A stretch of DNA of 64,000 nucleotides from positions 8,333-72,332 of IMG/VR virus record IMGVR_UViG_3300050343_000266; one strand, 5' to 3'. Below the pieces are notes generated by a model that saw only the letters and a list, made by a program, of their open reading frames with translations, had not been told where the DNA came from and did no database searches. This DNA is from a virus. Lineage: Duplodnaviria; Caudoviricetes. This document shows, one piece after another, positions 1 to 64,000 of the stretch. The first letter of the stretch is position 1, and the number at the start of each line of letters is the position of its first letter. The translations under genes were made by a program, and so were the position numbers.

Positions 1-1
1 C

Positions 2-241
2 ATGTTAATTGAACGTCAGTTCATTAAAGAAGATATTAGAGATTTAATTACAGAGCTGCCTGAGATGCAAGCTGCTGTAATCTCTATGCGCTATGGCATA
101 GGTGAAGATATCTTGGAACCAATGTCTATGACAGCTATTGGTCAAGTTTTAAATATGAGCCGTGATCGCGTGCGGACTCTTGAGCAAAAAGCAGTAAGAG
201 GACTCAGAGAACATAACCAGCAAATTAGTAATTATCTCTAA
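2..241 (+). CDS. RpoD-like sigma-70 factor, C-terminal region 4 (truncated by window edge)
   Basis: LPEMQAAVISMRYGIG..MSMTAIGQVLNMSRDRVRTLEQKAVRGLR matches the sigma-70 region 4 HTH consensus (L..RE..VL.LR.GL...TL.EIG..L.LSRERVRQIE..AL..LR). Confidence 0.88.
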   Translation: MLIERQFIKEDIRDLITELPEMQAAVISMRYGIGEDILEPMSMTAIGQVLNMSRDRVRTLEQKAVRGLREHNQQISNYL

Positions 242-274
242 TTACAATAAGAGTAGGTACCAAGACCACATGCG

Positions 275-958
275 ATGAATGTCACACAACAGGTTATAAA
301 TATTGAGCAAAGCTACGGTGGGGCTCCTAAAGCAAATCCCGAGTATTATTCAACAAACAAAACACTGGATTATGCGAAAGGATCTAATAGCTTATTAAAT
401 GCTCGATCTGAAATCATAACTTCTGTACCTACAACCTTTGCCTACAAAGACTCGGTTGGTTTGTTTGGTGCAGAGAATGTTTTTATCAAAGTTGATTTAG
501 ATATACAGAGTGGAAAAGGATTTTACCAAAACGTCCCATCTCTTCTTGACAACGGATATTACAGTATATATGTCAATACCACCGATCCTGATATTGATTT
601 TTACTTTGACCCAGCAGAGATGGATTTCGCTCGTGAGTTCTTTCCTGAAAATAGTTTTGAACCTTCGACATTAAATGATAACCTTGATAACATCAGACAT
701 CCGGTAGTAAGTGTATCTATAAATAATTTAAAGACTGGCAACAAATTTGTTGATGCTTGGTTTGATGTACGTTTGTACACTAAAGATCGTATCGAGCATC
801 CATACGACACCTTATATATTGATCCAAAAAGCTATTTTTATATTGGTTTTCATGCAAGAAACACAAGACGACTGCCATACAACGTGAGTATGACAGTCGG
901 TGATTCTTATATTGCAGAACAAGATTTAACTAGTGAGCAGAGACGCTACCTAGTTTAG
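275..958 (+). CDS. hypothetical phage protein
   Basis: 227-aa ORF, TACAAT box at 243. Confidence 0.7.
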   Translation: MNVTQQVINIEQSYGGAPKANPEYYSTNKTLDYAKGSNSLLNARSEIITSVPTTFAYKDSVGLFGAENVFIKVDLDIQSGKGFYQNVPSLLDNGYYSIYVNTTDPDIDFYFDPAEMDFAREFFPENSFEPSTLNDNLDNIRHPVVSVSINNLKTGNKFVDAWFDVRLYTKDRIEHPYDTLYIDPKSYFYIGFHARNTRRLPYNVSMTVGDSYIAEQDLTSEQRRYLV

Positions 959-1413
959 CTTTCCTCTTCGTCTTCTTTCTCAACAACCTCAGGTTCGGGC
1001 TCAGGCTCAGGAGCAGGTGGAGTAGGCAAAGGATTAATAGAGCGTTTCAGTACACTACCTCCAGAGATTTTAGAGAACTGATACTCAACTAAAAGGTCGT
1101 TACTGCCTTCACCAAAGACAGCTACACGATCAATAGCTCCTTTGCTGTTCTGTGGGAAGGAGAAATTACCATAGCCATCATGGCGAATTTCCATCGTCAC
1201 TGGACCAATGTAAGGAACAACCAATCGTACAGATTCGCCGTTATCCAAAACTACATTGAAGATTGCTGCTTCGATATATTGAATTGATCCTTTTTTATTC
1301 CACCAACGTGGAAAGCGATGCACCGATCCACGATTAGGCAGAACCAGCTGCATCTCTGTACCAGTGTGATTGACAACGTCAGTGCCACCCTTGTAAACAA
1401 GTTTATCGGCCAT
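955..1413 (-). CDS. hypothetical protein with Pro/Glu-rich tail
   Basis: 152-aa ORF directly downstream of the NUMOD4/HNH-like gene on the same strand. Confidence 0.65.
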   Translation of the reverse strand: MADKLVYKGGTDVVNHTGTEMQLVLPNRGSVHRFPRWWNKKGSIQYIEAAIFNVVLDNGESVRLVVPYIGPVTMEIRHDGYGNFSFPQNSKGAIDRVAVFGEGSNDLLVEYQFSKISGGSVLKRSINPLPTPPAPEPEPEPEVVEKEDEEES

Positions 1414-1422
1414 TAGTTTTAC

Positions 1423-1809
1423 TTAAATACCTTCTTCTATTTTAGTCATCTTTTCATCAGCACGTTTTGACCATTGAAGATTATCTGCACGACAATCTTT
1501 TTTGTTGCTATTGATATGTTTAACAACGCTACATCCTTTAAGTCGCCCATATGGAGTTGGTGGCAATCCAAGAAAAGCAAATGCAACAAGTGTATGCACA
1601 GGAATAGTTATTAACTTACGGCGTCCAATACGTTGAGTTAAGTTTACAACTGGGTAACCGCCCTTGCTTATTTTCTGCTTAAGGATTCTTTCGATCCTCC
1701 CCTTTGTACTTTTAATGAGACCTTTTTGGTTTACATAGTATTCAATGCAGCACTCAAAACCCGGCAATGTATGCACTGGGATCCACTCATTATTATCTAT
1801 AAAGTCCAT
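1423..1809 (-). CDS. NUMOD4/HNH homing-endonuclease-like protein, degenerate active site
   Basis: EWIPV..PGFE..YYVNQKG.IKS (NUMOD4), GYPVVNL, VHTLVAFAF, VKHINSNKKDCRADNLQW; start placed at ATG 1809. Confidence 0.75.
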   Translation of the reverse strand: MDFIDNNEWIPVHTLPGFECCIEYYVNQKGLIKSTKGRIERILKQKISKGGYPVVNLTQRIGRRKLITIPVHTLVAFAFLGLPPTPYGRLKGCSVVKHINSNKKDCRADNLQWSKRADEKMTKIEEGI

Positions 1810-1923
1810 ATAACCAAGTATTCTGGGGTATCTAAATAATATTATAGCGGTAACTATTAACATCAGTATATGTGACTAGTCGAAGTCACTTATAAACCTT
1901 TTAGCTTACGGAGTTAGAAATCC

Positions 1924-3072
1924 ATGTGGATTGATAATGACTTTCCTAAGCTCCTTGGTGCAGAGCTTTACCGCCCTCACCCTGCCTACATCATTGAGAT
2001 GGCAGTTGAGCCGGTAGTTGTCCACGATTTCTCAAAGCAGCCTGGTCAGACCGTGCAGCTTGATCGTTATCGTTTCTGGGGCAAGCCTGGCACTAAGGAG
2101 TCCCGTGAGCGGACCGCCGATCAAACCCTCGGCACCGCTTCAGCTCGCAACATCGTCAAGGACAAGGTCCTTGTGACTCTGCGTGAGTACACCGGCCCCG
2201 CCGATACCCGCGACACAGCACAGCCTTCCACCTTCAAAGTTGCTCGCGAAACCCTGATCACCGCTCAGCGTTTGCTGCTTGATACTGGCAACCTGAATGT
2301 GTTCCACCAGTCGATCGGTAGCTTGACGCTGCTTGACGACTATCGCCGTTGGCGCGATCGCGTCTTTGCTAACGAACTGCTGAAAGCAGAAGCAAACGGC
2401 AAAGCTGATAAAGAGCAAGGCGGTTACTACCTTCCTGGTGACAAAGTCAAAGGCGCAACTGGCGGCACCTTGGGTGTTACCTATGCGACTGGCGAGTCTG
2501 CCAAGTTCGATGTAACTACTGACCTTCTCGAAGTTGTTAAGGACATGCGTAAGCGCAACGTCCCAACTTTCGCTGATGGTTACTACCGCTGCATCGTGGA
2601 TCCAACTGCAATGATGCACTTGCGTCAGAACAGCGACTTCCGCGAAATCGCACGTTATCCAGGCACTGGCATGGTCAACCCCATGTCACCCAACCAGGCA
2701 CCCAACGCAAACTTCTACCAAGGAATGGGTCCTGCTTACGGCCAAGCTGGCTTTGTTGCTGGTCAACCCGTAATGCCTACTGGCTTCCTCTTTGAGGGTG
2801 TCCGTTGGTTCGAGTCCACCAACCTGCCCGAGACCTCTTACAACCTTGTTGTAACCGACGCTGCTGCTGGCGCTGCTGATTACACAGCTTCCCAGTTGAT
2901 CTTCTTCGGTCCTCAAGCTGTGGGCGTGGGTATTGGTGGTAACAATGCGCAGATTCTGTTGAACAACAACGACGACTTCAGTCGTTTCATCATCATGATC
3001 TGGAGCTTGTTCGCCGGTTTTGAAGTACTTAATAAGGACTTCATCACGGTTGGTTACTCTTTCGTATATTGA
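1924..3072 (+). CDS. major capsid protein (N4-gp56-like family)
   Basis: 382 aa with strong high-expression codon bias; HDFSKQPGQTVQLDRYRF, YRCIVDP, GFLFEGVRWFESTN and FFGPQAVG are typical capsid-protein blocks. Confidence 0.85.
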   Translation: MWIDNDFPKLLGAELYRPHPAYIIEMAVEPVVVHDFSKQPGQTVQLDRYRFWGKPGTKESRERTADQTLGTASARNIVKDKVLVTLREYTGPADTRDTAQPSTFKVARETLITAQRLLLDTGNLNVFHQSIGSLTLLDDYRRWRDRVFANELLKAEANGKADKEQGGYYLPGDKVKGATGGTLGVTYATGESAKFDVTTDLLEVVKDMRKRNVPTFADGYYRCIVDPTAMMHLRQNSDFREIARYPGTGMVNPMSPNQAPNANFYQGMGPAYGQAGFVAGQPVMPTGFLFEGVRWFESTNLPETSYNLVVTDAAAGAADYTASQLIFFGPQAVGVGIGGNNAQILLNNNDDFSRFIIMIWSLFAGFEVLNKDFITVGYSFVY

Positions 3073-3088
3073 TAGGAGCTAACTAACT

Positions 3089-3658
3089 ATGTCCGTAATT
3101 TTTCCCGGTAATTATGTCGCACACTTGAACGCTTATCGCGATCAAGGTGTGTTCGCACTCCCAGGCGTTGAGTTCTATCAGGTCGTCGGTGCTGCACTTG
3201 TTGATGCCAACATTTCCAGCTCCGGTACCCTCACGCCTCAAGTCCAGTCACCTGACCTCCGTCAGGATGACAAGCCACGCTTGAACAAGTCAGTGACTGT
3301 TCCTGCTGGTGCTGTCGTGTATCGCACGGCTATCAACACCGTCAACCTTTCTTCTACAGGCACCTCTACGGTTGCTGTTGATGGTTTGACAACCGCTGGC
3401 CTGGAAGCATCCTTGGCAGCTGTTGGTGGCGTTTATCCTGCCGCTGGTGGCAAGACAACATTCGATGGTTTCGCAACGACTTCTAGTGAGTCTTCTGCTG
3501 CCACGATCACTATCGCTCACTCAGGTGCTTTGAACCTGGTGGATACCGATAGCCAAGCCGCTGTGCTTGTTGAAGTCTGCTACTACCTGTCTGCTGACGG
3601 TCCTGATTCAGACGACATTTCCCTCCCTTATAAGACGGAGGCTGGACAAGGTTATTGA
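3089..3658 (+). CDS. probable capsid decoration / structural protein
   Basis: Follows the capsid gene with AGGAG SD and the same codon bias; Ala/Thr/Ser/Val-rich; shares a terminator with the capsid gene. Confidence 0.6.
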   Translation: MSVIFPGNYVAHLNAYRDQGVFALPGVEFYQVVGAALVDANISSSGTLTPQVQSPDLRQDDKPRLNKSVTVPAGAVVYRTAINTVNLSSTGTSTVAVDGLTTAGLEASLAAVGGVYPAAGGKTTFDGFATTSSESSAATITIAHSGALNLVDTDSQAAVLVEVCYYLSADGPDSDDISLPYKTEAGQGY

Positions 3659-3677
3659 TAACTTAGTCCGACATTAT

Positions 3678-3704
3678 AAGCGTCTCTTAGGGGGCGCTTT
3701 TTTT
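3678..3704 (+). terminator. intrinsic terminator of the capsid operon
   Basis: AAGCGTCTC-TTAG-GGGGCGCTT followed by a T-run. Confidence 0.8.
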
Positions 3705-3738
3705 GTGTCTATAATAATGGGGTACGGTATAAATAGTA

Positions 3739-4170
3739 ATGAGTAATCTTTTTCAGGATCAGAAAACAGGCAAGCTTGTTGAGTTTATTAATAAGCACGA
3801 TAAAGAATATGCAATGGTCCGAGACGCTGGAGGCAATATTGCTTATGTATGTCTTGATTCATTAGTTCCTTATGACAAAGACAAAGGACGTCTGACGAAA
3901 GTAGCTGCACCACAAATTCAGCCTGAGCCGGAAGAAGAGCTACCAGTGCCTGTCGTGCCTATCGAAGATACACGCCTAAATCTAAACATGGCACCAGCAG
4001 AACAAATTGCTAAAAGGCTGCCTGGTGTTGGCTATGCCACAGCAAAACGTATTGTTGAACTACGGATGTCATTGAGTGGTGAACGTTTTAACAACCTTAA
4101 GCAGTTAGAAAATATTCCCCGCGTCAACTGGGATCAACTCATTGAAGAAGACCTAATCTTTATTAGTTAA
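3739..4170 (+). CDS. helix-hairpin-helix (ComEA/HHH_3-like) DNA-binding protein
   Basis: LNLNMAPAEQIAKRLPGVGYATAKRIVELR...FNNLKQLENIP. Confidence 0.8.
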   Translation: MSNLFQDQKTGKLVEFINKHDKEYAMVRDAGGNIAYVCLDSLVPYDKDKGRLTKVAAPQIQPEPEEELPVPVVPIEDTRLNLNMAPAEQIAKRLPGVGYATAKRIVELRMSLSGERFNNLKQLENIPRVNWDQLIEEDLIFIS

Positions 4171-4198
4171 ACTAGGGTTAGTATTATTGAGAAGATAA

Positions 4199-4600
4199 AT
4201 GCTAACAGTACAGGAAGCACTATTATTTCAAGCTGCTAAGGATGAGCAGGATCGAATTGATGCGCAAGGAACTGCTGGTGTTATTGGAGGCATGACCGGT
4301 GCTGTTCTTGGAACTACCGGTGGAATGATTCCTCATAATATTGGCAAACAAATAAATAAAGCAAGAGGGCATACACCAGCTCGATTTAAGGCAGGGCCAT
4401 CGCTATGGCAGGTGGTCTAACTGGTCTGATCCTTGGAGGAGCTTTAGGTGCAGGTACTGCAGCAGTGATGAAACAAGACAACCCTGCAGCAAACATGCTT
4501 GCCAAGATTCAAGCTAAAGGTGAACTAACCGAATACGATCGAGTATCAACTCCAACAAGTGCTTCGTGATATCTACAGCAATCAATCGAGGATGGCGTAA
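4199..4600 (+). CDS. glycine-zipper protein, broken by two single-base frameshifts
   Basis: GVIGGMTGAVLG..., then in another frame MAGGLTGLILGGALGAG..., then QLQQVLRDIYSNQSRMA* with the stop overlapping the next ATG at 4600. Confidence 0.55.
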
Positions 4601-5097
4601 TGGAACTAGATGATTATCTAAAATCCAAAACTAGATTTCATCTGGGATACAACTCAGGTGCACAGCTTCCAGCTGGAGATCGTTCTAGGCTTGAAGAAGC
4701 AATGGCACTCGTGCCTGATGAGCTTTGGTATAACGAGATTGTTTATCACATCAAACGTTGCGATAACGCTTGGAAAGTAAGTGCATACCTGCCTGATGAC
4801 ATCCTAGATCCAAGTGGTCAAGGCATTGTCAACTTCTCACGTCAAGAAATCATTTCAGGAGATGTACAACGAACCATCTCGCAATCAGATCCATTGAAAG
4901 GTGATGAGTATTTCCGTGAAATCTATTTACGAGAATGCGATCGACTGGCTGAGACTTTGTATGTTGCTAATTACCGTCGTCCTGAAGTACGGCGCTATGC
5001 CTTTGATCGTTCTGGTGCTGAGTTTATTCTGGCTGTACCTGGTCCTGCAGACACTGCTGTAGGTTCAAGAATTGTTTTACATAATACTTGGCGATAA
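4600..5097 (+). CDS. putative head-completion / adaptor protein
   Basis: 165-aa helical ORF with an N-terminal RFHLGY motif, located in the head-tail module. Confidence 0.45.
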   Translation: MELDDYLKSKTRFHLGYNSGAQLPAGDRSRLEEAMALVPDELWYNEIVYHIKRCDNAWKVSAYLPDDILDPSGQGIVNFSRQEIISGDVQRTISQSDPLKGDEYFREIYLRECDRLAETLYVANYRRPEVRRYAFDRSGAEFILAVPGPADTAVGSRIVLHNTWR

Positions 5098-5132
5098 AGT
5101 AGAATATATCTAGGATATATAGCAAGAAAGTT

Positions 5133-6014
5133 ATGACACAAAAAATCACGATGGGTCGTGATAGGCGACAAGATGCTATCGATGCTCGTAATGCAATGCG
5201 TCAGTACGGTGGATACAATCCTAATGCTGGTGATATCCCCGCAGTGATGCCATCTGCACCATCATCAACTGCAAATGCACCTGCTGATGATCCAATGGAT
5301 CGAACAGGTAGTGTTGAGTACGGCACATCAGCAACAGAAGAACCTAATCAAATCTTCTGAACAATTCCAATCGACCGCTCTTGAATGATCGCTTGGCGAA
5401 CATACAAAGAGGCATTGCTAACGGAGTGAAGTAATGCATATAACACTGGTAATCAACAATCGTTCTGTAACTGGGAGCATCGGCTAATGAGTAGACGAGC
5501 AAAGAAAAATCTAGATCCAATGCGCTTTGCACCTGAAGCAAAGTCACTATCCAATCTGCCTGGATCACCGGAGAATACAAATCCGATGAACATGCGAACT
5601 GCAGGTCAAGAAAGCTACTCCTCCAATTGGTGGATCAAGTATTTACTAACGATGGGGATCAAACCAATAATGCAGAGTCTACCCACAAATGGGATCTGCA
5701 GTACTCGATCCAACAGTACACTTGCCAACTCAGATGCACACCAGTGCCAGTAGGTCAAAAGTTAAATGCTGGTTTTAATTATGGTCAGCAACCACAGCCA
5801 TCAGCAAATGCTCAGTGACCCAATGGAAGGAATGCGCTTGGTCAAAATGCACAAATCGGCGAAAGGCTTGATGGCACATCCATTCTTAGGAATGACAGGA
5901 TCACCTGTGATTATTCCTGGTGCTATGGATCCAAGGGACCATGGCCCAAGGTCAACCGTTGATGCAACCCATGATCACAGTAGACGGACAAAACAATTCA
6001 AAGAAAGGAGCTAA
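5133..6014 (+). CDS. one or two low-complexity (Met/Pro/Asn/Gly-rich) genes fragmented by frameshifts
   Basis: Chain of short overlapping + ORFs (5133, 5487, 5627, 5766) with continuous composition across frames. Confidence 0.4.
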
Positions 6015-6020
6015 AGCGTA

Positions 6021-6509
6021 ATGGCTACTACAGCATCGAATAAACAACCCTTACTTGTTGATCGGGTATTTCATAAAGCAGTCAGTGCTATGTCATTGGC
6101 ATCTGGTTCAGCAACATCACTAGACATTGAAGGAACTAATCAGTCAGCAGTGCTGGTGGACTGCAGTGCTAACGATGGTGCTGTGGTAGAAGACCTATAT
6201 GTAATCGCACGAACAAGCACAGCTCAAGCCTATACAGCTCTCTTTTATCTGAGCTCTGCAGTTGATTACCTACGTCCAACAGAAGGTGTGTATCTAGGTA
6301 AGTTGACAAGCTCTACAACTAACGCTGCTATTACGTCATCTACTGATCTTCCAAAAGTACTTGCACCTCTTGCACATGTTGGATCTGATCCACAGGTGCG
6401 TGCTCTCTACATTCCAAAAGGAAATGTACTGTGGTGCACACTACAACTAGCAGGATCAGTAAACACTACTGACACTCCAATCATTGCAGCACAGGGCGGC
6501 TTCTATTAA
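6021..6509 (+). CDS. virion structural protein (hypothetical)
   Basis: 162-aa beta-rich ORF in the structural module, ends GGFY. Confidence 0.55.
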   Translation: MATTASNKQPLLVDRVFHKAVSAMSLASGSATSLDIEGTNQSAVLVDCSANDGAVVEDLYVIARTSTAQAYTALFYLSSAVDYLRPTEGVYLGKLTSSTTNAAITSSTDLPKVLAPLAHVGSDPQVRALYIPKGNVLWCTLQLAGSVNTTDTPIIAAQGGFY

Positions 6510-6513
6510 GGCA

Positions 6514-8277
6514 ATGCCTAGAAAGAAGAATGGATATGGAAACTTTAATGTAAACAATATAAAGGGTGTAAACAGTTCGTTTGACAAAGGTAAAGGCTCA
6601 ACATCTGCAGGTAACTATCCTGCAGTAAGGTCGTTCGGATCAACCTTGACCAGAAGTGCTATTGAGCAATACGACTTAGAAAGTACATGGAGTAGATGGA
6701 GACGTGGACTTGAATATTATTATCAAGGTGCATACCTAGACTTCACACAAACGGATGCAGTGCTTTATCAAGGAACTAACTTTGAGGTTCCTGTGACGTT
6801 TATTGGTCAGAGGTTTGCAACAAAGAATGCAGACAGTAGGACTCATTATGCAATACGACGTGAGGTAGATCAAAATCAACAGTTAGGTGTCATTGTCGAA
6901 AGGTATAACGATGAGTATGCATATCCAGAATATAGACGTGACAAAGAAATTTGGATAAAGGTTAATACATCAGCCGGGTATTCAGATGACTTACTATTAC
7001 GTTCAGTTGGTGAGAGAGTAACTGACGGAGTCACTGCTGCAAATATTTCATGGGTACTTACATCTGCTAAGCATCCTGCTGTGTACTTAGGTAAATCACA
7101 AGCAGAGGGAGTAGTGGCAGTCACAACTGTCTCACTGAGTGATGTATTAGCAACAGAGTTTATCATTAACAACAATGGAGATATACAGTCCCTAGTTGGT
7201 GAAGCAGTCAATATGCCTGACTTCTATCAGAACAGGACAATCAGTGCATTAGATAAATTTACGGATTATCCATATGAATTCCGTGTGAATCTTACAGAGA
7301 CAATAACTAGTACCACAATTCAAATTCTAGATACAAGTACAGGACTACCTCCAACCCTAGGTGAGATAAATACTGCAGATCAAATCTTTAGCACTACTAC
7401 TGCAACCAGTACGTTGGAAGGAGACTTTATCTACGAGAAAGAACGATACCAGCGGTTCTTTGGACAGCAATATCTGACTGCTGATTTAGTTAGATCTGAA
7501 CTAACGCAACTTGCATACGGAATATTACCTTGGAGCATTCAATCAGTAAAAGCAGACGTTACAAATAATGAGCTGACAATTACTTCAGAACCATTCCAAA
7601 GCAGTCTTCAACTATATACACCAAGTGAAACATACAGATATATCATATTTCCTGAAAAAGGATTTACAGCTAAAACACCAGATGTAGATGCAGATGGTAA
7701 TTACAAGCATGCACCACCAATGCCGGGCGAAAAATTATGGGAAAAAATTAATTTAGATATAGACCCATGGATTGATGAAATATTTTCAAACAACCAGCCA
7801 TTGTCTATATCAGAGATCTACACCTGTAGTTGCCCTGCATATCTACATGCTGTGCTGAGAAACCCAGAATCTACAGACGATGATGGTAAAAAAATCAATA
7901 GACAACAACGTCTCCCCACACCTACTGCAAAAGGGGCCTCTACATATGAAGCAAATGGTTTGCTTAAAACAGTAGGCATTGCAGAGTCTTGGGCCACTGA
8001 TGAATACAAGAAAAGTTTTAAAGTCTGCAAGCATACGATTGCTGCAATGTTTATAGATAAAGTACGAGTAATGGAACCGAATACTTTTCCGAGTGCTGAT
8101 GCACGTGAAAAGTTCGAAGAAAAATTAGCCAAGGATATACAAGAAGTGGCTGAAGAATTTACAGCTCAGCTTAGACGTTCAGAAATGACTCAGATAGAAG
8201 TTATATATGCGTTAGCAGAAGCATTAAATCTTGATGATGTTGAAATTGGCTATGTGCTATTAACAAGTAAATTCTAA
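6514..8277 (+). CDS. large protein with C-terminal SWIM-type zinc finger
   Basis: YTCSCPAY ... VCKHTIAAMF (CxC...CxH); start at ATG 6514. Confidence 0.6.
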   Translation: MPRKKNGYGNFNVNNIKGVNSSFDKGKGSTSAGNYPAVRSFGSTLTRSAIEQYDLESTWSRWRRGLEYYYQGAYLDFTQTDAVLYQGTNFEVPVTFIGQRFATKNADSRTHYAIRREVDQNQQLGVIVERYNDEYAYPEYRRDKEIWIKVNTSAGYSDDLLLRSVGERVTDGVTAANISWVLTSAKHPAVYLGKSQAEGVVAVTTVSLSDVLATEFIINNNGDIQSLVGEAVNMPDFYQNRTISALDKFTDYPYEFRVNLTETITSTTIQILDTSTGLPPTLGEINTADQIFSTTTATSTLEGDFIYEKERYQRFFGQQYLTADLVRSELTQLAYGILPWSIQSVKADVTNNELTITSEPFQSSLQLYTPSETYRYIIFPEKGFTAKTPDVDADGNYKHAPPMPGEKLWEKINLDIDPWIDEIFSNNQPLSISEIYTCSCPAYLHAVLRNPESTDDDGKKINRQQRLPTPTAKGASTYEANGLLKTVGIAESWATDEYKKSFKVCKHTIAAMFIDKVRVMEPNTFPSADAREKFEEKLAKDIQEVAEEFTAQLRRSEMTQIEVIYALAEALNLDDVEIGYVLLTSKF

Positions 8278-8302
8278 TCAAATACAATAGATAAAGAAAC
8301 AT

Positions 8303-10090
8303 GTGAGTGTAGTTGTGACCTCAAGTAATGAAAACTACCAAGGTGTATTGGATGCAATTAATGAATTACGTGCACGTAATGGCGAGTCTGCTCAAAACAA
8401 TCCACCAAACTGGAAAGGTATTATTAACGCCTTACAGTCACTAAACAAATGGGGACAGGTAGAAAACGGAGATACTCCACCAGGTTACACACCTGATTAC
8501 GATTCAAGTGGCAACATAACTGGCAGTCACTACAATCCACAACCTGATAATGGTCGTCTGTGGTTTGATATCCGATCAGGTCGTTTGCTTATTTGGCAAG
8601 ACGATGGTTGGTATCAAACAAATGGTGCGGACGGTCTACCTTTCTTTGCTACGGCAGCTCCAGCATCGGAAGTCCCAGGTGCACTTTGGTTTAATACATC
8701 AAACTTAAATCTGTATATTTATGATGGTTCAAACTGGATTTTAATATCAAGTCCTACAGGCGCAACAACGACAACAGCACTGCCACTAACAAGTACAGAA
8801 AGTAATTTGTTCCCTGTTCCAGGCAATGTTCAAACACAAAATCAAGCCAATACTTACTTCATTAACGCTGTCACAACACTACAAACCGACGTAACAGCGC
8901 TAGAAACAGAACAAGCTGCTCCTATTGCATCTACAGCTCCTAGTGCATCTACAGCAGGTGAGTTCTGGTTTAACAGTACTACGTTGGAACTAAGAGTCTC
9001 CTACGGAGGTGCATGGGTACCTGCATCTCTTCCATTGACAGATGACACAGATTTTGTAGCTCTAAGCAATACAGTTACTAACAACTACACGACAACAACA
9101 AACTTAATTACTGCATCTAACGTTCGTATCACGGCACTAGAAAATGAACCACTACGTACGTTGACGCTTGCAGTAGACACTAATGAAAAGTCAATTGTCC
9201 TAAATGATAGTGCTGCAACTAATACTCAAGTAAAGTTTTTGGGTACAAATGGAATTGGAATAGCGGTTACAGCAACGGACATAACGATCGATGCTGCTGG
9301 CGTACTTACCTCTGCTAGTGCCTTAATTGCAGCAACTGGATGGGGAACAGCAATCACGAACCTAACCACTAGGACTACCACTCTAGAAACGGATGTGACT
9401 GCCTTGCAGAACACACCGGTTGTTTCAGTAAGTGCATTCAATACTCTAAGCACTACCGTTAGTGGCCTACCTACAACAACTGACCTTAACCTGAAGGTTG
9501 ACAAAAGTAGTCCATCATTTACAACCGACGTTGACTTCAACAACAATCGCCTACTTCAAGTAGGTACAGCTACTGCATCTACAGATGGCGTAAACAAAGC
9601 GTATGCAGATGCAATTAAAACATATGCAGATAATACTTTTATTACTCAGACGACGAGTACATTAGGCAACTTAATTATTAGTCGAACAAATCTCAGTGCG
9701 CCTGCTCTTGACTTCTCAGGTTCACATACTAATAGTTTCGAAGCATTCAAGTTTAAAACTTATGGTGGATCAGGTGTGGTTACATTTGGTGTGACTGCTT
9801 ATACTAATGAATATGCCTATACATTCACTGGCGATGAAGAGTTCTCTTGGATTGGCGCTAGTGGTAAAACAGCATTCATAGATGACACTGGGATTACTAC
9901 TGAAGCATTAACTATCGCAGACATCAGTAGAAACGCAGGTGGAACACAAGTCTTGTCCAACACAATTGATGTGAAGGAACGCATTTCTACGTACCAGACT
10001 GCATTGATTGGAGTCAGGACTGCATTAAATACCTCTTCTGATTACGCCAGCTTTAAGACAGCTGCACTGACCGCATTAGCCAACATCTAA
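8303..10090 (+). CDS. tail fibre / tail-associated protein
   Basis: Repeated G.LWF(D/N)...L.IY.G..W units, coiled-coil segments, DGVNKAYAD motif; Thr-rich. Confidence 0.75.
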   Translation: MSVVVTSSNENYQGVLDAINELRARNGESAQNNPPNWKGIINALQSLNKWGQVENGDTPPGYTPDYDSSGNITGSHYNPQPDNGRLWFDIRSGRLLIWQDDGWYQTNGADGLPFFATAAPASEVPGALWFNTSNLNLYIYDGSNWILISSPTGATTTTALPLTSTESNLFPVPGNVQTQNQANTYFINAVTTLQTDVTALETEQAAPIASTAPSASTAGEFWFNSTTLELRVSYGGAWVPASLPLTDDTDFVALSNTVTNNYTTTTNLITASNVRITALENEPLRTLTLAVDTNEKSIVLNDSAATNTQVKFLGTNGIGIAVTATDITIDAAGVLTSASALIAATGWGTAITNLTTRTTTLETDVTALQNTPVVSVSAFNTLSTTVSGLPTTTDLNLKVDKSSPSFTTDVDFNNNRLLQVGTATASTDGVNKAYADAIKTYADNTFITQTTSTLGNLIISRTNLSAPALDFSGSHTNSFEAFKFKTYGGSGVVTFGVTAYTNEYAYTFTGDEEFSWIGASGKTAFIDDTGITTEALTIADISRNAGGTQVLSNTIDVKERISTYQTALIGVRTALNTSSDYASFKTAALTALANI

Positions 10091-10092
10091 TT

Positions 10093-10287
10093 ATGCCTTC
10101 ATTCAACTTTCCATCAAACCCAACAAATGGGATGATCGTTAAAAACGATACAACAGGGGTTTCGTATTCTTGGGAAAAGACATCTAATTCATGGAACATT
10201 GTACGTACAAACGTGAATGATGCTCTCGATAATGTGACGACAGCGTTAGTATCATTAACAGGTCCGATGGGTAATAAAAATGTTTAA
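10093..10287 (+). CDS. small tail-associated protein
   Basis: FNFPSNPTNG...YSW.....W module typical of cyanophage fibre N-termini. Confidence 0.55.
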   Translation: MPSFNFPSNPTNGMIVKNDTTGVSYSWEKTSNSWNIVRTNVNDALDNVTTALVSLTGPMGNKNV

Positions 10288-10483
10288 ACCAGAAGATTTT
10301 CATTTATCAATGGAAAAGGAACTCAAGAAGCGAGTAATCTTTGATGATATTAATTCTTGCGATAATGTTGAGACTCTGCAAAATAGTCTTCGTCAAGTTA
10401 CTGATCAATTGATGAAGTACCAACAGCTACTAGATGCCACACTGCGACAGCTGTTAGACATTGAACTAACAAAGTTAGAATAG
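10280..10483 (+). CDS. small helical protein, possible NblA-like
   Basis: LSMEKELKKR.I..DI...DNVETLQNSLRQV..QLMKYQ resembles the NblA two-helix pattern. Confidence 0.4.
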   Translation: MFKPEDFHLSMEKELKKRVIFDDINSCDNVETLQNSLRQVTDQLMKYQQLLDATLRQLLDIELTKLE

Positions 10484-10507
10484 ATAGAGAACGCTACCGG
10501 ATGACAG

Positions 10508-11050
10508 ATGCCTAATGTTGGAGACTCTAAAGCAAGATTTGGTCGTCAGTATATCTATTTAAATCCGGCCCCTAATGGTACAGGAACAATAGGTGAGTGG
10601 CGTTTGCGTATTGATGATAATGGACAACCACCTATTACACCAGGTGGTAGTACTGATTTGGGCTATCAAGCAGTTGTTGCAACTGGTCAGCCTACTATTG
10701 TTGCAGGCAACCTTGTTTACCTAGATTCAGCAGGAGAAGCAAAACTTGCAGATGCCTCAACTATTGCTGAATCTGTAGTTGTTGGTATGGCAACTACACA
10801 GGCAAGTGCTGGTGCTGTGGTTGAATTTACAAGGAATGAAATCAAGACAATCTTTAATGTATCAGCAGTAGTTGAAGGTGCACCTGCTGCATTGGTACCA
10901 GGAGCTGTGTATTACTTAAGTACTGTTGCTGGAAAATGGACTACAACTCCAAATGCAACTACGGCTGGTTCAGTGATTAGATCCTGTGGCACAGCAGTAG
11001 ATACAGACAAAATGTCCATTGAAATTCAAATTGTTACTTCTGCAATCTAA
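10508..11050 (+). CDS. virion structural protein (cement/tail-like beta domain)
   Basis: GNLVYL..AG.AKLADA...VVGMA...LVPGAVYYLS..AG pattern. Confidence 0.55.
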   Translation: MPNVGDSKARFGRQYIYLNPAPNGTGTIGEWRLRIDDNGQPPITPGGSTDLGYQAVVATGQPTIVAGNLVYLDSAGEAKLADASTIAESVVVGMATTQASAGAVVEFTRNEIKTIFNVSAVVEGAPAALVPGAVYYLSTVAGKWTTTPNATTAGSVIRSCGTAVDTDKMSIEIQIVTSAI

Positions 11051-11499
11051 TGGCAAATCGTAAAATCACAGTCCTTAATCCAACAGGGTATCAAGAGCTA
11101 TTTCAATCAGGTGACGTCCTGGTTTTAGATGGAAGTGTAGATCTTCAATCAAATGGCATTACAGGCATTCCTGATCCAACAGCAAATTTAGATTGCTCTA
11201 ACAAAAAGTACGTAGATGACACTAAAGCCTTGCTTGACAGTGACATTGCAACAATAAACACTAATATTACAAACCTAACGAACAGTATTGGTAACGGTAC
11301 TGTTAGCTTTAGTGCCTCACAGAACTTGACTGTTTCTGGGAGTCTTACTACAAACCAAGCTGGTAATTCCACAATTACATTGACAGGTCCTGATCTAACA
11401 AACTTATTGCCAAAACCATCTGCTGATGGTGTGTATGTCGTCAATAAAACAGGAGTCAATGTCACCTACGTAGAAGTGATTGACGGCGGTTCATATTGA
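11050..11499 (+). CDS. tail-associated protein
   Basis: ITGIPDPT..DCSNKKYVD neck motif, ends IDGGSY. Confidence 0.6.
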   Translation: MANRKITVLNPTGYQELFQSGDVLVLDGSVDLQSNGITGIPDPTANLDCSNKKYVDDTKALLDSDIATINTNITNLTNSIGNGTVSFSASQNLTVSGSLTTNQAGNSTITLTGPDLTNLLPKPSADGVYVVNKTGVNVTYVEVIDGGSY

Positions 11500-11549
11500 T
11501 AGAATGAATACAACAGTTATTACTGTTGTTATATTGCTTATTAGTCAAA

Positions 11550-14402
11550 ATGAAGCTACAATTAAAGCGCAGTAATGTTCTAGTTAGTGGTGGTGCAAAA
11601 GAACCAACAGCAGCGCAACTAGATTACGGCGAATTAGCAATTAATTACAGTGCTGGAGATGCTGCTATCTTCCTGAAGGATAGTACAAATAATGTTATTC
11701 GAATCGCTGGCGTACATAATATTGCCGATGATGGTCTAACAAACGTTCCTACTACCACAAGTCCTCCAACATCTCCGACACCAGAAGCTGGAAACCTTTG
11801 GTATAACTCTGAAGATGGCCGTTTATATATTTACTACGTAGATGACAATAGCTCACAGTGGGTTGATGCAAGTCCAGATACTTGGCAAACAACAGTAATT
11901 CCAGATACAACTAATCCTGCTCATCAGGCAGGGACGTTAGACGATCGCTACGTCAATATCAATGGCGACACCCTTACAGGTGCTCTGCTGCTGGATGGCG
12001 CTGCAACTTCTACAGCACCAGACCTTGCTTTTGATGGTGATACAAATACAGGCATTTACTCCCCTGGTGCTGATAAATTATCAATCGCTACTGCTGGAGT
12101 ACAGCGCGTCACAGTTGATGGCTCGGGCAATGTTGGAATTGGGACATCGGGGCCATCAAAATCCTTAGAGATTTTTAAAGACAGTTTCCCATGTTTGATG
12201 TTAAATGACGGTGGTCAATATAAATCTTATATGCAGCTAGGGGGTAACGATCTAGAGATTCGTGGTAGTTCTGGCTCAATGGAGTTTTATACAGGTTCAG
12301 ATGATGGTTTGTCATCAACCGAGCGGATGCGACTCACAAATCTTGGCTTAGGTGTAGGTACTGGCACTATTACTGTTGGTAGACCAGTACATGCACATAC
12401 AAGTGGTGGTGGATCAGCATATTTTCAATCAACAAATGACACTACCGGCCAAGGATCTGCTAACGGTGCACTGTTTGGAGTAAGTGGTGATGTTACATAT
12501 GCACCTTGGAGTTATGCTAATGGGCCGATAGTTTTTGCAGCAAATGGCTCCGAGAGTATGCGAATCGATAGCTCGGGCAGGGTTGGGATTGGCACTTCGT
12601 CGCCTAGCTCTGCTCTTGACGTTTCTGGTGCTATTTCACTTAGTGCTGTAGCCCTACCTTCTGCAGGAACAGCAAGGATTTATTCAAGAAACACTGATAA
12701 CGCTCTTTATCTGCAGACTGCATCTGGTAACAGAATTAGCTTGTTAGATGGTTCTCAAAATACTATGGCAAGTTTTGAACCAACTGTCGAAAAATTTTTT
12801 ATAAGCAACATCGAGCGGATGCGAATCGACAGCTCGGGACTAATAAATGTTACGGGCGGTATTCAAGTAACTGAAAATGTAACGCCTTCAGCTGGTAGTG
12901 GCATTGAAATATTTAAGCCAACCAGTACCTCTGGTCAAATACAAGCATTCAACAGAAGCGGAAATGCTTGGATGGATTTAATCCTTAAAGGTAATACACA
13001 GCAGTTCCATGCAAATGGAAGCGAGCGGATGCGAATCGACGGCTCGGGAAATGTTGCTATTGGCGCAACAAGCTCTACATCAAAGCTCCGTGTTATTGGC
13101 AACGAAATTCGGTTTAGCAATAGTGCCAATGCTTCGTACTACGGAACAATTACACACGATGCAGCCACTACAGGCGCGAACATTTATAACAACGTTGATG
13201 CCACAACTGCATCCCATATTTGGCAGCACAGCGGCGGCGAAATGATGCGACTCGACAACGACTACAGGTTGTTGCTTGGTACTACGGCTGCAGGATATAC
13301 AAACGCGGCCGACAATTTAACTATTGCCGATAATGGCAATTGCGGAATGACAATTAGAAGTGCAAGTGGTTATGTTAGCTCAATATATTTTGCAGATGGA
13401 ACTTCTGGATCTGCTATGTATGAAGGTTTTATCGATTATCAACATAGCGTTGGAGATTTGAGATTTGGCACTGGTGGTGGACAAGAACGGATGCGTATCA
13501 ACAGCGCGGGCGCGATGGGGCTTGGAGTTGTACCTTCTGCGCTTGGTGGCAATTCATTAGAAATTCACTCTGCAGGTAGTGTCAATTCTTTCTTGGCGCT
13601 AACCAACAGCACTACTGGCTCGAATGGTAGTGTACATGGTTTTAACATAATCATGAGTGATAACGAAGCTAGATTATTTAACCGTGAAAACGGAGATATG
13701 ACTTTTTGGACAAACGGCACCGAGCGAGTGCGAATCGACAGCACGGGTAATTTAATCTTGAAGCACACAGGTAAATACATACTTAGAGAAAATAATCTTA
13801 ATGCGTTCTCAATGTACACAGATGGTGCAAATGGTTCTTTGATATTTAAGGATGAGTACAATGCTGTAGAGAGAATGCGCCATGATCAGTATGGCTTAAA
13901 TATCGGGAAGACTGGCTATGTAGACATGGTTACTGATGGACATCATTTAAATAAAGCTGGATGGGGTCATCACTGCAGTACCAATGACAATGCTTTGTAT
14001 CTAAACAGAAATGGCACCGATGGTAATATTGTTGCAATTTACAAGGCTGGAAGTTATCGTGGCAATATTTACGTCAACAGCTCGGGAACTACTTTTAATT
14101 CCGTTTCTGACTATCGCCTGAAGGAGAATATCATCGATATTACTGATGGTATTACTCGTATTAAGCAATTGTCACCTAGACGCTTTAACTTTATTACAGA
14201 TGCTGATTTAACTGTTGATGGTTTCATTGCACATGAAGCACAAGTAGTTGTCCCGGAAGCTGTATGTGGTGCAAAGGATGGCGAAGAAATGCAAGGTATT
14301 GATCAATCTAAACTTGTCCCTTTGCTTACTGCTGCATTGCAAGAAGCAATCGCAAAGATTGAAACTCTTGAACAGCGACTATCTGTTGCTGGTATCGCCT
14401 AG
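11550..14402 (+). CDS. long tail fibre with C-terminal peptidase S74 intramolecular chaperone
   Basis: N-terminal LKRS..P...L.YGELAIN; repeated ERMRIDSSG.VGIG modules; SDYRLKENI...GFIAHE...LVPLLTAALQE. Confidence 0.88.
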   Translation: MKLQLKRSNVLVSGGAKEPTAAQLDYGELAINYSAGDAAIFLKDSTNNVIRIAGVHNIADDGLTNVPTTTSPPTSPTPEAGNLWYNSEDGRLYIYYVDDNSSQWVDASPDTWQTTVIPDTTNPAHQAGTLDDRYVNINGDTLTGALLLDGAATSTAPDLAFDGDTNTGIYSPGADKLSIATAGVQRVTVDGSGNVGIGTSGPSKSLEIFKDSFPCLMLNDGGQYKSYMQLGGNDLEIRGSSGSMEFYTGSDDGLSSTERMRLTNLGLGVGTGTITVGRPVHAHTSGGGSAYFQSTNDTTGQGSANGALFGVSGDVTYAPWSYANGPIVFAANGSESMRIDSSGRVGIGTSSPSSALDVSGAISLSAVALPSAGTARIYSRNTDNALYLQTASGNRISLLDGSQNTMASFEPTVEKFFISNIERMRIDSSGLINVTGGIQVTENVTPSAGSGIEIFKPTSTSGQIQAFNRSGNAWMDLILKGNTQQFHANGSERMRIDGSGNVAIGATSSTSKLRVIGNEIRFSNSANASYYGTITHDAATTGANIYNNVDATTASHIWQHSGGEMMRLDNDYRLLLGTTAAGYTNAADNLTIADNGNCGMTIRSASGYVSSIYFADGTSGSAMYEGFIDYQHSVGDLRFGTGGGQERMRINSAGAMGLGVVPSALGGNSLEIHSAGSVNSFLALTNSTTGSNGSVHGFNIIMSDNEARLFNRENGDMTFWTNGTERVRIDSTGNLILKHTGKYILRENNLNAFSMYTDGANGSLIFKDEYNAVERMRHDQYGLNIGKTGYVDMVTDGHHLNKAGWGHHCSTNDNALYLNRNGTDGNIVAIYKAGSYRGNIYVNSSGTTFNSVSDYRLKENIIDITDGITRIKQLSPRRFNFITDADLTVDGFIAHEAQVVVPEAVCGAKDGEEMQGIDQSKLVPLLTAALQEAIAKIETLEQRLSVAGIA

Positions 14403-14485
14403 CGGTATCCCGCCCCGTGGCAACGCGGGGTATTAATATCTCATCAACGATAATTGTTAGAATTAATAATATCGACAATAAACAA

Positions 14486-14839
14486 ATGGCCGACACTTAT
14501 AGCTGGAAAGTAACAACATTAGATCGCGAGATTTCCAACGGTACTGTATATACAGTTCACTATACAGTTTCTGCTTCACGGACTAACCCTGCAGAAGGTG
14601 AGAACGATTACACAGCTAGTTCATATGGCACTGTAGGTGTTGCTGCAGATCCTACTTCCAAGAGCTTTATTCCTTATGAAGATCTCACAGAAGACAATTG
14701 TATCGATTGGGTCAAAGCAGATCTTGGTAGTGAATCAGTAGATGCTATTGAAGCTTCTATCTCAAATAATTTAGATAATCAAGTTAATCCTGTTGATGCA
14801 ACTGGTGTACCTTGGGCTACGGAAACTACTACTGATTAA
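14486..14839 (+). CDS. tail-fibre-associated small protein
   Basis: YSWKV..LDR...GTVYTVHY...FIPYEDLTE..CIDWVK...GVPW, a family usually found downstream of S74 fibres. Confidence 0.65.
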   Translation: MADTYSWKVTTLDREISNGTVYTVHYTVSASRTNPAEGENDYTASSYGTVGVAADPTSKSFIPYEDLTEDNCIDWVKADLGSESVDAIEASISNNLDNQVNPVDATGVPWATETTTD

Positions 14840-14892
14840 TCTCACAAAATAATAGTTAATAGCTAGAATAAAACTTGAGTCTAATACTTAAT

Positions 14893-15078
14893 ATGGCCTG
14901 TAAAAAATCAGAGTTGGTAGGAGCTATCAACTCGTTCGCAACTGCACGTGCTAGTGGTGACAATGCATTGCAGCAAATGTCTGCACAATTACTGCAAAAC
15001 ACAATCGAGACACTTGAGTTTGAGCCCGAAGAAGTTGCCGAAGACACTACTGAAGCAGAAGAAGATACTTCTAATTAG
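14893..15078 (+). CDS. small hypothetical protein
   Basis: MACKKSELVGAINSFATARASGD..., TAGAAT box at 14864. Confidence 0.6.
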   Translation: MACKKSELVGAINSFATARASGDNALQQMSAQLLQNTIETLEFEPEEVAEDTTEAEEDTSN

Positions 15079-15115
15079 TAACCGTTAAAATAGGACTATT
15101 ACAAGTCTCTGAATA

Positions 15116-17978
15116 ATGGCTAAGTTAGATTTTCCTGATGCTTCTTACTCTCCTTGGGTTGCTCCAAACAATGTAATCTATACATATATTGGAACATCAC
15201 CAAATGGGTATTGGGAAGCTAACACTGCCAATGCCTCAACAAACTTAACTGCTGTCTTTGTAGAACGCACTGGCAGCACAATGACTGGTACGTTGATATC
15301 TGGTCTCTCTGGTGCTGGTTATGGATATCAACTAAACCATGGGAATACAAACCTAGGAGGATTATATAAAGATACTGGATCTTCAAGATTAATATTAGGT
15401 GATGGTTCTACCACCAAAATTGACCTACAAGGTTCATCAGGTGCTGCATCGTTTTCTGGCGCAATTGGTACATCAGGACAGAACACCGTAAACGAAGCTA
15501 GCACATTAAAATTTAGTCAAGAAAGTGGCAATCTTTCTCAAATCAGAGCTTACGGTTCAAATGCTTCTACGTCTGGAAGTCTTGAGTTTAAAGTTGGTCC
15601 TAGTACCGGAGCACCTTCCACGCCGCTGACTTTGAACTAGCGGAGGAGCTGCCTCATTCGCGGGCGATATCCAAGCCACTAAACCAAGGAGCAGTACAGC
15701 AGGTTCGACTACGGGAGGGCTATCCATCAACCCTTCCGATTCAACCATCTATTACAACTTCAGAGTTGACGAAGTAGATAATGGTTTGCATATAGACACG
15801 ACGGCCGGTGCTAACCGGATCCTGTTTAGTAACGATGGAGACGCCACATTTGAGGGCAATGTTGCAGCTAGCAACCTCAACTGTAGTGGGAGTGTAGACG
15901 TGGGAAACCCTTCTACTAATGCTTACAAGCAAGGATTTTTAGCAGTTCCGACCCCAAGCAGCGGCGGGTCATATTTCCAAGTTTACGGTAAAAACGGAGA
16001 CGTTAATAAAGCTTTCTCTGTTTACAACGGAGACCTTGCCGTCCTAACTGCGAGTATTGACAGCACAGGGGCCGCCTCATTCGCGGGTCCAGCCACTGTA
16101 GTCAATGCATCCACGCCCACCGCTTATACAAGGCTTTACGATGGCCATATGCTTATCAGCAACACTACCGCATTCGGCCAAGCGTTTGGTTTGTATAACA
16201 CCACTACAAGTGCATACGAGATTGCCATGTTTATGGATGGTAGGGCCACATTTGCGGGTGCAGTTGAATCACAAAGTTACTTTAAAGTGACTAATACAGG
16301 TATTGCTTATTTGCAACCCAATACAGTAACTGCTTTTCAGGCATATGAATCATCAGGTCCGGCAACAATTAACCTGAACAATAATGGCTCGTCCTCATTT
16401 GCTGCAGACGCAAGCATCAACGGTCTGACTGTTGGCCATGGTCCGGGTAACGTTTCAAGCAATACAGTAGTCGGAGAAACTGCTCTTGTTTCAAGTTCTG
16501 GTGGATACAATACAGCAGTTGGTCATCAAGCTATGAGGAGCAATACTACTGGTGAAGACCATGTAAGCGTTGGTTGGCTAACTCTTTATCATAATACTAC
16601 CGGTCACTCCAACACAGCAATTGGCCGTACCGCATTGTATTCAAATACTACCGGTACCTCTAATGTCGCAATTGGTCGTGATGCACTTAGATTAAATACC
16701 ACTGGTTCCACTAATACTTCTATCGGACGAGAGTCTTCATATTCCAATACTACTGGTCAATATAATACTGTCTGCGGTTATCAAAGTTTATATAACAACA
16801 GTACTGGTTACAATAATTCGGCATTTGGATACAAAGCCCTTGCTAACAATTCAACTGGTACTCAAAATACAGCGGTTGGCTATGAGGCCATGAGATATAC
16901 CTCTACAGGCGGCAATAATGTAGCCATTGGCTTACACGCTATGTACGGAAATAGCACAGGGTACGAAAATGTTGCCGCAGGTGTTAATGCACTTATTAGC
17001 AATAGTACAGGGGCATGGAATACTGCATTGGGCTATAAAACTCTTGAAGCTAATACAACAGCAAATCATAATACTGCTGTTGGAAGAAATGCTCTTATTA
17101 GCAACACTACTGGTACGATAAATACTGCTGTTGGTTCTGGAGCAATGTTTGGAAATACTGTTGGTAATTACAATACTGGTATTGGCTATTCAGCCTTGAG
17201 TACTAGTAGTACAGGGGATAGAAATGTAGCCATAGGGTATCAGACTTTGTTCGCAAATACTTCTGGAGGATATGCCACAGCTGTGGGTATGTATGCCGGT
17301 TATTACAATACTACTGGCATGGGCAATGACGCTTACGGCTACAATGCTCTACATCACAACACTACTGGTCATTACAATACAGCACTCGGCTATCAAAGCC
17401 TGCATACAAATACTACTGGCCATCGCAACTCTGCTTTTGGACTAAATGCTCTTTATTATAATACAACTGGCACATATAATGTTGGGTTAGGACGTGAAGC
17501 TTTAAATGCTTGTACTACTGGTTCTGCAAATATTGGCATAGGTGGTACTAACAGTACTGGAACTTTTACTCCGCCATTTAACGTCGTAACAGAGAGTAAC
17601 CGATTAGTCTTAGGTCATACATCAATCACAAATGCCTATGTAAAAGTAGCTTGGACTGTTACATCTGACGAGCGCGATAAGATGAACTTTGCTCCAGTGC
17701 CTTATGGTCTGGACTTTGTTAATCAACTTAAGCCGACTGCATATCAATTTAAGGTAGATCGTGACACTGAAACACCTGATGGCGATGTACGTTATGGATT
17801 TAAAGCGCAAGATATCCTTGCATTAGAAGGCAACAACCCAGTCATTATTGACATTGAAGATCCAGATCATCTAAAATATAAAGGTGAACATCTCGTTCCT
17901 GTTTTAGTCAATGCAGTGCAAGAACTGACTACAATGGTTAAAGAACTTCAAGCAGAAATCAAAACACTTAAAGGTTAA
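15116..17978 (+). CDS. tail fibre/spike with beta-helix repeats and S74 chaperone; +1 frameshift at ~15635
   Basis: Removing one A in TTGAACTAGC joins ORF 15116 to the frame of ORF 15786 (LTLTSGGAASFAGD); many NTA(V/I)G..AL..NTTG repeats; TSDERDK...GFKAQD...LVPVLVNAVQEL. Confidence 0.8.
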
Positions 17979-17980
17979 TT

Positions 17981-18208
17981 ATGGAAATTCTTACTCTTAC
18001 TCCCGAACAGATCTCACAGAACTATTCTGCTGCTCTTGATAGTGTCACACTAATCAATGAGCTAATGGCTCTAGATTCCCGCGATGACGCTCAGACAGAT
18101 ACAGTTGCTCGTAATGTTGAGCACCTTGAGTTGATGGTTGCTAAAGACTACTGGACCACAGAGGATTTAAATCCTCTCAATGATGCCATTACAGCTGGTA
18201 AGGGATGA
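17981..18208 (+). CDS. small tail-fibre-associated protein
   Basis: YSAALDSVTLIN...RNVEHLELM..KDYWTTEDL follows the S74 fibre. Confidence 0.6.
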   Translation: MEILTLTPEQISQNYSAALDSVTLINELMALDSRDDAQTDTVARNVEHLELMVAKDYWTTEDLNPLNDAITAGKG

Positions 18209-18214
18209 TCGTTA

Positions 18215-18236
18215 CCCCGCAGTAACGCGGGGTTTC
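18215..18236. terminator. hairpin between convergent genes
   Basis: CCCCGC-AGTAAC-GCGGGG-TTTC. Confidence 0.6.
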
Positions 18237-18238
18237 AC

Positions 18239-18946
18239 TTAAACCATATACTGCTTACAGATTTGATACTTAGCAAGCCTGTCGTTATAACCGTTCCAAC
18301 CACCATTGATACGGAGACAACAGGCATCAAAGCCTTCTGTCAGGCATATATTTAATAGATCATTCTCTTCAATCCAGATGCGTGCTGATGTAAATGGATA
18401 GGTGGTAGACACGTAGTCAACACCTTCCATAACCCTTGGATCGTTAATACCTTCAGCCAGACGGGAGTAGTTGTATTTGCCAGTCAGTTGAAGTACGCCT
18501 GCCCCTTTCCAAATTTCCCCTTCGTTTGGACCATGGCCTAAGTCAGTCCTACCACGTAAGTACATACCGTCTGAAATCTCTTTCATATAAACAAAGTTAC
18601 ATGTCTCATGCATCATGTTTGCCATGAGCATTTGTGCTGCATCAATATGTTCCGCAAATCCTGTATCAGCATACAATCGATTGCAATCATCGATAAAGAC
18701 TTTATCAAAAGTAGATGACGGATATCCAGTCAACTGCTCCATCATCAGTGGAGTTACCAGCTTTCTGAACTTTTTAATATCATCTGTTTTCCTATATGTC
18801 TTTACCCAATGCGCATTTTCGTTTAACTGATCGCAGTTACATTCCTGTAAGCCCTTGTATAGCTCTTCTACAGCTGCCTCCTGATGAGGTTCCCCTGCGT
18901 AGTACTTGAAAAAATTCTTGAAGGATTCTATTGATAGCGTACTCAT
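18239..18946 (-). CDS. GH19 (chitinase/lysozyme-like) endolysin
   Basis: ANMMHET..F.YMKE, KGAGVLQLTGKYNY, RINGGWNGYNDR. Confidence 0.88.
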   Translation of the reverse strand: MSTLSIESFKNFFKYYAGEPHQEAAVEELYKGLQECNCDQLNENAHWVKTYRKTDDIKKFRKLVTPLMMEQLTGYPSSTFDKVFIDDCNRLYADTGFAEHIDAAQMLMANMMHETCNFVYMKEISDGMYLRGRTDLGHGPNEGEIWKGAGVLQLTGKYNYSRLAEGINDPRVMEGVDYVSTTYPFTSARIWIEENDLLNICLTEGFDACCLRINGGWNGYNDRLAKYQICKQYMV

Positions 18947-19011
18947 AAGAACTTATATTCATCACTGTTAATTCTAACTAGTAAAATATAATTAGTCTCA
19001 TTATTATATGT

Positions 19012-19290
19012 ATGACAATTAAAGAACGTGCAGCATTTTGGGAGGCTATCGAAAGTGGCAATAGTCCTCTGTTATCTGTAATGCATACCCTCGTAGAGAA
19101 ATGGGGATTGCCTGCAATCATTATGTGTCTTGGTGATATCGGAAACGTATTGTCAGAAGACGCAGAAACTGCAGCAGATCTCTCGCCAAACCAGCGCGGT
19201 TTAATTCTTGGTGCGTGTGCACAAGTATGTAATCTGAGTGATCAGATGCATGCAGAAATGGATCACCTTGCGGCTACCGAAAATGGATAA
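19012..19290 (+). CDS. hypothetical protein
   Basis: 92-aa ORF, TAAAAT box at 18982. Confidence 0.6.
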   Translation: MTIKERAAFWEAIESGNSPLLSVMHTLVEKWGLPAIIMCLGDIGNVLSEDAETAADLSPNQRGLILGACAQVCNLSDQMHAEMDHLAATENG

Positions 19291-19411
19291 GCAAGAAAAA
19301 GAGAATTGGAAAAAAATTAAAGAGGCTTTAGAAGAAGCCGATAAAACTGACTGCTACTTCTACAAAAGAGCAGTCGCCATCTGTGATGGTAAATCAGATC
19401 CGTTAAAATAG
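19283..19411 (+). CDS. small conserved cyanophage protein (absent from ORF track)
   Basis: MDKQEKENWKKIKEALEEADKTDCYFYKRAVAICDGKSDPLK. Confidence 0.65.
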   Translation: MDKQEKENWKKIKEALEEADKTDCYFYKRAVAICDGKSDPLK

Positions 19412-19433
19412 TTAATGTATCCGCTTATATAGC

Positions 19434-19733
19434 ATGGCTAATAGAGCTGGAGCAAAGTGCAAAGCATGTGCTCATTCAAAGAGTAAAAAGAAAGGCGCTA
19501 TGAAAGGCATGACCGTCAAAGGCGGACACAAACTTTCAGTCAAGCGTGGTGCCGGTTTAACCGCTAAAGGCCGAGCATCTATTAACAAAAGAACTGGTAG
19601 CAATTTAAAAGCACCCGCACCTAATGGCAAACCTGGTACTAAAGCAGGCGCTAGAAAGAAATCATTCTGTGCTCGCTCACGTGGCTGGACTGGTGAACGA
19701 GGTAAAGCAGCACGCAAACGTTGGAAATGCTAA
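19434..19733 (+). CDS. Lys/Arg-rich basic protein
   Basis: GLTAKGRA..N..TGSNLKAP...RKKSFCAR...ARKRWKC, recurrent in marine phages. Confidence 0.7.
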   Translation: MANRAGAKCKACAHSKSKKKGAMKGMTVKGGHKLSVKRGAGLTAKGRASINKRTGSNLKAPAPNGKPGTKAGARKKSFCARSRGWTGERGKAARKRWKC

Positions 19734-19769
19734 GACTTAAATGCTGGTAAGCCTTCTTGGCAGCACTAC

Positions 19770-20039
19770 ATGACTCAAACAGAACATGCTCAAAACAATG
19801 CTGCTCGTGGCTGGAACGATTTATCCAACATGGATTACACAGTCGTAGAAGGAGCTCGTCAAGGACTAATGGGCGACAGAATATCATCAGCTGAACTGGA
19901 TGAGTTAATTTTATCTGGGCAAATAAGCCCCAAACAAGCATACATCTTAAGTGATGTTCATAACTTCGGTGCGCACGGAGATTCTTTTGATGATCCACGT
20001 TATGAAAGAATTTTACAAGCGATCAAGAGCAGTGGATAA
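19770..20039 (+). CDS. hypothetical protein
   Basis: 89-aa ORF in a run of + genes. Confidence 0.5.
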   Translation: MTQTEHAQNNAARGWNDLSNMDYTVVEGARQGLMGDRISSAELDELILSGQISPKQAYILSDVHNFGAHGDSFDDPRYERILQAIKSSG

Positions 20040-20179
20040 CGATTTCCCTACACGTATGGCAGGTCAAGCGCTACAGCCTTATGTCAACACAGGGGAAGGT
20101 TGCGCAAAAATGCCAGCAAAATATCCTGCTAAACCACGTGGTGGCATGAGTCACGGACCAGAATTATTAGGACAGAGAA

Positions 20180-20551
20180 ATGGCTAAAGGTATTGCAACA
20201 AAAAAAGATCCCAAGAAATGGGCAGCTGCTAAGGCAAAAGCCAAAGCACGTATGGGTGGTAAGCACAGTGCACGGGCAATGCAGCTAGCGACCAAATACT
20301 ATAAATCTGCTGGTGGTAAGTACGAAGGAAAGAAACCTTCAGCTAAAAATAATAAGATGAAAAAGTGGACTAAAGAAGATTGGGGTACACGCTCAGGTAA
20401 AAATAGTACAGAGGGTAGTAAAGCTACGGGAGAACGTTATTTGCCTAAAAAGAAACGAGATGCGATGTCAGCTCAAGCCTATAAAAAAACTAGTGATAAG
20501 AAACGCAGTGATACAGCCAAAGGAAAACAATATAGTCAACAGCCTAAGTAG
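20180..20551 (+). CDS. Lys-rich basic protein
   Basis: HSARAMQLA...YK..GG.Y; KKWTKEDWGTRSGK...TGERYLPK. Confidence 0.7.
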   Translation: MAKGIATKKDPKKWAAAKAKAKARMGGKHSARAMQLATKYYKSAGGKYEGKKPSAKNNKMKKWTKEDWGTRSGKNSTEGSKATGERYLPKKKRDAMSAQAYKKTSDKKRSDTAKGKQYSQQPK

Positions 20552-20580
20552 CTACACTATTAGTAATTACAGTAATAACT

Positions 20581-20760
20581 ATGGACAGACGTAAAAAGGG
20601 CAAGCGCATTACGCTTAATAATAATATCCCTGGACTGCCTGGTAATACACCGTTTATTCCTACGAATGGTGCAGGACCTGGACGACTTGATCCACGGTCA
20701 GCTGGACACGATGGTCAAGCTTACATAGATCGCAATCGATATAACCAAAACAGTCATTAG
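20581..20760 (+). CDS. small hypothetical protein (absent from ORF track)
   Basis: 59-aa ORF MDRRKKGKR...DPRSAGHDG..., TACACT box at 20553. Confidence 0.5.
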   Translation: MDRRKKGKRITLNNNIPGLPGNTPFIPTNGAGPGRLDPRSAGHDGQAYIDRNRYNQNSH

Positions 20761-21056
20761 TGAAAACCTTATATCTATATAGAAGTGGCGATAACACCTG
20801 TGTATCCCATGACAGCTATATACAAATGGGTGCGATGTCCCATTCGGTTGAACATCACATCAAACTAAACCCAACGATCAACTGGATAGAAACCTACTGG
20901 TTGCCTGATGTTTTCATGCATCGTTATAAACGTGCAACATTTCAAGCACACGAACGAGTGTCTGGTGGCAAAGACAGCATCGAAACCCGGCCACGTGACT
21001 TTCCCGACGAAGGTGCATCACGAGGCTTATTGAGTGGCAAGCCTGTGGGAGATTAA
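20760..21056 (+). CDS. hypothetical protein
   Basis: 98-aa ORF whose last 12 codons are duplicated at 22172-22207. Confidence 0.6.
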   Translation: MKTLYLYRSGDNTCVSHDSYIQMGAMSHSVEHHIKLNPTINWIETYWLPDVFMHRYKRATFQAHERVSGGKDSIETRPRDFPDEGASRGLLSGKPVGD

Positions 21057-21092
21057 CATAGGTCGTAGTTTTCGTTAGTTAAAATAGTTATA

Positions 21093-22166
21093 TTGCCGAG
21101 GATAAAGTCAATGCTTAACAATGAAAATAAAAGGTTAGGGTACACCGAAGTTTATTACAACTATAAAGCTGACAAATTTTTTACAGAAGACTTTGGCAAT
21201 CAATTTAAAGGATTAGATATTACGTTATCCAATGGCGGTGGTGGAGGAAGTGGTATTCAGGCTGGAGATAATATTAGTCAACTTACAAACGATGCAAACT
21301 ATGTTGTTTCAGGAGCAAATATTAGTACTTTAGTAAATGATATAGGATATTTAACGTCCTACAGTATTCCATCGGTAACCAGCCTACCAACTACAAATTT
21401 AAGCTTTGGCAATCTTGCTGCTTTATCTACAGATAACAGTCCATATTTTTATGATGGTACAGATTGGAGAAGAATCTTCTTAGCAGGTGTCCCACCTCAA
21501 ACAGGAGATCCCGATACTGATTGGGATAAAGTTATTCTTCGAGTACCTTTCAATACAACTACTACTGATGTTAAAAGTAATTTCACAGGCACTGTATCTG
21601 GTTCTCAAGCAGTTATTACTGGTAGTCCAAGAAAATTTGGAGCTGGTGCACTTAAAGTCCAAAACTCAAGCTATATTACCTACAGTGGTAATAGTCTTGG
21701 CGCATTTTTAGATAACGATTTCACAATAGAATTTTGGCTCTATATAGATTCATTTAATGCCCAAGATCAAGATACAGGTATATTACGCAAAGGCAGTACT
21801 TATTTCTATTTTGATTACGTTGGATTTAATCAGATGGTCTTTAAAATACACCTATCGAATGTAGGTGCAACGACACCCGATCTCGTCTATAACACCGTAG
21901 GTAACATGCCAACTGGCGGTTGGCATCATATTGCTTACTGTCGAAATGCGACGTCTGGTTTGTGTCAATTGTTTGTTGATGGTACGTCAGAAGGAACCGT
22001 TAATCTCAACAACCTGGTCGATTCAGTAGGCAGTGATTTATTCATTGGTGATCTAATAAACACTTCAGCAGATATGCTTATGGATGATTTAAGAATATCT
22101 AACTTTGAACGATATACGTCTAATTTCACAGCACCAACTGCAGAGCTGCCTACAAGTGGCAGTTAA
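21093..22166 (+). CDS. LamG/concanavalin-A-like domain protein (moron-like, AT-rich)
   Basis: KFGAGAL, DFTIEFWLY, WHHIAYCR, LFVDG, MDDLRIS..RYTSNFTAPT; two NISxLxND repeats. Confidence 0.8.
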   Translation: MPRIKSMLNNENKRLGYTEVYYNYKADKFFTEDFGNQFKGLDITLSNGGGGGSGIQAGDNISQLTNDANYVVSGANISTLVNDIGYLTSYSIPSVTSLPTTNLSFGNLAALSTDNSPYFYDGTDWRRIFLAGVPPQTGDPDTDWDKVILRVPFNTTTTDVKSNFTGTVSGSQAVITGSPRKFGAGALKVQNSSYITYSGNSLGAFLDNDFTIEFWLYIDSFNAQDQDTGILRKGSTYFYFDYVGFNQMVFKIHLSNVGATTPDLVYNTVGNMPTGGWHHIAYCRNATSGLCQLFVDGTSEGTVNLNNLVDSVGSDLFIGDLINTSADMLMDDLRISNFERYTSNFTAPTAELPTSGS

Positions 22167-22171
22167 AACAG

Positions 22172-22207
22172 CGAGGTTTACTGAGTGGTAAGCCTGTGGA
22201 AAACTAG
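22172..22207 (+). repeat. 36-nt imperfect direct repeat of 21021-21056
   Basis: CGAGGTTTACTGAGTGGTAAGCCTGTGGAAAACTAG versus CGAGGCTTATTGAGTGGCAAGCCTGTGGGAGATTAA. Confidence 0.8.
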
Positions 22208-22285
22208 GGGGGTCTTGAGATAAGCCCTGCTTATTAGACAAGGGTACTTGACGTGGTAGATTACGCTTAGCTTCGCCAAAAGAGC

Positions 22286-22308
22286 GGGTTCGAATCCGAC
22301 CCTCTCCG
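22286..22308 (+). other. tRNA-Ser 3'-end fragment, putative attP core
   Basis: GGGTTCGAATCCGACCCTCTCCG is a T-loop plus a 3' acceptor strand complementary to GGAGAG-starting tRNA-Ser; no 5' half present; about 70 bp upstream of the integrase. Confidence 0.6.
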
Positions 22309-22322
22309 TTCCTCATCACCTA

Positions 22323-22345
22323 CCCCACACAACGTGGGGTTTTTT
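22323..22345 (+). terminator. intrinsic terminator after the tRNA fragment
   Basis: CCCCAC-ACAAC-GTGGGG followed by a T-run. Confidence 0.7.
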
Positions 22346-22380
22346 TATAGGTTGGTGATAGGCGTTGCTTATAACCCCAT

Positions 22381-23184
22381 ATGAATCAAATGAACGTGTT
22401 AACTCTGGCTGAAAAGACTAGGCGGCTTTTCAAGTCCAAAGTCAAAGACTCCACTTACAGCAACTGGCTTAAGGCAGTCGGACCTATTAGTAATCTGACG
22501 CTTGATCAGATTACAAATGATGTAGTTCTTGAACAGCGCATGTACTGGCTTGAACAAACCAGTGAAGGCACAGCAAAAACTCGGCTCAGCAGTCTAAAAG
22601 CAATCTGGAACAAAGCATTGATGATTCATTTGATTCCAGGCAACAAAGCAGATAACCCTTGGTTGACTGCTGACTATGGATTAACAATTCCAGAACGAGA
22701 TCCTGAGTTTTATCCATGGGAATACTACGAGCAGTATCACAACGATCCTTACTTCGTCATTCTCTGGTTCACGGGTGCACGCATCGGTGAGGTTGCGGGG
22801 ATGGATACAAAGATGATTGTCAGGGACGCAGGCATTCCATACTTTCAGTTCATAGATCAAGAGAACAGAGACATTAAAAACAAACCTTCAAAAAGAAAAG
22901 TTCCTATTCACCCTGCCTGTGAACACGTGCTTGATGACTTTAGGCAGTCAAAAGCAAAATGCCCTGGAGCAAGCTGGAGTGAAAACTTTAGAAAGAATAT
23001 GCAGCTACCTGAATTTGAAGCAGCACATACCCTCAGGCATAGCTTTCACACTCGGTGTCGTGATGTAGAGATTGAAGAATATATGATTGATATCCTTACA
23101 GGCCATGCCAAAGCAAGCACTACTGCACAGTATGGCAAAACTCGCTTGCATTTATTAGAGAAGGCAATCAAGAAGCTACGTTAA
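22381..23184 (+). CDS. int: tyrosine recombinase / integrase
   Basis: Catalytic set intact: FTGAR, K in IKNKPSKRKVPI, HTLRH, LTGH, QYG. Confidence 0.92.
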   Translation: MNQMNVLTLAEKTRRLFKSKVKDSTYSNWLKAVGPISNLTLDQITNDVVLEQRMYWLEQTSEGTAKTRLSSLKAIWNKALMIHLIPGNKADNPWLTADYGLTIPERDPEFYPWEYYEQYHNDPYFVILWFTGARIGEVAGMDTKMIVRDAGIPYFQFIDQENRDIKNKPSKRKVPIHPACEHVLDDFRQSKAKCPGASWSENFRKNMQLPEFEAAHTLRHSFHTRCRDVEIEEYMIDILTGHAKASTTAQYGKTRLHLLEKAIKKLR

Positions 23185-23336
23185 CTACCGTAGTTTTCTA
23201 TATACCTGCTTTTTAATCCCCTGTGGCCTCTGCGCTATAGGGGTATTTTTTTATCAGTATATAGATAGCAGCGTAGTTAGCGTAGCTTCGGTGTTAAATA
23301 GTTAGAATATATTTAGTTAAGTAAAATCGGACAACT

Positions 23337-23477
23337 ATGGCTATCTTAGAATCGGCTATCTTCTGGATCGTGCTTGCTGCTGCAAGTGAAATTATTGCGT
23401 TGACTCCACTTAAGTCGAACAGCATGATTCAGCTTGCGTTGTCGGCGCTGAATTCGTTAAAGCCAAAAAAGAGTTGA
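23337..23477 (+). CDS. small membrane protein (absent from ORF track)
   Basis: MAILESAIFWIVLAAASEIIALTPLKSNSMIQLALSALNSLKPKKS. Confidence 0.6.
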   Translation: MAILESAIFWIVLAAASEIIALTPLKSNSMIQLALSALNSLKPKKS

Positions 23478-23728
23478 GCAATGTTCCCGGTGATGGGAAA
23501 TGGCTCTGGCAATTTGACACTCGTTCAGACTTCGAACGAGCTCAACGCTACATTCAAAAAAAGAAGTTCAACGCCACCCTTACTAATAAGCTTGACCAGG
23601 CTGAGGAAGAGTGGAATCAAACGCAGCCAACTGAGGAACCTACGTGGGAGATCTCAGAAAAAGGGACGTTTGGCACAGACGGATGGTCCATTTCAACCCG
23701 TTATAAACATCTACGAGCAGATGATTGA
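23474..23728 (+). CDS. hypothetical protein
   Basis: 84-aa ORF overlapping both neighbours at stop/start. Confidence 0.5.
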   Translation: MSNVPGDGKWLWQFDTRSDFERAQRYIQKKKFNATLTNKLDQAEEEWNQTQPTEEPTWEISEKGTFGTDGWSISTRYKHLRADD

Positions 23729-23960
23729 AACCGCCATTCCTGTTGTCATTGCAATTGTTACGGGCACAGCTGTGCTCTTCAACAAAGTTGGCAATCGAGT
23801 CACAGTATTAGATACAAGGGTAGACCGATTGGAGTTAAAACTAGCTGAGTCTTATACATCGAAGCAAGAATTTACAGCCGCCATGGGACGGATGGAAGAT
23901 CATTTGATTCGCATCGAAGACAAGATGGATATGCTGGTTACCATTAATCGCACTACATAA
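23721..23960 (+). CDS. membrane-anchored coiled-coil protein (lysis-associated candidate)
   Basis: N-terminal TM segment followed by RVDRLELKLAESY.SK.EF...LIRIEDKMD. Confidence 0.6.
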   Translation: MIETAIPVVIAIVTGTAVLFNKVGNRVTVLDTRVDRLELKLAESYTSKQEFTAAMGRMEDHLIRIEDKMDMLVTINRTT

Positions 23961-24014
23961 TTACAGAAGAGACAAGTCTTAAGTAAAGTAAAGGCAGTTG
24001 CGAAGAACAACTAC

Positions 24015-24467
24015 ATGGGAATTGCTGAAGACTGGAAGGACTTAATGTTCGACCTCACTTGCTTATCTAAGCAGAGTGCCAAGCGCAGATTTAAAAAGTC
24101 AATTAAGTATGGATGGGGTGGCCTCTGCGGATATTGCAGATGCAATCGAGCAACCACACTGGACCACATAAAGCCAAAATCCAAAGGCGGAGATAGCCGA
24201 AGGGGTAATCTCCTGCCCTGCTGCCTTGAGTGTAATCACTCCAAAGGAAGTGAACCTTGGTTAGTATGGTTTCAAAGGCAGTCTTTTTATAATGAAACTG
24301 CGAAAGAACTAATTGAAGAATGGATCTCAAACAAACGTTTTATAGAGGAAGAGTTAGCTGATGGAAGTCCTAACAGTCGAACAACGGTTTGCCTTAACAA
24401 GAGCTCGTTACGAGGTATCTCGGATGAGCCGTCCAGCCTTAGAAAAGACTGCTTTGCGTCTGCTTAA
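24015..24467 (+). CDS. HNH endonuclease
   Basis: CGYC...TLDHIKPKSKGG...NLLPCCLECNHSKG, motifs intact. Confidence 0.9.
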   Translation: MGIAEDWKDLMFDLTCLSKQSAKRRFKKSIKYGWGGLCGYCRCNRATTLDHIKPKSKGGDSRRGNLLPCCLECNHSKGSEPWLVWFQRQSFYNETAKELIEEWISNKRFIEEELADGSPNSRTTVCLNKSSLRGISDEPSSLRKDCFASA

Positions 24468-24684
24468 GTCCCGCATGGAACTTAAGAACGGAACACAAAA
24501 CACACTACTTAAAGCAGGGATCATGTTCAAAATTGATGAGCATCAGGCTGGCTTACCTGAGATCATTAGTGAAGAAACTTTTATGGAGCTCTTACTAAGA
24601 GCAGACGATGATTTGCCAACAAGTATTGACGATCAGGAATATGAGAATGACGATCTAGATGATGATGGTCTTATGATTGGTTAA
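24361..24684 (+). CDS. NblA-like phycobilisome degradation protein with acidic C-terminal extension
   Basis: LTVEQRFAL...EVSRMSR..L...LRLLKSRME.KN....LL matches the NblA pattern LSLEQQF.L...V..MS.EQ...L..L..QMM.K.N. Confidence 0.6.
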   Translation: MEVLTVEQRFALTRARYEVSRMSRPALEKTALRLLKSRMELKNGTQNTLLKAGIMFKIDEHQAGLPEIISEETFMELLLRADDDLPTSIDDQEYENDDLDDDGLMIG

Positions 24685-24718
24685 AGTTAGCTAGACTTCG
24701 ACTAGTTAATATTTACTT

Positions 24719-24943
24719 ATGGAATATATTTTAGGGCCAGTATTAGCTGTTGCTTTGAGTATTAAATTTACTGCTGAGAAAAGCAAGGTTATGGAAAAGC
24801 GTATCGCTGCTTTGGAAGCGAACATAGAACTCATGGAAAGTTCTTCTACAACGATGCAATCAGAAATGCCAAAACGCATGCTTGCAACAATCGTTCCTCT
24901 TGCACAAGCAGTAAAGAAATTAAATGAGCAAGTTGGTATATGA
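24719..24943 (+). CDS. small membrane-anchored protein
   Basis: Hydrophobic N-terminus followed by a coiled coil. Confidence 0.55.
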   Translation: MEYILGPVLAVALSIKFTAEKSKVMEKRIAALEANIELMESSSTTMQSEMPKRMLATIVPLAQAVKKLNEQVGI

Positions 24944-25137
24944 ACGTAGGGCAAGCTAAAAAGATTGCATTTGGAAGCCAGCCATCAAATAACTTGCAAG
25001 AATATTTTGATGCATGGCAGTGGCTATATGACAACAAGATTGAGCTAAAAGAACCAGACATAAGCTACTTAGATAAACTAATCTGTGATGGCTCAGTGAT
25101 CCCTAGAGAAGGATACTTCGATATACTAGACAAGTAG
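24940..25137 (+). CDS. hypothetical protein
   Basis: ATGA-coupled; EYFDAWQWLYD motif. Confidence 0.55.
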   Translation: MNVGQAKKIAFGSQPSNNLQEYFDAWQWLYDNKIELKEPDISYLDKLICDGSVIPREGYFDILDK

Positions 25138-25150
25138 TCGTAAAGATACT

Positions 25151-25483
25151 GTGAAAAGTGCTGGCTTAAGAAATAAACCGCTTGATCGGCGCTACTTACG
25201 TGATGACGAACGTGAAGCCTATGACGCAAGCGGTGACTATAACGCCCGTGCAAGTGCATTAAAACGAACGAAAGCTTATAAAGGACAGATGGCCTACGCG
25301 CAAAATCGTCCGATCAGGACTGTTACAACACGTCCTGGTACAGGTGGTCAGAACTCAGGCATTGGTATTCAACGTCAGCGTAAAGTCAATCAAGCAATGG
25401 CTAACGAACGCTCAGCTGATTTACGTCCAGAAATGAATGACACACCCAATATTTACGAACAGCTTGATACACGTTACGGGTAA
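25151..25483 (+). CDS. hypothetical basic protein
   Basis: 110-aa ORF ending at a bidirectional terminator. Confidence 0.5.
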   Translation: MKSAGLRNKPLDRRYLRDDEREAYDASGDYNARASALKRTKAYKGQMAYAQNRPIRTVTTRPGTGGQNSGIGIQRQRKVNQAMANERSADLRPEMNDTPNIYEQLDTRYG

Positions 25484-25486
25484 ACA

Positions 25487-25516
25487 ATAAAAAAACCTCC
25501 GCGTTAGCGAAGGCTT
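25487..25516. terminator. terminator between convergent genes
   Basis: A-run + CCTCCGC-GTTA-GCGAAGG-CTT. Confidence 0.65.
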
Positions 25517-25544
25517 AAGACTCTTCCATTGATCAGCTTAGCGA

Positions 25545-25916
25545 TCAGAAGCGGTAGGTAGCACCAATCTTGGTACCCAGTGAGAGGGTATCCACGTCAA
25601 ACTCTTGGTCTTCTGTGATGAATGCAACTTCTCCGTAGAGTTCAAATGATTCTGAGACATCGGCAATAACACCAAACTTACCAGACACTTCAGTCTCAAG
25701 CTCTTCATCTTCAATAGAGATAAAAGCAGGACCTGCCTGTACATAAAGGCTAACATTTTCGCTAGCTTCAAACTCATAACCAGCGTGGACTTCAGTCACT
25801 GCACCTTCAAACTCGTTGCCTACCCAACCTGCATTGTTCTCCACGTTGGCGTAGGGACCAGCAAAAGCGGGAGCTGACAGTACAGACAAAGCTGCAATAG
25901 TAATAATAGATTTCAT
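25545..25916 (-). CDS. small outer-membrane beta-barrel protein
   Basis: Signal peptide (…APAFA), amphipathic beta strands, C-terminal GATYRF BAM signature; family common in picocyanobacteria and cyanophages. Confidence 0.75.
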   Translation of the reverse strand: MKSIITIAALSVLSAPAFAGPYANVENNAGWVGNEFEGAVTEVHAGYEFEASENVSLYVQAGPAFISIEDEELETEVSGKFGVIADVSESFELYGEVAFITEDQEFDVDTLSLGTKIGATYRF

Positions 25917-25985
25917 AATTAAACTAACTAGTATGGATAGCGATTTATACTTATCGCTCTCAATATTATATGTACTAAATAAACA

Positions 25986-26013
25986 AAAAAAGACCCCCGC
26001 TGTTAAGCGAGGG
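25986..26013 (-). terminator. intrinsic terminator after the DUF4278 gene
   Basis: On +: A-run then GACCCCCGC-TGTTA-AGCGAGGGG. Confidence 0.65.
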
Positions 26014-26034
26014 ACAGATAATTAATTGTATAAA

Positions 26035-26217
26035 TTAGTGGCAGTAACTTACGCCACGGTATGTAAAACAACCATGGCGTTCTTTTGTAGCAGTGGCTTT
26101 GATAGTTGGGATACCACGGTAACGTGTCTCAGACATGCGATGAACACGTAGTTCGTTCTGTGCACGAAGGTACTCTTTGCGAGCATTTTCGACAGCACGT
26201 GCTTGTAATTGGGTCAT
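26035..26217 (-). CDS. DUF4278-type small protein with two YRG motifs
   Basis: TRYRGIP...FTYRGVSY; GGAG SD before ATG 26217; directly downstream of the riboswitch. Confidence 0.8.
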   Translation of the reverse strand: MTQLQARAVENARKEYLRAQNELRVHRMSETRYRGIPTIKATATKERHGCFTYRGVSYCH

Positions 26218-26243
26218 TGGAAACTCCATAGTGAGGTGTAGTT

Positions 26244-26305
26244 TCCCGTTCCTTCCCGCCATTCGTGCGGTACTTGCGTCTCCTAATGTTAGGAGATGAA
26301 CGTAT
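26244..26305 (-). ncRNA. glutamine-II (Downstream-peptide) riboswitch
   Basis: - strand CGTTCA-TCTCCTAAcaTTAGGAGA-CGCAAGTA-CCGC...GCGG-GAA-GGAACG-GG: P1 CGTTC/GAACG, E-loop-type junction and two hairpins, upstream of a YRG peptide. Confidence 0.85.
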
Positions 26306-26478
26306 CTATAGTTGCTAGCTAACAGGGACTTCCCCACAACTCGCAGGGAAGAATAATTACTCAGAGAGAAGCAGCAGAAATCTCTGAAACCTAAAGTGCA
26401 CCCTGACGCTGCTCTTCTTCAGATGCATATTTAGTCTAATAAATTTAATAGAATAGTAAGAGATTTAGTATTAAACAG

Positions 26479-28101
26479 ATGGGCAAGAAGAACAGAGGTG
26501 GAAATAAAGGCGGTGGGAGAAGGGGAGGCTCATCACCTAAGTCATCACCTAAGCCGTCACGGAGTCCATCACGGAGTCCATCACGCAATTCTTCACCAAG
26601 TCCTTCACGCAGTCCATCACGTAGTCCTTCACGGAGTCCTTCATCAAGTCCAGCACCAGCTAGGCAGCAAGCTAAAGCAGCAGCTCAAATGAGCGTTAAA
26701 GATCGTAGGGCAGGTGCAAAAGCTGCTGGTGTAAGCCTTAGGGATTTCAAGCAAGGTAAGACTGGAGCAAACGCTGTTGCTAGAAAAACTGCTCAAGTTA
26801 ATAAAAGAAACCCTCAAAGCTATGGAAGTGGTGGAAATAATAGTTTTAGTAACGCTCAATTGGCAGGTAATAGTAAAGGTGGTGGCTTAGTTAAAGCCAG
26901 ACGTAACGCAGCACAAAACGCTGGAATGTCTATGACAGACTATAAAGCTGGAGTAAAAGGTGGATCAATTGATAAGCATGGTAGAGCCAAAACAGGCGGT
27001 GGCATGACTAACCAAAGTGGTGGAAGTGCTTGGGACAATCTATATAAAAACTTTAACCAAGGCGAATGGGATGCAGAAGTAGCGGCTAACGAGAAGGAAT
27101 ACTATAAAAACAGCCCTAACAGTGGGATGAAAAGAGGCTGGCAGGGTGCACAGTTAGGTAAAAATGGATTCACGATGGATTCAAATAACGTAAATATGAT
27201 TCCAGCATTAGGGAAATACGGATTTAAAGCAGGGGATTTTGCGTTTGATCCTGATGGCTATGGAATTCACGATGAAAACAAAGATGGCAGAGAGGGCGCT
27301 GGAATTACAGGACGTATTTCATACGTCAGTAAAGGTGGCGGAGTACATATGGAACGTGATGGCTCTGGAAGCATTAATCCAAACTGGGATAAATACTCTA
27401 AATCCGGTTCAGCGAGGATGAGTTCAGAAGGATTGTATCAAGATAAATATAACGTCGGCTATCACGGTGCGGATGATAAAGGTGAGGATTATGCATCTAC
27501 TTCAAACCTAGGAGATATTGGTAGCTATTTTAAAGGCTTCAACCAAGGAGATAAATCATTTGGTGAAGCATACCACGGGTGGGCTGGTGGAAATCGCAAA
27601 GATGGGTATGCAGGTGATGTCCTAAAGTTTATTGATCAGGGACACATGAAGGTCAGCGATGATGACTACAACATGCTTGTTACTGATGCATCGAATTACG
27701 ACTGGGGCAATCGTAATGAAATTGCAGGTAGAGACGCTGGCAGCTCTACTTATGATTCACGATCAGGCGGTGAATCACAGAACAACATAACTGCTAATGA
27801 AAACTTCTATAAGAATAGAGATGCTGGTTATCATATGGCTGGCTCTATGGATCATGAACAAGCTGCTGCTAAGTATGGAAATACTTCTCAAAACTTTGGA
27901 AGCCAAGAATCAGACTTTGCTGCACCGACTCAAGCTGCTAGTAATTTTGAAATGCCTACTGTTCAACAAAGTATGGGACCCCAGTACCAAGGCTGGCAGG
28001 AACAGATGGGGAGCACATCCCAAAGTCCATATGCTACTAGAAGTAAGTCTAGTAAAATGAACTTTAACTTTAGCCCTTACAAATTCCAGCAAGGACAGTA
28101 G
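26479..28101 (+). CDS. large Gly/Asn/Ser-rich low-complexity protein with SPSR repeats (possible internal virion protein)
   Basis: 540-aa ORF, (SPSR)n N-terminus, TAGAAT box at 26449. Confidence 0.7.
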   Translation: MGKKNRGGNKGGGRRGGSSPKSSPKPSRSPSRSPSRNSSPSPSRSPSRSPSRSPSSSPAPARQQAKAAAQMSVKDRRAGAKAAGVSLRDFKQGKTGANAVARKTAQVNKRNPQSYGSGGNNSFSNAQLAGNSKGGGLVKARRNAAQNAGMSMTDYKAGVKGGSIDKHGRAKTGGGMTNQSGGSAWDNLYKNFNQGEWDAEVAANEKEYYKNSPNSGMKRGWQGAQLGKNGFTMDSNNVNMIPALGKYGFKAGDFAFDPDGYGIHDENKDGREGAGITGRISYVSKGGGVHMERDGSGSINPNWDKYSKSGSARMSSEGLYQDKYNVGYHGADDKGEDYASTSNLGDIGSYFKGFNQGDKSFGEAYHGWAGGNRKDGYAGDVLKFIDQGHMKVSDDDYNMLVTDASNYDWGNRNEIAGRDAGSSTYDSRSGGESQNNITANENFYKNRDAGYHMAGSMDHEQAAAKYGNTSQNFGSQESDFAAPTQAASNFEMPTVQQSMGPQYQGWQEQMGSTSQSPYATRSKSSKMNFNFSPYKFQQGQ

Positions 28102-28287
28102 TTATTTAGATTTACGTCCAAAGTCAAATTCAAATATAGCTCCTTGTAGAAATGGCTTAAGACAGAAAAGTTCTTCTTGATCTATTTCTCCTTGACCAGT
28201 CCATTTTTCTAATGTATATGACACAGCTGAATGGAGCGCACGAATAGCACGCTCATCAAATACACATGAGACTGATGGTTCATCCAT
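28102..28287 (-). CDS. small hypothetical protein
   Basis: 61-aa ORF downstream of the polymerase. Confidence 0.55.
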   Translation of the reverse strand: MDEPSVSCVFDERAIRALHSAVSYTLEKWTGQGEIDQEELFCLKPFLQGAIFEFDFGRKSK

Positions 28288-28301
28288 AGATATTATTATA
28301 T

Positions 28302-29603
28302 CTAGTGAGTAGCCGCCCAGTTCTCACCATGGTCAGCAGATGCAGCCATTGGTACGCGCAGGTTGTAGTACTTACCAGCTTCAGGCGCTGCTGCTTCTAA
28401 CAATCGTTTCATACGATCAACCTCTGCAGGTACTACAGACATCTGTACTTCATCATGTACGTAAGCACAGCGTGTGTAGTCACGGTCATAGGTAAGTCCC
28501 GCATCATCTAACATCTGCTGTCCAATTACCACCCATCGCTTGGAGATGATTGCTCCGGCAGACTGAAGTAAGAAGTTGGGACTACTGTGCTCAGCACGAC
28601 AGAATATAGGACGCCCATCAAGGCCCCTAAGACGACCAGTTGAGCGAACTTTAAGTTTAACTGCATCTACTAATGGCTCCAATCCAGGGATAGCGTCAAG
28701 GAATTTGCGGCGGAGTTCACCGCCAAGTGTTTTCTTCTGTGCATCTGACAGCTCAGGCTGCAGACTATGGCCAAGCTTTACGTCACCTGCACCATATATA
28801 AACGCATACGTGAGCGTCTTGACTTGTGTACGTGTACATCCAACACGGTCAGCATTCTGCTGGTGGATGTCACCGTTGACAACAACTTCAGCGAAGGAGC
28901 CCGAATCGAAAGCGGCTAGATAGTGCCCTAACAGGCGCAATTCAAGTCCTTCAAGGTCAGCTCCGACCATTACATGACCAGGGTGTGGAACAAATAGTTC
29001 ACGTGCCCACGGTGCACTTACCACCTGGCCCAAGTTGGGACCCCGATGCACATTTCTAGATGTTTGAGTAGCAAGAATGCAGCTGTGGTGGATACAGCTA
29101 TCCCCCTCAATAGAGTTAAACCAAGAGTTGGTTCCCTCGGATAGCTGACCAAGCCACTTCTGTAATGTCAACAAACGGATAAACATCTCACATTCGTCAT
29201 GCAGTTGCTGATTGCCAGTAGACAATGCAATGTCTCTTACTTCAGAGAGAGTTGCCTCATCAACTTTTGGCTTACCAGTCTCAGTAACTTTAGTGAAGCG
29301 TGCACCACGGAATGTTTGCAAAGCCCAGACAATATTTAGGCGTGACGTAGGGTTGAAGTCAGTCAAGCGCGTCATAGAAGCACCTGCTACATAGCCTTTC
29401 TTTTTATCAGCACGCTTTGGAGTAAATACCTTACCAGGTACGTACAGATAGATTGATTTGATTTTAATTGTTAGATCATCAAACTCTTGCTGCAGTTTTG
29501 TGCGTACACGTACAGCAGCCTCAGTATCAAATCTAAATCCACTTGCTTCCTGCTGAGCCATAAGCTCGGCCATCCGCATTTCAAGTGCAACGTAATCAGG
29601 CAT
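28302..29603 (-). CDS. polA: family A (T7-like) DNA polymerase, polymerase domain
   Basis: Motif A GADLEGLELR, motif B KTLTYAFIYGAG, motif C VHDEVQ; start placed at ATG 29603. Confidence 0.95.
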   Translation of the reverse strand: MPDYVALEMRMAELMAQQEASGFRFDTEAAVRVRTKLQQEFDDLTIKIKSIYLYVPGKVFTPKRADKKKGYVAGASMTRLTDFNPTSRLNIVWALQTFRGARFTKVTETGKPKVDEATLSEVRDIALSTGNQQLHDECEMFIRLLTLQKWLGQLSEGTNSWFNSIEGDSCIHHSCILATQTSRNVHRGPNLGQVVSAPWARELFVPHPGHVMVGADLEGLELRLLGHYLAAFDSGSFAEVVVNGDIHQQNADRVGCTRTQVKTLTYAFIYGAGDVKLGHSLQPELSDAQKKTLGGELRRKFLDAIPGLEPLVDAVKLKVRSTGRLRGLDGRPIFCRAEHSSPNFLLQSAGAIISKRWVVIGQQMLDDAGLTYDRDYTRCAYVHDEVQMSVVPAEVDRMKRLLEAAAPEAGKYYNLRVPMAASADHGENWAATH

Positions 29604-29835
29604 CTTTTTCATCATCCTTGTTGAATCCAAACGTAAGTTCTTTCTCTTTAGCCGCCCTGTCTGCTCGGTTCTTGTGTCCAAGCTTTGCTACAGACTCCAT
29701 AACCTTGAGACAGTCTTCTGTAGTAGAGCCATCAGGCATACGTGTGTGAACAATGTTAAAGAGCGGAAAGAAGATCTCCGCTGCCTCTGTCATTTCTTCA
29801 GAGTTGAGTGGATCTGATTTCTTAGGAATAGTCAT
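29596..29835 (-). CDS. 79-aa hypothetical protein lying between the two polymerase parts
   Basis: AGGAG SD; overlaps the exonuclease stop and the polymerase start. Confidence 0.65.
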   Translation of the reverse strand: MTIPKKSDPLNSEEMTEAAEIFFPLFNIVHTRMPDGSTTEDCLKVMESVAKLGHKNRADRAAKEKELTFGFNKDDEKDA

Positions 29836-30352
29836 TCATTCTCCTTTGCAATAGTTCGTATAGCTTTACTGTTACTTTTGTATCTTGGATGCAATAGTCA
29901 AGCATCTCAGGAGTGTAAGTAGACCAGTCATTACTGGTGTTCTTAGCAAAGTCTCCTTTGAAGCACTTTAATCTATAGCCCCATGCTTCTAGGCTATGTG
30001 AGCCGTAGAGCCTTTGTGGCATTCCAATAGGTCTTCTTTCAAAATCTCGCTCACTAATGTGAGGATAATACAAGCGAGACAGAGTAAGTGTGTCAAGGTA
30101 AGAACCTCTTGGTGCAAACTCTGGAAACTGTTCTTTAAGAAGTGGTACATCATATCCCAGAATATTGTGGCCAATAAGAACATCAGCTCGCTCAAGGGCT
30201 TTAACCCCTTGAATAACTGCACGTTCTGGTTTGTAGTCAAAGACTTCTGCTTCTTCTACATTAGCGATATCGCGAATCACAATACAGTGAATCGTAGAAC
30301 CGACACGTAGTAAGCCAGTACTTTCAATATCAAATAATAGTTCAGTTGTCAT
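29822..30352 (-). CDS. 3'-5' exonuclease domain of DNA polymerase A (separate ORF)
   Basis: FDIESTGL (ExoI), GHNILGYD (ExoII), HSLEAWGYRL, YCIQD (ExoIII). Confidence 0.92.
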   Translation of the reverse strand: MTTELLFDIESTGLLRVGSTIHCIVIRDIANVEEAEVFDYKPERAVIQGVKALERADVLIGHNILGYDVPLLKEQFPEFAPRGSYLDTLTLSRLYYPHISERDFERRPIGMPQRLYGSHSLEAWGYRLKCFKGDFAKNTSNDWSTYTPEMLDYCIQDTKVTVKLYELLQRRMNDYS

Positions 30353-30872
30353 GGATTGTTTCTACCGCTGGTTTATCTGTGGATGGATCTGGATATAATT
30401 TTTTATCAATTTTTCTGTTGGCATGTTTGTTAACCGAAAGCCTAGGATCCTCATCTTCAAAATGAGGTTCAATAGCAATGTCTAGTTCACGTGCCAGCCG
30501 TGCTGCTCTACGGAATTCATCCTTGTAGTATGGCTCCCAGTCAGACGCAAGTACAACAATCTTTCTAATGCCCATGATGTGCGCCTGAAAAACAGATGCA
30601 GAGAAGGGGTATCGCGTTGAGTAAATAGTTGCACCAGTCATAGGAGTTCCGCGCTTGCATGCACCAGCAATGGCATAACAAACAGGATCTATTTCTACGT
30701 GAGAGTCCGTTAGGAGTGAGCGTCCATCACCCATGATCTCTCGATCACGAACGATGACACACCCACCAGGACATGATGGATGTGTTGAGGCAGCGCCAAC
30801 AGCTTTAGCAATATCAATGAAATGTTGCTCCTTGTTTTTTATATAAGTGGGATCACCTTTGGGTGCTGTCAT
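30342..30872 (-). CDS. dCMP-deaminase-fold protein lacking Zn ligands
   Basis: FIDIAKAVGAAS...GCVIVRD...GATIYSTRYP....GIRKIV scaffold; HAE replaced by DPV and PCxxC by PFSAS. Confidence 0.75.
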   Translation of the reverse strand: MTAPKGDPTYIKNKEQHFIDIAKAVGAASTHPSCPGGCVIVRDREIMGDGRSLLTDSHVEIDPVCYAIAGACKRGTPMTGATIYSTRYPFSASVFQAHIMGIRKIVVLASDWEPYYKDEFRRAARLARELDIAIEPHFEDEDPRLSVNKHANRKIDKKLYPDPSTDKPAVETIHDN

Positions 30873-30930
30873 ATCACATTTAAGAGTCGATACTCTTATA
30901 TTAGGTAGTGAAACATATGATTGCGGATAC

Positions 30931-31251
30931 ATGGATTACATCAAATTTACTAAGGACATGGAAGAATATAATGATTGGAATCGTCTCGATGGTAAGCACT
31001 CGATCAATGATGCGTGGTTAGATTTTGGAACTACCGATCGTGTGCATAGTCCAAGTCATTACACAGCAGGTAAGCAGGAAGTGATTGATGTCATCGAAGA
31101 CACCATCAAGAATGCACCTGATGTAACGCGAGGGATGCTTCAAGGACAAGTAATGAAGTACCTTATGCGCCTATGGCTTAAGGACAATCCGCTTGAAGAT
31201 GCTAAGAAAGCACGTTGGTATCTTGATCGCCTGATTAGCAAGATGAGTTAA
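30931..31251 (+). CDS. DUF3310 (T7 gp1.7-like) protein
   Basis: DRVHSPSHY..G..EVID.I...KYLMR...K...EDAKKARWYL. Confidence 0.85.
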   Translation: MDYIKFTKDMEEYNDWNRLDGKHSINDAWLDFGTTDRVHSPSHYTAGKQEVIDVIEDTIKNAPDVTRGMLQGQVMKYLMRLWLKDNPLEDAKKARWYLDRLISKMS

Positions 31252-31661
31252 CACCTTACAAATTTAAATATTCCGTTCTCACAAGTAAGAGTCTCATGTT
31301 CTTGCTTGTGCTCTAGTAGTTTGTTGATGATATGAGCAGAAGCAATAGAAGTGTGCTTGAACTCAACTGTAATGCCTTGATCAAATCCTGGCAACTCTGG
31401 GTCATACCATTTAACAGGACGTAAATATTCCCATGGGTCTAAGCCCTGAGAAACCCATGCATTCAACTCTTCTAATCGTTGTGCAGTTTTAATGATATGA
31501 GCTTCGTGGGCAATTTCAATAGGCACAGACTTGAATTCGTTATTGCTTAGCAGTGCATGCTTCCACATCAATGAACCATCCTTGTGGATCAAACGACATG
31601 GATGAACACGACTACCAGATGGCATCATATAGAAAGCATCAGGAGATATATGCCTACTCAT
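31248..31661 (-). CDS. hypothetical protein, weakly peptidase-M15-like, Zn ligands absent
   Basis: HIIKTAQRLEELN...LRPVKWYDP...FDQGITVEF versus M15 NI..LA..LE.VR...I.ITSWYRP...SQH..G.AVDF. Confidence 0.45.
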   Translation of the reverse strand: MSRHISPDAFYMMPSGSRVHPCRLIHKDGSLMWKHALLSNNEFKSVPIEIAHEAHIIKTAQRLEELNAWVSQGLDPWEYLRPVKWYDPELPGFDQGITVEFKHTSIASAHIINKLLEHKQEHETLTCENGIFKFVRC

Positions 31662-32332
31662 TACACGTCTCCCCTATGCTCTTCGTAATGTTCTAGGTCT
31701 TTGAACCAGTTATCACCAGCATACTCATTGTATATAATCCTACCGATGTCACGGAAGGTGTTATGGAATAAAGTGACCTTATCAATATCACTAATGGTTG
31801 CATCCAAAGGTGGTCCATAGATTAATACATTCCAGGTTGAAGGGCAAACTGATTCAAAGCCCTTAGAAGTAGCTCGAAGTTGTTTAATGCGACGAAAAGG
31901 AATACAAACAGGATAATCCCATATAACCGGAGTCGCTCTGACGATTTCTGATGCACTAGTAAAAAATACAAAACTGTTTATATGGTTATTGCGATACTCG
32001 TTAATGGTTTTGTTTAACCACACTCGTGTATTACGCACTGCACCCTTAGGTGCTACCCATACATTCCCATGCCAATGTTCCTGGAGTGGGTTGGTCTCCA
32101 ACGATGGAACAGACGTTGCATCTACCAATACCTGCTGAACAGGATCAGATGTTGGGTCATAGTCAATAGAGCCCATGACTTGACGAGCTCTTTCGATTAA
32201 TTGAGGTGTTGGATAAAGAGGTAGTTTTAAACCACTCTCTTTAAGCTTAGCTTGTAAATTCTGCTGCGAGCGCTCGGAAGCCTTCTTGGCTCCCACCTGC
32301 TTCGACTGCAAATGTTCTTGTTCCAGCATCAC
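31661..32332 (-). CDS. phage N6-adenine methyltransferase-fold protein lacking the NPPY motif
   Basis: YPTPQLIERARQVMGSIDYDPTS...NPLQEHWHGNVWVAPKG versus canonical WYTP...ID(L)DPAS...DGL...W.G.VW.NPPY. Confidence 0.7.
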   Translation of the reverse strand: MMLEQEHLQSKQVGAKKASERSQQNLQAKLKESGLKLPLYPTPQLIERARQVMGSIDYDPTSDPVQQVLVDATSVPSLETNPLQEHWHGNVWVAPKGAVRNTRVWLNKTINEYRNNHINSFVFFTSASEIVRATPVIWDYPVCIPFRRIKQLRATSKGFESVCPSTWNVLIYGPPLDATISDIDKVTLFHNTFRDIGRIIYNEYAGDNWFKDLEHYEEHRGDV

Positions 32333-32669
32333 TGATCAAGGTAATTAGTACATTTTTTGACCAGTCATTCTCATCAATTTCTTCCAGCAGTTTACGCAGG
32401 AACTCAACTACATCGGTGTCTTCATTCGCTTCTGCAGCATTAATATCTGCTTCTAGTGAAGTGCCTGACATAAAAGTAGTAGAGTCGTTGCACAGATTAA
32501 TTACCAGTGACCCTGCACCTTCTGCAAGCACTCCATTTGAAGCGATATTAATTAAATCAGTAAGAATCAGTTCAGCAGTAGCAGCAAGAAACTTTTGCTC
32601 TTGCTCCTTCTCCTCTCCGAATTTGTCTGAATGAATTAATTGTTGAAGTAGATCTGTACGTCTAGACAT
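32247..32669 (-). CDS. hypothetical acidic protein
   Basis: 140-aa ORF in the operon. Confidence 0.6.
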   Translation of the reverse strand: MSRRTDLLQQLIHSDKFGEEKEQEQKFLAATAELILTDLINIASNGVLAEGAGSLVINLCNDSTTFMSGTSLEADINAAEANEDTDVVEFLRKLLEEIDENDWSKNVLITLISDAGTRTFAVEAGGSQEGFRALAAEFTS

Positions 32670-32701
32670 AATGTAATGACTCTTTCAATAGGATAAGTTA
32701 A

Positions 32702-33517
32702 TTAAAACTCTGATGTGGGATCTTCATCATTAGTTTCGTGATCTTCTGGTTGTTCAAACAAGCCTGGAGAATCTGGTTTCGTCTGACTGATGTGACGTCC
32801 GTTAAGCATATCTACCATGACAGCTTCAAAACGTTCATCAAACATTGAGTTTGGATTAAGGATAAGATCTTCCCGTTGATCCAGTCCTTCAGACATAGCA
32901 ATCTTCTCCTGCTCTTTCACTGCTTGCTGGATCATATACTCAGCAATTTGTTGCCTTAGTGTATGCAACTCACATGCGAGCTCGAAACTTTCTAGATAGC
33001 TATCGTGGTCTACAAATACCCCAATATTTTGAGGAATAAGATGGAAGGGATTACAACAATACTTGTTCCCACAAGTAGTTTTAACACCAGTGAATCCGAG
33101 ATCACCCCATGTAAACCACATCGCAACACGTTGAGGATGGTGCTGTGTCGATGATGAGATGCCATGCCTTCTCCATGCAAATTGAGGTTGCTTTGTTCGT
33201 TTGTTTATGCATCCGTTCCATTCCCAGCATTCATCTGGATCAGCCATGTCTACTAATGACCAGAACCTAAGAGCTTTTACTCGATTCTTTTTTAGTAACT
33301 TGGAAATATCAAAGGACATTCGCCCTTCACGTGCACCAGCTACGCAGCGAACACAAGCCTGGTGGCTGTCATAGCGCATGCTGTGGGAAGAGAATCTCCC
33401 AAGGGAATGTCCTGAGTAAAGGCAAAGCTCTCCCTCCTCAGCTGTATTAGACATCTGTTTGACGCGCCTGCCATAAGCATGACCGCCAACTTTTTTAGAA
33501 GGTTGAGCCTCAGCCAT
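32702..33517 (-). CDS. HNH (Zn-binding loop type) endonuclease-like protein, catalytic His absent
   Basis: RFWSLVD...ECWEWNG...HPQRVAM..TWG...VKTTCGNKYCCNPFHL versus canonical AHRVAW...V.H.CDN..CVNP.HL. Confidence 0.7.
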   Translation of the reverse strand: MAEAQPSKKVGGHAYGRRVKQMSNTAEEGELCLYSGHSLGRFSSHSMRYDSHQACVRCVAGAREGRMSFDISKLLKKNRVKALRFWSLVDMADPDECWEWNGCINKRTKQPQFAWRRHGISSSTQHHPQRVAMWFTWGDLGFTGVKTTCGNKYCCNPFHLIPQNIGVFVDHDSYLESFELACELHTLRQQIAEYMIQQAVKEQEKIAMSEGLDQREDLILNPNSMFDERFEAVMVDMLNGRHISQTKPDSPGLFEQPEDHETNDEDPTSEF

Positions 33518-33753
33518 TAGAAAGATCCCTCAGGTTTTACATATGTCCCACCATGAGGTGGGTATTGATCTTCAGTGTCAAGTGATTCGAGTTGATTATT
33601 AATCATGTACTCATAACGAGTGGAGTTCTCATATTTAATTCGAACTAGTTTTGAGCTTGGGGTGTAATACTCTGGTTGTCCAACAACCAAAGCATTCATC
33701 CCATTAGTTTGCACACGGACACGCAGCCCAATTTTGATATCGGAAGCAAGCAT
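33517..33753 (-). CDS. small SH3/KOW-like protein
   Basis: IKIGLRVRV...ALVVG...VRIKYE. Confidence 0.5.
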   Translation of the reverse strand: MLASDIKIGLRVRVQTNGMNALVVGQPEYYTPSSKLVRIKYENSTRYEYMINNQLESLDTEDQYPPHGGTYVKPEGSF

Positions 33754-33782
33754 ATTAATACCTTATATATTGTTTAGTTTAA

Positions 33783-36018
33783 TTAGAAGTCGTTCAAGAT
33801 ATGGGATTCATCTAAAGGATCATCTTTTGGACGTTGCCAAATACGTATCGATTTAGATTTACCATTAGCGTCTTTCCTGCTTGTTACCAAACGACGCCAC
33901 CCCATTGACTGAAGTACATCAGCAACACGGCGTCCTTCACGACGTGACTGGTTGCGAGGGTCAAGCTCCAGTGCATGTGTAAGCACATCGGCTGCAGTGA
34001 CCTCCTGCTTGATTGAAACGTAAGCTCCAATCTTGTCTAACCAAGGATCTGGGTCGCCAAATTCTTGGATGTATTCAGAGATCGCAGCAATCTCACCACT
34101 GTTGAATTCATATCCAACGCCGCTACGGTAAGCATGTACCGCCGCTGCCCATAGACTATCTCGTTCTTGCTCTAATTGCTTCCAAGGAATCTGAAATCCT
34201 CCTGCAATTTCTAGTGGAACGAATCGTCTATTGCCAGTACTGTCAACAAGGAATTGATTCCTATTGGTAGTGCCAATCATCACAAAGCGACGTGGCAACT
34301 TCGATGGGAGTGATGCATATGGATAACGAACCTCATCCACTCGACTTGTGATTAGGTTCTTGAAGTTCTCAATGTTCCTGACATTGAAGTAATTATCGAT
34401 CTCAGGTAAGCTCAAGCAACCATGCCATATGCAGGCGGTACTGCTCTTTCATCAGAGTCTCCAAGGGGATGGTGATCTCTGCGAACAGGGCATCAGGTAC
34501 CAAGTTTCTTGCAAACATGGACTTACCTACACCCTGAGCACCCACAAGAATGGGTAGCCAGGACATGGATGCACCTGGGTTGTAGGCACGAGCTACTGCA
34601 CCAATCATCATGCGTTGCATGGCAAGAGTTGCTAGCTGATGCTTGTTACCTAGGAAGACTTCTCCAATACGGTCCCAATCTTTATGCGGGATCGCATGTG
34701 CTGCACAACTATCAAGGTACCGAGTGATCGGGCAGTAACCGTTTTTACCTGCTGCGTACTGAATAGCTGACTTGATACGCGGCTCAGGAATGAAGACCCC
34801 GTACTCACAAGCAAGCTTGGTAGTCATGATGTCTAGGTCATTACCTTCGAGCTGAACAACTTTCCCGTTGGGGTCGTCATACTCAATGGCATTCGTAAGT
34901 CTGTTCTTACGTAGACCAGTCAAGATTGCTTTGACTTTATCTACGTCAGCTTCACGTTCTTTGGCAGCATCATCACTGCTTTTCTTTGGTCGTCCACGTT
35001 TGGCAACCTTTTTGGAATCCGGTAAGGGTTCCGGTTCAAACTGCATAGTTTCTCCTTTTGCTTGTCGTATAACCTCTTCAAAACTGACCAAAGGATCAGT
35101 CTCTGTATAACCAACTGCTCCACCAGATGCACCAAAGCGCACATCACGGGGAAGCTTACTAGTCCAATTAGGATCTTGCTTTTTTGCAAGCGAATACAGT
35201 TTAGTATGCCCAGCATATTTGCCGAGACCTTTCCACTTAAACGCACGAATGTTTTCTTCTTTGTGACCGTGGTGGCCACGAATGACCCAGTCAACCCAGT
35301 CATCAAACAGAACGCCACCTACACCAGCACAAGCTGCCATGACAGGCACGTAGTAAGACTCGTACTCATCGTCGTCAGACGGACGTAGGAACTCTCGAAG
35401 GAGCCACTGACATCGCCTTACGTCAATATCCTCACAGTCTGAATGTACAAACTCTGTAGGTTCGTCGTAATCAATGTCAGTCAGTAGGAATTCAGGTACC
35501 AATGCACCATCATTAAGACGATGACGGGTAGCTGTATTGCCATACCAAAGGCGCTCAGGCTTTTGTCCACAGTTATCTTTGAGATCATCGAGCTGCAGAT
35601 CGGCAAGCAAACGGTTAACGATTAACCAGTAAGCACCACGATGCTGTCTAGAAGATTCAAGATCAATTTCTAATGCAAAGATCGCACGGAATCTGTGCTC
35701 TTCTTCTGTGTGACTTGCAGAAGTATAAGTAGCAAGGCACCACTCTTTAGCAGTTGTGGTTTCCCAAAACTTATCAAGAGTAGTGTCGCCATCAAAGTCA
35801 ATGACAATGATGTTGCTACCAGCTGCATTATCTGCACGCCTGTGTCGATCAATAAAATGAGTGGCGCACCAGCCGTAGCCATGCTCCACCCATCCAAGTA
35901 GCCAGTCAATGCTGACTAATACATTTGACCAACCACGAGCAACCAGTTGTGGGTTGCTTTTATTTTGGCAGTTCTTATTGACTGCTATCTTCAGTATCTT
36001 TTGCACTCTCCATCTCAT
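33783..36018 (-). CDS. primase-helicase (PriCT-2 + VapE/VirE-like ATPase), +1 frameshift at ~34408
   Basis: IVIDFDG, YTSASH, RFRAIF primase motifs; Walker A GAQGVGKS; Walker B split as WLLEL|PEID; GTTNR..FL.D.TGNRRF. Confidence 0.88.
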
Positions 36019-36727
36019 GAAATTGTTGGGCTCTTTTCAAAAACTTTGCTTCGAATCTGTCCAGCTGATCGGTATCTATAAAGATACCTTGAGAGGTTTC
36101 TGGAGTAGAGACAATAATCAAAGCTACATCACATTTATATCCTGTTCGTTCAGCTAACGCGAGGCGGTATGCCGCCATTTGCTGAGCGCACTTTTGATAC
36201 TTCCTAAATCCACCAAAACCTAAGCGGTCTCCTTTCTCAGGAAACACAGCAGAGTAAGGAGCGTTACTGGTTTTAAAGTCAGCAATTATCTTTACCCCAC
36301 CTATCTCTCCGATCAAGTCAGGACAACCAGCGTACAAATGTTCTGTTGACCAGACATATGCAACTTCGCGGTCATCGCTTCTGAGGTGATTCCAGTCAGG
36401 ACGCAAAGGACGTTCCGACCAATGAAGTGTATCAAACCAATCTAGGTATGGTGTGATTCCATTCCAGAAGTCTTGATATTCTTCAGAAACTCCGGGATCT
36501 AATCCACGGAGATAGTTTTCACAACCAAGGTGAATAGCAGAGCCACGAGTTGAGGCTGCTTCTAATGCACCAGGGTTGTTCTTCTGCCAGTTACGTAAGC
36601 CAGCCTTAGCCTTTTCAGTTTCTGTAGCAGACAGGACTGTTGTAACCGAAGGCATATACAGACCTGAACAAAGGTACTTTCTATAACCGCTCGGAGTTTG
36701 TATCCGATACGGCTTATCAGTAGTCAC
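35975..36727 (-). CDS. PD-(D/E)XK exonuclease (Cas4/MGME1-like)
   Basis: PSVTTVL, RGSAIH, YAGCPDLI, IADFKTS, QMAAY. Confidence 0.85.
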   Translation of the reverse strand: MTTDKPYRIQTPSGYRKYLCSGLYMPSVTTVLSATETEKAKAGLRNWQKNNPGALEAASTRGSAIHLGCENYLRGLDPGVSEEYQDFWNGITPYLDWFDTLHWSERPLRPDWNHLRSDDREVAYVWSTEHLYAGCPDLIGEIGGVKIIADFKTSNAPYSAVFPEKGDRLGFGGFRKYQKCAQQMAAYRLALAERTGYKCDVALIIVSTPETSQGIFIDTDQLDRFEAKFLKRAQQFHEMESAKDTEDSSQ

Positions 36728-37094
36728 CCTCTTCTACCTGCTCTTGAAAGTTCTGCGAATACGTTGCGCCTGTATCTGTAACAGTGGTTTGCTCCTGAAA
36801 CATGGCATACAGTTGCCCCACTGCGTTACCTACGGCTTCTGTTACCTGTCCAATTGCTTCAACACGCTGAGTCATAAACGAAACTTCGTTCCTCATATCT
36901 GCAACTTCTTGACGCAATGCAATGGTGTGATCCATCAGGGAAGGCACTTTTGGAAGGGGCCTTGTTGCTAGTGGTCGTTGCGGAGCATCGGGTACAACGG
37001 GTTCAGCAGGAACGGTTGCTTGTGCTCCTGCGATGATCTGTGCAATACGCGCCTGCATTTCAGGTGGCAAGTTATCCATATTTGAATTAGTCAT
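36717..37094 (-). CDS. hypothetical coiled-coil protein
   Basis: 125-aa ORF coupled to neighbours. Confidence 0.6.
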   Translation of the reverse strand: MTNSNMDNLPPEMQARIAQIIAGAQATVPAEPVVPDAPQRPLATRPLPKVPSLMDHTIALRQEVADMRNEVSFMTQRVEAIGQVTEAVGNAVGQLYAMFQEQTTVTDTGATYSQNFQEQVEEGDY

Positions 37095-37831
37095 TAGAAT
37101 TCAGTTTCCTCTTCTACTTTTTTAGTTGCAGTTGTTGTCCCTACATGGGCTCCACGTTTGTCGGTTCCACCAGCAGGAAGACCTTTCTCATCGACTTGTT
37201 TGCCATCGAAAGGATCCTTGCCTTCAAAGAAATTAGGAAGCCAGATGGTGTCCTTCTCTTTGTCCCAAGTTGACTTAATTTTATCTGGCACCTTACGGAC
37301 CTTCGGTAGGATGCTGTATGTAGTTTCCAGACCGGCTCCCTTGCGGCTAATCTTAATTGAAAAATTAGCAAGTCCGTCTTCTGTCCAAGTGTAGTCTTCA
37401 ATTTCTTGAAGAATTTCTGTGAGCTGTTCTCTAAGTGATTTTTGTTCAATGAAAAGTACCTCTAAACGACCGCGAGCTGCACTAGTGCCAACCCAAGCGA
37501 GGAATCGCCGGGGCTTGACATAAGTTCCATCGATTTTTGGTCGATCGGGCTTGGACCAATCGGTCTCTCGTGCGATGTCTTCGGGCTGCCCAGGATGAGT
37601 GCGAGTAACAACGTAGCCGTTGAAACGCAAATCACCAGTCTTAGCATCACGGCATTCGGATGCGTACTGCCAACCCACGATTGCGTGTCCCGTTTCGTAG
37701 CAGCCGAGTAGCCGGAACTCTTCTGACTCGCCATCTTTAAGACTGCTTGGTTTCCAGTAAGGTTGTGGTTCTCTTGTTTCAATTTTATCTTTTGTCTCCA
37801 GCATTTCTGGAGGTAGGACTTGTAGCGCCAT
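37094..37831 (-). CDS. probable ssDNA-binding/annealing protein
   Basis: YWKPSSLKDGES.EFRLLG...IKISRKGAGLETTYSILP; acidic EEETEF tail; next to the exonuclease. Confidence 0.55.
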   Translation of the reverse strand: MALQVLPPEMLETKDKIETREPQPYWKPSSLKDGESEEFRLLGCYETGHAIVGWQYASECRDAKTGDLRFNGYVVTRTHPGQPEDIARETDWSKPDRPKIDGTYVKPRRFLAWVGTSAARGRLEVLFIEQKSLREQLTEILQEIEDYTWTEDGLANFSIKISRKGAGLETTYSILPKVRKVPDKIKSTWDKEKDTIWLPNFFEGKDPFDGKQVDEKGLPAGGTDKRGAHVGTTTATKKVEEETEF

Positions 37832-37884
37832 ATTGATGTTATTTAGACTCTACAAATATAAGTAATACAAAGGATAAATGTGAG

Positions 37885-38505
37885 CTATGAAGCTAATACT
37901 TTGTGCCCATACCAGACAACTAAACTATACCGAGTACCTTCTCTAAGCATATTGACTCGATGCTCACATTTAGAAGGGAAGACTACGAAGTCTCCGTATT
38001 TCATTTTGAATACACGGATATTAGAATCACTGCCATCTTTAATAAATAATTCAGCACCGTCATACATTTCAGAAGAACTTAGGCATACACTGATGCTTAG
38101 CTCTCTAACAAAATCAGTAACGTCATCATCATAATAATCTTGATGCCAGTCATAATGATCGGTGACTTCATCGTAGATAGTAAATTGATATTCCCTAGCT
38201 GAGTCGGAGATATTTAAATTAAAGAATCCTACGTTGATTTCTTGAATTAACTTGTCAATAAGATCAGTAGCCTCTTGAGATTCTGTTAGCCAATGTAATT
38301 TTCCTTTTCTTATCTCTAAGTTGAGATCATCACCAGACTCATCGTCTTCAGAGTCACCAATGTAAGCCTTTGATAGCTCTTCTACTTGACTGACTTCATT
38401 AGCTATTACTTCATCTATAAACTCTGCTGTTTTAAGACATAGCCTTCCACTAACAATGTTGTCTGTAACCAGGTCAATATCAAAGGCTGGATATTCTGTA
38501 AACAT
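37885..38505 (-). CDS. 2OG-Fe(II) oxygenase (PKHD/prolyl-hydroxylase type)
   Basis: YDWHQD, YDGAEL, FPS..EHRV...GTRYSLVVW. Confidence 0.88.
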   Translation of the reverse strand: MFTEYPAFDIDLVTDNIVSGRLCLKTAEFIDEVIANEVSQVEELSKAYIGDSEDDESGDDLNLEIRKGKLHWLTESQEATDLIDKLIQEINVGFFNLNISDSAREYQFTIYDEVTDHYDWHQDYYDDDVTDFVRELSISVCLSSSEMYDGAELFIKDGSDSNIRVFKMKYGDFVVFPSKCEHRVNMLREGTRYSLVVWYGHKVLAS

Positions 38506-38526
38506 AAGCGTCCATTTTTTGGCATT

Positions 38527-38553
38527 AAAAAAGGTCTCGCGTAAGACCTTTTT
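38527..38553. terminator. bidirectional-type terminator
   Basis: AAAAAAGGTCT-CGCGTA-AGACCTTTTT. Confidence 0.7.
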
Positions 38554-38561
38554 GGGTATAT

Positions 38562-39221
38562 TTAGTAGTCAGGCACAGGGTCTACTTCGCCGTAGCCCTT
38601 TGCTTGGCCCGTTGTTCGAGCTTGAGAATTAGATCTCTCCTTTTCTTTGCGAGTAGTGAAGTCGTTTGCAACGATTGCACGGTAAGGACTTGCGTCACCT
38701 TCCTTTCGGTATTCACGAAGATAGCCATGGACGCATATGCCACGTCCACTGCGGATTCGATCGCTAAGTTTAGACTTCCTGCTTTCATGGAGTTCCATAA
38801 AGAGCCAGGTAGTGACGTCAGCGTTATCTAGGGTAGTCCCAATTTTGGTTGCGATTTGTCCATTCTTCCGTTCTTTAATATCGTTTGATCCAAAGAATGC
38901 ATTACCCAGGACAACCTGATTGCAATACATATCCTGTGGGATGTTGAACTCGACGGTAGTCACCATCAGATCCAATGGCTGTGCTGTGTCTTCAGAGAAA
39001 ACAAGGTAGCCAGTGATCAGTGCACGATTACCTTTCTTCCATTCGAGGAACGAATCGAGCTTGGGACCGGATCTGTCGTAACAGAGAACTCGGAGTTTGA
39101 CCTCGTTGTCACCACTGCCAGCGGGGATAACAGCATCAGCCCCGCGATAGTCCAACCCATAAGCATTGATCGGATCTGAAATAATGGATCTGAGTTCAAC
39201 TGTGGCTGCGATAAAATTCAT
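38562..39221 (-). CDS. SSB-like protein with two OB folds
   Basis: KKGNRALITGYL and RSGRGICVHGYLREY; NQVVLGN; acidic tail. Confidence 0.65.
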   Translation of the reverse strand: MNFIAATVELRSIISDPINAYGLDYRGADAVIPAGSGDNEVKLRVLCYDRSGPKLDSFLEWKKGNRALITGYLVFSEDTAQPLDLMVTTVEFNIPQDMYCNQVVLGNAFFGSNDIKERKNGQIATKIGTTLDNADVTTWLFMELHESRKSKLSDRIRSGRGICVHGYLREYRKEGDASPYRAIVANDFTTRKEKERSNSQARTTGQAKGYGEVDPVPDY

Positions 39222-39257
39222 TATTGCCTATATATTTATCAGTCTTTAATATAAGCA

Positions 39258-39881
39258 TTATGACCACATGGCGCGAGATATAGTTGGTAATTCTGTGTCA
39301 AGAATCTCTCCGATCTGTCTAGCAATTTGTGAGTGCTCGACTTGAGTCCCATGACTGGCCCGCAGATCAATATAGTGCAGCCAACTTCGTATAGTACCTG
39401 ACATATACATCCTAGTTTTGGTACTTAATGGAAGGACGTTACGTGCACATTCTTTGGCAACACCGTAGGCAAGCAGCTTTTTATATAGAGAATTGGATTT
39501 ATCATTATGCAAGGTGATCATATCTTGCAGCTCTTCTGATAGCTCTTCAGGAAAATCATCAATAGAATTTTGGCGATTATTTAAGTCCTGTCTACGAAGT
39601 TGGGGTACTTCTATTTCAGTGACTTCCGCGTAGCGCTGAGAGAACTCTTGAAATGAGAACGATCTGTGCCTGAGGATTTGCGCTCCAATAGCTCTTGTAG
39701 TCTGAATCTCGACGCACATGGACGCCATTTCGAATGGACTCCAGTGCTTGTGCTTGATGAGATATTTGATGAGACGTTCGACATTGGGATTATCCTCGTT
39801 AGCTGGATTTGATACTCGGGCAAGTTTGCCGATTAATCTTTCGGCATCAGGTGTTACCCATACCAGTTTAGCTGTGTGCAT
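39258..39881 (-). CDS. thyX: FAD-dependent thymidylate synthase
   Basis: HWSPFE, QILRHRSFSFQEFSQRY, ECARNVLP, TQVEH. Confidence 0.96.
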   Translation of the reverse strand: MHTAKLVWVTPDAERLIGKLARVSNPANEDNPNVERLIKYLIKHKHWSPFEMASMCVEIQTTRAIGAQILRHRSFSFQEFSQRYAEVTEIEVPQLRRQDLNNRQNSIDDFPEELSEELQDMITLHNDKSNSLYKKLLAYGVAKECARNVLPLSTKTRMYMSGTIRSWLHYIDLRASHGTQVEHSQIARQIGEILDTELPTISRAMWS

Positions 39882-39964
39882 GAATTGCTAGGAGTTGACG
39901 TAATTGTTTGACAGTTAATTTATTTGCACGTTCTCTGACGTAGAGACAGAGATCGTCTATGTAA

Positions 39965-40324
39965 TCACTCTTCAGTTTTGATTTTGCCATATAAATTTGG
40001 TCGTATTTTTCCGTAACCAGACTGAATTTTAATTAATTCACCTATGCCTTTGAGCTTATCGTAGTAAGCATCAAAGATATCTACCATTGTGTAGGCACGA
40101 ACTACATCATAAGCAGTAGTTCCAGCAACAATGTAAGTAACGATATGGCAATCAGATGGTAAGTCGCTGTCAACAAAGGTCTTGGGATTAATCTCTTGGT
40201 CTACTATTTGAATCTTGATCTTTTCTTTAACGGTAAATTCAAGCGGTGGCATATTAAGCGTACTGAGGTAAGTTTTGGTTGGCAGTCTCAAAAAACGCTG
40301 GCATTCTTGAGGCGCGAGTATCAA
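39965..40324 (-). CDS. hypothetical protein (real start probably MPPL, ~40252)
   Basis: DLPSDCHIVTY...VDIFDAYYD...IQSGYGKIRPNLY conserved-looking block. Confidence 0.6.
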   Translation of the reverse strand: MILAPQECQRFLRLPTKTYLSTLNMPPLEFTVKEKIKIQIVDQEINPKTFVDSDLPSDCHIVTYIVAGTTAYDVVRAYTMVDIFDAYYDKLKGIGELIKIQSGYGKIRPNLYGKIKTEE

Positions 40325-40985
40325 TTAATCCTTCTGCTTTACCTCTGGAGTAGAGCGAATCTGAATTCGCCAGCCAGAAGTTAGACGACAGATGCTTATG
40401 CTCTGCTTCACCTTTAAGGGATTGAAGGCACCAAGCAACCGTAGCTCGCCTAAGGTTATTGAGGGTTTTGTCAGACTTAAGTCCAAGCGCTTCACACACG
40501 AGTGTGTTCGCTGCGACATGGGTCTGTTCGTCTCTTGAGATGTCGGCAGATGTTGTGCGTAATCCTGTATCTCCCAGTCGTCGGAAGATGGGCAGTAAGA
40601 CGAAGAAGACTGATCTCTCAAGTACCACAGCTTTGAGAACAGGATGGCGGTCCAACTCAAGCCAGGTTTTACAAATGTGTGCAGCTTCTTTCTCAAACCG
40701 AGGGGAGACTCCGTGTGCAGCAGCTGCGAAATTAAGGGCAATGTCATGTTTCTCTTCATCAACAACGTTAGAAGCAAGTAGTTCCTTACAGCCTTTAACG
40801 TCAGGCAGATCGCCCTTCATAGCGTCAGTAATAAAATCACCAACGGGAATCTCAAGACAACGTAGCGCTAATGCACGTTGAATGACTTCTTCGCCACCAT
40901 CAAGTAGCTGACCAGCTGATACTTGAACCGGAGTCCAGGTACGCTTGCGCTGGTGAAGATGAATGTAAGGAGTTTCTGCTTTCAT
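40254..40985 (-). CDS. nrdB: ribonucleotide reductase class I small (beta) subunit, cyanophage type
   Basis: Ferritin-like ligands LEIPVG, DEEKH, LERSVF, DEQTH; follows the alpha subunit. Confidence 0.8.
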   Translation of the reverse strand: MKAETPYIHLHQRKRTWTPVQVSAGQLLDGGEEVIQRALALRCLEIPVGDFITDAMKGDLPDVKGCKELLASNVVDEEKHDIALNFAAAAHGVSPRFEKEAAHICKTWLELDRHPVLKAVVLERSVFFVLLPIFRRLGDTGLRTTSADISRDEQTHVAANTLVCEALGLKSDKTLNNLRRATVAWCLQSLKGEAEHKHLSSNFWLANSDSLYSRGKAEGLIDTRASRMPAFFETANQNLPQYA

Positions 40986-41002
40986 TGGATTGGGTATAAG
41001 GT

Positions 41003-42427
41003 TTACTCAGCGCAGCCAACACAGGCTGCAGGGTCATTAAAGATGTTGATAATGCCGTCATCATCGGCGTCACCGTCGTTGAATCCGAACATAGTTCCAA
41101 AATCACCGTCTAGTGCAGCAAGTGCATCATCTTTTGCCTGCGTATTCTGCATAACTTGCAAGCTGTAGTACAGCGAAGTTTGGGGAGAATCAAGCCAAGC
41201 TTCAATGAAGTTATCGTCATAAGTAACAACGTCGCTCCATGAATTGAAACTATAGCCATGTGCCAGGCCGGTGCGTTTAAGCATTTCCATAATGCCATCG
41301 ACTACACGTTTGTAGTTGTCCCAGCCAACTGAATCGGCTGTTTCAACTTCTCCGTAATCGAATGTTTCGACACCGAATGTAGAGCTGTCCCTATCCACTG
41401 TGCGTCCGATTGGCGGTGCAATTTCGGGGGCCGTGGTATAGCCAGCTCGGTCTGTGTAACGGTAACTACATGAGGCAGTTGGTGCAATAGCAAAGCAGCG
41501 ATCCATATTGGCTCGTTCTGCAATAGCTGCTGCTGAATCAACACCTAGCTGAAGTTCTTTAACTATCTTACGTGCTTCTGGAGTCGTAATGTAATCACCT
41601 TCGGGATACAAATGTGCAGTAAGTGCTTCGCCAAACTGCTCGTAAGTGACGTTCTCTAGAGCCAATAGGTTTGCTAGTCCAAGCATGCCTAGTCCTACCT
41701 GACGATCCTCCTGTTGAGTGAGATACTCACCTGTTTTTTCGACACCAGTTTTTGAATGCAGATCAATAAGCTCTGACATTCCCGCAATAAATGCGGACGG
41801 AATATCTTCAGGACGACAAGCCCCCAAGTTTATATGTTCTAAAAGACAGGTTCCACGGCTCTTGAGAAAAACCTCAAGGCAAACGTTGGCATAAATACGC
41901 TCACCATGCTGATCACTGCGGATCTTGGCAAGCCAGATATCACCACGAGCAATGCCTTTGAGGATTGCATCTTTGACTGCAGGCTTGGCCATGTCCCACA
42001 TGACGTTAGACAAGTTAATGCAACGCTTAGCCCAAGGGATTTCGTGCCTAGGCATATTGATGAACTCAAGGATGTCCTTATGGTTCAAATCGAGGTGAAG
42101 CACCACAGCGCCGTTCTTGTAGACCCCACCTCTACGTAGCTGCTCATTCAAACAGCTATAGATTTTGCCGAATGAACAAGGCCCAGAACTTACTAGCCCT
42201 TTACCGTTGTCATGCCCGGCAGGACGAATCTTGGAAAGATGTACAGCAACCCCCGCCCCGAAGCGTAATCCGTGACTCACGTAGCGCCAGCTGGCCTCGA
42301 TTCCGTTATCACCAGTCATGCTGTCATCCACAACAAATACTGTGCAGCTAACTGGTAAACGACTAGCTGGATCATCAATCCAATTTTGTACACGTCCAGT
42401 GCGTGCAATCACTTGCTTATTTTCCAT
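41003..42427 (-). CDS. nrdA: ribonucleotide reductase large (alpha) subunit, compact cyanophage type
   Basis: PVSCT, ANVCLE, GTCLL, AIAPTASCS, TSLYY, C-terminal CVGCAE. Confidence 0.92.
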   Translation of the reverse strand: MENKQVIARTGRVQNWIDDPASRLPVSCTVFVVDDSMTGDNGIEASWRYVSHGLRFGAGVAVHLSKIRPAGHDNGKGLVSSGPCSFGKIYSCLNEQLRRGGVYKNGAVVLHLDLNHKDILEFINMPRHEIPWAKRCINLSNVMWDMAKPAVKDAILKGIARGDIWLAKIRSDQHGERIYANVCLEVFLKSRGTCLLEHINLGACRPEDIPSAFIAGMSELIDLHSKTGVEKTGEYLTQQEDRQVGLGMLGLANLLALENVTYEQFGEALTAHLYPEGDYITTPEARKIVKELQLGVDSAAAIAERANMDRCFAIAPTASCSYRYTDRAGYTTAPEIAPPIGRTVDRDSSTFGVETFDYGEVETADSVGWDNYKRVVDGIMEMLKRTGLAHGYSFNSWSDVVTYDDNFIEAWLDSPQTSLYYSLQVMQNTQAKDDALAALDGDFGTMFGFNDGDADDDGIINIFNDPAACVGCAE

Positions 42428-42860
42428 TGGTGTCGTAGTAGTTAAGTTGAGGTTTAGGTAGGCAGTCGCCTAGATCGGGCGGTAAATACGATGGACCTTT
42501 AAGGACCTTTCCGTCTTCTCTGTAAATTGGCTTTCCTTGTTCATCTAGTTTACTGAGATTAGACTCATAAACGAGTTGCATAGCCTTATCTAAATCGATG
42601 CCATAAGTAGCAGCAAATTGATAGCAAACAAAGACAAGGTCTGATAGTTCTTTAACAAGTTCTTCTCTACGTTTTGTGTTTTCAGGATCAGCAAAGCATT
42701 CATCGGCAGCAGTCATAAACTCCTGGCCCTCTTCAGCTATTAATCGTAGCTGCATATCCCATAAATTCTTCTTAATAAATCCAAACCTAGAGATATTGTC
42801 AAGAGTTTCTTGATTAAAAATCTCTCTGAATTTACGTGCTTGATCAAGTAATGTCATCAT
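42417..42860 (-). CDS. MazG-like nucleotide pyrophosphohydrolase
   Basis: LIAEE..E, KELSDL.FV, V.ESNLSK....G.PIYREDGKVLKGPSY. Confidence 0.88.
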   Translation of the reverse strand: MMTLLDQARKFREIFNQETLDNISRFGFIKKNLWDMQLRLIAEEGQEFMTAADECFADPENTKRREELVKELSDLVFVCYQFAATYGIDLDKAMQLVYESNLSKLDEQGKPIYREDGKVLKGPSYLPPDLGDCLPKPQLNYYDTNGK

Positions 42861-43084
42861 TATTCCCTGAATGTGATGCGTCCTCTTGTTAAATCAAAAG
42901 GACTAAGTTCTACGGTAACTCGATCACCAACCAAGAGCTGGATCTTACGTGTTACCAATTTTCCTGATGCTCTACACAAACACTTATGTTCTGCTGGCTC
43001 ATCTAGTTCAACATTGAAGTATCCGTTGCCGCTCTCCTTAAAGATGACACCTTTCGTTTCAATGACATTTGCTTTTTTGCTCAT
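42860..43084 (-). CDS. infA: translation initiation factor IF-1
   Basis: VIETKGVI...NGYFNVELD...LC..SGKL...IQLLVGDRVTVELSPFDLTRGRITFR. Confidence 0.92.
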   Translation of the reverse strand: MSKKANVIETKGVIFKESGNGYFNVELDEPAEHKCLCRASGKLVTRKIQLLVGDRVTVELSPFDLTRGRITFRE

Positions 43085-43221
43085 ATTCTTTTACAGATTT
43101 GAAATATAGTTTGTTGTATTTAACGATCATCTCGTTAATTACTTCGCGGTCGTCAAGCTCATCAATAGCAATTAGGTGCTGAGAGCATCCATGAAGCTCA
43201 CCAATAAGGAGTAAGTATTGT

Positions 43222-43437
43222 TCAGGCAGCATTAAAACCTTTTATTTTTTTGTGTTTCTTTTTGTCTTTCTTATACAGATTATGTGGCCCAATTTTACAA
43301 AGCTGCTCATCGCTTTCCTTAGAAAGGATAGAACACATTTGATCTACTGCCATGGCAAATATACCTGCATGAGACAGTTTGGCAACCATGTGATGTGAAA
43401 GATCAAATATAAACTCTTCACGCTCGTTTTCTGTCAT
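43222..43437 (-). CDS. hypothetical protein
   Basis: 71-aa ORF, ATGA-coupled, C-terminal KGF. Confidence 0.55.
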   Translation of the reverse strand: MTENEREEFIFDLSHHMVAKLSHAGIFAMAVDQMCSILSKESDEQLCKIGPHNLYKKDKKKHKKIKGFNAA

Positions 43438-43781
43438 TCTGGATGTGCGTAAGTGTAGGCATCGAGTGTTGCTTGGAGGTGCTCAATAATTGAGTTAGCT
43501 CCCACGAATCGTTCAACAGATTCTTCTCTATAGTCACAATCTTCATCGCCGTCTTCATCTAGTCGGCAGGAAACCTCCTCATGAACGACAACGAGTGTTG
43601 GTGACAGTTCCACCGATAACTCCTCCGCCAACGCTGTAGGGCCGCCTGAGGGCGCTTTAAGAGGGACAAAGTCCAACTCAGCCGCTTCGTTTTCCGTGAG
43701 AGTTTTGACGTGGTCCTTGAGACGATCGCAAGGAGCACACCCGTCTTGGGTAAAAACATAGAGCTTGTAGTTTTTCATCAT
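43434..43781 (-). CDS. thioredoxin/glutaredoxin-like protein
   Basis: LYVFTQDGCAPC, cis-Pro motif SPTLVVV, RFVG. Confidence 0.8.
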   Translation of the reverse strand: MMKNYKLYVFTQDGCAPCDRLKDHVKTLTENEAAELDFVPLKAPSGGPTALAEELSVELSPTLVVVHEEVSCRLDEDGDEDCDYREESVERFVGANSIIEHLQATLDAYTYAHPE

Positions 43782-43785
43782 TGTT

Positions 43786-45248
43786 TTAGGCAGGATTACC
43801 ATCAGTGAAATAGAAACCACCGATACAGTTCTCGTTATTTGATATTACTAAATGTCGTGCATGTTGATAACATCTCATACCCATATGATAGGAAATCATG
43901 ACGGGATCACCGACAATTACGGTGTCTAATCGGTCGCACATAATTAAACGAACTGCAGGTGGTTTGCGTTTGTACTGAATCTCTGCGTCATAGGCAAGGT
44001 GGGAGTCTTCGTTGAGTGTGTTTGGGTTGAAAACAGTTCGAACTCTGGGAGCAGTCACAGGGATTGCTTCCATTTCAGACATTAGTTTTTTCATTCGTCG
44101 GCAAAGGTTATATCAATTAGTTGGGATTCTTCGAAGAGCAGCTCTTGTACAGCACCGCTCTCGATCTCTTCTTCGCTGAAATGCCAGTCTGCAAGGTTCT
44201 CTAAGTAGTAGTTAACCTCGTCATGGATATTGTTATCCAATGCACAGCGCAGGAATGTACGGAAATGATCTCGTTGTACTTCAGTCATGATCTTCCAAAA
44301 GGGTCAGGTGTCCATTGAAATGAAATATTTGAAGCATCTTCTATAAATGCTTCTTCGAGTTCCTCATATCCCTTGTCAGAAAGGTCATCCTGTAAATGAG
44401 GTGAGTTGTCTATGTAGACAGGAATGAGTTGTTCTATTTGACGCATGAGTGAGTTTGCAAGAAATGATCGAAACCGTGTTTGTTCTTGTACTGTAAGTTT
44501 CATTCGTTTGTAATTAGACGGTATGTTGTACAACGCTTGCTGTTAGCCACACGTTGCTTGAGCAAAGCCAATTCTTTTTTGGCAAGTTCTTCATCCTCAA
44601 AGGATTCTTTGGTGACCCAGACTTGTTGTTGAATGTGAATCATGAGTTAGGCAGGTGCAGTTTTAGCGGAGGTAGATACTTTTTCTCAGCAAGGTACACT
44701 TCGACTTCCTGGCGCTGATCGCTAGTGAGATAACCAAACATGATGTTGAGTATCTGGTTGAGATAGTGCGTAGGAAATTCTGGTGAGTCTTGGGCCAGTG
44801 CTGCGTGGCACAGGAGTACGACATCGAGCACGTCATAGTCGGGCAGTTTGTCAACGTTCATTTGTAAATTTGATGTATTCGGTGGGATTTTCTGCAAAGT
44901 AATCAAGAAGTTCAAGTAGCCGACATGCTGTTATGTGCTCCCCATCAATAGATAATTGGAGGAGCACACTGTTGAGGTAACGTCTAGCAGCCAGCAGTTC
45001 GGTAACTGCTCGTGATGTCATTCGTCTTCTTCTTCTTCCTCTTCTTTCTTTTGTAGCTGCAATTGAGTTTGAGCATATTCAGAAACACAGCCATCGACAA
45101 TCCATTCAAGAGTCTCAGCTTCGAGTTGTTCTAATGCCATTGCACAGACAGAACATCGTATAGCCATTGTCATTGTTGGATAGTTATCGATGAGATAAGC
45201 GTCAATATCAAAGATGTATTCACGCTCGTAGTCAGTTTTTACAGGCAT
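43786..45248 (-). CDS. run of small hypothetical genes (43786-44094, 44091-44288, 44285-44533, 44640-44915, 45018-45248)
   Basis: Co-oriented acidic ORFs, several with ATGA overlaps. Confidence 0.55.
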
Positions 45249-45895
45249 TAGAAGTTCTCCTCTTCTGTGTCAGCAGGCAATGCACGTAAGTCATCTAGGA
45301 CAGTGACTTCAGTAGGAACACCGGATATCTCTGCAGACAGGATTTGTACTGCATCTGTAACGCTTCTGATGATGCCTTCCTTGTCTCTGTCAGAACGCAA
45401 GTCGCGAAGCTGCTCATACATATGATTGTCAGAAACACGCTCGCCATCTAGATAGATGTTGGCGAAGGAAGGACGCTTGCCTTGATCACCACGCTTGGAC
45501 CAGAAGGTGAATGGTGTGTTGAAGTCATACATTCCTGACCCCATGATTCCCATCAGAGCTGTGACGACAGCTTGTGACCACATGGTCTCGACACCAGAAG
45601 TGAAGCAAAGCTTGATACCATTAGGACCACGCAGCTTGAGATTTAGCTTTGATGCTTTGAATGTACCAATGTCATGAACAATTTCAATGCCATAGCAGAC
45701 AACATTTTTGAATGATTGTAGTGGCTTGCCGTTTGCTTGATTAAGAAGAGCAATGGGCTTGGAGTCTTTGTAGAAGAAAAATACAGCGTCAGATTCTTTC
45801 ATTACGCCAACTCCAATAAGTAGGTCGTAATCAACTGGCGCAGATAGACCACCAGTAAACTCAGAAATAATTGAAGCAGGATTAGCGATTGTCAT
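45248..45895 (-). CDS. hypothetical protein, possibly ssDNA-binding
   Basis: 215 aa, beta-rich, acidic EEENF tail; preceded by the hairpin module at 45938. Confidence 0.6.
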   Translation of the reverse strand: MTIANPASIISEFTGGLSAPVDYDLLIGVGVMKESDAVFFFYKDSKPIALLNQANGKPLQSFKNVVCYGIEIVHDIGTFKASKLNLKLRGPNGIKLCFTSGVETMWSQAVVTALMGIMGSGMYDFNTPFTFWSKRGDQGKRPSFANIYLDGERVSDNHMYEQLRDLRSDRDKEGIIRSVTDAVQILSAEISGVPTEVTVLDDLRALPADTEEENF

Positions 45896-46381
45896 AGTAA
45901 AAAGTAAGTGAATGCCATATAGGCAATAGAAAATAGAGGACCCATTAGGGTCCGTATATCAGCGGTTTCGAGCAGGATCTAAAGCCATTAGCCGATTGGC
46001 TTGTGCTTGGCAGCGATCAGCTACAAGTTGATAAACCTCTTGTGGGTTATCAGCTTCATGCTCTTGAATTAATTGCACCAGGAAATGCATAAACAATCCT
46101 GTTAGCTCTCTTGTATTTGTCATTCGTCAGGCTGCTGCTAGTTCTCCTGCCATCTCAGCCAACTTGGCTGTAGCACGGCATTGAAGGACGATCCAAGCAA
46201 GCTCTCCTGATAGTTGATTTGTGTCGCAGAAATATTCGATTGTGTCGTCTATCAAACCTTCCAGCTCGGACAGCTGGTCGCGTGATAATTGCATTCATGA
46301 GAGATATAAGTGTTCAGGCCCATCGCCGGGCACAACCTAAATATAGCGCCCATTAGGGCGCAATAGCTATGACATTTATAC

Positions 46382-47211
46382 TTATTTTTTCAGGTTGTAA
46401 TCAATTGATTTTCTTCTGCGAGCAAACTTCCCATCTTTCATTAATCCTTGGTACACATCAGCTTTAGAGGCGGCTCTTTCAGTTCCATAATAATTAACTG
46501 ACGAACTTGGAGAAGGTGACGGAGATGGATTAGGGAAAGGAGATGGAGATGGAGATGGACTAGGAGAAGGCGATGGAGAAGGATTAGGAGAAGGCATTGG
46601 TATATCACTACTGCTAGGCATAGGAATTATTGGCATAGCAATAGTTGGCATACTCTTAGGAGGGGTAATACGCGGCATAGGCATACGCCCAGGCATAGGC
46701 ATACGCCCAGGCATAGGCATCTTCATAGGCATATTCATACCTGGCATCTTCATAGGCATATTCATGCCTGGCATATTCATAGGCATATTCATAGGCATAT
46801 TCATAGGCATATTCATGGCATATTCATAGGCATATTCATAGGCATTCATAGGCATATCCATACCCGGCATCTTCATAGGCATAAACATAGGCATGAACAT
46901 TACCTTAGGCATAGGCATATTCATACCTGGCATCTTCATAGGCATGAACATTACCTTAGGCATAGGCATAGGCATAGGCATAGGCATGCGCATAGGCATA
47001 GGCATGCGCATTACCACAGGCATAGGCTTGGGTTGAGGCTTTGGTGCAGGCTGAGGTGAAGGTGAGGTGAAGGTGAAGGTGAAGGTGAAGGTGAAGGTCT
47101 AGGTGAAGGACGTGGTGAAGGTCTAGGCGATGGCCGTGGTGAAGGTTTAGGTTGAGGTCTAGGCATAGGCATGCTCATACCCATACCCATCATCATGTTT
47201 CTTCTACCCAT
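46382..47211 (-). CDS. extremely Met/Pro-rich repetitive protein (frameshifted in this sequence)
   Basis: ORFs 47011-47211 and 46382-47023 join across a 1-nt loss in a CCTTCA array; tandem CCTATG and ATGAATATGCCT units. Confidence 0.65.
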
Positions 47212-47214
47212 TGC

Positions 47215-47598
47215 CTATTCCTCAAATGTTGTATCTCCCACTCCGTAATCTAAAGTTAATTCGGAGCCTGCGGAAATTGTTTTAATGGCAAAAAATACCA
47301 TACATTCATTGTAATCATCAATGTAATAGTTGATATTGCCTCCATCATCCGTATGGTTATACAGTGCTGCATGACCAAAGCCAATTACAGAGTATTCATC
47401 AGAGAATGCATAACAATGTGAATGTATTGTTGCTTCTTCTGTCTCTTGGTAAGGCAGATAGAGCATAGGAGACTCTTCTATTAGATCTCCTTCTTCAAAG
47501 TCTTCATTAGTGAAAACTCCATATCGATGTATGTTTGATTTTTTAATACATAGACCTGGACTGGTAAATAAATCAGTCTTATTAATATTTGGATGCAT
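47215..47598 (-). CDS. SET-domain lysine methyltransferase
   Basis: SNIHRYGVFT...GDLIEESP, ALYNH, FAIKTISAGSELTLDYG. Confidence 0.88.
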   Translation of the reverse strand: MHPNINKTDLFTSPGLCIKKSNIHRYGVFTNEDFEEGDLIEESPMLYLPYQETEEATIHSHCYAFSDEYSVIGFGHAALYNHTDDGGNINYYIDDYNECMVFFAIKTISAGSELTLDYGVGDTTFEE

Positions 47599-47678
47599 AT
47601 AAAAAAAGTAGCTCCTTATGATTTTAAAGGAACTACTTACATTTAATGACTATAAAAAAGTTAATTAAAGGCTTAATA

Positions 47679-48029
47679 TTAACGACGACGACGAGTAGCC
47701 CGACGAGTAGCGGCAGCAGCTTGACGTGTTGACCTACGAGCTGCACGCCGTTGCGCTGCAGCAGCTTGGCCACCAGCTGTGTTGCGTGTTTTTACACGGC
47801 TAGAGTTTTTGCCGTAAGTAGTACCGCCGCGCATCATTGATTTAACTGCGCCACCAGTTGCAGTTTTGCGTGTTGCTGATTTGACTGCGCCACCTGTTGT
47901 ACGACGACTAGTTCGAACTGAACCATCAGCATTAGTACGCTTGCGTTGAATCGTACCGTCTTTACGCTTGCGTTCTTGAATGGTTGCTCCTCGTTTAGTA
48001 CGTCGCGTACTAGTAGCTCGTTTCATCAT
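47679..48029 (-). CDS. Arg/Thr/Ala-rich protamine/histone-tail-like basic protein
   Basis: 116 aa, nearly no acidic or aromatic residues; TGGAVKS twice; ends RRATRRRR. Confidence 0.7.
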   Translation of the reverse strand: MMKRATSTRRTKRGATIQERKRKDGTIQRKRTNADGSVRTSRRTTGGAVKSATRKTATGGAVKSMMRGGTTYGKNSSRVKTRNTAGGQAAAAQRRAARRSTRQAAAATRRATRRRR

Positions 48030-48080
48030 TGTTCAATACAATTAAGTCTCCTTAAATTGTATCAACTAGATAATACTTAA

Positions 48081-48272
48081 CTACCACATTCCTGGAATCA
48101 TTTGTCCAGTCACTGCATAGCTTCCAAGTGCTGCGATAATACCCAGCATTGCCAAACGGCCATTTAGTTTTTCAGCTTTAGTGTTGTGGTCCATGGTGAT
48201 CTCCATTACTTGCATTTGTGGTTCTTTGGCGTAGATATTTGTTCTTCCGCCGTCTTCAATAATTGTAGTCAT
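48081..48272 (-). CDS. hli: high-light inducible protein
   Basis: AEKLNGRLAMLG...TGQMIPG chlorophyll-binding motif; EDGGRTNIYAKEP leader. Confidence 0.95.
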   Translation of the reverse strand: MTTIIEDGGRTNIYAKEPQMQVMEITMDHNTKAEKLNGRLAMLGIIAALGSYAVTGQMIPGMW

Positions 48273-48404
48273 TTCTGTAATGTTTTGTTAAGCAACTTAA
48301 GTATAGCCTCGAATTCTTGATAACGAGGATTTCTAATTGAGATATTATTCTGCATATAGAGAACTACTGCAGCACGAACATCATTCAGTTGTTCTTGAGT
48401 TAAG

Positions 48405-48815
48405 TCATTCATTGGTATGTCGAGCAATGTATGCAATGAGCTGCTTTAGATGCTTAGGACTATCAGAAACAATCCCTAAGACGATATTACAATCTTTGCA
48501 AAGCAGTTCACGAACGTTGTTGGTTACATGGTCGTGATCCACACACCATTGGTTGTGCTTTCCTCTAGGTTCTGAAGAACCGCAGCAGGCGCATCTGGAG
48601 CTTTGATTAGACACCATCCCATTGAAAGTATCAAGAGTGATGCCGTAAGTACGCCGATAGTGTAAATCTCTTGCTCGCTCTGGGTCTCGGGTAGCCTTAA
48701 CCCTTGCTTTAGTACACTCTTTACATTCATTCTTTCTTTTTAATTTTTTAGCTTTGTCAGCATAGAACTCAGATAAATCTTTTGTTTCTTGACATATACT
48801 ACATATTCTTTCCAT
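48405..48815 (-). CDS. endonuclease VII-family (F-CphI-like) free-standing homing endonuclease
   Basis: CxxC...CxxC N-terminal domain; YGITL...Q..RCACC...VDHDH.T..VRELLCKDCN.VLG; immediately downstream of psbA. Confidence 0.85.
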   Translation of the reverse strand: MERICSICQETKDLSEFYADKAKKLKRKNECKECTKARVKATRDPERARDLHYRRTYGITLDTFNGMVSNQSSRCACCGSSEPRGKHNQWCVDHDHVTNNVRELLCKDCNIVLGIVSDSPKHLKQLIAYIARHTNE

Positions 48816-48816
48816 T

Positions 48817-48841
48817 AAAAAAGGCCCACACTCGTGAGCCT
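48817..48841 (-). terminator. psbA terminator
   Basis: - strand AGGCTCACGAGTGTGGGCCTTTTTT, abutting the Endo VII ATG. Confidence 0.75.
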
Positions 48842-48866
48842 ATCTAAACTAATTGTTAGTTGTGGA

Positions 48867-49949
48867 TTAACCGATAGAAGGTGCAGTTAGAGCTACAGAA
48901 GTAGTCTCAACAGCTGCTAAGTCTAAGGGGAAATTGTGAGCGTTACGTTCATGCATCACTTCCATTCCAAGACCTGCGCGGTTCAGAATGTCAGCCCAGG
49001 TGTTGACAACGTGTCCGCCGTGAACGATTGACTGGTTGAAGTTGAAGCCGTTCAAGTTGAAGGCCATAGTAGAGACACCTAGTGCGGTGAACCAGATACC
49101 TACGACCGGCCAGGCCGCTAAAAAGAAATGCAGTGAGCGACTGTTGTTGAAGCTGGCATATTGGAAGATGAGACGACCAAAGTAACCATGAGCAGCAACG
49201 ATATTATATGTTTCCTCTTCTTGGCCAAACTTGTAACCGTAGTTCTGTGACTCGGTTTCAGTTGTCTCGCGAACGAGTGAAGAAGTAACAAGTGAGCCAT
49301 GCATAGCAGAGAACAAAGAGCCACCGAATACACCGGCAACGCCGAGCATATGAAACGGATGCATCAAGATGTTGTGCTCTGCCTGGAAAACCAGCATGTA
49401 GTTAAACGTGCCAGAGATACCAAGAGGCATAGCGTCAGAGAATGAACCCTGACCGAATGGATAAACGAGGAAGACTGCGGATGCTGCTGCAACAGGTGCA
49501 GAGTACGCAACGCAGATCCATGGGCGCATACCTAACCGGTAGCTAAGTTCCCATTCACGTCCCATGTAAGCGAAGATACCGATAAGGAAGTGGAAGACAA
49601 CAAGTTGGAATGGGCCTCCGTTATAGAGCCACTCGTCCAGTGAAGCCGCTTCCCAGATTGGGTAAAAATGCAGACCGATTGCGTTTGAAGACGGGACAAC
49701 TGCTCCTGAAATAATGTTATTTCCGTAAAGGAGCGATCCAGCAACTGGTTCACGTATGCCATCGATATCTACAGGTGGTGCGCCTACGAAGGCGATAATG
49801 AAACAGATGGTTGCAGCTAGCAACGTAGGAATCATCAAGATGCCAAACCAGCCCACATAGAGGCGGTTGTCAGTTGATGTAACCCACTTGCAAAACTGCT
49901 CCCAATTGGACTGAACGCTAGATGCGCCAGTAAAAATTGTTGAAGCCAT
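48867..49949 (-). CDS. psbA: photosystem II D1 protein
   Basis: 360 aa, uninterrupted; [32 protein letters not shown]. Confidence 0.99.
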
Positions 49950-50012
49950 TAAATTAATGCGGTGTTTTGTTTATTTGGGTTAGTACTCGCGTGTGATTAA
50001 CGCTACCTAACA

Positions 50013-50040
50013 ATCATACCTTGATTGTTATGAAATAAAC
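50013..50040 (-). promoter_or_regulatory. putative psbA sigma-70 promoter
   Basis: - strand TTTATT...GG-TATGAT, about 65 nt upstream of the ATG. Confidence 0.45.
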
Positions 50041-50268
50041 ACAGTATATATACTTAAAGGTCGAGATCTTGGGTTCTAATTTTATAGTCTCGTTGGAAAT
50101 CTCTAGATTGCTTGCGTTCTTTAAGCTGGTGTTCGAGATGTGAGGAAAATCCTTTCGTAGTTGGATGCTTAATAGTCTTTGACATTCTTTTCTCCTATTT
50201 AGTTTTAGTTAGGAGCAGGGAATGCTCCCAACTATGTTTAATATATCAGCGAACACACACTGATGAGA

Positions 50269-50613
50269 TTAAATATAAGTAAAGCTTACATAATCTACAC
50301 CTGGGTGTGTAAGTCCGATTGCTAATGCTGCTCCGTACGATAAATCAAGCTCACGAGCACCAATGTAGGGGCCGCGATCATTGATACGTACATCCACGCA
50401 TCCTTGGTAACAAACGCGTAATTTTGTACCGAAAGGTAGCGTCTTATGTGCGGCGGTATGTCCGTACATATTGTAAGTTTCGCCGTTGGCTGTTGTCCTG
50501 CCGTGGAAATAGCTACCGTACCAGGAAGAAAGCATGGAGCCTCCTGCCTGGACGGATGTGCCGAGGCTGAGCATTGCAACAGCAGCGAGAGTACTAATAG
50601 ATTTAATAAACAT
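50269..50613 (-). CDS. RlpA-like (DPBB) lytic transglycosylase with signal peptide
   Basis: SWYG..FHGRTTANGE.YNM...TAAHKTLPFGT...VRINDRGPY...LDLS. Confidence 0.92.
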   Translation of the reverse strand: MFIKSISTLAAVAMLSLGTSVQAGGSMLSSWYGSYFHGRTTANGETYNMYGHTAAHKTLPFGTKLRVCYQGCVDVRINDRGPYIGARELDLSYGAALAIGLTHPGVDYVSFTYI

Positions 50614-50690
50614 TTAGTTGATAACATTATTTTCTAAACCTTAAGCTAACTAATAGGGAGCACAATTAAGTACTCCCAATCGTATAACTA

Positions 50691-51647
50691 TCACGCAGTA
50701 ACTAAGTCACGTGCGATTGTGAAGGCTTTCTTGCTAATCTGAGCACCAATACCGAATGTGCCACGTGCAAACTGAGCACGAGTTTTAGCAGCGGTCTGAT
50801 TACGAGTGCTTGTTTCTATTTGGGTAATAGCATTAAAGCCATTCCAAAGAGAGAACGAGGCATACTCTGCACCATAGCCAGCACGGAATGCTTGCTCTAG
50901 CTTCTGACGTTTACGTAGGACATCACCTTCGTCTACGTTATATACCTCATCAACGAACTCGTTGAACTGAGACATATTCATAGCTGTACGAGAGAACTCA
51001 CGCATCAGGTCACATTCATGAGCAAAGTCTTGACGCGATACATCAATGCTGCTGATAAGAGTATCGAAGTTTGCGTTGGCAGTGCCCTTGTGAGTGATGC
51101 TTGAGTGAGCACCTGTGTCACGCAAGGCAGCAGTCAGTGTGTTCTGACAGACAACACGGATGTTGGTGAACTTTGCACCACAACCAGTCTTGCCGTCATG
51201 ACCTAAGTAGCCGACGATGCGTCGTTTGACTGTGTCGCCAGGGACGATGTCCGTCTCCGCACCACGGAGTGTGGCGGTAAAGCATACTTTGGCTCCGTCT
51301 GATAGAACGATGACGCAGTCCATGTCTGCCTCTTCGCGGATAAACTCCGCCATGCGAAGCAGCGATTCGTTTTGAACGATTTCGTACTGCTTGGTAACGA
51401 CACCGAGCAAGGCTTGGGTGTCAGTACGGACAACTCCGAAGACACCTGCTGGCAGCCAAAGGGGCTGATCGTTGTCAGGTTGAGTGTTGTTGTTCCAGTA
51501 TTGAAGCTCTCGCTTCTCGACAGTAAATAGTGCGTCTGCTGTTTCAAACGCCTCTCGCGCTGGAAGCGTGCCAGGGGTGACAACCCCCTGCCCGTGCCAT
51601 GCACGTTCGCCATTGCCGAGCCAGCCAGATGTGAAATTTGCGGACAT
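50691..51647 (-). CDS. DUF932/DUF945 family protein
   Basis: AWHG.G, VRTD...LGVV..QYEIVQN, HDG, TNIRVVCQNTL, SLWNGFNAIT. Confidence 0.88.
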   Translation of the reverse strand: MSANFTSGWLGNGERAWHGQGVVTPGTLPAREAFETADALFTVEKRELQYWNNNTQPDNDQPLWLPAGVFGVVRTDTQALLGVVTKQYEIVQNESLLRMAEFIREEADMDCVIVLSDGAKVCFTATLRGAETDIVPGDTVKRRIVGYLGHDGKTGCGAKFTNIRVVCQNTLTAALRDTGAHSSITHKGTANANFDTLISSIDVSRQDFAHECDLMREFSRTAMNMSQFNEFVDEVYNVDEGDVLRKRQKLEQAFRAGYGAEYASFSLWNGFNAITQIETSTRNQTAAKTRAQFARGTFGIGAQISKKAFTIARDLVTA

Positions 51648-51815
51648 TTTGATGTAGCCATGTATTGGACACAAGTTGTAAAAGGCCCCGTTAGGGGTCC
51701 TCCAAAGTATGGCAATTAGCTTTAAAAAACAAAGTCACTAAATATACATTTGCTGAGTTATTTATATCTACATGTTTATCAGCCTACGATTTATTAAGTT
51801 AACAATCAAAAAAAA

Positions 51816-52133
51816 TTAAGCTTGAAGATCAATGTACTGAGATATCTTCTCAGACATTTCCCAACCACCTTTATATTTCCCTGTTTTGCAAGCAACTAGG
51901 TGCTCACAGGCAAAACATGGATGTCCATAACATTCTTTAGTAAGCCGTTTGTCAGCTTGGATACGTCTGAATGTAAATAATGAATTGATATATCCACAGT
52001 TTTCTGAATGTTTGTGCATAAAGCAGCGAGTGGCTTCATACATCACTTCAGACATTGTCATGCCCCAAGCATTGGCGTAGTCCTTTAATACTGCGTGACA
52101 CGGGTCAGGCATTTGAACTTGAATTTTTTTCAT
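51816..52133 (-). CDS. ribbon-helix-helix-like + Cys4 protein (paralog B)
   Basis: MKKIQVQMPD..HAVLKDYA..WGMTMSEVMYEA; CYGHPCFACEHLVAC. Confidence 0.6.
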   Translation of the reverse strand: MKKIQVQMPDPCHAVLKDYANAWGMTMSEVMYEATRCFMHKHSENCGYINSLFTFRRIQADKRLTKECYGHPCFACEHLVACKTGKYKGGWEMSEKISQYIDLQA

Positions 52134-52477
52134 GAGATACAACTGTCACATGAACATCTTTTGACGTGTTGCTTCAACAAATGCCTATATTCTTCAGCAA
52201 TTTCCCATTCGTTTTTGTACAGACCAGTTCTACACGCAAGCTCATGTTTACAGCACCGGCAAAGATAGCCGTAGCAATGCTTGGCTGAACGTTTGTCAGG
52301 AAGCATTCCCTGTTTTCTGAGTATTCCGTCTGCCATTTCACATACCTGAGAAGATCCATGTATGTGCTGTTTCGCAGCCTCATACATGAGCTCTCCCATG
52401 GTCATGCCCCAATAAGCGCAGTACTCCTTGAGGACAGCAGCAAATTGTTCGTCAACCTTGACGTCTATCCGCTGCAT
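52130..52477 (-). CDS. ribbon-helix-helix-like + Cys4 protein (paralog A)
   Basis: MQRIDVKVDE..AAVLKEYC..WGMTMGELMYEA; CYGYLCRCCKHELAC; ATGA-coupled to paralog B. Confidence 0.6.
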   Translation of the reverse strand: MQRIDVKVDEQFAAVLKEYCAYWGMTMGELMYEAAKQHIHGSSQVCEMADGILRKQGMLPDKRSAKHCYGYLCRCCKHELACRTGLYKNEWEIAEEYRHLLKQHVKRCSCDSCIS

Positions 52478-52837
52478 AAATGCGAACATGAAAATGAATC
52501 CTCTTGAACATAGGGGCAAAGAGACGGATCGGACACGATTTGAGCAAATTGCTTCTCGGTAAAATTTTATTAAGCGTACATTTTTTAATCATTTGTGTAG
52601 CAAGCGTACAACCGTGCTTTTTTGCTTGTATTCAGCTGCAAGGGAAGGGAAGTGCTCAGACAGTACCCCAATAGAATTATGGAAAAACTACGTTTGCTAC
52701 GCTTCTTCCTTATATATCTCTTTTTTAATGCACCTCTCCTCTATTTATTTAATGGTTATATAGAGAATTAGCGTAGTTAGCGTAGCTTTTTATATAGCAG
52801 ATACTAAAAAACCCAGCACTTGACTGGGCTTTGGATG

Positions 52838-53527
52838 CTACGCAATGGTCGGTTTAAATTGAAAGATGTCTTTGACGCCGCCTGTATATTGTCGGGCAAA
52901 CTCATTAACGTCGGTAGTAGGTTGATAAGGATTTGCTTCTTCAGAATCGTATGCCATATCCTGGAAATTACTTTTGTAAGGAGACAAATTTCCGCCAGCC
53001 CCGAAGGTGTTTTCCCAATCAGAAACAATCCCTGCATTTTTTAATAATTCAGGTGAGGGCTCATATGGTTCCTCAGTTGTGTCAGGTGTAATAGAAGCAT
53101 TAGTTTGTTCGTCATCGTTAGTAGATAAAGCATCAATCTTATCTCTTAGTAAACGTTGAGCATCGTTAACTAAATTGTTCGTGACGCCAGTAATATCTTT
53201 GTTGGAAGAGTATTTACCTTCGTTCCCTGCTTTCTTGTGAAGCTTGTGAGCGCCACGTTGATAGGCAACATAATCAGATAGTTTTCCGTCGCCTTCGATA
53301 TCGTCCATATGTTGAGCACTGGTGCGATAGTCAAAGTCATTACGGACTCGATCTTCGACAGCTGCTCTTAAGGCATCATCGTCAAAGTCTTCGTAACGAC
53401 TGCCACCATGTGCGTCGTTAGTAAATTGATCTTGATCAATTCCATATTCGTCTGCCAAGTCACGAATGTAATTACGCTGGCCCATAAGACCTAATTTGCC
53501 GAACTTTTTTGGCTTGTCTCTTCCCAT
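52838..53527 (-). CDS. hypothetical acidic protein
   Basis: 229-aa ORF followed by a terminator-like hairpin at ~52806-52830. Confidence 0.65.
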   Translation of the reverse strand: MGRDKPKKFGKLGLMGQRNYIRDLADEYGIDQDQFTNDAHGGSRYEDFDDDALRAAVEDRVRNDFDYRTSAQHMDDIEGDGKLSDYVAYQRGAHKLHKKAGNEGKYSSNKDITGVTNNLVNDAQRLLRDKIDALSTNDDEQTNASITPDTTEEPYEPSPELLKNAGIVSDWENTFGAGGNLSPYKSNFQDMAYDSEEANPYQPTTDVNEFARQYTGGVKDIFQFKPTIA

Positions 53528-53551
53528 GACACAATTAAATAGCTTTTAAAT

Positions 53552-53749
53552 CTATTTTACTTGGTCTGAAGTTGACTTTTTAGGTTTGTAGTAAAGAGGC
53601 TCGTCAAGATAATCGCAGACAAGTTCTGCTAAGTCCCAATAGTGAATAAACCAGTCGGCTATTAGTCCTGAGTGGGGTAGTGCGTGATATCGATATTCGA
53701 CATCATCTATTTCGTCAAGAATTTTGTCGCGTAGTTCCTGCTTGTTCAT
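53552..53749 (-). CDS. small hypothetical protein
   Basis: 65-aa ORF. Confidence 0.55.
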   Translation of the reverse strand: MNKQELRDKILDEIDDVEYRYHALPHSGLIADWFIHYWDLAELVCDYLDEPLYYKPKKSTSDQVK

Positions 53750-53880
53750 TCATAGAGTCTAGATCTAAATAGCATTTAATGCTGGCTATTAGCCCTAGTT
53801 ACTTATACAAATTGCATACAATTTATAAAGGAGAAGTTACTTATGTAAAACGCAAATAACACATAGGTATATAAATATGA

Positions 53881-54981
53881 GTGTTACCCGAAAGATTACG
53901 TAAAGCCAAAATCAGGCGAGATGTATCACGTTTAAATACTGATATAAGAGATTTAGACTTTGATGAAATCGCAGATGGATTTGATCTTAAGGACGACCCA
54001 CAGATTTATAAACTTCTGAAAGAGTTATCGCAAAGAGAAGCTTTAAGAGCTGAGGTAGGCGATTATCATGATATTATTCCTGATCCAGGTAGGCCCGGTA
54101 AATGGACTTTCTCTGAATACAAAGAAAGCGATCCAGTTTTAACTCATAATCAGCAAAATGCTTCACTTAATCATTACTTGAACAGTGAGCTATCGGGAGG
54201 TTATATGCCTTCACTGCCTATGGATACTAATCCAGCATTAATGGCTGAATTAGAAGAAGCAGTAAAAGCTTTGATGTCACGAGAAACACTAGAGAAATTT
54301 GGAGGTAAGCATGGGATGCATGGAGGAACTCGCAGAGTATCTGATCAACCAGGTGTAATGGCACAATATATTCATGATTTAGGATTAGGATACGATCGTG
54401 TGTATAGAGATCCAATAACACATCAAAAACCAAATCAAGGTCATATCGCCGCACATGCTAGTAGTGATGTTTTGTCTCATTTAAAAGAGAACATAAGACT
54501 ACAAGGAGGTCATTTAAATCAAATTCTTCGAAATGAAGAATCAGACATGGTTACAGCAATATTAGATCAAATGCAAGGTAGACGGCAGGTGGTTGATCAA
54601 GTTGATTTAGACAAAAACATTGTAGAAATCAAAGCTGCTCAGAATTTACGAAAGAAACAAAAACAACAAGAAACTCGACAAAAAAATAAAGAAGTTAAAA
54701 TGAAATTTGATGCTGGAGCTAGTAATTTGTTAGATAAAAGATTTGCAGATGCAAGAGTTTTAGACGAATTTCAAAAGCTAAAACAGAGTGCACTACAAGA
54801 AATAGATGCCAAGCGTGATGCTCAAGCTGCAGGTGCAGTGGTTGGAGAGAAGCCAACAGTAATCAATGCTGGTGAAGGATCACGTGTCTATGTTGAAGGC
54901 GGTAACGGCAATGGTAACGGACATAAAGTCGATAAAATTAAAGCAGCGATGAAGAATGGATATGGGAACGGTAAACATTAA
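53881..54981 (+). CDS. hypothetical protein with a possible HNH-like motif
   Basis: RDPIT....NQGHIAAH.......ENIRLQ...LNQ. Confidence 0.55.
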   Translation: MLPERLRKAKIRRDVSRLNTDIRDLDFDEIADGFDLKDDPQIYKLLKELSQREALRAEVGDYHDIIPDPGRPGKWTFSEYKESDPVLTHNQQNASLNHYLNSELSGGYMPSLPMDTNPALMAELEEAVKALMSRETLEKFGGKHGMHGGTRRVSDQPGVMAQYIHDLGLGYDRVYRDPITHQKPNQGHIAAHASSDVLSHLKENIRLQGGHLNQILRNEESDMVTAILDQMQGRRQVVDQVDLDKNIVEIKAAQNLRKKQKQQETRQKNKEVKMKFDAGASNLLDKRFADARVLDEFQKLKQSALQEIDAKRDAQAAGAVVGEKPTVINAGEGSRVYVEGGNGNGNGHKVDKIKAAMKNGYGNGKH

Positions 54982-55205
54982 GTTAGTTCCAGCAACTTAG
55001 ATATTCATCAGTTGAAACTAGGATTGTTTCCGTCAGTGGAAGACGTGTCATTGATATTTGGTCTACGTCCATATAATCAACAGTCATAACGCCAGGGCTG
55101 GTTTCAATTGCGCCGACGATAAACACTGACATAAGTAATGTGCACATATTTATTGCATGTATAGAACACTGAAAAATAGGCTAGCCAATAGGCCAGCCAT
55201 ATGTG

Positions 55206-55439
55206 TCAGTTGACAGGAAGGTTCGATTCGATTGTTTGAATCGCCTCGCGTAATGTTGCACCTGCATAACCAGATGCACCTGAGTAAAACTCAGTAGGTT
55301 CTGCATAGATGTCCTCTTGTGATTGAGGCCAGCTAAGAGGACGTGCCTTGCGACAGTAGCCTTCAGAGAGACGCATCATCGTGAGCAGATGATCAAGTTG
55401 ATATCTAGGAATAGAGACCATCTCAAATTCGAAGTTCAT
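55206..55439 (-). CDS. small early protein
   Basis: MNFEFEMVSIPRYQL...YSGASGYAGATL; preceded by the hairpin module at 55471. Confidence 0.6.
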   Translation of the reverse strand: MNFEFEMVSIPRYQLDHLLTMMRLSEGYCRKARPLSWPQSQEDIYAEPTEFYSGASGYAGATLREAIQTIESNLPVN

Positions 55440-55499
55440 GTGTTCCGTATAGGGGACACAAAGAACTAAACCGCCCATTAGGGCGGAAGGTTGTTTAAA

Positions 55500-55571
55500 C
55501 GACCCATGCGAGATTTGAACTCGCGATACCACCGTGACAGGGTGGCGTGATAACCGCTTCACTAATGGGTC
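55500..55571 (-). tRNA. tRNA-Asp(GTC)
   Basis: GACCCAT acceptor pairs with ATGGGTC-G; D arm GTGA..TCAC; anticodon arm CCACC-CTGTCAC-GGTGG; T arm GCGAG-TTCAAAT-CTCGC; no encoded CCA. Confidence 0.95.
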
Positions 55572-55610
55572 TAGTAGGGGTATGGGGTTTAAGACCCCAG
55601 TACCTAGTAA

Positions 55611-56093
55611 TCACTCTTGGAAGCAATAAGTAACCATCCAATCCATTACATGGCTGGCTGAACGTAGTTCCATCCAGAATGCTTCTAGTTCGAGGCGTTT
55701 GTGATCACCTCGGTAGCCCTGGAGTGTTGCGTAGTAATGAGGAGCCATTTCTTGCAACTCACGTAAGACACGGGGTACTTTTGAATCTGCAATGACAGGA
55801 CCTGCTTGGCAGGCTTGCATGACATGAGTGGCTTCATGGGAAACCACTTCCCACACAGCGTCTGCATCTTGCATATCGACTGCGTTCTTACAGATCGCCA
55901 TTACGTCAATGCTGTTCTGTGGGTCATAGCTGTAATAACCCATCACTCCTTCCTGCGTGCAGTTTTGGATTGAGACGGTAGTACCAGTCTGTTCTACAAG
56001 TTCTACAAGTGAATGAACGTCTTGCCAGGATGTTGCACTTGCAGGCATTGCAAGAGCTAGTCCAGCAAGGACAGAGAATATTTGTTTGATCAT
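55611..56093 (-). CDS. secreted HExxH zincin-like protein
   Basis: Signal peptide; VSHEATHVMQAC...ELEA. Confidence 0.7.
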   Translation of the reverse strand: MIKQIFSVLAGLALAMPASATSWQDVHSLVELVEQTGTTVSIQNCTQEGVMGYYSYDPQNSIDVMAICKNAVDMQDADAVWEVVSHEATHVMQACQAGPVIADSKVPRVLRELQEMAPHYYATLQGYRGDHKRLELEAFWMELRSASHVMDWMVTYCFQE

Positions 56094-56227
56094 TTTATTA
56101 ATTCGCTTTAATGGAGTGTGGGAATAAGGATTCCAAAAATCATGCCTAGGCAGTACATAGCCAGGCCGTAAATAACAGTCGTTTCCTTCATATAAGACTA
56201 TACTCTACGTTATTAATTTAGCGTGAT

Positions 56228-56752
56228 TTATAGTCCATAGGGAAATACTTGTTCAGGATGTGCATCCCAATATTCATCATTTTTTCTGAGATGGACGGCG
56301 TCGATGCCTTGCATGTGAGCGCCTTGAATGTTGTAAGGGGAGTCATCGAATAGTGTCCCAACTTGGCGGTAGTCTTCTTGTAATTTTTGAAGCATTGCTT
56401 GCTTAGCAACACCGGATGGTTCCCCACCAGTGCTCAGCATGATTTGATCAAACGGTACGTTGTGCCGTTGAAGCCATTCGATAGTCTCTTGAAGACGTTC
56501 AGCAGGACGTGCTGTAGCGATAGCAATACGGTCGCCCTTGCTTGCAAGTAATTGCGCAAGTTCTACGACTGCTTCGTCAGCAGGGAAGTCCCGTGCAGCG
56601 TCAAAGAACTGATCTTTAGTCAGACCAGTGTTGTCAAAGCCTTCAGGCTTACGAGTAAGGGTGTCATCTACATCAAATGCATGAACGATTGCTTGCTTAT
56701 CAGCAGGGGTTAGTTCAGCGCCCTTGAAAAGATCGGCGGCAAATCGTCTCAT
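56228..56752 (-). CDS. HAD-family phosphatase (polynucleotide kinase 3'-phosphatase-like)
   Basis: AFDVDDTL, ATARP, K, FDDSPYN. Confidence 0.85.
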   Translation of the reverse strand: MRRFAADLFKGAELTPADKQAIVHAFDVDDTLTRKPEGFDNTGLTKDQFFDAARDFPADEAVVELAQLLASKGDRIAIATARPAERLQETIEWLQRHNVPFDQIMLSTGGEPSGVAKQAMLQKLQEDYRQVGTLFDDSPYNIQGAHMQGIDAVHLRKNDEYWDAHPEQVFPYGL

Positions 56753-56823
56753 ATCTCTATTCGAGTAGATATTATTTATTGTAGTGATATTGATAAAATT
56801 AATAGATATAAGTCATATGTAAT

Positions 56824-57987
56824 ATGTCAAGAATAAGTCTTGCTAAACAGTTAGGAGGAGATCGTTTAGAAGCAGCTGCAGATGCACTACTTAACGACCT
56901 GACGGGCTCTACCCGTTATGGCAAGACAAGGGAGATGGATTATGTATTCCCTGGAGATCGTTTGACTGCAGATAATGTTGAAGAGAGTATTACTCGGCTT
57001 GGTGCACGTAACCCTGCACAACTTACGTATGGGCCTGATGGCAGCATCGTGGGAATTGAGGGGGGAGACGTTATACGCAACAAGAAAGGAGGCATCAACA
57101 TTGATCAAGTGCCGTCCCCTTACGGGAGGGACTACGTCAAGTACAGCCCTTCAGTGGTCGATAGCACTACAAGTGAACTAGTAGAAGCTCAGTTGTATCC
57201 AGAGCGCTTTACAGGCGCTACAGGACAGCTAGGAGCTGCAAGAGATATGGGCTTGGCCCACAGGTACAACGACTACGAGGGATATAGGGCAATTAATGAC
57301 CGTATGGAGGTCACACCGGAAGCATTGGCGCGGTTTGGTGCATTAGTGACCAAAGGAAAGGCAGATAAGCCGATCGCGGCAGCAATGTCAGGTGGAGGTG
57401 CCATCCTCGGAAGCCGTGGAGACACCGTGTTGATTCCAGGGACAGACAAGGTATTCAGTTCATTACCCAGTGATGAGAAGGCTGCTTATTTAGGTGAGAG
57501 GGGAGATGTCTTTCTTAATCAGTGGCTACAGCAAAAGGGTGGTTCGATGGGAACAGCACAGTCAGTGATATTCCCTCCTGGGCGACCTAGCCATATGGAC
57601 CACATCCAATCGCTGTCAAGCAGCATTGATGCAAAAGGTCCGGCAGGGTGGGGTTATAGCGATGATCCAACTAACTTCAGCTATCTAGACGCTGACTACA
57701 ACGTCAATACAAAGCTGAACTACGACTTACAGACGGTGCATCAGCTCGGTCGGTTGGCCGACACCATGCGTCAAGACGGATATGGAGCCCGGCTACCTAA
57801 GAACCTCACTGATCAGGAGTTAGGCGATCCAGACCGGAAGCGTCTGTCTCAGAATGAGGCCATTGGTGAGTTAGTCATGAAGACCATTCCACCTACGGCA
57901 GACACAAAGGAATTGGAGTACGCCTTAGGAATGCTCCGTCAAGCAGAGCGTGAGCAGATGCAGTGGAGTGGTGGGTTAGCTAGCTGA
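56824..57987 (+). CDS. hypothetical protein with an HNH-like motif
   Basis: HMDHIQSLS...DDPTNFSYL...YNV.TK; TAAAAT box at 56794. Confidence 0.6.
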   Translation: MSRISLAKQLGGDRLEAAADALLNDLTGSTRYGKTREMDYVFPGDRLTADNVEESITRLGARNPAQLTYGPDGSIVGIEGGDVIRNKKGGINIDQVPSPYGRDYVKYSPSVVDSTTSELVEAQLYPERFTGATGQLGAARDMGLAHRYNDYEGYRAINDRMEVTPEALARFGALVTKGKADKPIAAAMSGGGAILGSRGDTVLIPGTDKVFSSLPSDEKAAYLGERGDVFLNQWLQQKGGSMGTAQSVIFPPGRPSHMDHIQSLSSSIDAKGPAGWGYSDDPTNFSYLDADYNVNTKLNYDLQTVHQLGRLADTMRQDGYGARLPKNLTDQELGDPDRKRLSQNEAIGELVMKTIPPTADTKELEYALGMLRQAEREQMQWSGGLAS

Positions 57988-58627
57988 ACTCATCCATCCC
58001 TTGCATAAATTGGAGGGTAGGGCCGTATGCGGCTTGAATATCGCGTGTCAGTGCTTTGAGCTTTAAAGCGTTATGCACAGCAGAAGCCGTAGACACTGCA
58101 GATATATCGCGTGCTTTTACAGCATCATTAACAGTCTGTTGGACAGCTGCTAGATCAGATAAACGTTCTCTATTGAAATTCATGATTGTTAAACAGATGG
58201 AAAGTCAGCTTCAGTGAACGGAACAGTTTCACCGTATGCAGCTGCCATGTCACGTTGCTTTTGACGAGACATGATCCTTTGAGAATCTTCGTTACGTGCT
58301 TGCATAAGCTGCTCATTTCTATTTATTGCCTCTGCCATTGTTTGAAAAATACGATTTTCGCCAGCAAAGCGTTCGATATTCATAGCAAAAACACACAGTA
58401 TTTATATTCTAAAGTTTTCCCTCAACTACAGAATTATGTGGAATTGATGTATATCCGTCAAATTCACCTTTGAGGACAGGGATGTGGATATTTTCTGTGA
58501 CCCATCGGCAGTCTTCTTCTGTTGGTCCAGTGACCATGCGGTCGCCAGACTTAAGCACAGAAGTATAAAGGCCAAACCTTGACTTTTGGATTGAAAACTC
58601 ATATGTTTCCTTAGTTTTTCTAGGCAT
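57980..58627 (-). CDS. three small hypothetical genes (57980-58183, 58189-58383, 58409-58627)
   Basis: Co-oriented ORFs; the last carries SRFGLYTS...MVTG.TEE.CR..T. Confidence 0.55.
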
Positions 58628-58701
58628 GTGTATATTTAAGCTCTGTCCAGTTTAGTTAGAAACGTAAAAAAGTGGCCCTCATTAGAGGACCACATTGATC
58701 A

Positions 58702-59127
58702 TTAAGCAACAGGTTCGAGAGCAGGAGCTTTGTCGATAACGACGTCACCTGCGTCTTCTTTCTTGTAAGCACCGTAGCCACCACTCAACACAACAGCGTT
58801 GCTGAGTTTGAGCTCAGGGCGACGACGATACTCTGTTTTACCTGTCTTTTTGTCGAAGTAGGTTTCAGAGAAACCAGACAGATGACCGGTGACAGTAATC
58901 GTACGTCCTGTCCAATCGCGATTGGATTTGATGAAGGTGTCAAGCAAACCGTTGTTGCTGTTGATCTTGACGGCAATAGCTTGTCCATCACTGACAAGAT
59001 CAGAAAGAACGGTCATGGAGAGAAACTCTCCATACTGACCGACAACGAGCTCTGCGAAGGACACTCGACCAGTGATGGTGAGAGCGTTGAAGTCCGCAAA
59101 GGTCTTCTTGTCGTTGGAAGTTGTCAT
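58702..59127 (-). CDS. SSB-like OB-fold protein
   Basis: NALTITGRV...GRTITVTGHL...YFDKKTG....RPEL. Confidence 0.6.
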   Translation of the reverse strand: MTTSNDKKTFADFNALTITGRVSFAELVVGQYGEFLSMTVLSDLVSDGQAIAVKINSNNGLLDTFIKSNRDWTGRTITVTGHLSGFSETYFDKKTGKTEYRRRPELKLSNAVVLSGGYGAYKKEDAGDVVIDKAPALEPVA

Positions 59128-59187
59128 GAGAAAAAACTCATATAAAGAACACGAGAAAAAAGAGGACCCATTAGGGTCCGCAGGTTG

Positions 59188-62100
59188 TTACTCACAACAG
59201 GGTGCTGGTATGACAGTGAAATCGTCATCGCAGACACTGATTGTCGTGAGGATGTTCATGATTGCCTGGAACTTACCGGCATCTTTTGCCCATCCAATTG
59301 CAAGAGCTACGTCATGGTCTTCAAAAAGACGTTCAGAAGCTTTTGTGTGCCATTCCATAAGACTATGGATGATCTCACAGGCAGCAAGCTTGTGAACAAT
59401 CGGATGATTGATTTCGTCAGTCATGTCAGAGAGCTTGTCACGGACAACAGCTGAGACTTCGTCTGCAGTACGTCCGTCATAGGAAGCTGCTTCTTTATCT
59501 ACAGGCTCCACTTCTTGTTGAGCATTGACCATCAGATCTGCAAGATCTTCGAAGGAAATGCTGTCAGGAGTTGCGCTCATATGTTATGCGTAAAGAACAT
59601 TAGAAACTTAAGGACCCATTAGGGTCCAAAGTTTTACCTGTGAGCTACTTGCTTAGCGATACGGATATAACGCTTACGCTTGTTAGCCAGGTAGTTTGCC
59701 AGAATGATGTTCATAGTCTCCATATGTAGTACATAAGTGAAAAAAGCCCCCATAAGGGGGCATAGGGTCATACTTCTGCTAAAAATGCACCAAAGTCGTG
59801 TAGTTTCTCGCCACAGATGGCAAGTACTAATCCGACATTGTTTACACCTTTGCGGCAGCGTTGTCCGACATCATTCCAATCAATTGACTTGATAGCAGAT
59901 ACTGCATCATCGATTGGGGGGAAGGCAGGTGTCTTACTTGCATAAGCACGCTCTTCCGCCATGTCTAGAGTCTCATTTAAAGAGACTGGTGCTGTTGAGA
60001 TGATAGTCATTAACGACAATCAAAGAACAGAAGTAAAAAGAGACCCCATTAGGGGCCTCGTGTTCTTAGTGATGAGGTCGGCGGCATAGCCACTCATCTG
60101 ATTCCATCATCGCTTCACGGATGATGTATGCACGACGTGCCGCTTCTTCGGAAAGCTCTTGATATTCAAGAGTACCGGGGCAGTCATGCGGATCCAGAGG
60201 TAATTCAGTCATACCTATATTGTTATGGACAATAGAGTCAAAACCCCCCATTAGGGGGGTCTTATGTGTTACTCAGACGAGCGCAGCACAGAAGTGTGCA
60301 TGCTCAGCGTCAGAAATGAAATCACCGATTGCTTCGTTGACAAGAGGTACAGAACCATCGTTTAGATAGGTGTACTCCTCTTCTTTCGTGAGGTAGCTGA
60401 AGGCGTCTTCGTTCTGAGCAACTACGAGACTTATGCCAGGTACCAGTGTGTCACTGATGATCTGGAAGTCGAAAGTAGTCGCCATAAAGACAGAATGATG
60501 AAGAACATCAATTCTTAGAGGACCCATTAGGGTCCTAGGCTGTCCATTCTTCGGAAGCTTCAGGCAACAAATCGTGCTCTATTTGGAGCTCGTTGATTGT
60601 TTCCTTAAGCTGATCGGCAGCACGTTCATATGCGAGTAGTCTCTTTTGTAGGACAGCGATTTCATCCGCTGCTTGTTTCTGTCTGAGCTCTGCATATTTG
60701 GCATCTGAGATGACATAGACATCTCCGCCAAAGGGGATTTGAGCCATATCGTTTATCAAATGGAAGGGTGAGAGGTTATAGAAGGACATCCTGCTTCTTT
60801 ATATATACCGGACTTTACTAAGATAGACTGTCCAGGTCTCTACGTTGGTGAGTAGGACCGCCCTGATTCTTGGTAATTTCCCGAACCATGTCGTCGTAGA
60901 AGTCGTCGCCAAACTGTCGTCGTACCTTCTTCTCTAGGTCTACTCCACCAAGTACAGATACATCGTTATAGATGATCTGATAAAGGTAGGATAGTGCCTT
61001 CTGGTGAGACATACTTTCCACTACAGCGGAAGCATACTCTTCCTTAGCTCTCATGAGCTCTCGTCCTGTTAATGCAGTCATCACTGATATCGTCCGTTAG
61101 ATGTACGGTTGCGCTTGAAGCTATAAGTTGCAACTGTAGCTGTAGCAAACAGTCCCAACATACCAATGATAGCCAGGATGATTGTAGATGAGTCGTATGT
61201 AATCATTAGATGATGATATAAAGAACATCGTTAAATAGACCACCCATTAGGGTGGATATTCCTATGGTGCAACCACTGCTATGTCTTCCTTAGGGAAGAT
61301 GAATGGCAGTAGAACCATAGGGAATGCTAGCACTTCCATGTGGAGACCCACGGTAATTGCTGCATAGATTGGTAGTAGAACTTTCATAGTCTGTGTATAG
61401 ATAACACAGAAGAAAAGAGAGCTTGTTAATGCTCTAGTTCATGGCAGGAGGAGAGAATCTCCACTGCTTCTTTATTAGTGATTGTTCCTTGTTGTGTGGC
61501 ATATGCCAACTCCGTCGCCACCTCAGTACACATAAGTGAACTATTAGGTGGTACGGGAGTGAACAACAGAGGGATAAGTAGTATCGTCTTAATCATTTCT
61601 TAATAAGCCTTATACAATACAATGAGGGTACTGATAGTTACATAGTAATGCGTAGAACACCCTCAGTATCGAATGGCAGCATCATCAGCCAGTAATCGAC
61701 GATATGTAATCGATATGGAAAAGATTGAGCCGGGACATACTGTCAGGAAACTGTTGGAACAAGATCCGATCGAGATTGATGACAGAGTATGCAGAAGGAG
61801 TACGTAACAGGGTAATGGTAGATAGTCCGCAGAGGTAATGTTGATACTATGAGAAACACTGTGGGAGCAGTGATAGGTACACCATTGGGACATGGACTAC
61901 CAGAAGTTGTAGGTGACCCACGGTTGATTGATCAGATTGCAAGGTATGCAGTACCTGCTGCTTCTGCAGGAATCCCACTAGCAGCAGCAAGGTATCTGGA
62001 ATCCCACTAGCAGCAGCAAGTTCACACAATGGCAGATGCAACTGTAGGTGACATTTGAGTTCGGTACGATTACATCAGTCAGTATAGGTCAGTCGTTTCA

Positions 62101-63600
62101 AGAACATTTACTTAAACAGATGACTAAAAAACCCCCCGTAAGGGGGGAAGTGAGCTCAAGCCGCGGAGGCGGAGGGAGCGGAAGTGTCAGAAGTCTTTAG
62201 CGTCTGCTTTGTCATTCATGGTGTTCAATGACCTTCTTAGCTGAGTAGAAGGAACCACCGACAGCAATACTGTCGATGCCACCATCAGCGTGTTGTACGC
62301 CTACATCAAAGACGTCGTACTGTGAATCACCCGTCTCGACACGGTCGAATAGACGGAGAGACAGGTCAGTACCAGGAATGCGAATCATAGATTTGTATGT
62401 ATAGAACAATGCCGTATAGGCAAGAAGAAATAGAGAGCGCGTTAGCGCTCAACAGTTGTGTGTACTGGAGCTATGCAGCCAGAGCTGTCACCCAGTACTT
62501 GTACCAAGGCCAGTCACGTTGATAACGTTGACGTAGAGCTGTTGCTCTTTCATATGACATTGGAGGGTAGGTCATAGTTGAGACTTGACCATTACGCTCA
62601 ACGAGTAGTTGATACATGAGTGAGATATATAGAGAACACGAAGAAATAACCCCCGCGTTAGCAGGGGAATAAAATCTACGACCAAGCAGCAGGACCACGT
62701 GTGATTGCCCAATAAAGGGGAGGCATTGGGCCATAGAGAGAAGGCCCGACATAGACGTCTCCATTTAATGGTTACGAATTGGAGGTCAGTAAGTTCATAC
62801 CAGTAGGACATAAGTGTGATAAGATAAAGAACACAGTGAAATAAACCCCGCGTTAGCGGGGGATATAGTTCAACAAGGAACGTAGCCATCAGCCTTAAGT
62901 AAGGCGTAGACAGCACGAGCTGTATGGCGATCAGATTCGCACTACATCACATTCTTCCCACTGACCCTGAGGTCCGAGAGGTAGTTCCCCACGTTGATGG
63001 GGTGTGATAAGCACTTCGTCCATTTCGCGGTTCAGGTTACCCTCTAAGTCAACGCCGGAGCCAGGTAAATACCGTGAAGGTAATTATGTCGTCCATTAAC
63101 ATGTCGCGAAGGTTGAAGACTTGAACGGTCAGTAGACATGAGTGCATACTCATAAAGAACATAGTGAAATAAACCCCGCGTTCGGGGGAACTATGTCTAG
63201 AAAGGAATTTCATCGAACTCAACTTTCTCCATAGGCTGATCAAGGAAGAGTGGATACTCTTCATCAGGAGCATTACAGTCATAGTTGTGGACAACGCCAA
63301 CGTAGTTGCCGTCCTCATCTATGTACGTGTAACCCGAGTTACCGAACTGTTGAAGGAAGATCATGATGTAATTATGAGAAAAACACAGTGAAATAGACCA
63401 CCCATTTGGGTGGCCATTGTTGTTAGAAGATAAGGTTGTTAATTTGCTGTGATGAGGGGACATAGTCCAGACGAACGTCGTCCCAGTCCTCGAAGGACTT
63501 TGCAAATGACTTAGCTTCTTGATACGAGTGGAAGCATTCACGTACAGCTGCGAAGCTGTCGTTACCGCTGATGTCGTAGAAGGTGACTGTGTACATCTGA
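59188..63600 (-). CDS. array of small early genes (e.g. 59188-59580, 59768-60019, 60066-60212, 60273-60485, 60535-60747, 60818-61084, 62212-62388 and further short ORFs)
   Basis: Short co-oriented ORFs, almost all preceded by the hairpin + TGTTCT module. Confidence 0.6.
61648..62060 (+). pseudogene. + strand gene broken by several frameshifts, with a 23-bp direct repeat
   Basis: MRRTPQYRMAA... continues in shifting frames; GGAATCCCACTAGCAGCAGCAAG at 61969 and 61998; TACAAT boxes upstream. Confidence 0.4.
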
Positions 63601-64000
63601 ATGATGTAAAGAACACTCACAGACACAGAGCGCGTTAGCGCTCAATAACCCTCACGAGTTCCCTTAGTGGTAGGTGTGGTAGGTTCACACAACACAGAGG
63701 CCGAGAGACATCTAATGTTACGCACAAGTTCTAACGTGAGTTATGAACGACAGTTAGACAACTGAAGTAACTGGTGCTTACAAATGTGAACGCAAGACGA
63801 GAACGAACACAACACAATAGTTAACATCTTATGTTGAACTAAAGATATTGTGTGAGTTCTACTTGCGTGAACAGAAGAATAAACGTGAGCTCGATTACGA
63901 GCGAACAACAGTTGTAACGAGCGAGCGAAGCGAGCGGGTGAAACCTTGTGTTCTACTAGTTTATTTTTTTTGTTCCACCGGCCGATCGGGAACAGAGGGT

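Follow-up and report, generated by a model that had tools for sequence, protein, structure and literature searches.

Several inactive relatives of enzymes are known to work as partners or structural parts of other proteins. METTL14, of the MT-A70 family, is the non-catalytic partner of METTL3; it has an adenine-N6 methyltransferase fold with a degenerate motif IV, is paired with an active paralogue, and acts as an obligatory partner or scaffold. In vertebrate CDADC1, according to the available part of the source (PMC12088426), the N-terminal domain is an inactive DCTD-like module which is proposed to play an architectural role, and it retains HAG, PCxxC and zinc. In T7, the acidic tail of gp2.5 binds a basic patch of the polymerase, as described in the accessible sections of PMC12339929. 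An uncultured cyanophage lineage with a split T7-like polymerase was described by Flores-Uribe et al. (bioRxiv 10.1101/325100, available in part).

The DNA analysed here, a stretch of 64,000 nucleotides which we call the window, comes from a marine cyanophage that carries psbA and whose T7-type DNA polymerase is split. In the features they share it resembles the uncultured S-EIV1/BAC21E04-like lineage. The phage and the lineage of Flores-Uribe et al. both have psbA, a split T7-like polymerase and a genome of ~80 kb, and for both the nearest isolate is S-EIV1, as far as the available text of that preprint (10.1101/325100) describes it; in the portion of its main text at hand the words methyltransferase, deaminase and endonuclease occur 0 times each. 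The split polymerase of the window was aligned with T7 gp5, and it is 44% identical to the Syn5 polymerase. The nearest cultured relative of the phage is S-EIV1, which was matched by tblastn with the methyltransferase-like (MTase-like) and HNH-like proteins as queries, and which carries its own homologues of both, likewise without catalytic motifs.

In the replication module of the window, six conserved genes lie between the primase-helicase and the polymerase (Table 1). Four of the six have enzyme ancestry. One derives from a dCMP deaminase, one from a Dam-type adenine methyltransferase and one from a His-Me/HNH_3 nuclease; the fourth, called m15 below, is of predicted LAS/M15 fold. The initial annotation had listed these as four stop-free ORFs, and all are present at the coordinates it gave, on the minus strand. 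In the reading which we favor, and to which we give about an even chance, these ex-enzymes now serve the machinery of replication and dNTP supply as binding or scaffold proteins.

Table 1. Features of the replication module and its flanks, in window coordinates.
Feature	Position	Strand	Basis or remark
Primase / VapE-type helicase (flank)	33783..36018	-	Pfam VapE 4.3e-28; PHROG helicase/primase matches
o78, 78-aa protein	33517..33753	-	invariably just upstream of the HNH-like gene
His-Me/HNH_3-type protein (HNH-like), 271 aa	32702..33517	-	PHROG HNH E 2.6e-9; tblastn to HNH endonucleases
o140, acidic 140-aa protein	32247..32669	-	family unassigned
Dam-type (PF05869-related) methyltransferase-fold protein (MTase-like), 222 aa	31661..32329	-	tblastn, alignment, profile, model
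Predicted Hedgehog/DD-peptidase (LAS, M15-like) fold protein (m15), 137 aa	31248..31661	-	structure model
DUF3310 protein	30847..31251	+	opposite strand, within cluster; Pfam DUF3310 E 1.3e-16
Zinc-less phage dCMP deaminase derivative, 176 aa	30342..30872	-	Pfam PF00383, profile, sister-lineage alignment
Split T7-type DNA polymerase (flank)	28302..30352	-	PHROG DNA polymerase and exonuclease-subunit matches
Polymerase exonuclease subunit	29822-30352	-	part of split polymerase
Small ORF between exonuclease and polymerase subunits	29596-29835		
Polymerase subunit	28302-29681	-	part of split polymerase

The two small proteins of the module, o140 and o78, had no significant match in Pfam or PHROG. 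The o140 gene overlaps the MTase-like gene by ~83 nt and always lies directly upstream of it, in 80/80 loci of this lineage and in 13/13 loci of a deeply diverged sister lineage, which also holds the primase-helicase, the deaminase, o78 and the HNH-like gene. The synteny of o78 is fixed in its own lineage, and in the sister lineage it adjoins the HNH-like gene at 7 loci. The opposite-strand DUF3310 gene was absent from the initial annotation; its true start is likely the ATG at 30931, it matches PHROG "nucleotide kinase" families, and it keeps identical place and orientation in 80/80 related loci. The primase-helicase is split in this record by a 1-nt insertion near 34402-34415. In relatives it is a single ORF of ~750 aa reading ...AWLLELPEIDNYF..., and an RNA-library contig has one base fewer at 34408. 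The nearby genes for RNR, ThyX, MazG, exonuclease and 2OG-oxygenase all fall into their own families, with E values of 1e-26 to 1e-99, so motif loss is not a trait of the whole genome.

Conservation was assessed in 80 related contigs with identities down to 45-78%, which are thus not near-clonal. Gene order is identical in 80/80 loci as far as each contig extends. The m15 and MTase-like ORFs are each intact in 80/80, the HNH-like ORF in 64/78 (13 cut by contig ends, 1 frameshifted), and the deaminase-like ORF in 66/78 (12 cut by contig ends). Median dN/dS is 0.066 for the MTase-like gene, the most constrained of the region, 0.084 for the deaminase-like, 0.091 for the HNH-like and 0.117 for the m15 gene, next to 0.101 for polA, 0.075 for exo and 0.097 for primase; for o140 it is 0.16. 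Purifying selection on the module genes is as strong as on the polymerase, and the substituted motifs are themselves conserved among orthologues. The initial annotation had proposed synteny among orthologues with dN/dS well below 1 as a check, which is what is found here, and its view that the cluster reflects exaptation and not decay is well supported by the intact ORFs, the fixed order, the low dN/dS, the conserved substitutions and the sister lineage. Contigs from seawater RNA libraries in 3 studies cover parts of the module genes; they are compatible with expression, and may stem from DNA.

That these are decaying pseudogenes, homing-endonuclease relics or chance resemblances which encode nothing functional is so improbable that we hardly entertain it. 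The weak single-sequence matches, the sub-threshold or absent Pfam hits and the HNH-like frameshift in one related contig (L027) would suit such an origin, but it is already contradicted, and the related contigs are too diverged to revive it. Against it stand ORFs intact in 64-80 relatives each, dN/dS of 0.07-0.12 with fixed synteny, confident models of both the MTase-like and m15 proteins, the many MTase-like relatives described below, and the recurrence of the module in the sister lineage.

The same data bear on whether the dead enzymes are counter-defense or host-takeover decoys, binding small molecules or host factors so as, for instance, to poison host deaminase or methylase oligomers, sequester SAM, or shield DNA from restriction. 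We think this improbable. It has general plausibility, in that an inactive subunit can still bind a ligand or partner, and the phage lineage is abundant and recurs across many seawater metagenomes from several studies and years, which is compatible with an arms-race function. However, the genes are flanked by helicase and polymerase within the replication module, outside any early or accessory region, and they are core genes with synteny fixed in two deep lineages and with low, uniform dN/dS. Anti-defense genes typically show turnover and diversifying selection, neither of which is seen in the module genes. The deaminase derivative, moreover, has lost its allosteric nucleotide site as well.

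The deaminase assignment is confirmed at the level of sequence, with phage dCMP deaminases (PF00383) as homologues. Its Pfam match to dCMP_cyt_deam_1 is sub-threshold (E 3e-4, 21.1 bits versus a 25-bit cut-off), a PDB search with its family profile gave RibD, TadA and dCMP deaminases, the best at E 2.4e-5, and the closest Atlas clusters carry PF00383. The start at 30872, chosen in the earlier annotation, is the conserved start. HAE and PCxxC, described there as lost, are absent in the family alignment, where RYPFSAS is invariant or nearly so. The sister-lineage deaminase is intact (TVHAE[MA]N and CSxCA, Pfam 62-69 bits) and, judged by alignment, is a homologue of the window's protein. Aligned with these intact deaminases, the derivative has also lost the allosteric G(Y/W)N(A/G) motif, as defined in the available part of PMC12088426, and neither a metal ligand nor a catalytic Glu remains. 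The loss of the allosteric motif speaks against a role as nucleotide sensor. Without catalytic, zinc and allosteric motifs, the derivative may be an architectural subunit, as proposed for the CDADC1 N-terminal domain in that same text, but unlike that domain it is a stand-alone protein, and the His, the Glu and the two Cys are gone from it along with the G(Y/W)N(A/G) motif.

The MTase-like protein has no Pfam match, and its nearest named family is PF05869, the phage Dam DNA N-6-adenine-methyltransferases. tblastn matched phage Dam-type MTases, and a profile search with the family found 2829 relatives and reached PF05869 members with E values of 1e-11 to 1e-17. The structure model (pLDDT 88), whose top matches are adenine-N6 MTases (Z 9.4-7.8), predicts a class-I, adenine-MTase-like fold. 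With PF05869 Dam the protein has in common this fold, motif I (ID-x-DP-x-S), W86-x-G88 and R147; it differs in having [AS]PKG for [ND]PP[YFW] and in belonging to a separate clade. This agrees with the earlier proposal of an adenine-MTase scaffold in which NPPY became APKG. In the clade tree, 25 of 26 Dam-like sequences without motif IV form one group (SH-aLRT 99), which conserves D56, D58, P59 and S61 at 88-100%, has no consensus at the motif-IV position, and shows clade-specific invariance at P134, P173, R197 and W208. None of 7 clade members tested in Pfam matched any family. The MTase-like protein is a member of this old, diverse and unnamed clade, and is therefore not a fresh loss. It would retain motif I on the cofactor side while lacking the adenine pocket, and may work with its obligatory upstream partner o140, perhaps as a subunit that binds SAM or DNA. 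METTL14 pairs with an active paralogue, whereas the constant neighbor of the MTase-like protein is the unrelated 140-aa protein, and no active Dam-type paralogue was found in this phage record.

The m15 protein had no sequence match in Pfam, PHROG or further sequence searches. Its model (pLDDT 86.4, pTM 0.80) gave VIA structure matches to 1lbu (Z 8.1), ShhN (6.7-6.1), DacB (5.3), LysB4 (5.2) and Ply500 (5.1), further matches to MepA, VanXY, T5 endolysin and VanX, and Foldseek matches to Hedgehog N-domains (prob 0.97, E 0.09). We take 1lbu to be a Zn DD-peptidase and the matched entries to belong to the M15/LAS and Hedgehog families. The predicted fold thus matches the LAS / Hedgehog-DD-peptidase fold of M15 peptidases and the Sonic hedgehog N-domain, but the sequence does not, and the protein looks cytoplasmic and is encoded among replication rather than lysis genes. 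The earlier M15-like call therefore stood as to fold and not as to catalytic death: H20, D28, E53, H55, H103 and E123 are invariant in the family, C22, H35, H118 and H122 nearly so, and a C-terminal Cys is present in 79/80 copies. The canonical zinc triad is not recognizable in the sequence, and the SxHxxGxAxD stretch is unconserved except for G96. With six invariant His/Asp/Glu residues kept, the label "dead" is unproven, and the LAS-fold protein may well be a metalloenzyme.

These residues also favor the view that the folds were kept and the active sites rebuilt for new chemistry, such as SAM-dependent non-methyl transfer, or DNA or nucleotide modification, with the MTase-like/o140 pair working alongside the LAS-fold and DUF3310 proteins. 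Motif I is retained in the MTase clade without motif IV, whose own invariant residues could reflect a new activity, and the strong constraint on the MTase-like gene points the same way. So does S-EIV1, where an MTase-like gene adjoins a dCTP deaminase gene and a DUF3310 gene, the DUF3310 copy being 55% identical to that of the window. Still, no replacement catalytic residue is fixed at the motif-IV position, the deaminase derivative has nothing left to hold a metal or to catalyze, and no modification-enzyme partner was recognized nearby by Pfam, PHROG or among the neighbor genes. We consider such rebuilding unlikely, though well worth keeping in view.

As for binding or scaffold work, the favored reading, the deaminase, MTase-like and HNH-like proteins are, as aligned, without the residues which their families need for catalysis. 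Since those residues are lost yet the proteins are strongly preserved, such work is probably what they do, and the ex-enzymes would no longer perform their ancestral reactions. The functional roles guessed in the initial annotation, among them a single complex, decoys and a link to a sigma factor, gained no support from these analyses.

The HNH-like protein has no Pfam match and is confirmed from its sequence as a His-Me/HNH_3 relative. It has the N-terminal hairpin FW-x-V...ECW-x-W and the zinc loop C-x4-C-C-N-P-x-H-L of HNH_3 / zf-His_Me phage endonucleases (PF13392, PF05551), in the same overall order; unlike them it bears an acidic tail at the C-terminus and a further Cys/His cluster at the N-terminus. 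The loss of its catalytic motif, noted earlier, is evident in the alignment: T-T-C-G-N stands where canonical proteins have H-x-C-D-N, with Thr at the catalytic His, Gly at the following Asp, and the distal Asn displaced. The structural zinc Cys/His are intact, and the N-terminal C-H-C-C cluster is conserved. Across lineages T, A, M, N or H occupies the catalytic position, the histidine being present in some sister-lineage proteins, while the adjacent residues are fixed; this free variation again speaks against rebuilt active sites. The protein would thus keep a zinc-stabilized DNA-binding scaffold. The fold assignments of this protein and of the deaminase derivative are sequence-based.

An acidic tail ending in F/Y is found in 69/75 HNH-like orthologues and 60/60 helicases, o78 ends in ...PEGxF in 56/64 orthologues, and the SSB-like ORF of the window ends in ...EEETEF. 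The Phe-ending acidic tail which the HNH-like protein shares with the helicase and the SSB-like protein may dock to the polymerase in the T7 style. Neither the helicase nor most HNH-like proteins of the sister lineage have the signature, so tail docking cannot account for the whole module.

A fifth HNH ORF at 1423-1809 had also been called degenerate, which was not confirmed. The ORF at 1423-1863 keeps its His, passes Pfam HNH_3 (29.9 versus a cut-off of 24.8 bits) and also has NUMOD4, and looks like an ordinary HNH_3/NUMOD4 gene.

The initial annotation placed four intact but apparently catalytically dead enzymes between the primase-helicase and the DNA polymerase: a deaminase-like protein, an M15-like peptidase (here m15), a methyltransferase (MTase)-like protein and an HNH-like protein. 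All four ORFs are present on the minus strand as described, along with the two small ORFs named with them, o140 (upstream of the MTase-like ORF) and o78 (upstream of the HNH-like ORF), and the start picked for the deaminase-like ORF (30872) is the conserved one. It did not list a DUF3310 gene, which sits between the deaminase-like and m15 genes inside the otherwise minus-strand operon and converges on m15 with a 4-nt overlap. The cluster observation is real, and is stronger than could be known from the first reading.

Coordinates of the cluster and of other genes discussed here. Intact copies were counted in the best 80 of 169 related viral contigs fetched. dN/dS is the median pairwise Nei-Gojobori value over pairs with dS 0.1-1.5 only, most pairs being synonymously saturated.
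Feature	Coordinates	Strand	Intact copies	dN/dS	Remarks
ORF called a fifth degenerate HNH	1423-1863	-
DNA polymerase, exonuclease and polymerase subunits	28302-30352	-		0.075 (exonuclease subunit); 0.101 (polymerase)
Small ORF between polymerase subunits	29596-29835			0.24	conserved; detected at 36 of 80 related loci
Deaminase-like (176 aa)	30342-30872	-	66/78	0.084	12 cut by contig ends
DUF3310 gene	30847-31251	+			Pfam E 1.3e-16; PHROG 'nucleotide kinase' families
m15 (137 aa)	31248-31661	-	80/80	0.117
MTase-like (222 aa)	31661-32329	-	80/80	0.066
o140 (140 aa)	32247-32669	-	79/80	0.160	1 cut by contig end
HNH-like (271 aa)	32702-33517	-	64/78	0.091	13 cut by contig ends, 1 frameshifted (locus L027)
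o78 (78 aa)	33517-33753	-		0.156
Primase/VapE-helicase	33783-36018	-		0.097 (primase)	single extra base at 34402-34415 gives 538-aa and 210-aa ORFs
psbA (D1 protein)	48867-49949

The gene order is the same in 80 of the 80 related loci as far as the contigs reach: primase-helicase, o78, HNH-like, o140, MTase-like, m15, DUF3310 (opposite strand, in the same place in all 80), deaminase-like, exonuclease, (o79, a small ORF) and polymerase. The usable pairs were a minority of all pairs (578 of 3240 for the MTase-like gene), and 19 of 46 deaminase-like and 16 of 41 DUF3310 sequences were left out of the dN/dS sets. With intact ORFs, identical synteny and dN/dS of 0.066-0.117 for the four genes among these best 80 of 169 contigs, the earlier view of exaptation and not decay holds, and decay is excluded. 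Anti-defence decoys are a possible explanation; however, the genes lie among replication genes, and they are core, syntenic and uniformly constrained. The o140 and MTase-like ORFs overlap by about 83 nt (32247-32332) in different frames, both conserved, which suggests translational coupling, and part of the low dN/dS in this stretch is due to double coding.

The deaminase-like protein matches Pfam dCMP_cyt_deam_1 (PF00383) over 99 of 102 profile positions with 21.1 bits (E 3e-4), below the 25-bit cut-off. Combined into a profile, 19 family members retrieve RibD deaminase domains (E 2.4e-5), TadA and dCMP deaminases from the PDB, and the nearest ESM Atlas clusters are viral and carry PF00383. 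These sequence matches point to a homologue of deaminases. A six-frame search of the whole record gave no other PF00383 match at E <= 0.01, and tblastn of the protein against cultured phages gave no match. The intact homologues come from a sister lineage of 13 viral loci on contigs up to 85 kb, fetched through P0138, the nearest MTase-like outgroup; they score 62-69 bits in Pfam, carry TVHAE[MA]N, CSxCA and G[YF]NG, and are 26-29% identical to the window's family. That family has no His-Ala-Glu, the HAE stretch lying partly inside its four-column gap in the alignment. Its PFSAS aligns with CSxCA, so that the two zinc cysteines are replaced, and RYPFSAS is conserved in 19 sequences. At the site of G(Y/W)N(A/G), which PMC12088426 gives as the allosteric motif of dCMP deaminases, the window's family has GDGRS and then a gap of 11 residues, where the sister lineage has G[YF]NG. 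Since the deaminase is intact in the sister lineage, its function was lost on the branch to the window's lineage. The closest precedent for such a derivative may be the N-terminal domain of CDADC1, described in PMC12088426 as inactive and architectural.

The sister lineage also shows how old the arrangement is. Profile searches found the primase-helicase there, with the deaminase in 7 loci, o78 in 7 and the HNH-like gene in 10, a weak m15-like ORF in 2 loci (E 1e-4), and o140 directly upstream of the MTase-like gene in 13 of 13. This gene set thus predates the window's lineage, and o140 with MTase-like, and o78 with HNH-like, form stable units.

The MTase-like protein has no Pfam or PHROG match: the PF05869 (Dam) cut-off of 28.1 bits is reached by none of 17 family members, the whole record has no PF05869 match at E <= 1, and a PDB sequence profile search gave no match. 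Pfam searches with every MTase-like, HNH-like and m15 family member returned scattered chance matches only. In tblastn, the MTase-like protein is 21-31% identical to Dam-type methylases from phages of Vibrio and Alteromonas, and these do pass PF05869. Among 1.84 billion representatives, a profile search recovered 2829 relatives at E <= 0.001. The distant ones have NPPY or NPPG at the motif IV position, and all three tested match Pfam Dam, two above the cut-off and P0160 just below it (26.2 against 28.1 bits). The nearest 15 full-length representatives are without motif IV, like the window's protein, and none of the seven tested has any Pfam family. Across the window's lineage, motif IV, [ND]PP[YFW], is replaced by [AS]PKG. 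In a tree built with the motif columns left out, 25 of 26 motif-less Dam-like sequences form one group (SH-aLRT 99). The motif-IV Asn is found in 100% of 59 canonical relatives and has no consensus inside the motif-less clade, which keeps D56, D58, P59 and S61 of motif I (ID-x-DP-x-S) at 88-100% and has clade-specific invariant residues (P134, P173, R197 and W208).

The AlphaFold model of the MTase-like protein (pLDDT 88, pTM 0.79) has the class-I SAM-methyltransferase fold. Its best structural matches are adenine-N6 enzymes (CAPAM, Z 9.4; M.TaqI, 8.8; EcoDam, METTL16 and CamA, 8.2 each; T4 Dam, 7.8), all of the 50 matches listed are Rossmann-type methyltransferases or close kin, and Foldseek agrees weakly (best E 3.5e-3). 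METTL14 is a methyltransferase partner with a degenerate motif IV, and a partner of this type may be the closest precedent. Among the relatives P0151-P0269, many Dam-like proteins have N-P-P-G-G for N-P-P-Y/F and so lack the aromatic residue; they stand apart from the canonical NPPY group on the tree and may be another under-described subfamily.

The HNH-like protein matches four PHROG HNH families (E 2.6e-9 to 1.8e-6), while Pfam (PF13392, PF05551) gave no match in 24 of 24 family members; the copy of sister locus L101 matches Pfam below threshold, at E 0.0016 and 0.0098. By tblastn it finds HNH endonucleases of actinophages, haloviruses and Synechococcus phage S-EIV1, which carry Pfam HNH_3 and/or zf-His_Me_endon matches. 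In the alignment, the canonical H-x-C-D-N...C-[VC]-N-P-x-H-L stands against T-T-C-G-N-K-Y-C-C-N-P-F-H-L in the window. The catalytic His, which acts as general base and stands two positions ahead of the first zinc Cys, is replaced by T148, which is invariant in 24 members. The zinc loop C-x4-C(C)-N-P-x-H is kept, with C149, C154, C155, N156, P157 and H159 invariant in the same 24, and an N-terminal cluster of C32, H37, C55 and C58 is conserved in both lineages. The S-EIV1 homologue differs again, with R-T-C-N-N at the catalytic stretch, and in the sister lineage the catalytic position is A, M, N or His between fixed flanking residues. This variation is the pattern expected if nuclease chemistry were dispensable in the family. 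The PDB profile search matched the HNH-like protein only to plant NRC2a, through a coiled coil, and this was judged spurious. The ORF near the start of the window that had been called a fifth degenerate HNH turned out otherwise: it passes Pfam HNH_3 (29.9 bits) and NUMOD4, keeps the first His, and looks like an ordinary homing-endonuclease-type gene. Its protein stops soon after the NL motif.

For m15 there is no sequence match in Pfam, PHROG or the PDB and nothing usable in the ESM Atlas, and hhalign of its family against S-EIV1 AHV82253 gave a probability of 1.2%. The structure was predicted from 150 sequences (pLDDT 86.4, pTM 0.80). Foldseek places Hedgehog N-terminal domains at the top (prob 0.97, E 0.09, TM 0.44). 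In an exhaustive VIA search the first match is 1lbu, a Zn DD-peptidase of Streptomyces (Z 8.1, rmsd 6.6 over 107 residues), followed by ShhN/Hedgehog (6.7, 6.2, 6.1), VldE, DacB (5.3), LysB4 (5.2) and Ply500 (5.1), and at lower ranks by MepA, VanXY, VanY, T5 endolysin and VanX. Nine chains reach Z >= 5, and eight of them are, judged from entry titles, DD-peptidase, Hedgehog or M15-type structures, which we take to share the LAS/M15 fold. The model thus supports, without proving, a Hedgehog/DD-peptidase fold for m15. The weakest of the earlier calls was right at this level, on a model with middling Z scores. The motif proposed as dead, GFDQGITVE, lies in a variable stretch. The zinc triad of LAS/M15 metallopeptidases is H-x(3-6)-D plus a distal His; in m15, the SxHxxGxAxD-like region keeps only G96. 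The invariant residues of the family are H20, D28, E53, H55, H103 and E123, and 79 of 80 copies have a C-terminal Cys. New chemistry in rebuilt sites, especially in this LAS-fold protein and in the MTase-like/o140 pair, is a serious rival to a non-catalytic role.

Of the four proposed pseudoenzymes, then, the term is justified for the deaminase-like, MTase-like and HNH-like proteins, which lack the catalytic residues of their families; for m15, what stands is the modelled fold. The ancestral reactions of the three are very unlikely. The strong constraint argues for binding or structural roles, and the three (perhaps four) former enzymes would now be binding or structural proteins.

One lead on such a role is in the protein ends. 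The last residue is Phe or Tyr on a short tail in 69 of 75 HNH-like proteins (where the tail is acidic), 60 of 60 helicases and 56 of 64 o78 proteins. T7 gp4 docks to the polymerase by an acidic tail. So does T7 gp2.5, whose tail binds a basic patch on the polymerase (PMC12339929), and the window's polymerase keeps part of the corresponding basic stretch. A two-chain prediction of the polymerase subunit with the HNH-like protein scored 0.02 against a mark of 0.32, which speaks neither for nor against binding. Conservation of the acidic Phe-ended tail does not extend to the sister lineage, and tail docking is a lead specific to the window's lineage. More acidic tails with a terminal aromatic are found at 36717-37831 and 45248-45895 (minus strand), ending in ...EEETEF (a gp32-like ORF), ...VEEGDY and ...TEEENF, and such tails may point to a broader group of proteins docking to the polymerase or replisome. 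We consider it improbable, if worth stating, that all six genes form one dedicated machine, nearly all of it former enzymes, made of the o78/HNH-like and o140/MTase-like pairs, a zinc-less deaminase and the LAS-fold protein. It would either couple dNTP supply to the split T7-type replisome or have MTase-like/o140 as a new SAM-using enzyme on phage DNA, and either way the motif-IV-less Dam-like clade would be a new, widespread non-methylating family.

The IMG/VR record containing the window has 72,332 bases and is estimated to be 91% complete. Besides psbA, the window encodes RNR, ThyX, MazG, a 2OG-Fe(II) oxygenase, an exonuclease and the primase/VapE-helicase, and its family-A polymerase, made of an exonuclease subunit and a polymerase subunit, is 44% identical to that of cyanophage Syn5. 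S-EIV1 is the only cultured phage found by tblastn with the cluster's unusual genes. By its traits, the window fits an uncultured marine cyanophage lineage described by Flores-Uribe et al. (bioRxiv 10.1101/325100), which combines a split T7-like polymerase and psbA with a genome of roughly 80-86 kb and whose nearest isolate is S-EIV1. The main text of that paper makes no mention of a methyltransferase, deaminase or endonuclease; its supplements may list these ORFs. A 597-aa structural ORF had no tblastn match in cultured phages, and the cluster region had no megablast match. Near-identical DNA is present in seawater and viral metagenomes from several studies, 2019 to 2025. Three studies contributed RNA-library contigs that overlap m15, MTase-like, o140, HNH-like and o78 in part; this is compatible with expression without proving transcription, as these contigs may contain DNA, and gaps in their cover carry no meaning. 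In a scan of 28000-36200, 8 promoter-like sites (16.8 expected) and 9 terminator-like sites (5.3 expected) were counted, with no usable signal. The primase-helicase of relatives is a single protein of about 750 aa with an uninterrupted ...AWLLELPEIDNYF..., and an RNA-library contig has one base fewer at 34408; the split in this record probably comes from an error in assembly or from a defective variant.

Pseudoenzymes are much studied in eukaryotes and, to our knowledge, hardly at all in phages. Among the papers listed on bacteriophage pseudoenzymes, none describes a cluster of this sort, and among those listed on catalytically inactive deoxycytidylate deaminase, none deals with a phage protein of this kind. 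Two homologous-protein searches (476 and 935 matches; best 120 listed) were filled by close relatives, without Pfam families and named only 'hypothetical'. Here three, perhaps four, pseudoenzymes are core genes of the replication module in a globally recurrent cyanophage lineage, constrained like the polymerase. The deaminase and its intact sister enzyme offer a natural before-and-after pair for the change from an enzyme to a non-catalytic part. The MTase-like protein defines an unnamed motif-IV-less Dam-like clade of at least 15 clusters at 50% identity, which automatic annotation would miss or miscall as methylases. In annotation, the labels deaminase, methylase, HNH nuclease and peptidase should be avoided for these genes. 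The cluster's proteins are small and tractable for biochemistry.

In S-EIV1 (KJ410740.1, locus L082; 14220-17726), the motif-less MTase-like gene adjoins an annotated dCTP deaminase with a DUF3310 gene, whose protein is 55% identical to the window's, close by. The fold of this dCTP deaminase differs from that of the window's dCMP deaminase, and hhalign found no relation between it and the deaminase family; MTase-like, cytosine-deaminase and DUF3310 genes are a recurring neighbourhood. Elsewhere in the window, directly after psbA (48405-49949, minus strand), a 136-aa ORF, rich in Cys and bearing the signature CVDHDH...N, looks, from its sequence, like a separate HNH/endonuclease VII-like gene. 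Two low-complexity ORFs lie at 46382-47023 and 47679-48029 (minus strand); one product has 213 aa, mostly PM/MP repeats and then SP repeats, and the other has 116 aa with an extremely high content of Arg, Thr and Ala.

Follow-up and report, generated by a model that had tools for sequence, protein, structure and literature searches.

A hairpin-and-box cassette links the small genes at one genome end of a marine cyanophage and resembles the shuffling elements of T4-type phages

Introduction

The window analysed here, a stretch of 64,000 nt from a Caudoviricetes record (IMGVR_UViG_3300050343_000266, positions 8,333–72,332), carries a run of small (-) strand genes, nearly all of which are preceded by a short GC-rich hairpin and a TGTTCT-like box. 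The question which this raises is whether such a repeated element closes the gene upstream, opens the gene downstream, or provides sites at which genes are exchanged. The original prediction considered hairpin promoters as well as gene shuffling, and favoured a lineage-specific early-expression cassette that might also act as a recombination module. The element is a linker of ~55 nt found between nearly all of the small genes at one genome end of this marine cyanophage, with a cassette in front of 14 of about 18 small genes in 58.6–63.7 kb. None of the 19 ORFs called in 58.7–63.9 kb has a match in PHROG, and from their position and size the small genes are presumably expressed early.

Results

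The covariance model we built from 19 copies of the element returned 22 matches (E<0.01) when both strands of 72,400 nt were searched, and all 22 lie on the (-) or coding strand; 19 of these are the training rows themselves and three are new (51660–51701, E 1.7e-5; 61395–61436, E 0.003; and 25473–25514, a plain (-) strand terminator without a box). Each of the 14 perfect hairpins reported earlier was recovered at its position, and the seven copies which had been described as imperfect all match the model, five of them having been in its training set and the other two being the first two new matches. GC-rich perfect hairpins with a 6-bp stem and 4-nt loop number 16 in the window (14 of these in 45–64 kb), compared with 2.47 ± 1.52 in dinucleotide shuffles (maximum 9, n = 200). 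The compensatory changes noted in the stems were also apparent, with 99.1% of 114 cells paired, double changes in five of six pairs, and none of 500 shuffles equalling the observed value, though as the copies were selected for being hairpins these figures confirm the description and are no independent test of it. Among Rfam families, only tRNA scored above threshold in 45,000–64,000 (E≤5). The cassettes and associated features are listed below, where L021 and L022 are close relatives, L110 and L111 are distant relatives, X1, X12 and X15 are metagenome runs, and scores are those of the covariance model unless stated otherwise.

63646..64000 (-): non-coding leader ahead of the first cassette, with blocks conserved in L021, L022, L110 and L111; TGTTC occurs four times on the (-) strand, and in relatives the leader extends about 320 nt more before a divergently oriented gene
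63604..63645 (-): cassette 1, GAGCGC-UAAC-GCGCUC, no U-tract, box TGTTCTTTACAT, ATG at 19 nt, no upstream gene; 38.6 bits
63374..63415 (-): cassette CCACCC-AAAU-GGGUGG, box TGTTTTTCTCAT; 42.1 bits; in the L022 ortholog one G-C pair of the extended stem is replaced by A-U (double change)
63150..63191 (-): cassette matching the covariance model, box TGTTCTTTATGA; hairpin 2 nt shorter than in relatives, the two extra bases being present in contigs of runs X1 and X12
62822..62863 (-): cassette CCCCGC-UAAC-GCGGGG, box TGTTCTTTATCT, with a mosaic breakpoint right behind the box; 46.4 bits
62627..62668 (-): cassette matching the model, its stem containing a U·G wobble, box TGTTCTCTATAT
62411..62452 (-): two-hairpin variant with main hairpin, spacer, mini-hairpin UGCC-UAUAC-GGCA and second box TGTTCTATACAT, ATG 20 nt on; also found before the orthologous gene in L110 and L111
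62108..62149 (-): decayed cassette with hairpin retained and box gone, then a 9-codon remnant of a gene which is intact in L021 and L022
61395..61436 (-): weak cassette with 5-bp stem and 8-nt loop, box TGTTATCTATAC, ATG at 19 nt; 21.1 bits
61216..61257 (-): cassette CCACCC-UAAU-GGGUGG, box TGTTCTTTATAT; 48.8 bits; a run X15 contig diverges from the window exactly at 61255
60496..60537 (-): cassette without U-tract, spacer UCUAAGAAUUGA, box TGTTCTTCATCA; its box variant TGTTCTTCA is also found at the orthologous module in L110
60220..60261 (-): cassette CCCCCC-UAAU-GGGGGG, box TGTCCATAACAA
60018..60059 (-): cassette containing a G·U wobble, box TGTTCTTTGATT; left-hand partner in the deletion of one module
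59722..59763 (-): cassette GCCCCC-UUAU-GGGGGC, box TGTACTACATAT; right partner of the same deletion
59588..59629 (-): cassette GGACCC-UAAU-GGGUCC, box TGTTCTTTACGC
59140..59181 (-): cassette ahead of a 141-aa gene (58705–59127), box TGTTCTTTATAT; 48.8 bits; conserved in L021–L026
58651..58692 (-): plain terminator of the same loop type, with a 9-bp hairpin, U6 tail and no box
55447..55488 (-): cassette right behind tRNA-Asp (55500–55571), box TGTCCCCTATAC
55157..55198 (-): cassette with an 8-bp stem including a G·U pair, box TGTTCTATACAT
51660..51701 (-): cassette with a bulged stem ahead of a DUF932 gene, box TGTCCAATACAT; the DUF932 orthologs in L110 and L111 likewise carry cassettes
46322..46363 (-): two-hairpin variant, second hairpin GCCC-GGCGAU-GGGC; also in L111
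45914..45955 (-): two-hairpin variant (UGCC-UAUA-GGCA) ahead of a 215-aa gene
42863..43087 (-): phage gene for translation initiation factor IF-1 (TIGR00008, 70.5 bits; cutoff 61.15)
1..241 (+): 3' end of a sigma-70-family gene (whole gene G000:C1:7635-8573)

On the (-) strand the cassette is read as a stop codon, 5–8 nt, GC hairpin, 12-nt U-rich spacer, TGTyCTTTAyAT box and ATG, with 19–22 nt from box start to ATG in the standard format and no Shine-Dalgarno (SD) sequence. The order from hairpin to start codon is the one originally proposed, and the format recurs with the same box and spacings in the two distant relatives, which share 54% and 38% protein identity with this phage. Of 19 copies, 14 have the TGT exactly 12 nt past the 6-bp core, and a simple pattern of loop, 18 nt and TGT occurs 11 times, always on the (-) strand, compared with 1.28 ± 1.18 in shuffled sequence. 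Across the three lineages the TGT is nearly invariant, with T in the third box position in 42 of 43 cassettes. Between stop codon and hairpin there are 5–8 nt in 28 of 42 cases, and the distance from box to ATG is 19 nt in 15 of 38 cassettes and 17–24 nt in 30, with the two-hairpin variants at 26–34 nt.

We consider it highly likely that the hairpin works as RNA in the mRNA sense. Read on the (-) strand, the stems contain five wobble cells (G·U or U·G), by which each imperfect stem is rescued; no cell would be a wobble on the (+) strand, and the stems of relatives show the same bias towards the gene strand; because such a pair is G·U on one strand and A·C on the other, the structure is placed on the coding (non-template) strand, that is, in the RNA. 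All 78 model matches found at five relatives' loci (E≤1) are also on the gene strand. The closing C-G pair is constant in all 19 aligned copies from this genome, and the claim that this pair and the 4-nt loop are held constant is correct within the genome but fails across relatives, where loops are UAAU/UAAC, UAAC, or the 3-nt UCY depending on lineage. The related suggestion of stable C-GNNA-G DNA mini-hairpins fits only five of the 19 copies (those in which the (+) strand loop starts with G).

It is also likely, as far as can be judged from sequence, that the hairpin is a terminator or attenuator. A scan for hairpins with a T-tail was passed by 17 of the 21 cassette hairpins in 45–64 kb, a region with 42 such sites compared with 13.2 ± 4.1 in shuffles, and T follows the stem at +1 in 40 and at +3 in 38 of 43 cassettes from the three lineages. 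Fold energies lie between -6.0 and -17.5 kcal/mol, with only three of the 22 copies in the window above -10.7. Like intrinsic terminators, these are GC-rich hairpins with a U-rich tail directly behind stop codons and on the coding strand only. Unlike them, they are all tied to a downstream box and start codon, one is in the geneless leader, and four of 21 lack the U-tail (63628, 63398, 60520 and 51660), in keeping with the original observations that some copies have no U-tract and that the outermost copy (63628) has no gene upstream.

The box very probably belongs to the downstream gene as a cis-acting signal. Leaders behind cassettes are 65% pyrimidine and 12% G with no SD-like motif in 19, and those of the phage's other genes are 46% pyrimidine with an SD-like motif in 15 of 84. 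Box variants TGTTCTTTGATTG and TGTTCTTCA move with the orthologous downstream gene between lineages while the hairpin is lineage-specific. In the close relatives we counted 11/470 differences in the box, 3/514 in the stems, 34/516 in the spacer and 1252/21398 elsewhere (pooled over ten aligned blocks from six close relatives, L021–L026, which are not mutually independent), so that with related rows pooled the box diverges about 2.5x slower than the surrounding sequence. It is absent from the phage's other genes, which have TAGAATA about 11–34 nt ahead of the start codon, and is rare in a host-like Synechococcus genome (three copies against 11 for the reversed control); this distribution points to a specific reader. 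In the two-hairpin variants spacer and box are separated by an additional small stem-loop, which in one case has a UUCG loop; with it the unpaired stretch stays short in RNA, but in duplex DNA the spacing would be altered. We lean, tentatively, towards action at the RNA or translation level, and regard action as a promoter as rather doubtful.

Comparison with relatives supports the suggestion that the cassettes are recombination modules, and we think it highly likely that they serve as such linkers. Gene content and order between cassettes differ among relatives, with breakpoints within cassettes. L022 and the window differ structurally at three places in the small-gene region; each of these differences ends in a cassette on at least one side, and two of them are clean cassette-to-cassette crossovers. 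Two modules are missing in L022 (window 63136–62669) with a 56-nt crossover zone within a cassette, and a further module is missing (60024–59759) with the junction in the spacer. When contigs of four metagenome runs were compared with the window, one from run X15 showed the same 296-nt skip as L022 (joint 59735->60032). Both L021 and L022 have an extra module flanked by two copies of one hairpin where the window has the 9-codon remnant. Between lineages module order is permuted (window 60527 and 61387/61206), and the next 18 shared genes are collinear. There are counter-cases, as three joints in one X1 contig (short sides 24–38 nt) and another at 52261 are not at cassettes.

Each distant relative has its own "house" hairpin combined with the identical box and spacings, with GCCGGC-UAAC-GCCGGC in seven of the 19 cassettes listed for L111 and GCCCCC-UCY-GGGGGC in six of the 19 listed for L110. 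The conservation of the box in related genomes, which had been proposed as a check, was therefore borne out, as was the view that a lineage-specific composite cassette, and more than a set of terminators, stands before the small genes.

Discussion

The explanation we provisionally prefer, although at somewhat less than an even chance, is that each cassette is a two-part element combining a terminator and a box for downstream expression, which also acts as a recombination linker in the manner of the PeSL elements of T4-type phages. The hairpin and U-rich tail would close the upstream gene as an intrinsic terminator or attenuator and cap the 3' end of its mRNA. The TGTyCTTTAyAT box would then open the downstream gene as the cis-acting part of an SD-less, pyrimidine-rich leader, and might load or regulate ribosomes on transcripts which read through the hairpin or are cleaved behind it. 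As the identical linker flanks every small gene, it would provide short patches of homology, at which recombination has very probably deleted, inserted and reordered gene modules. Several observations sit uneasily with this two-part explanation: some 15 terminators in one operon would starve the distal genes unless weak, bypassed or followed by promoters; a general ribosome-loading tract should need no specific sequence and yet the TGT is nearly invariant; the box, missing from other phage genes and scarce in the host-like genome, suggests a specific reader; and the hairpins without a U-tract include the first one, in the leader.

The problem of serial terminators favours two rivals. In one, the cassette is a true PeSL analogue in which the terminator is followed by its own promoter, with host RNA polymerase (perhaps together with a phage factor) recognising the box as an unconventional -10-region element, giving leaderless or very short-leader mRNAs and making each small gene an autonomous promoter–gene–terminator module. 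This would solve the problem directly and suit self-sufficient modules moving between genomes, and there is precedent in the early promoters combined with terminator stem-loops of PeSLs (PMC2839356). At the modal distance of 19 nt the TA of the box falls at -12/-11 with the A of ATG at +1, which is standard -10-to-start geometry; a leaderless start would account for the missing SD; the first cassette closes a long non-coding leader right before the first gene in all three lineages; and the box is phage-specific. We nonetheless judge this unlikely, since there is no -35 element, none of the 19 sites found by a sigma-70 scan of 45–64 kb is a cassette (shuffles 38 ± 6.7), and a hand count of the 15 cassettes with ATG at 19 nt finds TA at -12/-11 in eight and T at -7 in only two. 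The 20–24 nt distances and the two-hairpin variants also break the leaderless geometry, TAGAAT-type elements are used elsewhere in the phage, the phage sigma factor is of the ordinary cyanobacterial RpoD/SigA family, and no phage RNA polymerase was found in the records searched. The other rival, which we consider improbable on the sequence features available, has real terminators gating the array and the pyrimidine box as the site bound by a factor which opens the hairpins or bypasses them and assists initiation, the candidate being the phage IF-1, an OB-fold RNA chaperone, or else the box being part of a nut or rrn boxA–boxB-like site. The 12-nt spacing between hairpin and box is kept even without a U-tract, and the first cassette sits in the leader where a nut-type site would be expected. 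All three lineages encode IF-1, a gene found in only 34 of 50,697 phage records, and a review describes E. coli IF1 as active both in vivo and in vitro as an RNA chaperone and in transcription antitermination (PMC3017892). Against this, the IF-1 gene is ~16 kb downstream and, at 63% identity to host IF-1, may be an ordinary translation helper; the loop varies by lineage and so does not indicate a conserved loop-binding protein; one site is usually enough and ~20 would be unusual; and the host-like rrn boxA sequences (GAACCTTGACAA in the spacer and GAACCTGGACAA in the leader) are unlike TGTyCTTTA. The box is similar to the T-rich heptamers for which cold-shock OB-fold proteins have a preference, a similarity which we take as a lead, and IF-1 is a possible trans-acting partner of the cassettes.

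Two simpler readings fare worse. If the hairpins were ordinary intrinsic terminators only, the box and spacings would be functionless passengers, inherited and then spread or homogenised by duplication and gene conversion; most hairpins are terminator-like and a uniform house hairpin per genome looks like concerted evolution, but this is very unlikely given that box and both spacings persist at 38–54% protein identity while hairpin and spacer sequences have turned over, that the box diverges slowly, and that boxless terminators with the same loop type exist (58651–58692 and 25473–25514). The N4-type promoters suggested in the original prediction, in which template-strand DNA hairpins are read by a virion-carried phage RNA polymerase, would share with the cassettes short GC hairpins of constant size and geometry upstream of presumed early genes, some without U-tracts. 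We give this almost no credence: judging by the wobble pairs, the structure forms on the non-template strand, loops are 4 nt (3 nt in one relative) as opposed to 3 nt in N4, and there are about 20 copies and not a few at one end. It is the strand evidence which contradicts N4-type promoters, as the finding of no T7/N4-like RNA polymerase (PF00940) in three records, including this one (CheckV 91% complete) and a 100%-complete relative, is weak on its own when 14 control genomes also had none; the largest ORF encodes a 958-aa tail fibre.

The closest known system is the PeSL of T4-type phages RB49 and phi1. PeSLs are also short composite cassettes, densely arrayed in the intergenic gaps between small ORFans; they combine a GC-rich terminator-like stem-loop with an expression signal for the next gene, and in close relatives entire ORFs have been inserted, deleted or replaced through crossovers within cassettes (PMC2839356). 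Our cassettes are likewise intergenic between small ORFans in a plastic region, with the indels of relatives bounded by cassettes. PeSLs have a clear sigma-70 -35/-10 promoter and SD sequence, neither of which is recognisable here, and a stem-loop of variable position in five subclasses in contrast to our rigid stop–hairpin, hairpin–box and box–ATG spacings (PMC2839356). The conserved box is also different, and this phage is not T4-like and has a cyanobacterial host. In lambda nut and rrn boxB–boxA sites, too, a small hairpin stands at a fixed distance from a short linear pyrimidine-rich box in nascent RNA and the operon leader holds the first copy, but these sites are present in one or two copies and not about 20; here the box differs from that of the host-like Synechococcus rrn, the loop is not conserved between lineages, and no N-like protein was identified. 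Integron attC arrays have small ORFs behind one leader with hairpin-forming sites between, and gain, lose and reorder cassettes, but our hairpins are only 16 nt and the junctions are in the spacer or box and not in the hairpin; the phage integrase matches generic tyrosine recombinase models only (best XerC, 31 bits against a cutoff of 335) and no integron-integrase family.

We found no description of PeSL-type shuffling outside T4-type coliphages in the literature searched. If our two-part explanation is right, an unrelated lineage of uncultured marine cyanophages has reached the same solution of self-contained modules joined by a standard linker, in a different format which is much more rigid than the PeSL, its signal being neither a promoter of standard type nor an SD site. 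It would offer a testable case of gene expression during infection of SD-poor picocyanobacteria, with a possible role for the phage-encoded IF-1 and sigma factor. A more speculative extension, for which we see only a slim chance, is a phage-private expression code in which the UGUyCUUU box is read by a phage factor (IF-1 being the candidate) whose action would be to melt the hairpin, or bypass it, and to load ribosomes; a single small protein could in this way turn an entire array of plug-in modules on or off, and the common linker would allow modules to be swapped between phages with control intact. The covariance model also gives a sequence handle for hyperplastic gene arrays in ocean viromes. 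Marine metagenome runs from several studies suggest that this phage or near-identical relatives are present in them.

Structure and strand of the cassette hairpins

All 14 perfect hairpins of the original prediction are present in the window, where GC-rich hairpins with a 6-bp stem and a 4-nt loop number 16, including 14 in 45–64 kb (dinucleotide shuffles gave 2.47 ± 1.52 with a maximum of 9, n = 200). Nineteen copies were aligned over 42 columns, ungapped except for one copy which is 2 nt short, and 99.1% of the cells in the six stem pairs are paired, with double changes in 5/6 pairs and an invariant closing C-G; the paired-cell, double-change and closing-pair values were reached by 0/500 shuffles. 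These figures agree with the covarying stems described originally, though the copies were preselected as hairpins and so do not provide an independent test. When the covariance model suggested with that description was run unfiltered over the whole genome, 22 matches reached E < 0.01, none of them on the + strand; they comprise the 19 training rows and three new sites:

51660–51701, - strand, new model match
61395–61436, - strand, new model match
25473–25514, - strand, new model match, a box-less terminator

The imperfections in the stems occur in five cells, each of which is G·U or U·G on the - strand and an A·C mismatch on the + strand, with no cell showing the opposite; the sole unpaired cell belongs to the copy with the 2-nt deletion. 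A scan of both strands with G-T pairs allowed found no + strand-specific cassette-like site, and relatives have the same wobble-strand bias as the window. Together, these observations argue that the hairpin structure is selected in the mRNA sense. We note that the cassette hairpin at 63174–63187 has 2 nt fewer than its counterparts in the close relative L021 and in assembled contigs from two sequencing runs (X1 and X12), which reflects either true variation or a fault in the assembly of the record. An Rfam search matched only tRNA, and a pattern scan of IMG/VR for the loop, spacer and TGTTCT returned 20 loci, none with a hairpin plus box, which we regard as chance matches.

Layout of the cassette and its short leader

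We examined 52 cassettes, the linkers between the coding-strand genes, in three lineages (the window and two distant relatives, L110 and L111). The stop codon lies 5–8 nt before the hairpin in 28/42 cases with an assignable ORF. The hairpin is followed by a 12-nt spacer which opens T-T-T-W-T-T-T and then by the box, TGTyCTTTAyAT (both pooled from 43 cassettes), with the TGT exactly in register in 14/19 window copies. The next ORF-opening ATG is 19 nt from the start of the box in 15/38 cassettes, 20–22 nt in 12, and 17–24 nt in 30/38; five longer distances (26–34 nt) belong to variants in which another small hairpin separates the spacer from the box, and three shorter ones reflect an extra ATG within the box. 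In the 31 nt upstream of cassette ATGs, pyrimidines make up 65% and G 12% of the bases and SD-like tetramers are absent (0/19); the corresponding values for the non-cassette genes of the phage are 46% pyrimidine and 15/84.

No cassette precedes the gene at 60789 or its L110 ortholog (60790–60830; L110 8080–8123). Both have a TATATAAA/TATAAATA-like element 7–8 nt ahead of the ATG, a distinct upstream signal whose leader is just as short. tRNA-Asp (55500–55571, - strand) has a cassette hairpin 13 nt downstream and no cassette ahead of it (55471–55571), and is probably co-transcribed with the upstream gene.

Conservation of box and hairpin amongst relatives

A 141-aa gene (58705–59127) was found on six metagenome contigs (L021–L026) at 74–99% identity, with the cassettes kept in all of them.

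Differences from the window summed over 10 collinear alignment blocks from related, non-independent genomes
Stems: 3/514
Loops: 6/172
Spacer: 34/516
Box: 11/470
Elsewhere: 1252/21398

One of the box changes, TGTTTT to TGTTCT, brings the sequence closer to the consensus. Two distant relatives were added by a profile search of IMG/VR: L110 (54% identity), whose 79-kb contig is rated 100% complete, and L111 (38% identity). In them the covariance model finds 11 and 13 cassettes, respectively, at E < 0.01. Model matches at E ≤ 1 in the loci of five relatives are on the gene strand in 78/78 cases, and across the whole 79-kb contig 10/10 matches lie on one strand, at contig positions 16–24 kb.

The 12-nt spacing, the box and the box–ATG distance are identical in L110 and L111, and a uniform hairpin is particular to each lineage (GCCGGC-UAAC-GCCGGC in 7/19 of the L111 cassettes listed, and GCCCCC-UCY-GGGGGC, with a 3-nt loop, in 6/19 of those listed for L110). 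Hairpin sequences are homogenised within each genome. Across lineages, orthologous downstream genes keep the same box variants: TGTTCTTTGATTG precedes window gene 60010 and L110 8418, TGTTCTTCA precedes window gene 60485 and L110 9718, and a UGCC-loop-GGCA mini-hairpin (once with a UUCG loop) precedes window gene 62388, L110 6452 and L111 2800. This argues that the box belongs to the downstream gene.

Gain, loss and reordering of modules at cassettes

The original prediction called for testing whether gene content between cassettes varies amongst relatives, and six differences between the window and its close relatives do involve cassettes. L022 is without window 63136–62669 (two modules), with 56 nt of cassette aligning to both flanks, and without 60024–59759 (one gene), where the junction falls in the spacer and fuses one cassette's hairpin to the box of the following cassette. 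This 296-nt skip recurs in a 2370-nt contig from run X15; the library is labelled RNA, which does not in itself show transcription of the stretch. It should be noted that our run data are Logan contigs in which RNA ends, strand and level are not readable, that contig ends near hairpins or the tRNA were not counted, and that uncovered parts are uninformative. L021 and L022 have an extra module of ~270 nt between two CCCCCC-UUAC-GGGGGG hairpins, where the window retains a single hairpin and a 9-codon remnant and has no box. Directly past the box of cassette 62846, the window and L021 differ sharply over ~50 nt at the beginning of the following gene before identity returns. The X15 contig parts from the window at exactly 61255, where a hairpin has its 5' edge, and continues with 137 unlike letters, and X1 and X12 contigs skip 62470–63193 with 6 other letters between, both ends being no more than 20 nt upstream of hairpins. 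As counter-evidence, four joints lie off cassettes, three in one X1 contig (short sides of 24–38 nt) and one at 52261.

Small orthologous genes do not keep their order between lineages: window gene 60527 lies ahead of 60010 and 59580 in the window and behind their orthologs in L110, and 61387 and 61206 are inverted in L111. Collinearity holds for the next 18 shared genes. These differences at cassettes support the recombination module of the original prediction. The N4-type hairpin promoter also put forward, which would be read by a virion RNA polymerase, is not supported, as the wobble pairs are in the mRNA sense and our search found no T7/N4-type polymerase, a result which is weak alone given that control genomes were also negative. 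An integron reading was rejected.

Terminator character and the long leader

The hairpin-plus-T-tail criterion is passed by 17/21 cassette hairpins in 45–64 kb, a region with 42 such sites compared to 13.2 ± 4.1 in shuffles, and predicted fold energies range from -6.0 to -17.5 kcal/mol (-10.7 or lower in all but three of 22 window copies). The hairpins failing the criterion are at 63628, 63398, 60520 and 51660. Hairpin 63628 marks the end of a non-coding leader. In relatives this leader is ~680 nt long and a gene of divergent orientation bounds it; the record as deposited stops inside the leader.

Non-coding leader in the window and relatives
Window: 63646–64000 and beyond
L021: 1–875
L022: 800–1523
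L110: 4530–5218
L111: 1010–1735

The distant L110 and L111 also have this leader, again ending in a first cassette. Its blocks are conserved at 38–54% protein-level distance, and it has four sense-strand TGTTC motifs. It may hold an origin, a packaging end or early promoters.

Possible readers of the box

In the mechanism we propose, the hairpin plus U-tail would end or attenuate transcription of the upstream gene and cap its mRNA, the box would be a cis-signal for the downstream gene within an SD-less, pyrimidine-rich leader, and the repeated linker would be a substrate for homologous recombination by which modules are shuffled. The reader of the box is the weakest link. We tentatively favour, at somewhat below an even chance, a box acting at the RNA level through ribosome loading or factor-controlled initiation. 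In cyanobacteria, S1-dependent and SD-independent initiation on pyrimidine-rich leaders is established, and the conserved variants in which a small hairpin separates spacer from box favour RNA-level spacing. Ribosomal protein bS21 was not found in our search, a search for S1 domains gave only sub-threshold matches identified as IF-1, and matches between the box and host-like 16S rRNA were at chance level with none at the 3' tail.

A series of ~15 terminators would point to a need to restart or bypass transcription, and an unconventional promoter producing short-leader or leaderless mRNAs is a rather less probable reading of the box. By its sequence, the box is not a standard promoter: a sigma-70 scan found 19 sites compared to 38 ± 6.7 in shuffles and 0 at cassettes. 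In a leaderless promoter of the 19-nt class, TA would fall at -12/-11 with the A of the ATG as +1, an attractive geometry, but the -10 pattern is absent (by hand count TA is at -12/-11 in 8/15 and T at -7 in 2/15). TAGAATA, which is not enriched overall (6 vs 10.9 expected), is probably the -10 element of the non-cassette promoters of the phage:

5100, 10476, 14864, 23303 and 26449, + strand, TAGAATA ~11–34 nt upstream of start codons
58411, - strand, TAGAATA ~11–34 nt upstream of a start codon

The phage itself encodes two candidate trans-acting factors for the cassettes. One is a full-length sigma-70-family factor of 312 aa from the cyanobacterial RpoD/SigA family (7635–8573 of the whole record, G000:C1, ending at window 241; window 1–241, + strand), which scores 396 bits with TIGR02997 (cutoff 384.5), has regions 1.2, 2, 3 and 4, and has a 313-aa counterpart in the 79-kb relative. 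The other is the translation initiation factor IF-1 (42863–43087, - strand; TIGR00008, 70.5 bits, cutoff 61.15), the gene for which is just upstream of a MazG-like gene and overlapped by a + strand ORF. IF-1 is found in all three lineages, is 63% identical to that of a host-like Synechococcus, and is rare in phages (34/50,697 records). A box serving as an antitermination or chaperone target is improbable. The box has what we take to be a resemblance to E. coli boxA, and the leader and spacer boxes of a host-like Synechococcus rrn differ from it. According to a review, the E. coli IF1, an OB-fold protein, acts as an RNA chaperone and can antiterminate transcription (PMC3017892). The small share of likelihood left over falls to plain terminators or to something unforeseen.

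Two further candidates were rejected. The box is not a host motif, with 3 copies of TGTTCTTTA in a Synechococcus genome whose psbA is 94% identical compared to 11 for the reversed control, and for a LexA-type operator only a half-site could be seen by eye, with no partner half-site at the right distance.

The closest known system is the promoter-early stem-loop (PeSL) cassette of T4-type phages, which is alike in logic and evolutionary consequence (PMC2839356). In contrast to PeSLs as described there, the window element fails the defining promoter test and is without the SD feature. It also differs in its rigid format, and the phage and host are unrelated. The element is undescribed in the freely accessible article texts we covered on cyanophage stem-loops, early promoters, terminators, intergenic motifs and the uncultured split-polymerase lineage, and none of the words hairpin, stem-loop, terminator and promoter appears in the bioRxiv preprint 10.1101/325100.

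The phage and its distribution

The source record is a single contig of 72,332 bp with a CheckV completeness of 91%, of which the window covers bases 8333–72332, and the gene content marks the window as belonging to a marine cyanophage, with psbA (48870–49949, - strand), hli, ribonucleotide reductase, thyX, a split T7-like DNA polymerase (only ~44% identical to those of T7-like cyanopodoviruses), primase-helicase, integrase, major head protein and tail fibres. No similar public phage record was found for the small-gene region by megablast of 58,000–64,000 or by tblastn with the 141-aa protein, and an exact-peptide search of IMG/VR gave no match. The stretch 58,600–63,700, or near-identical DNA, is present in runs from 12 marine, seawater or viral metagenome studies.

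The auxiliary genes around psbA and hli include those for a SET-domain protein (47218–47598, - strand) and a DUF932 protein (50694–51674, - strand), the latter having a cassette in all three lineages. We also note two + strand ORFs inside the - strand block, 53881–54978 (366 aa) and 56824–57984 (387 aa), which have no PHROG or Pfam match. The surrounding stretch has positive GC and AT skew and differs in this from its neighbours, and the two ORFs may be genes inserted in the opposite orientation.
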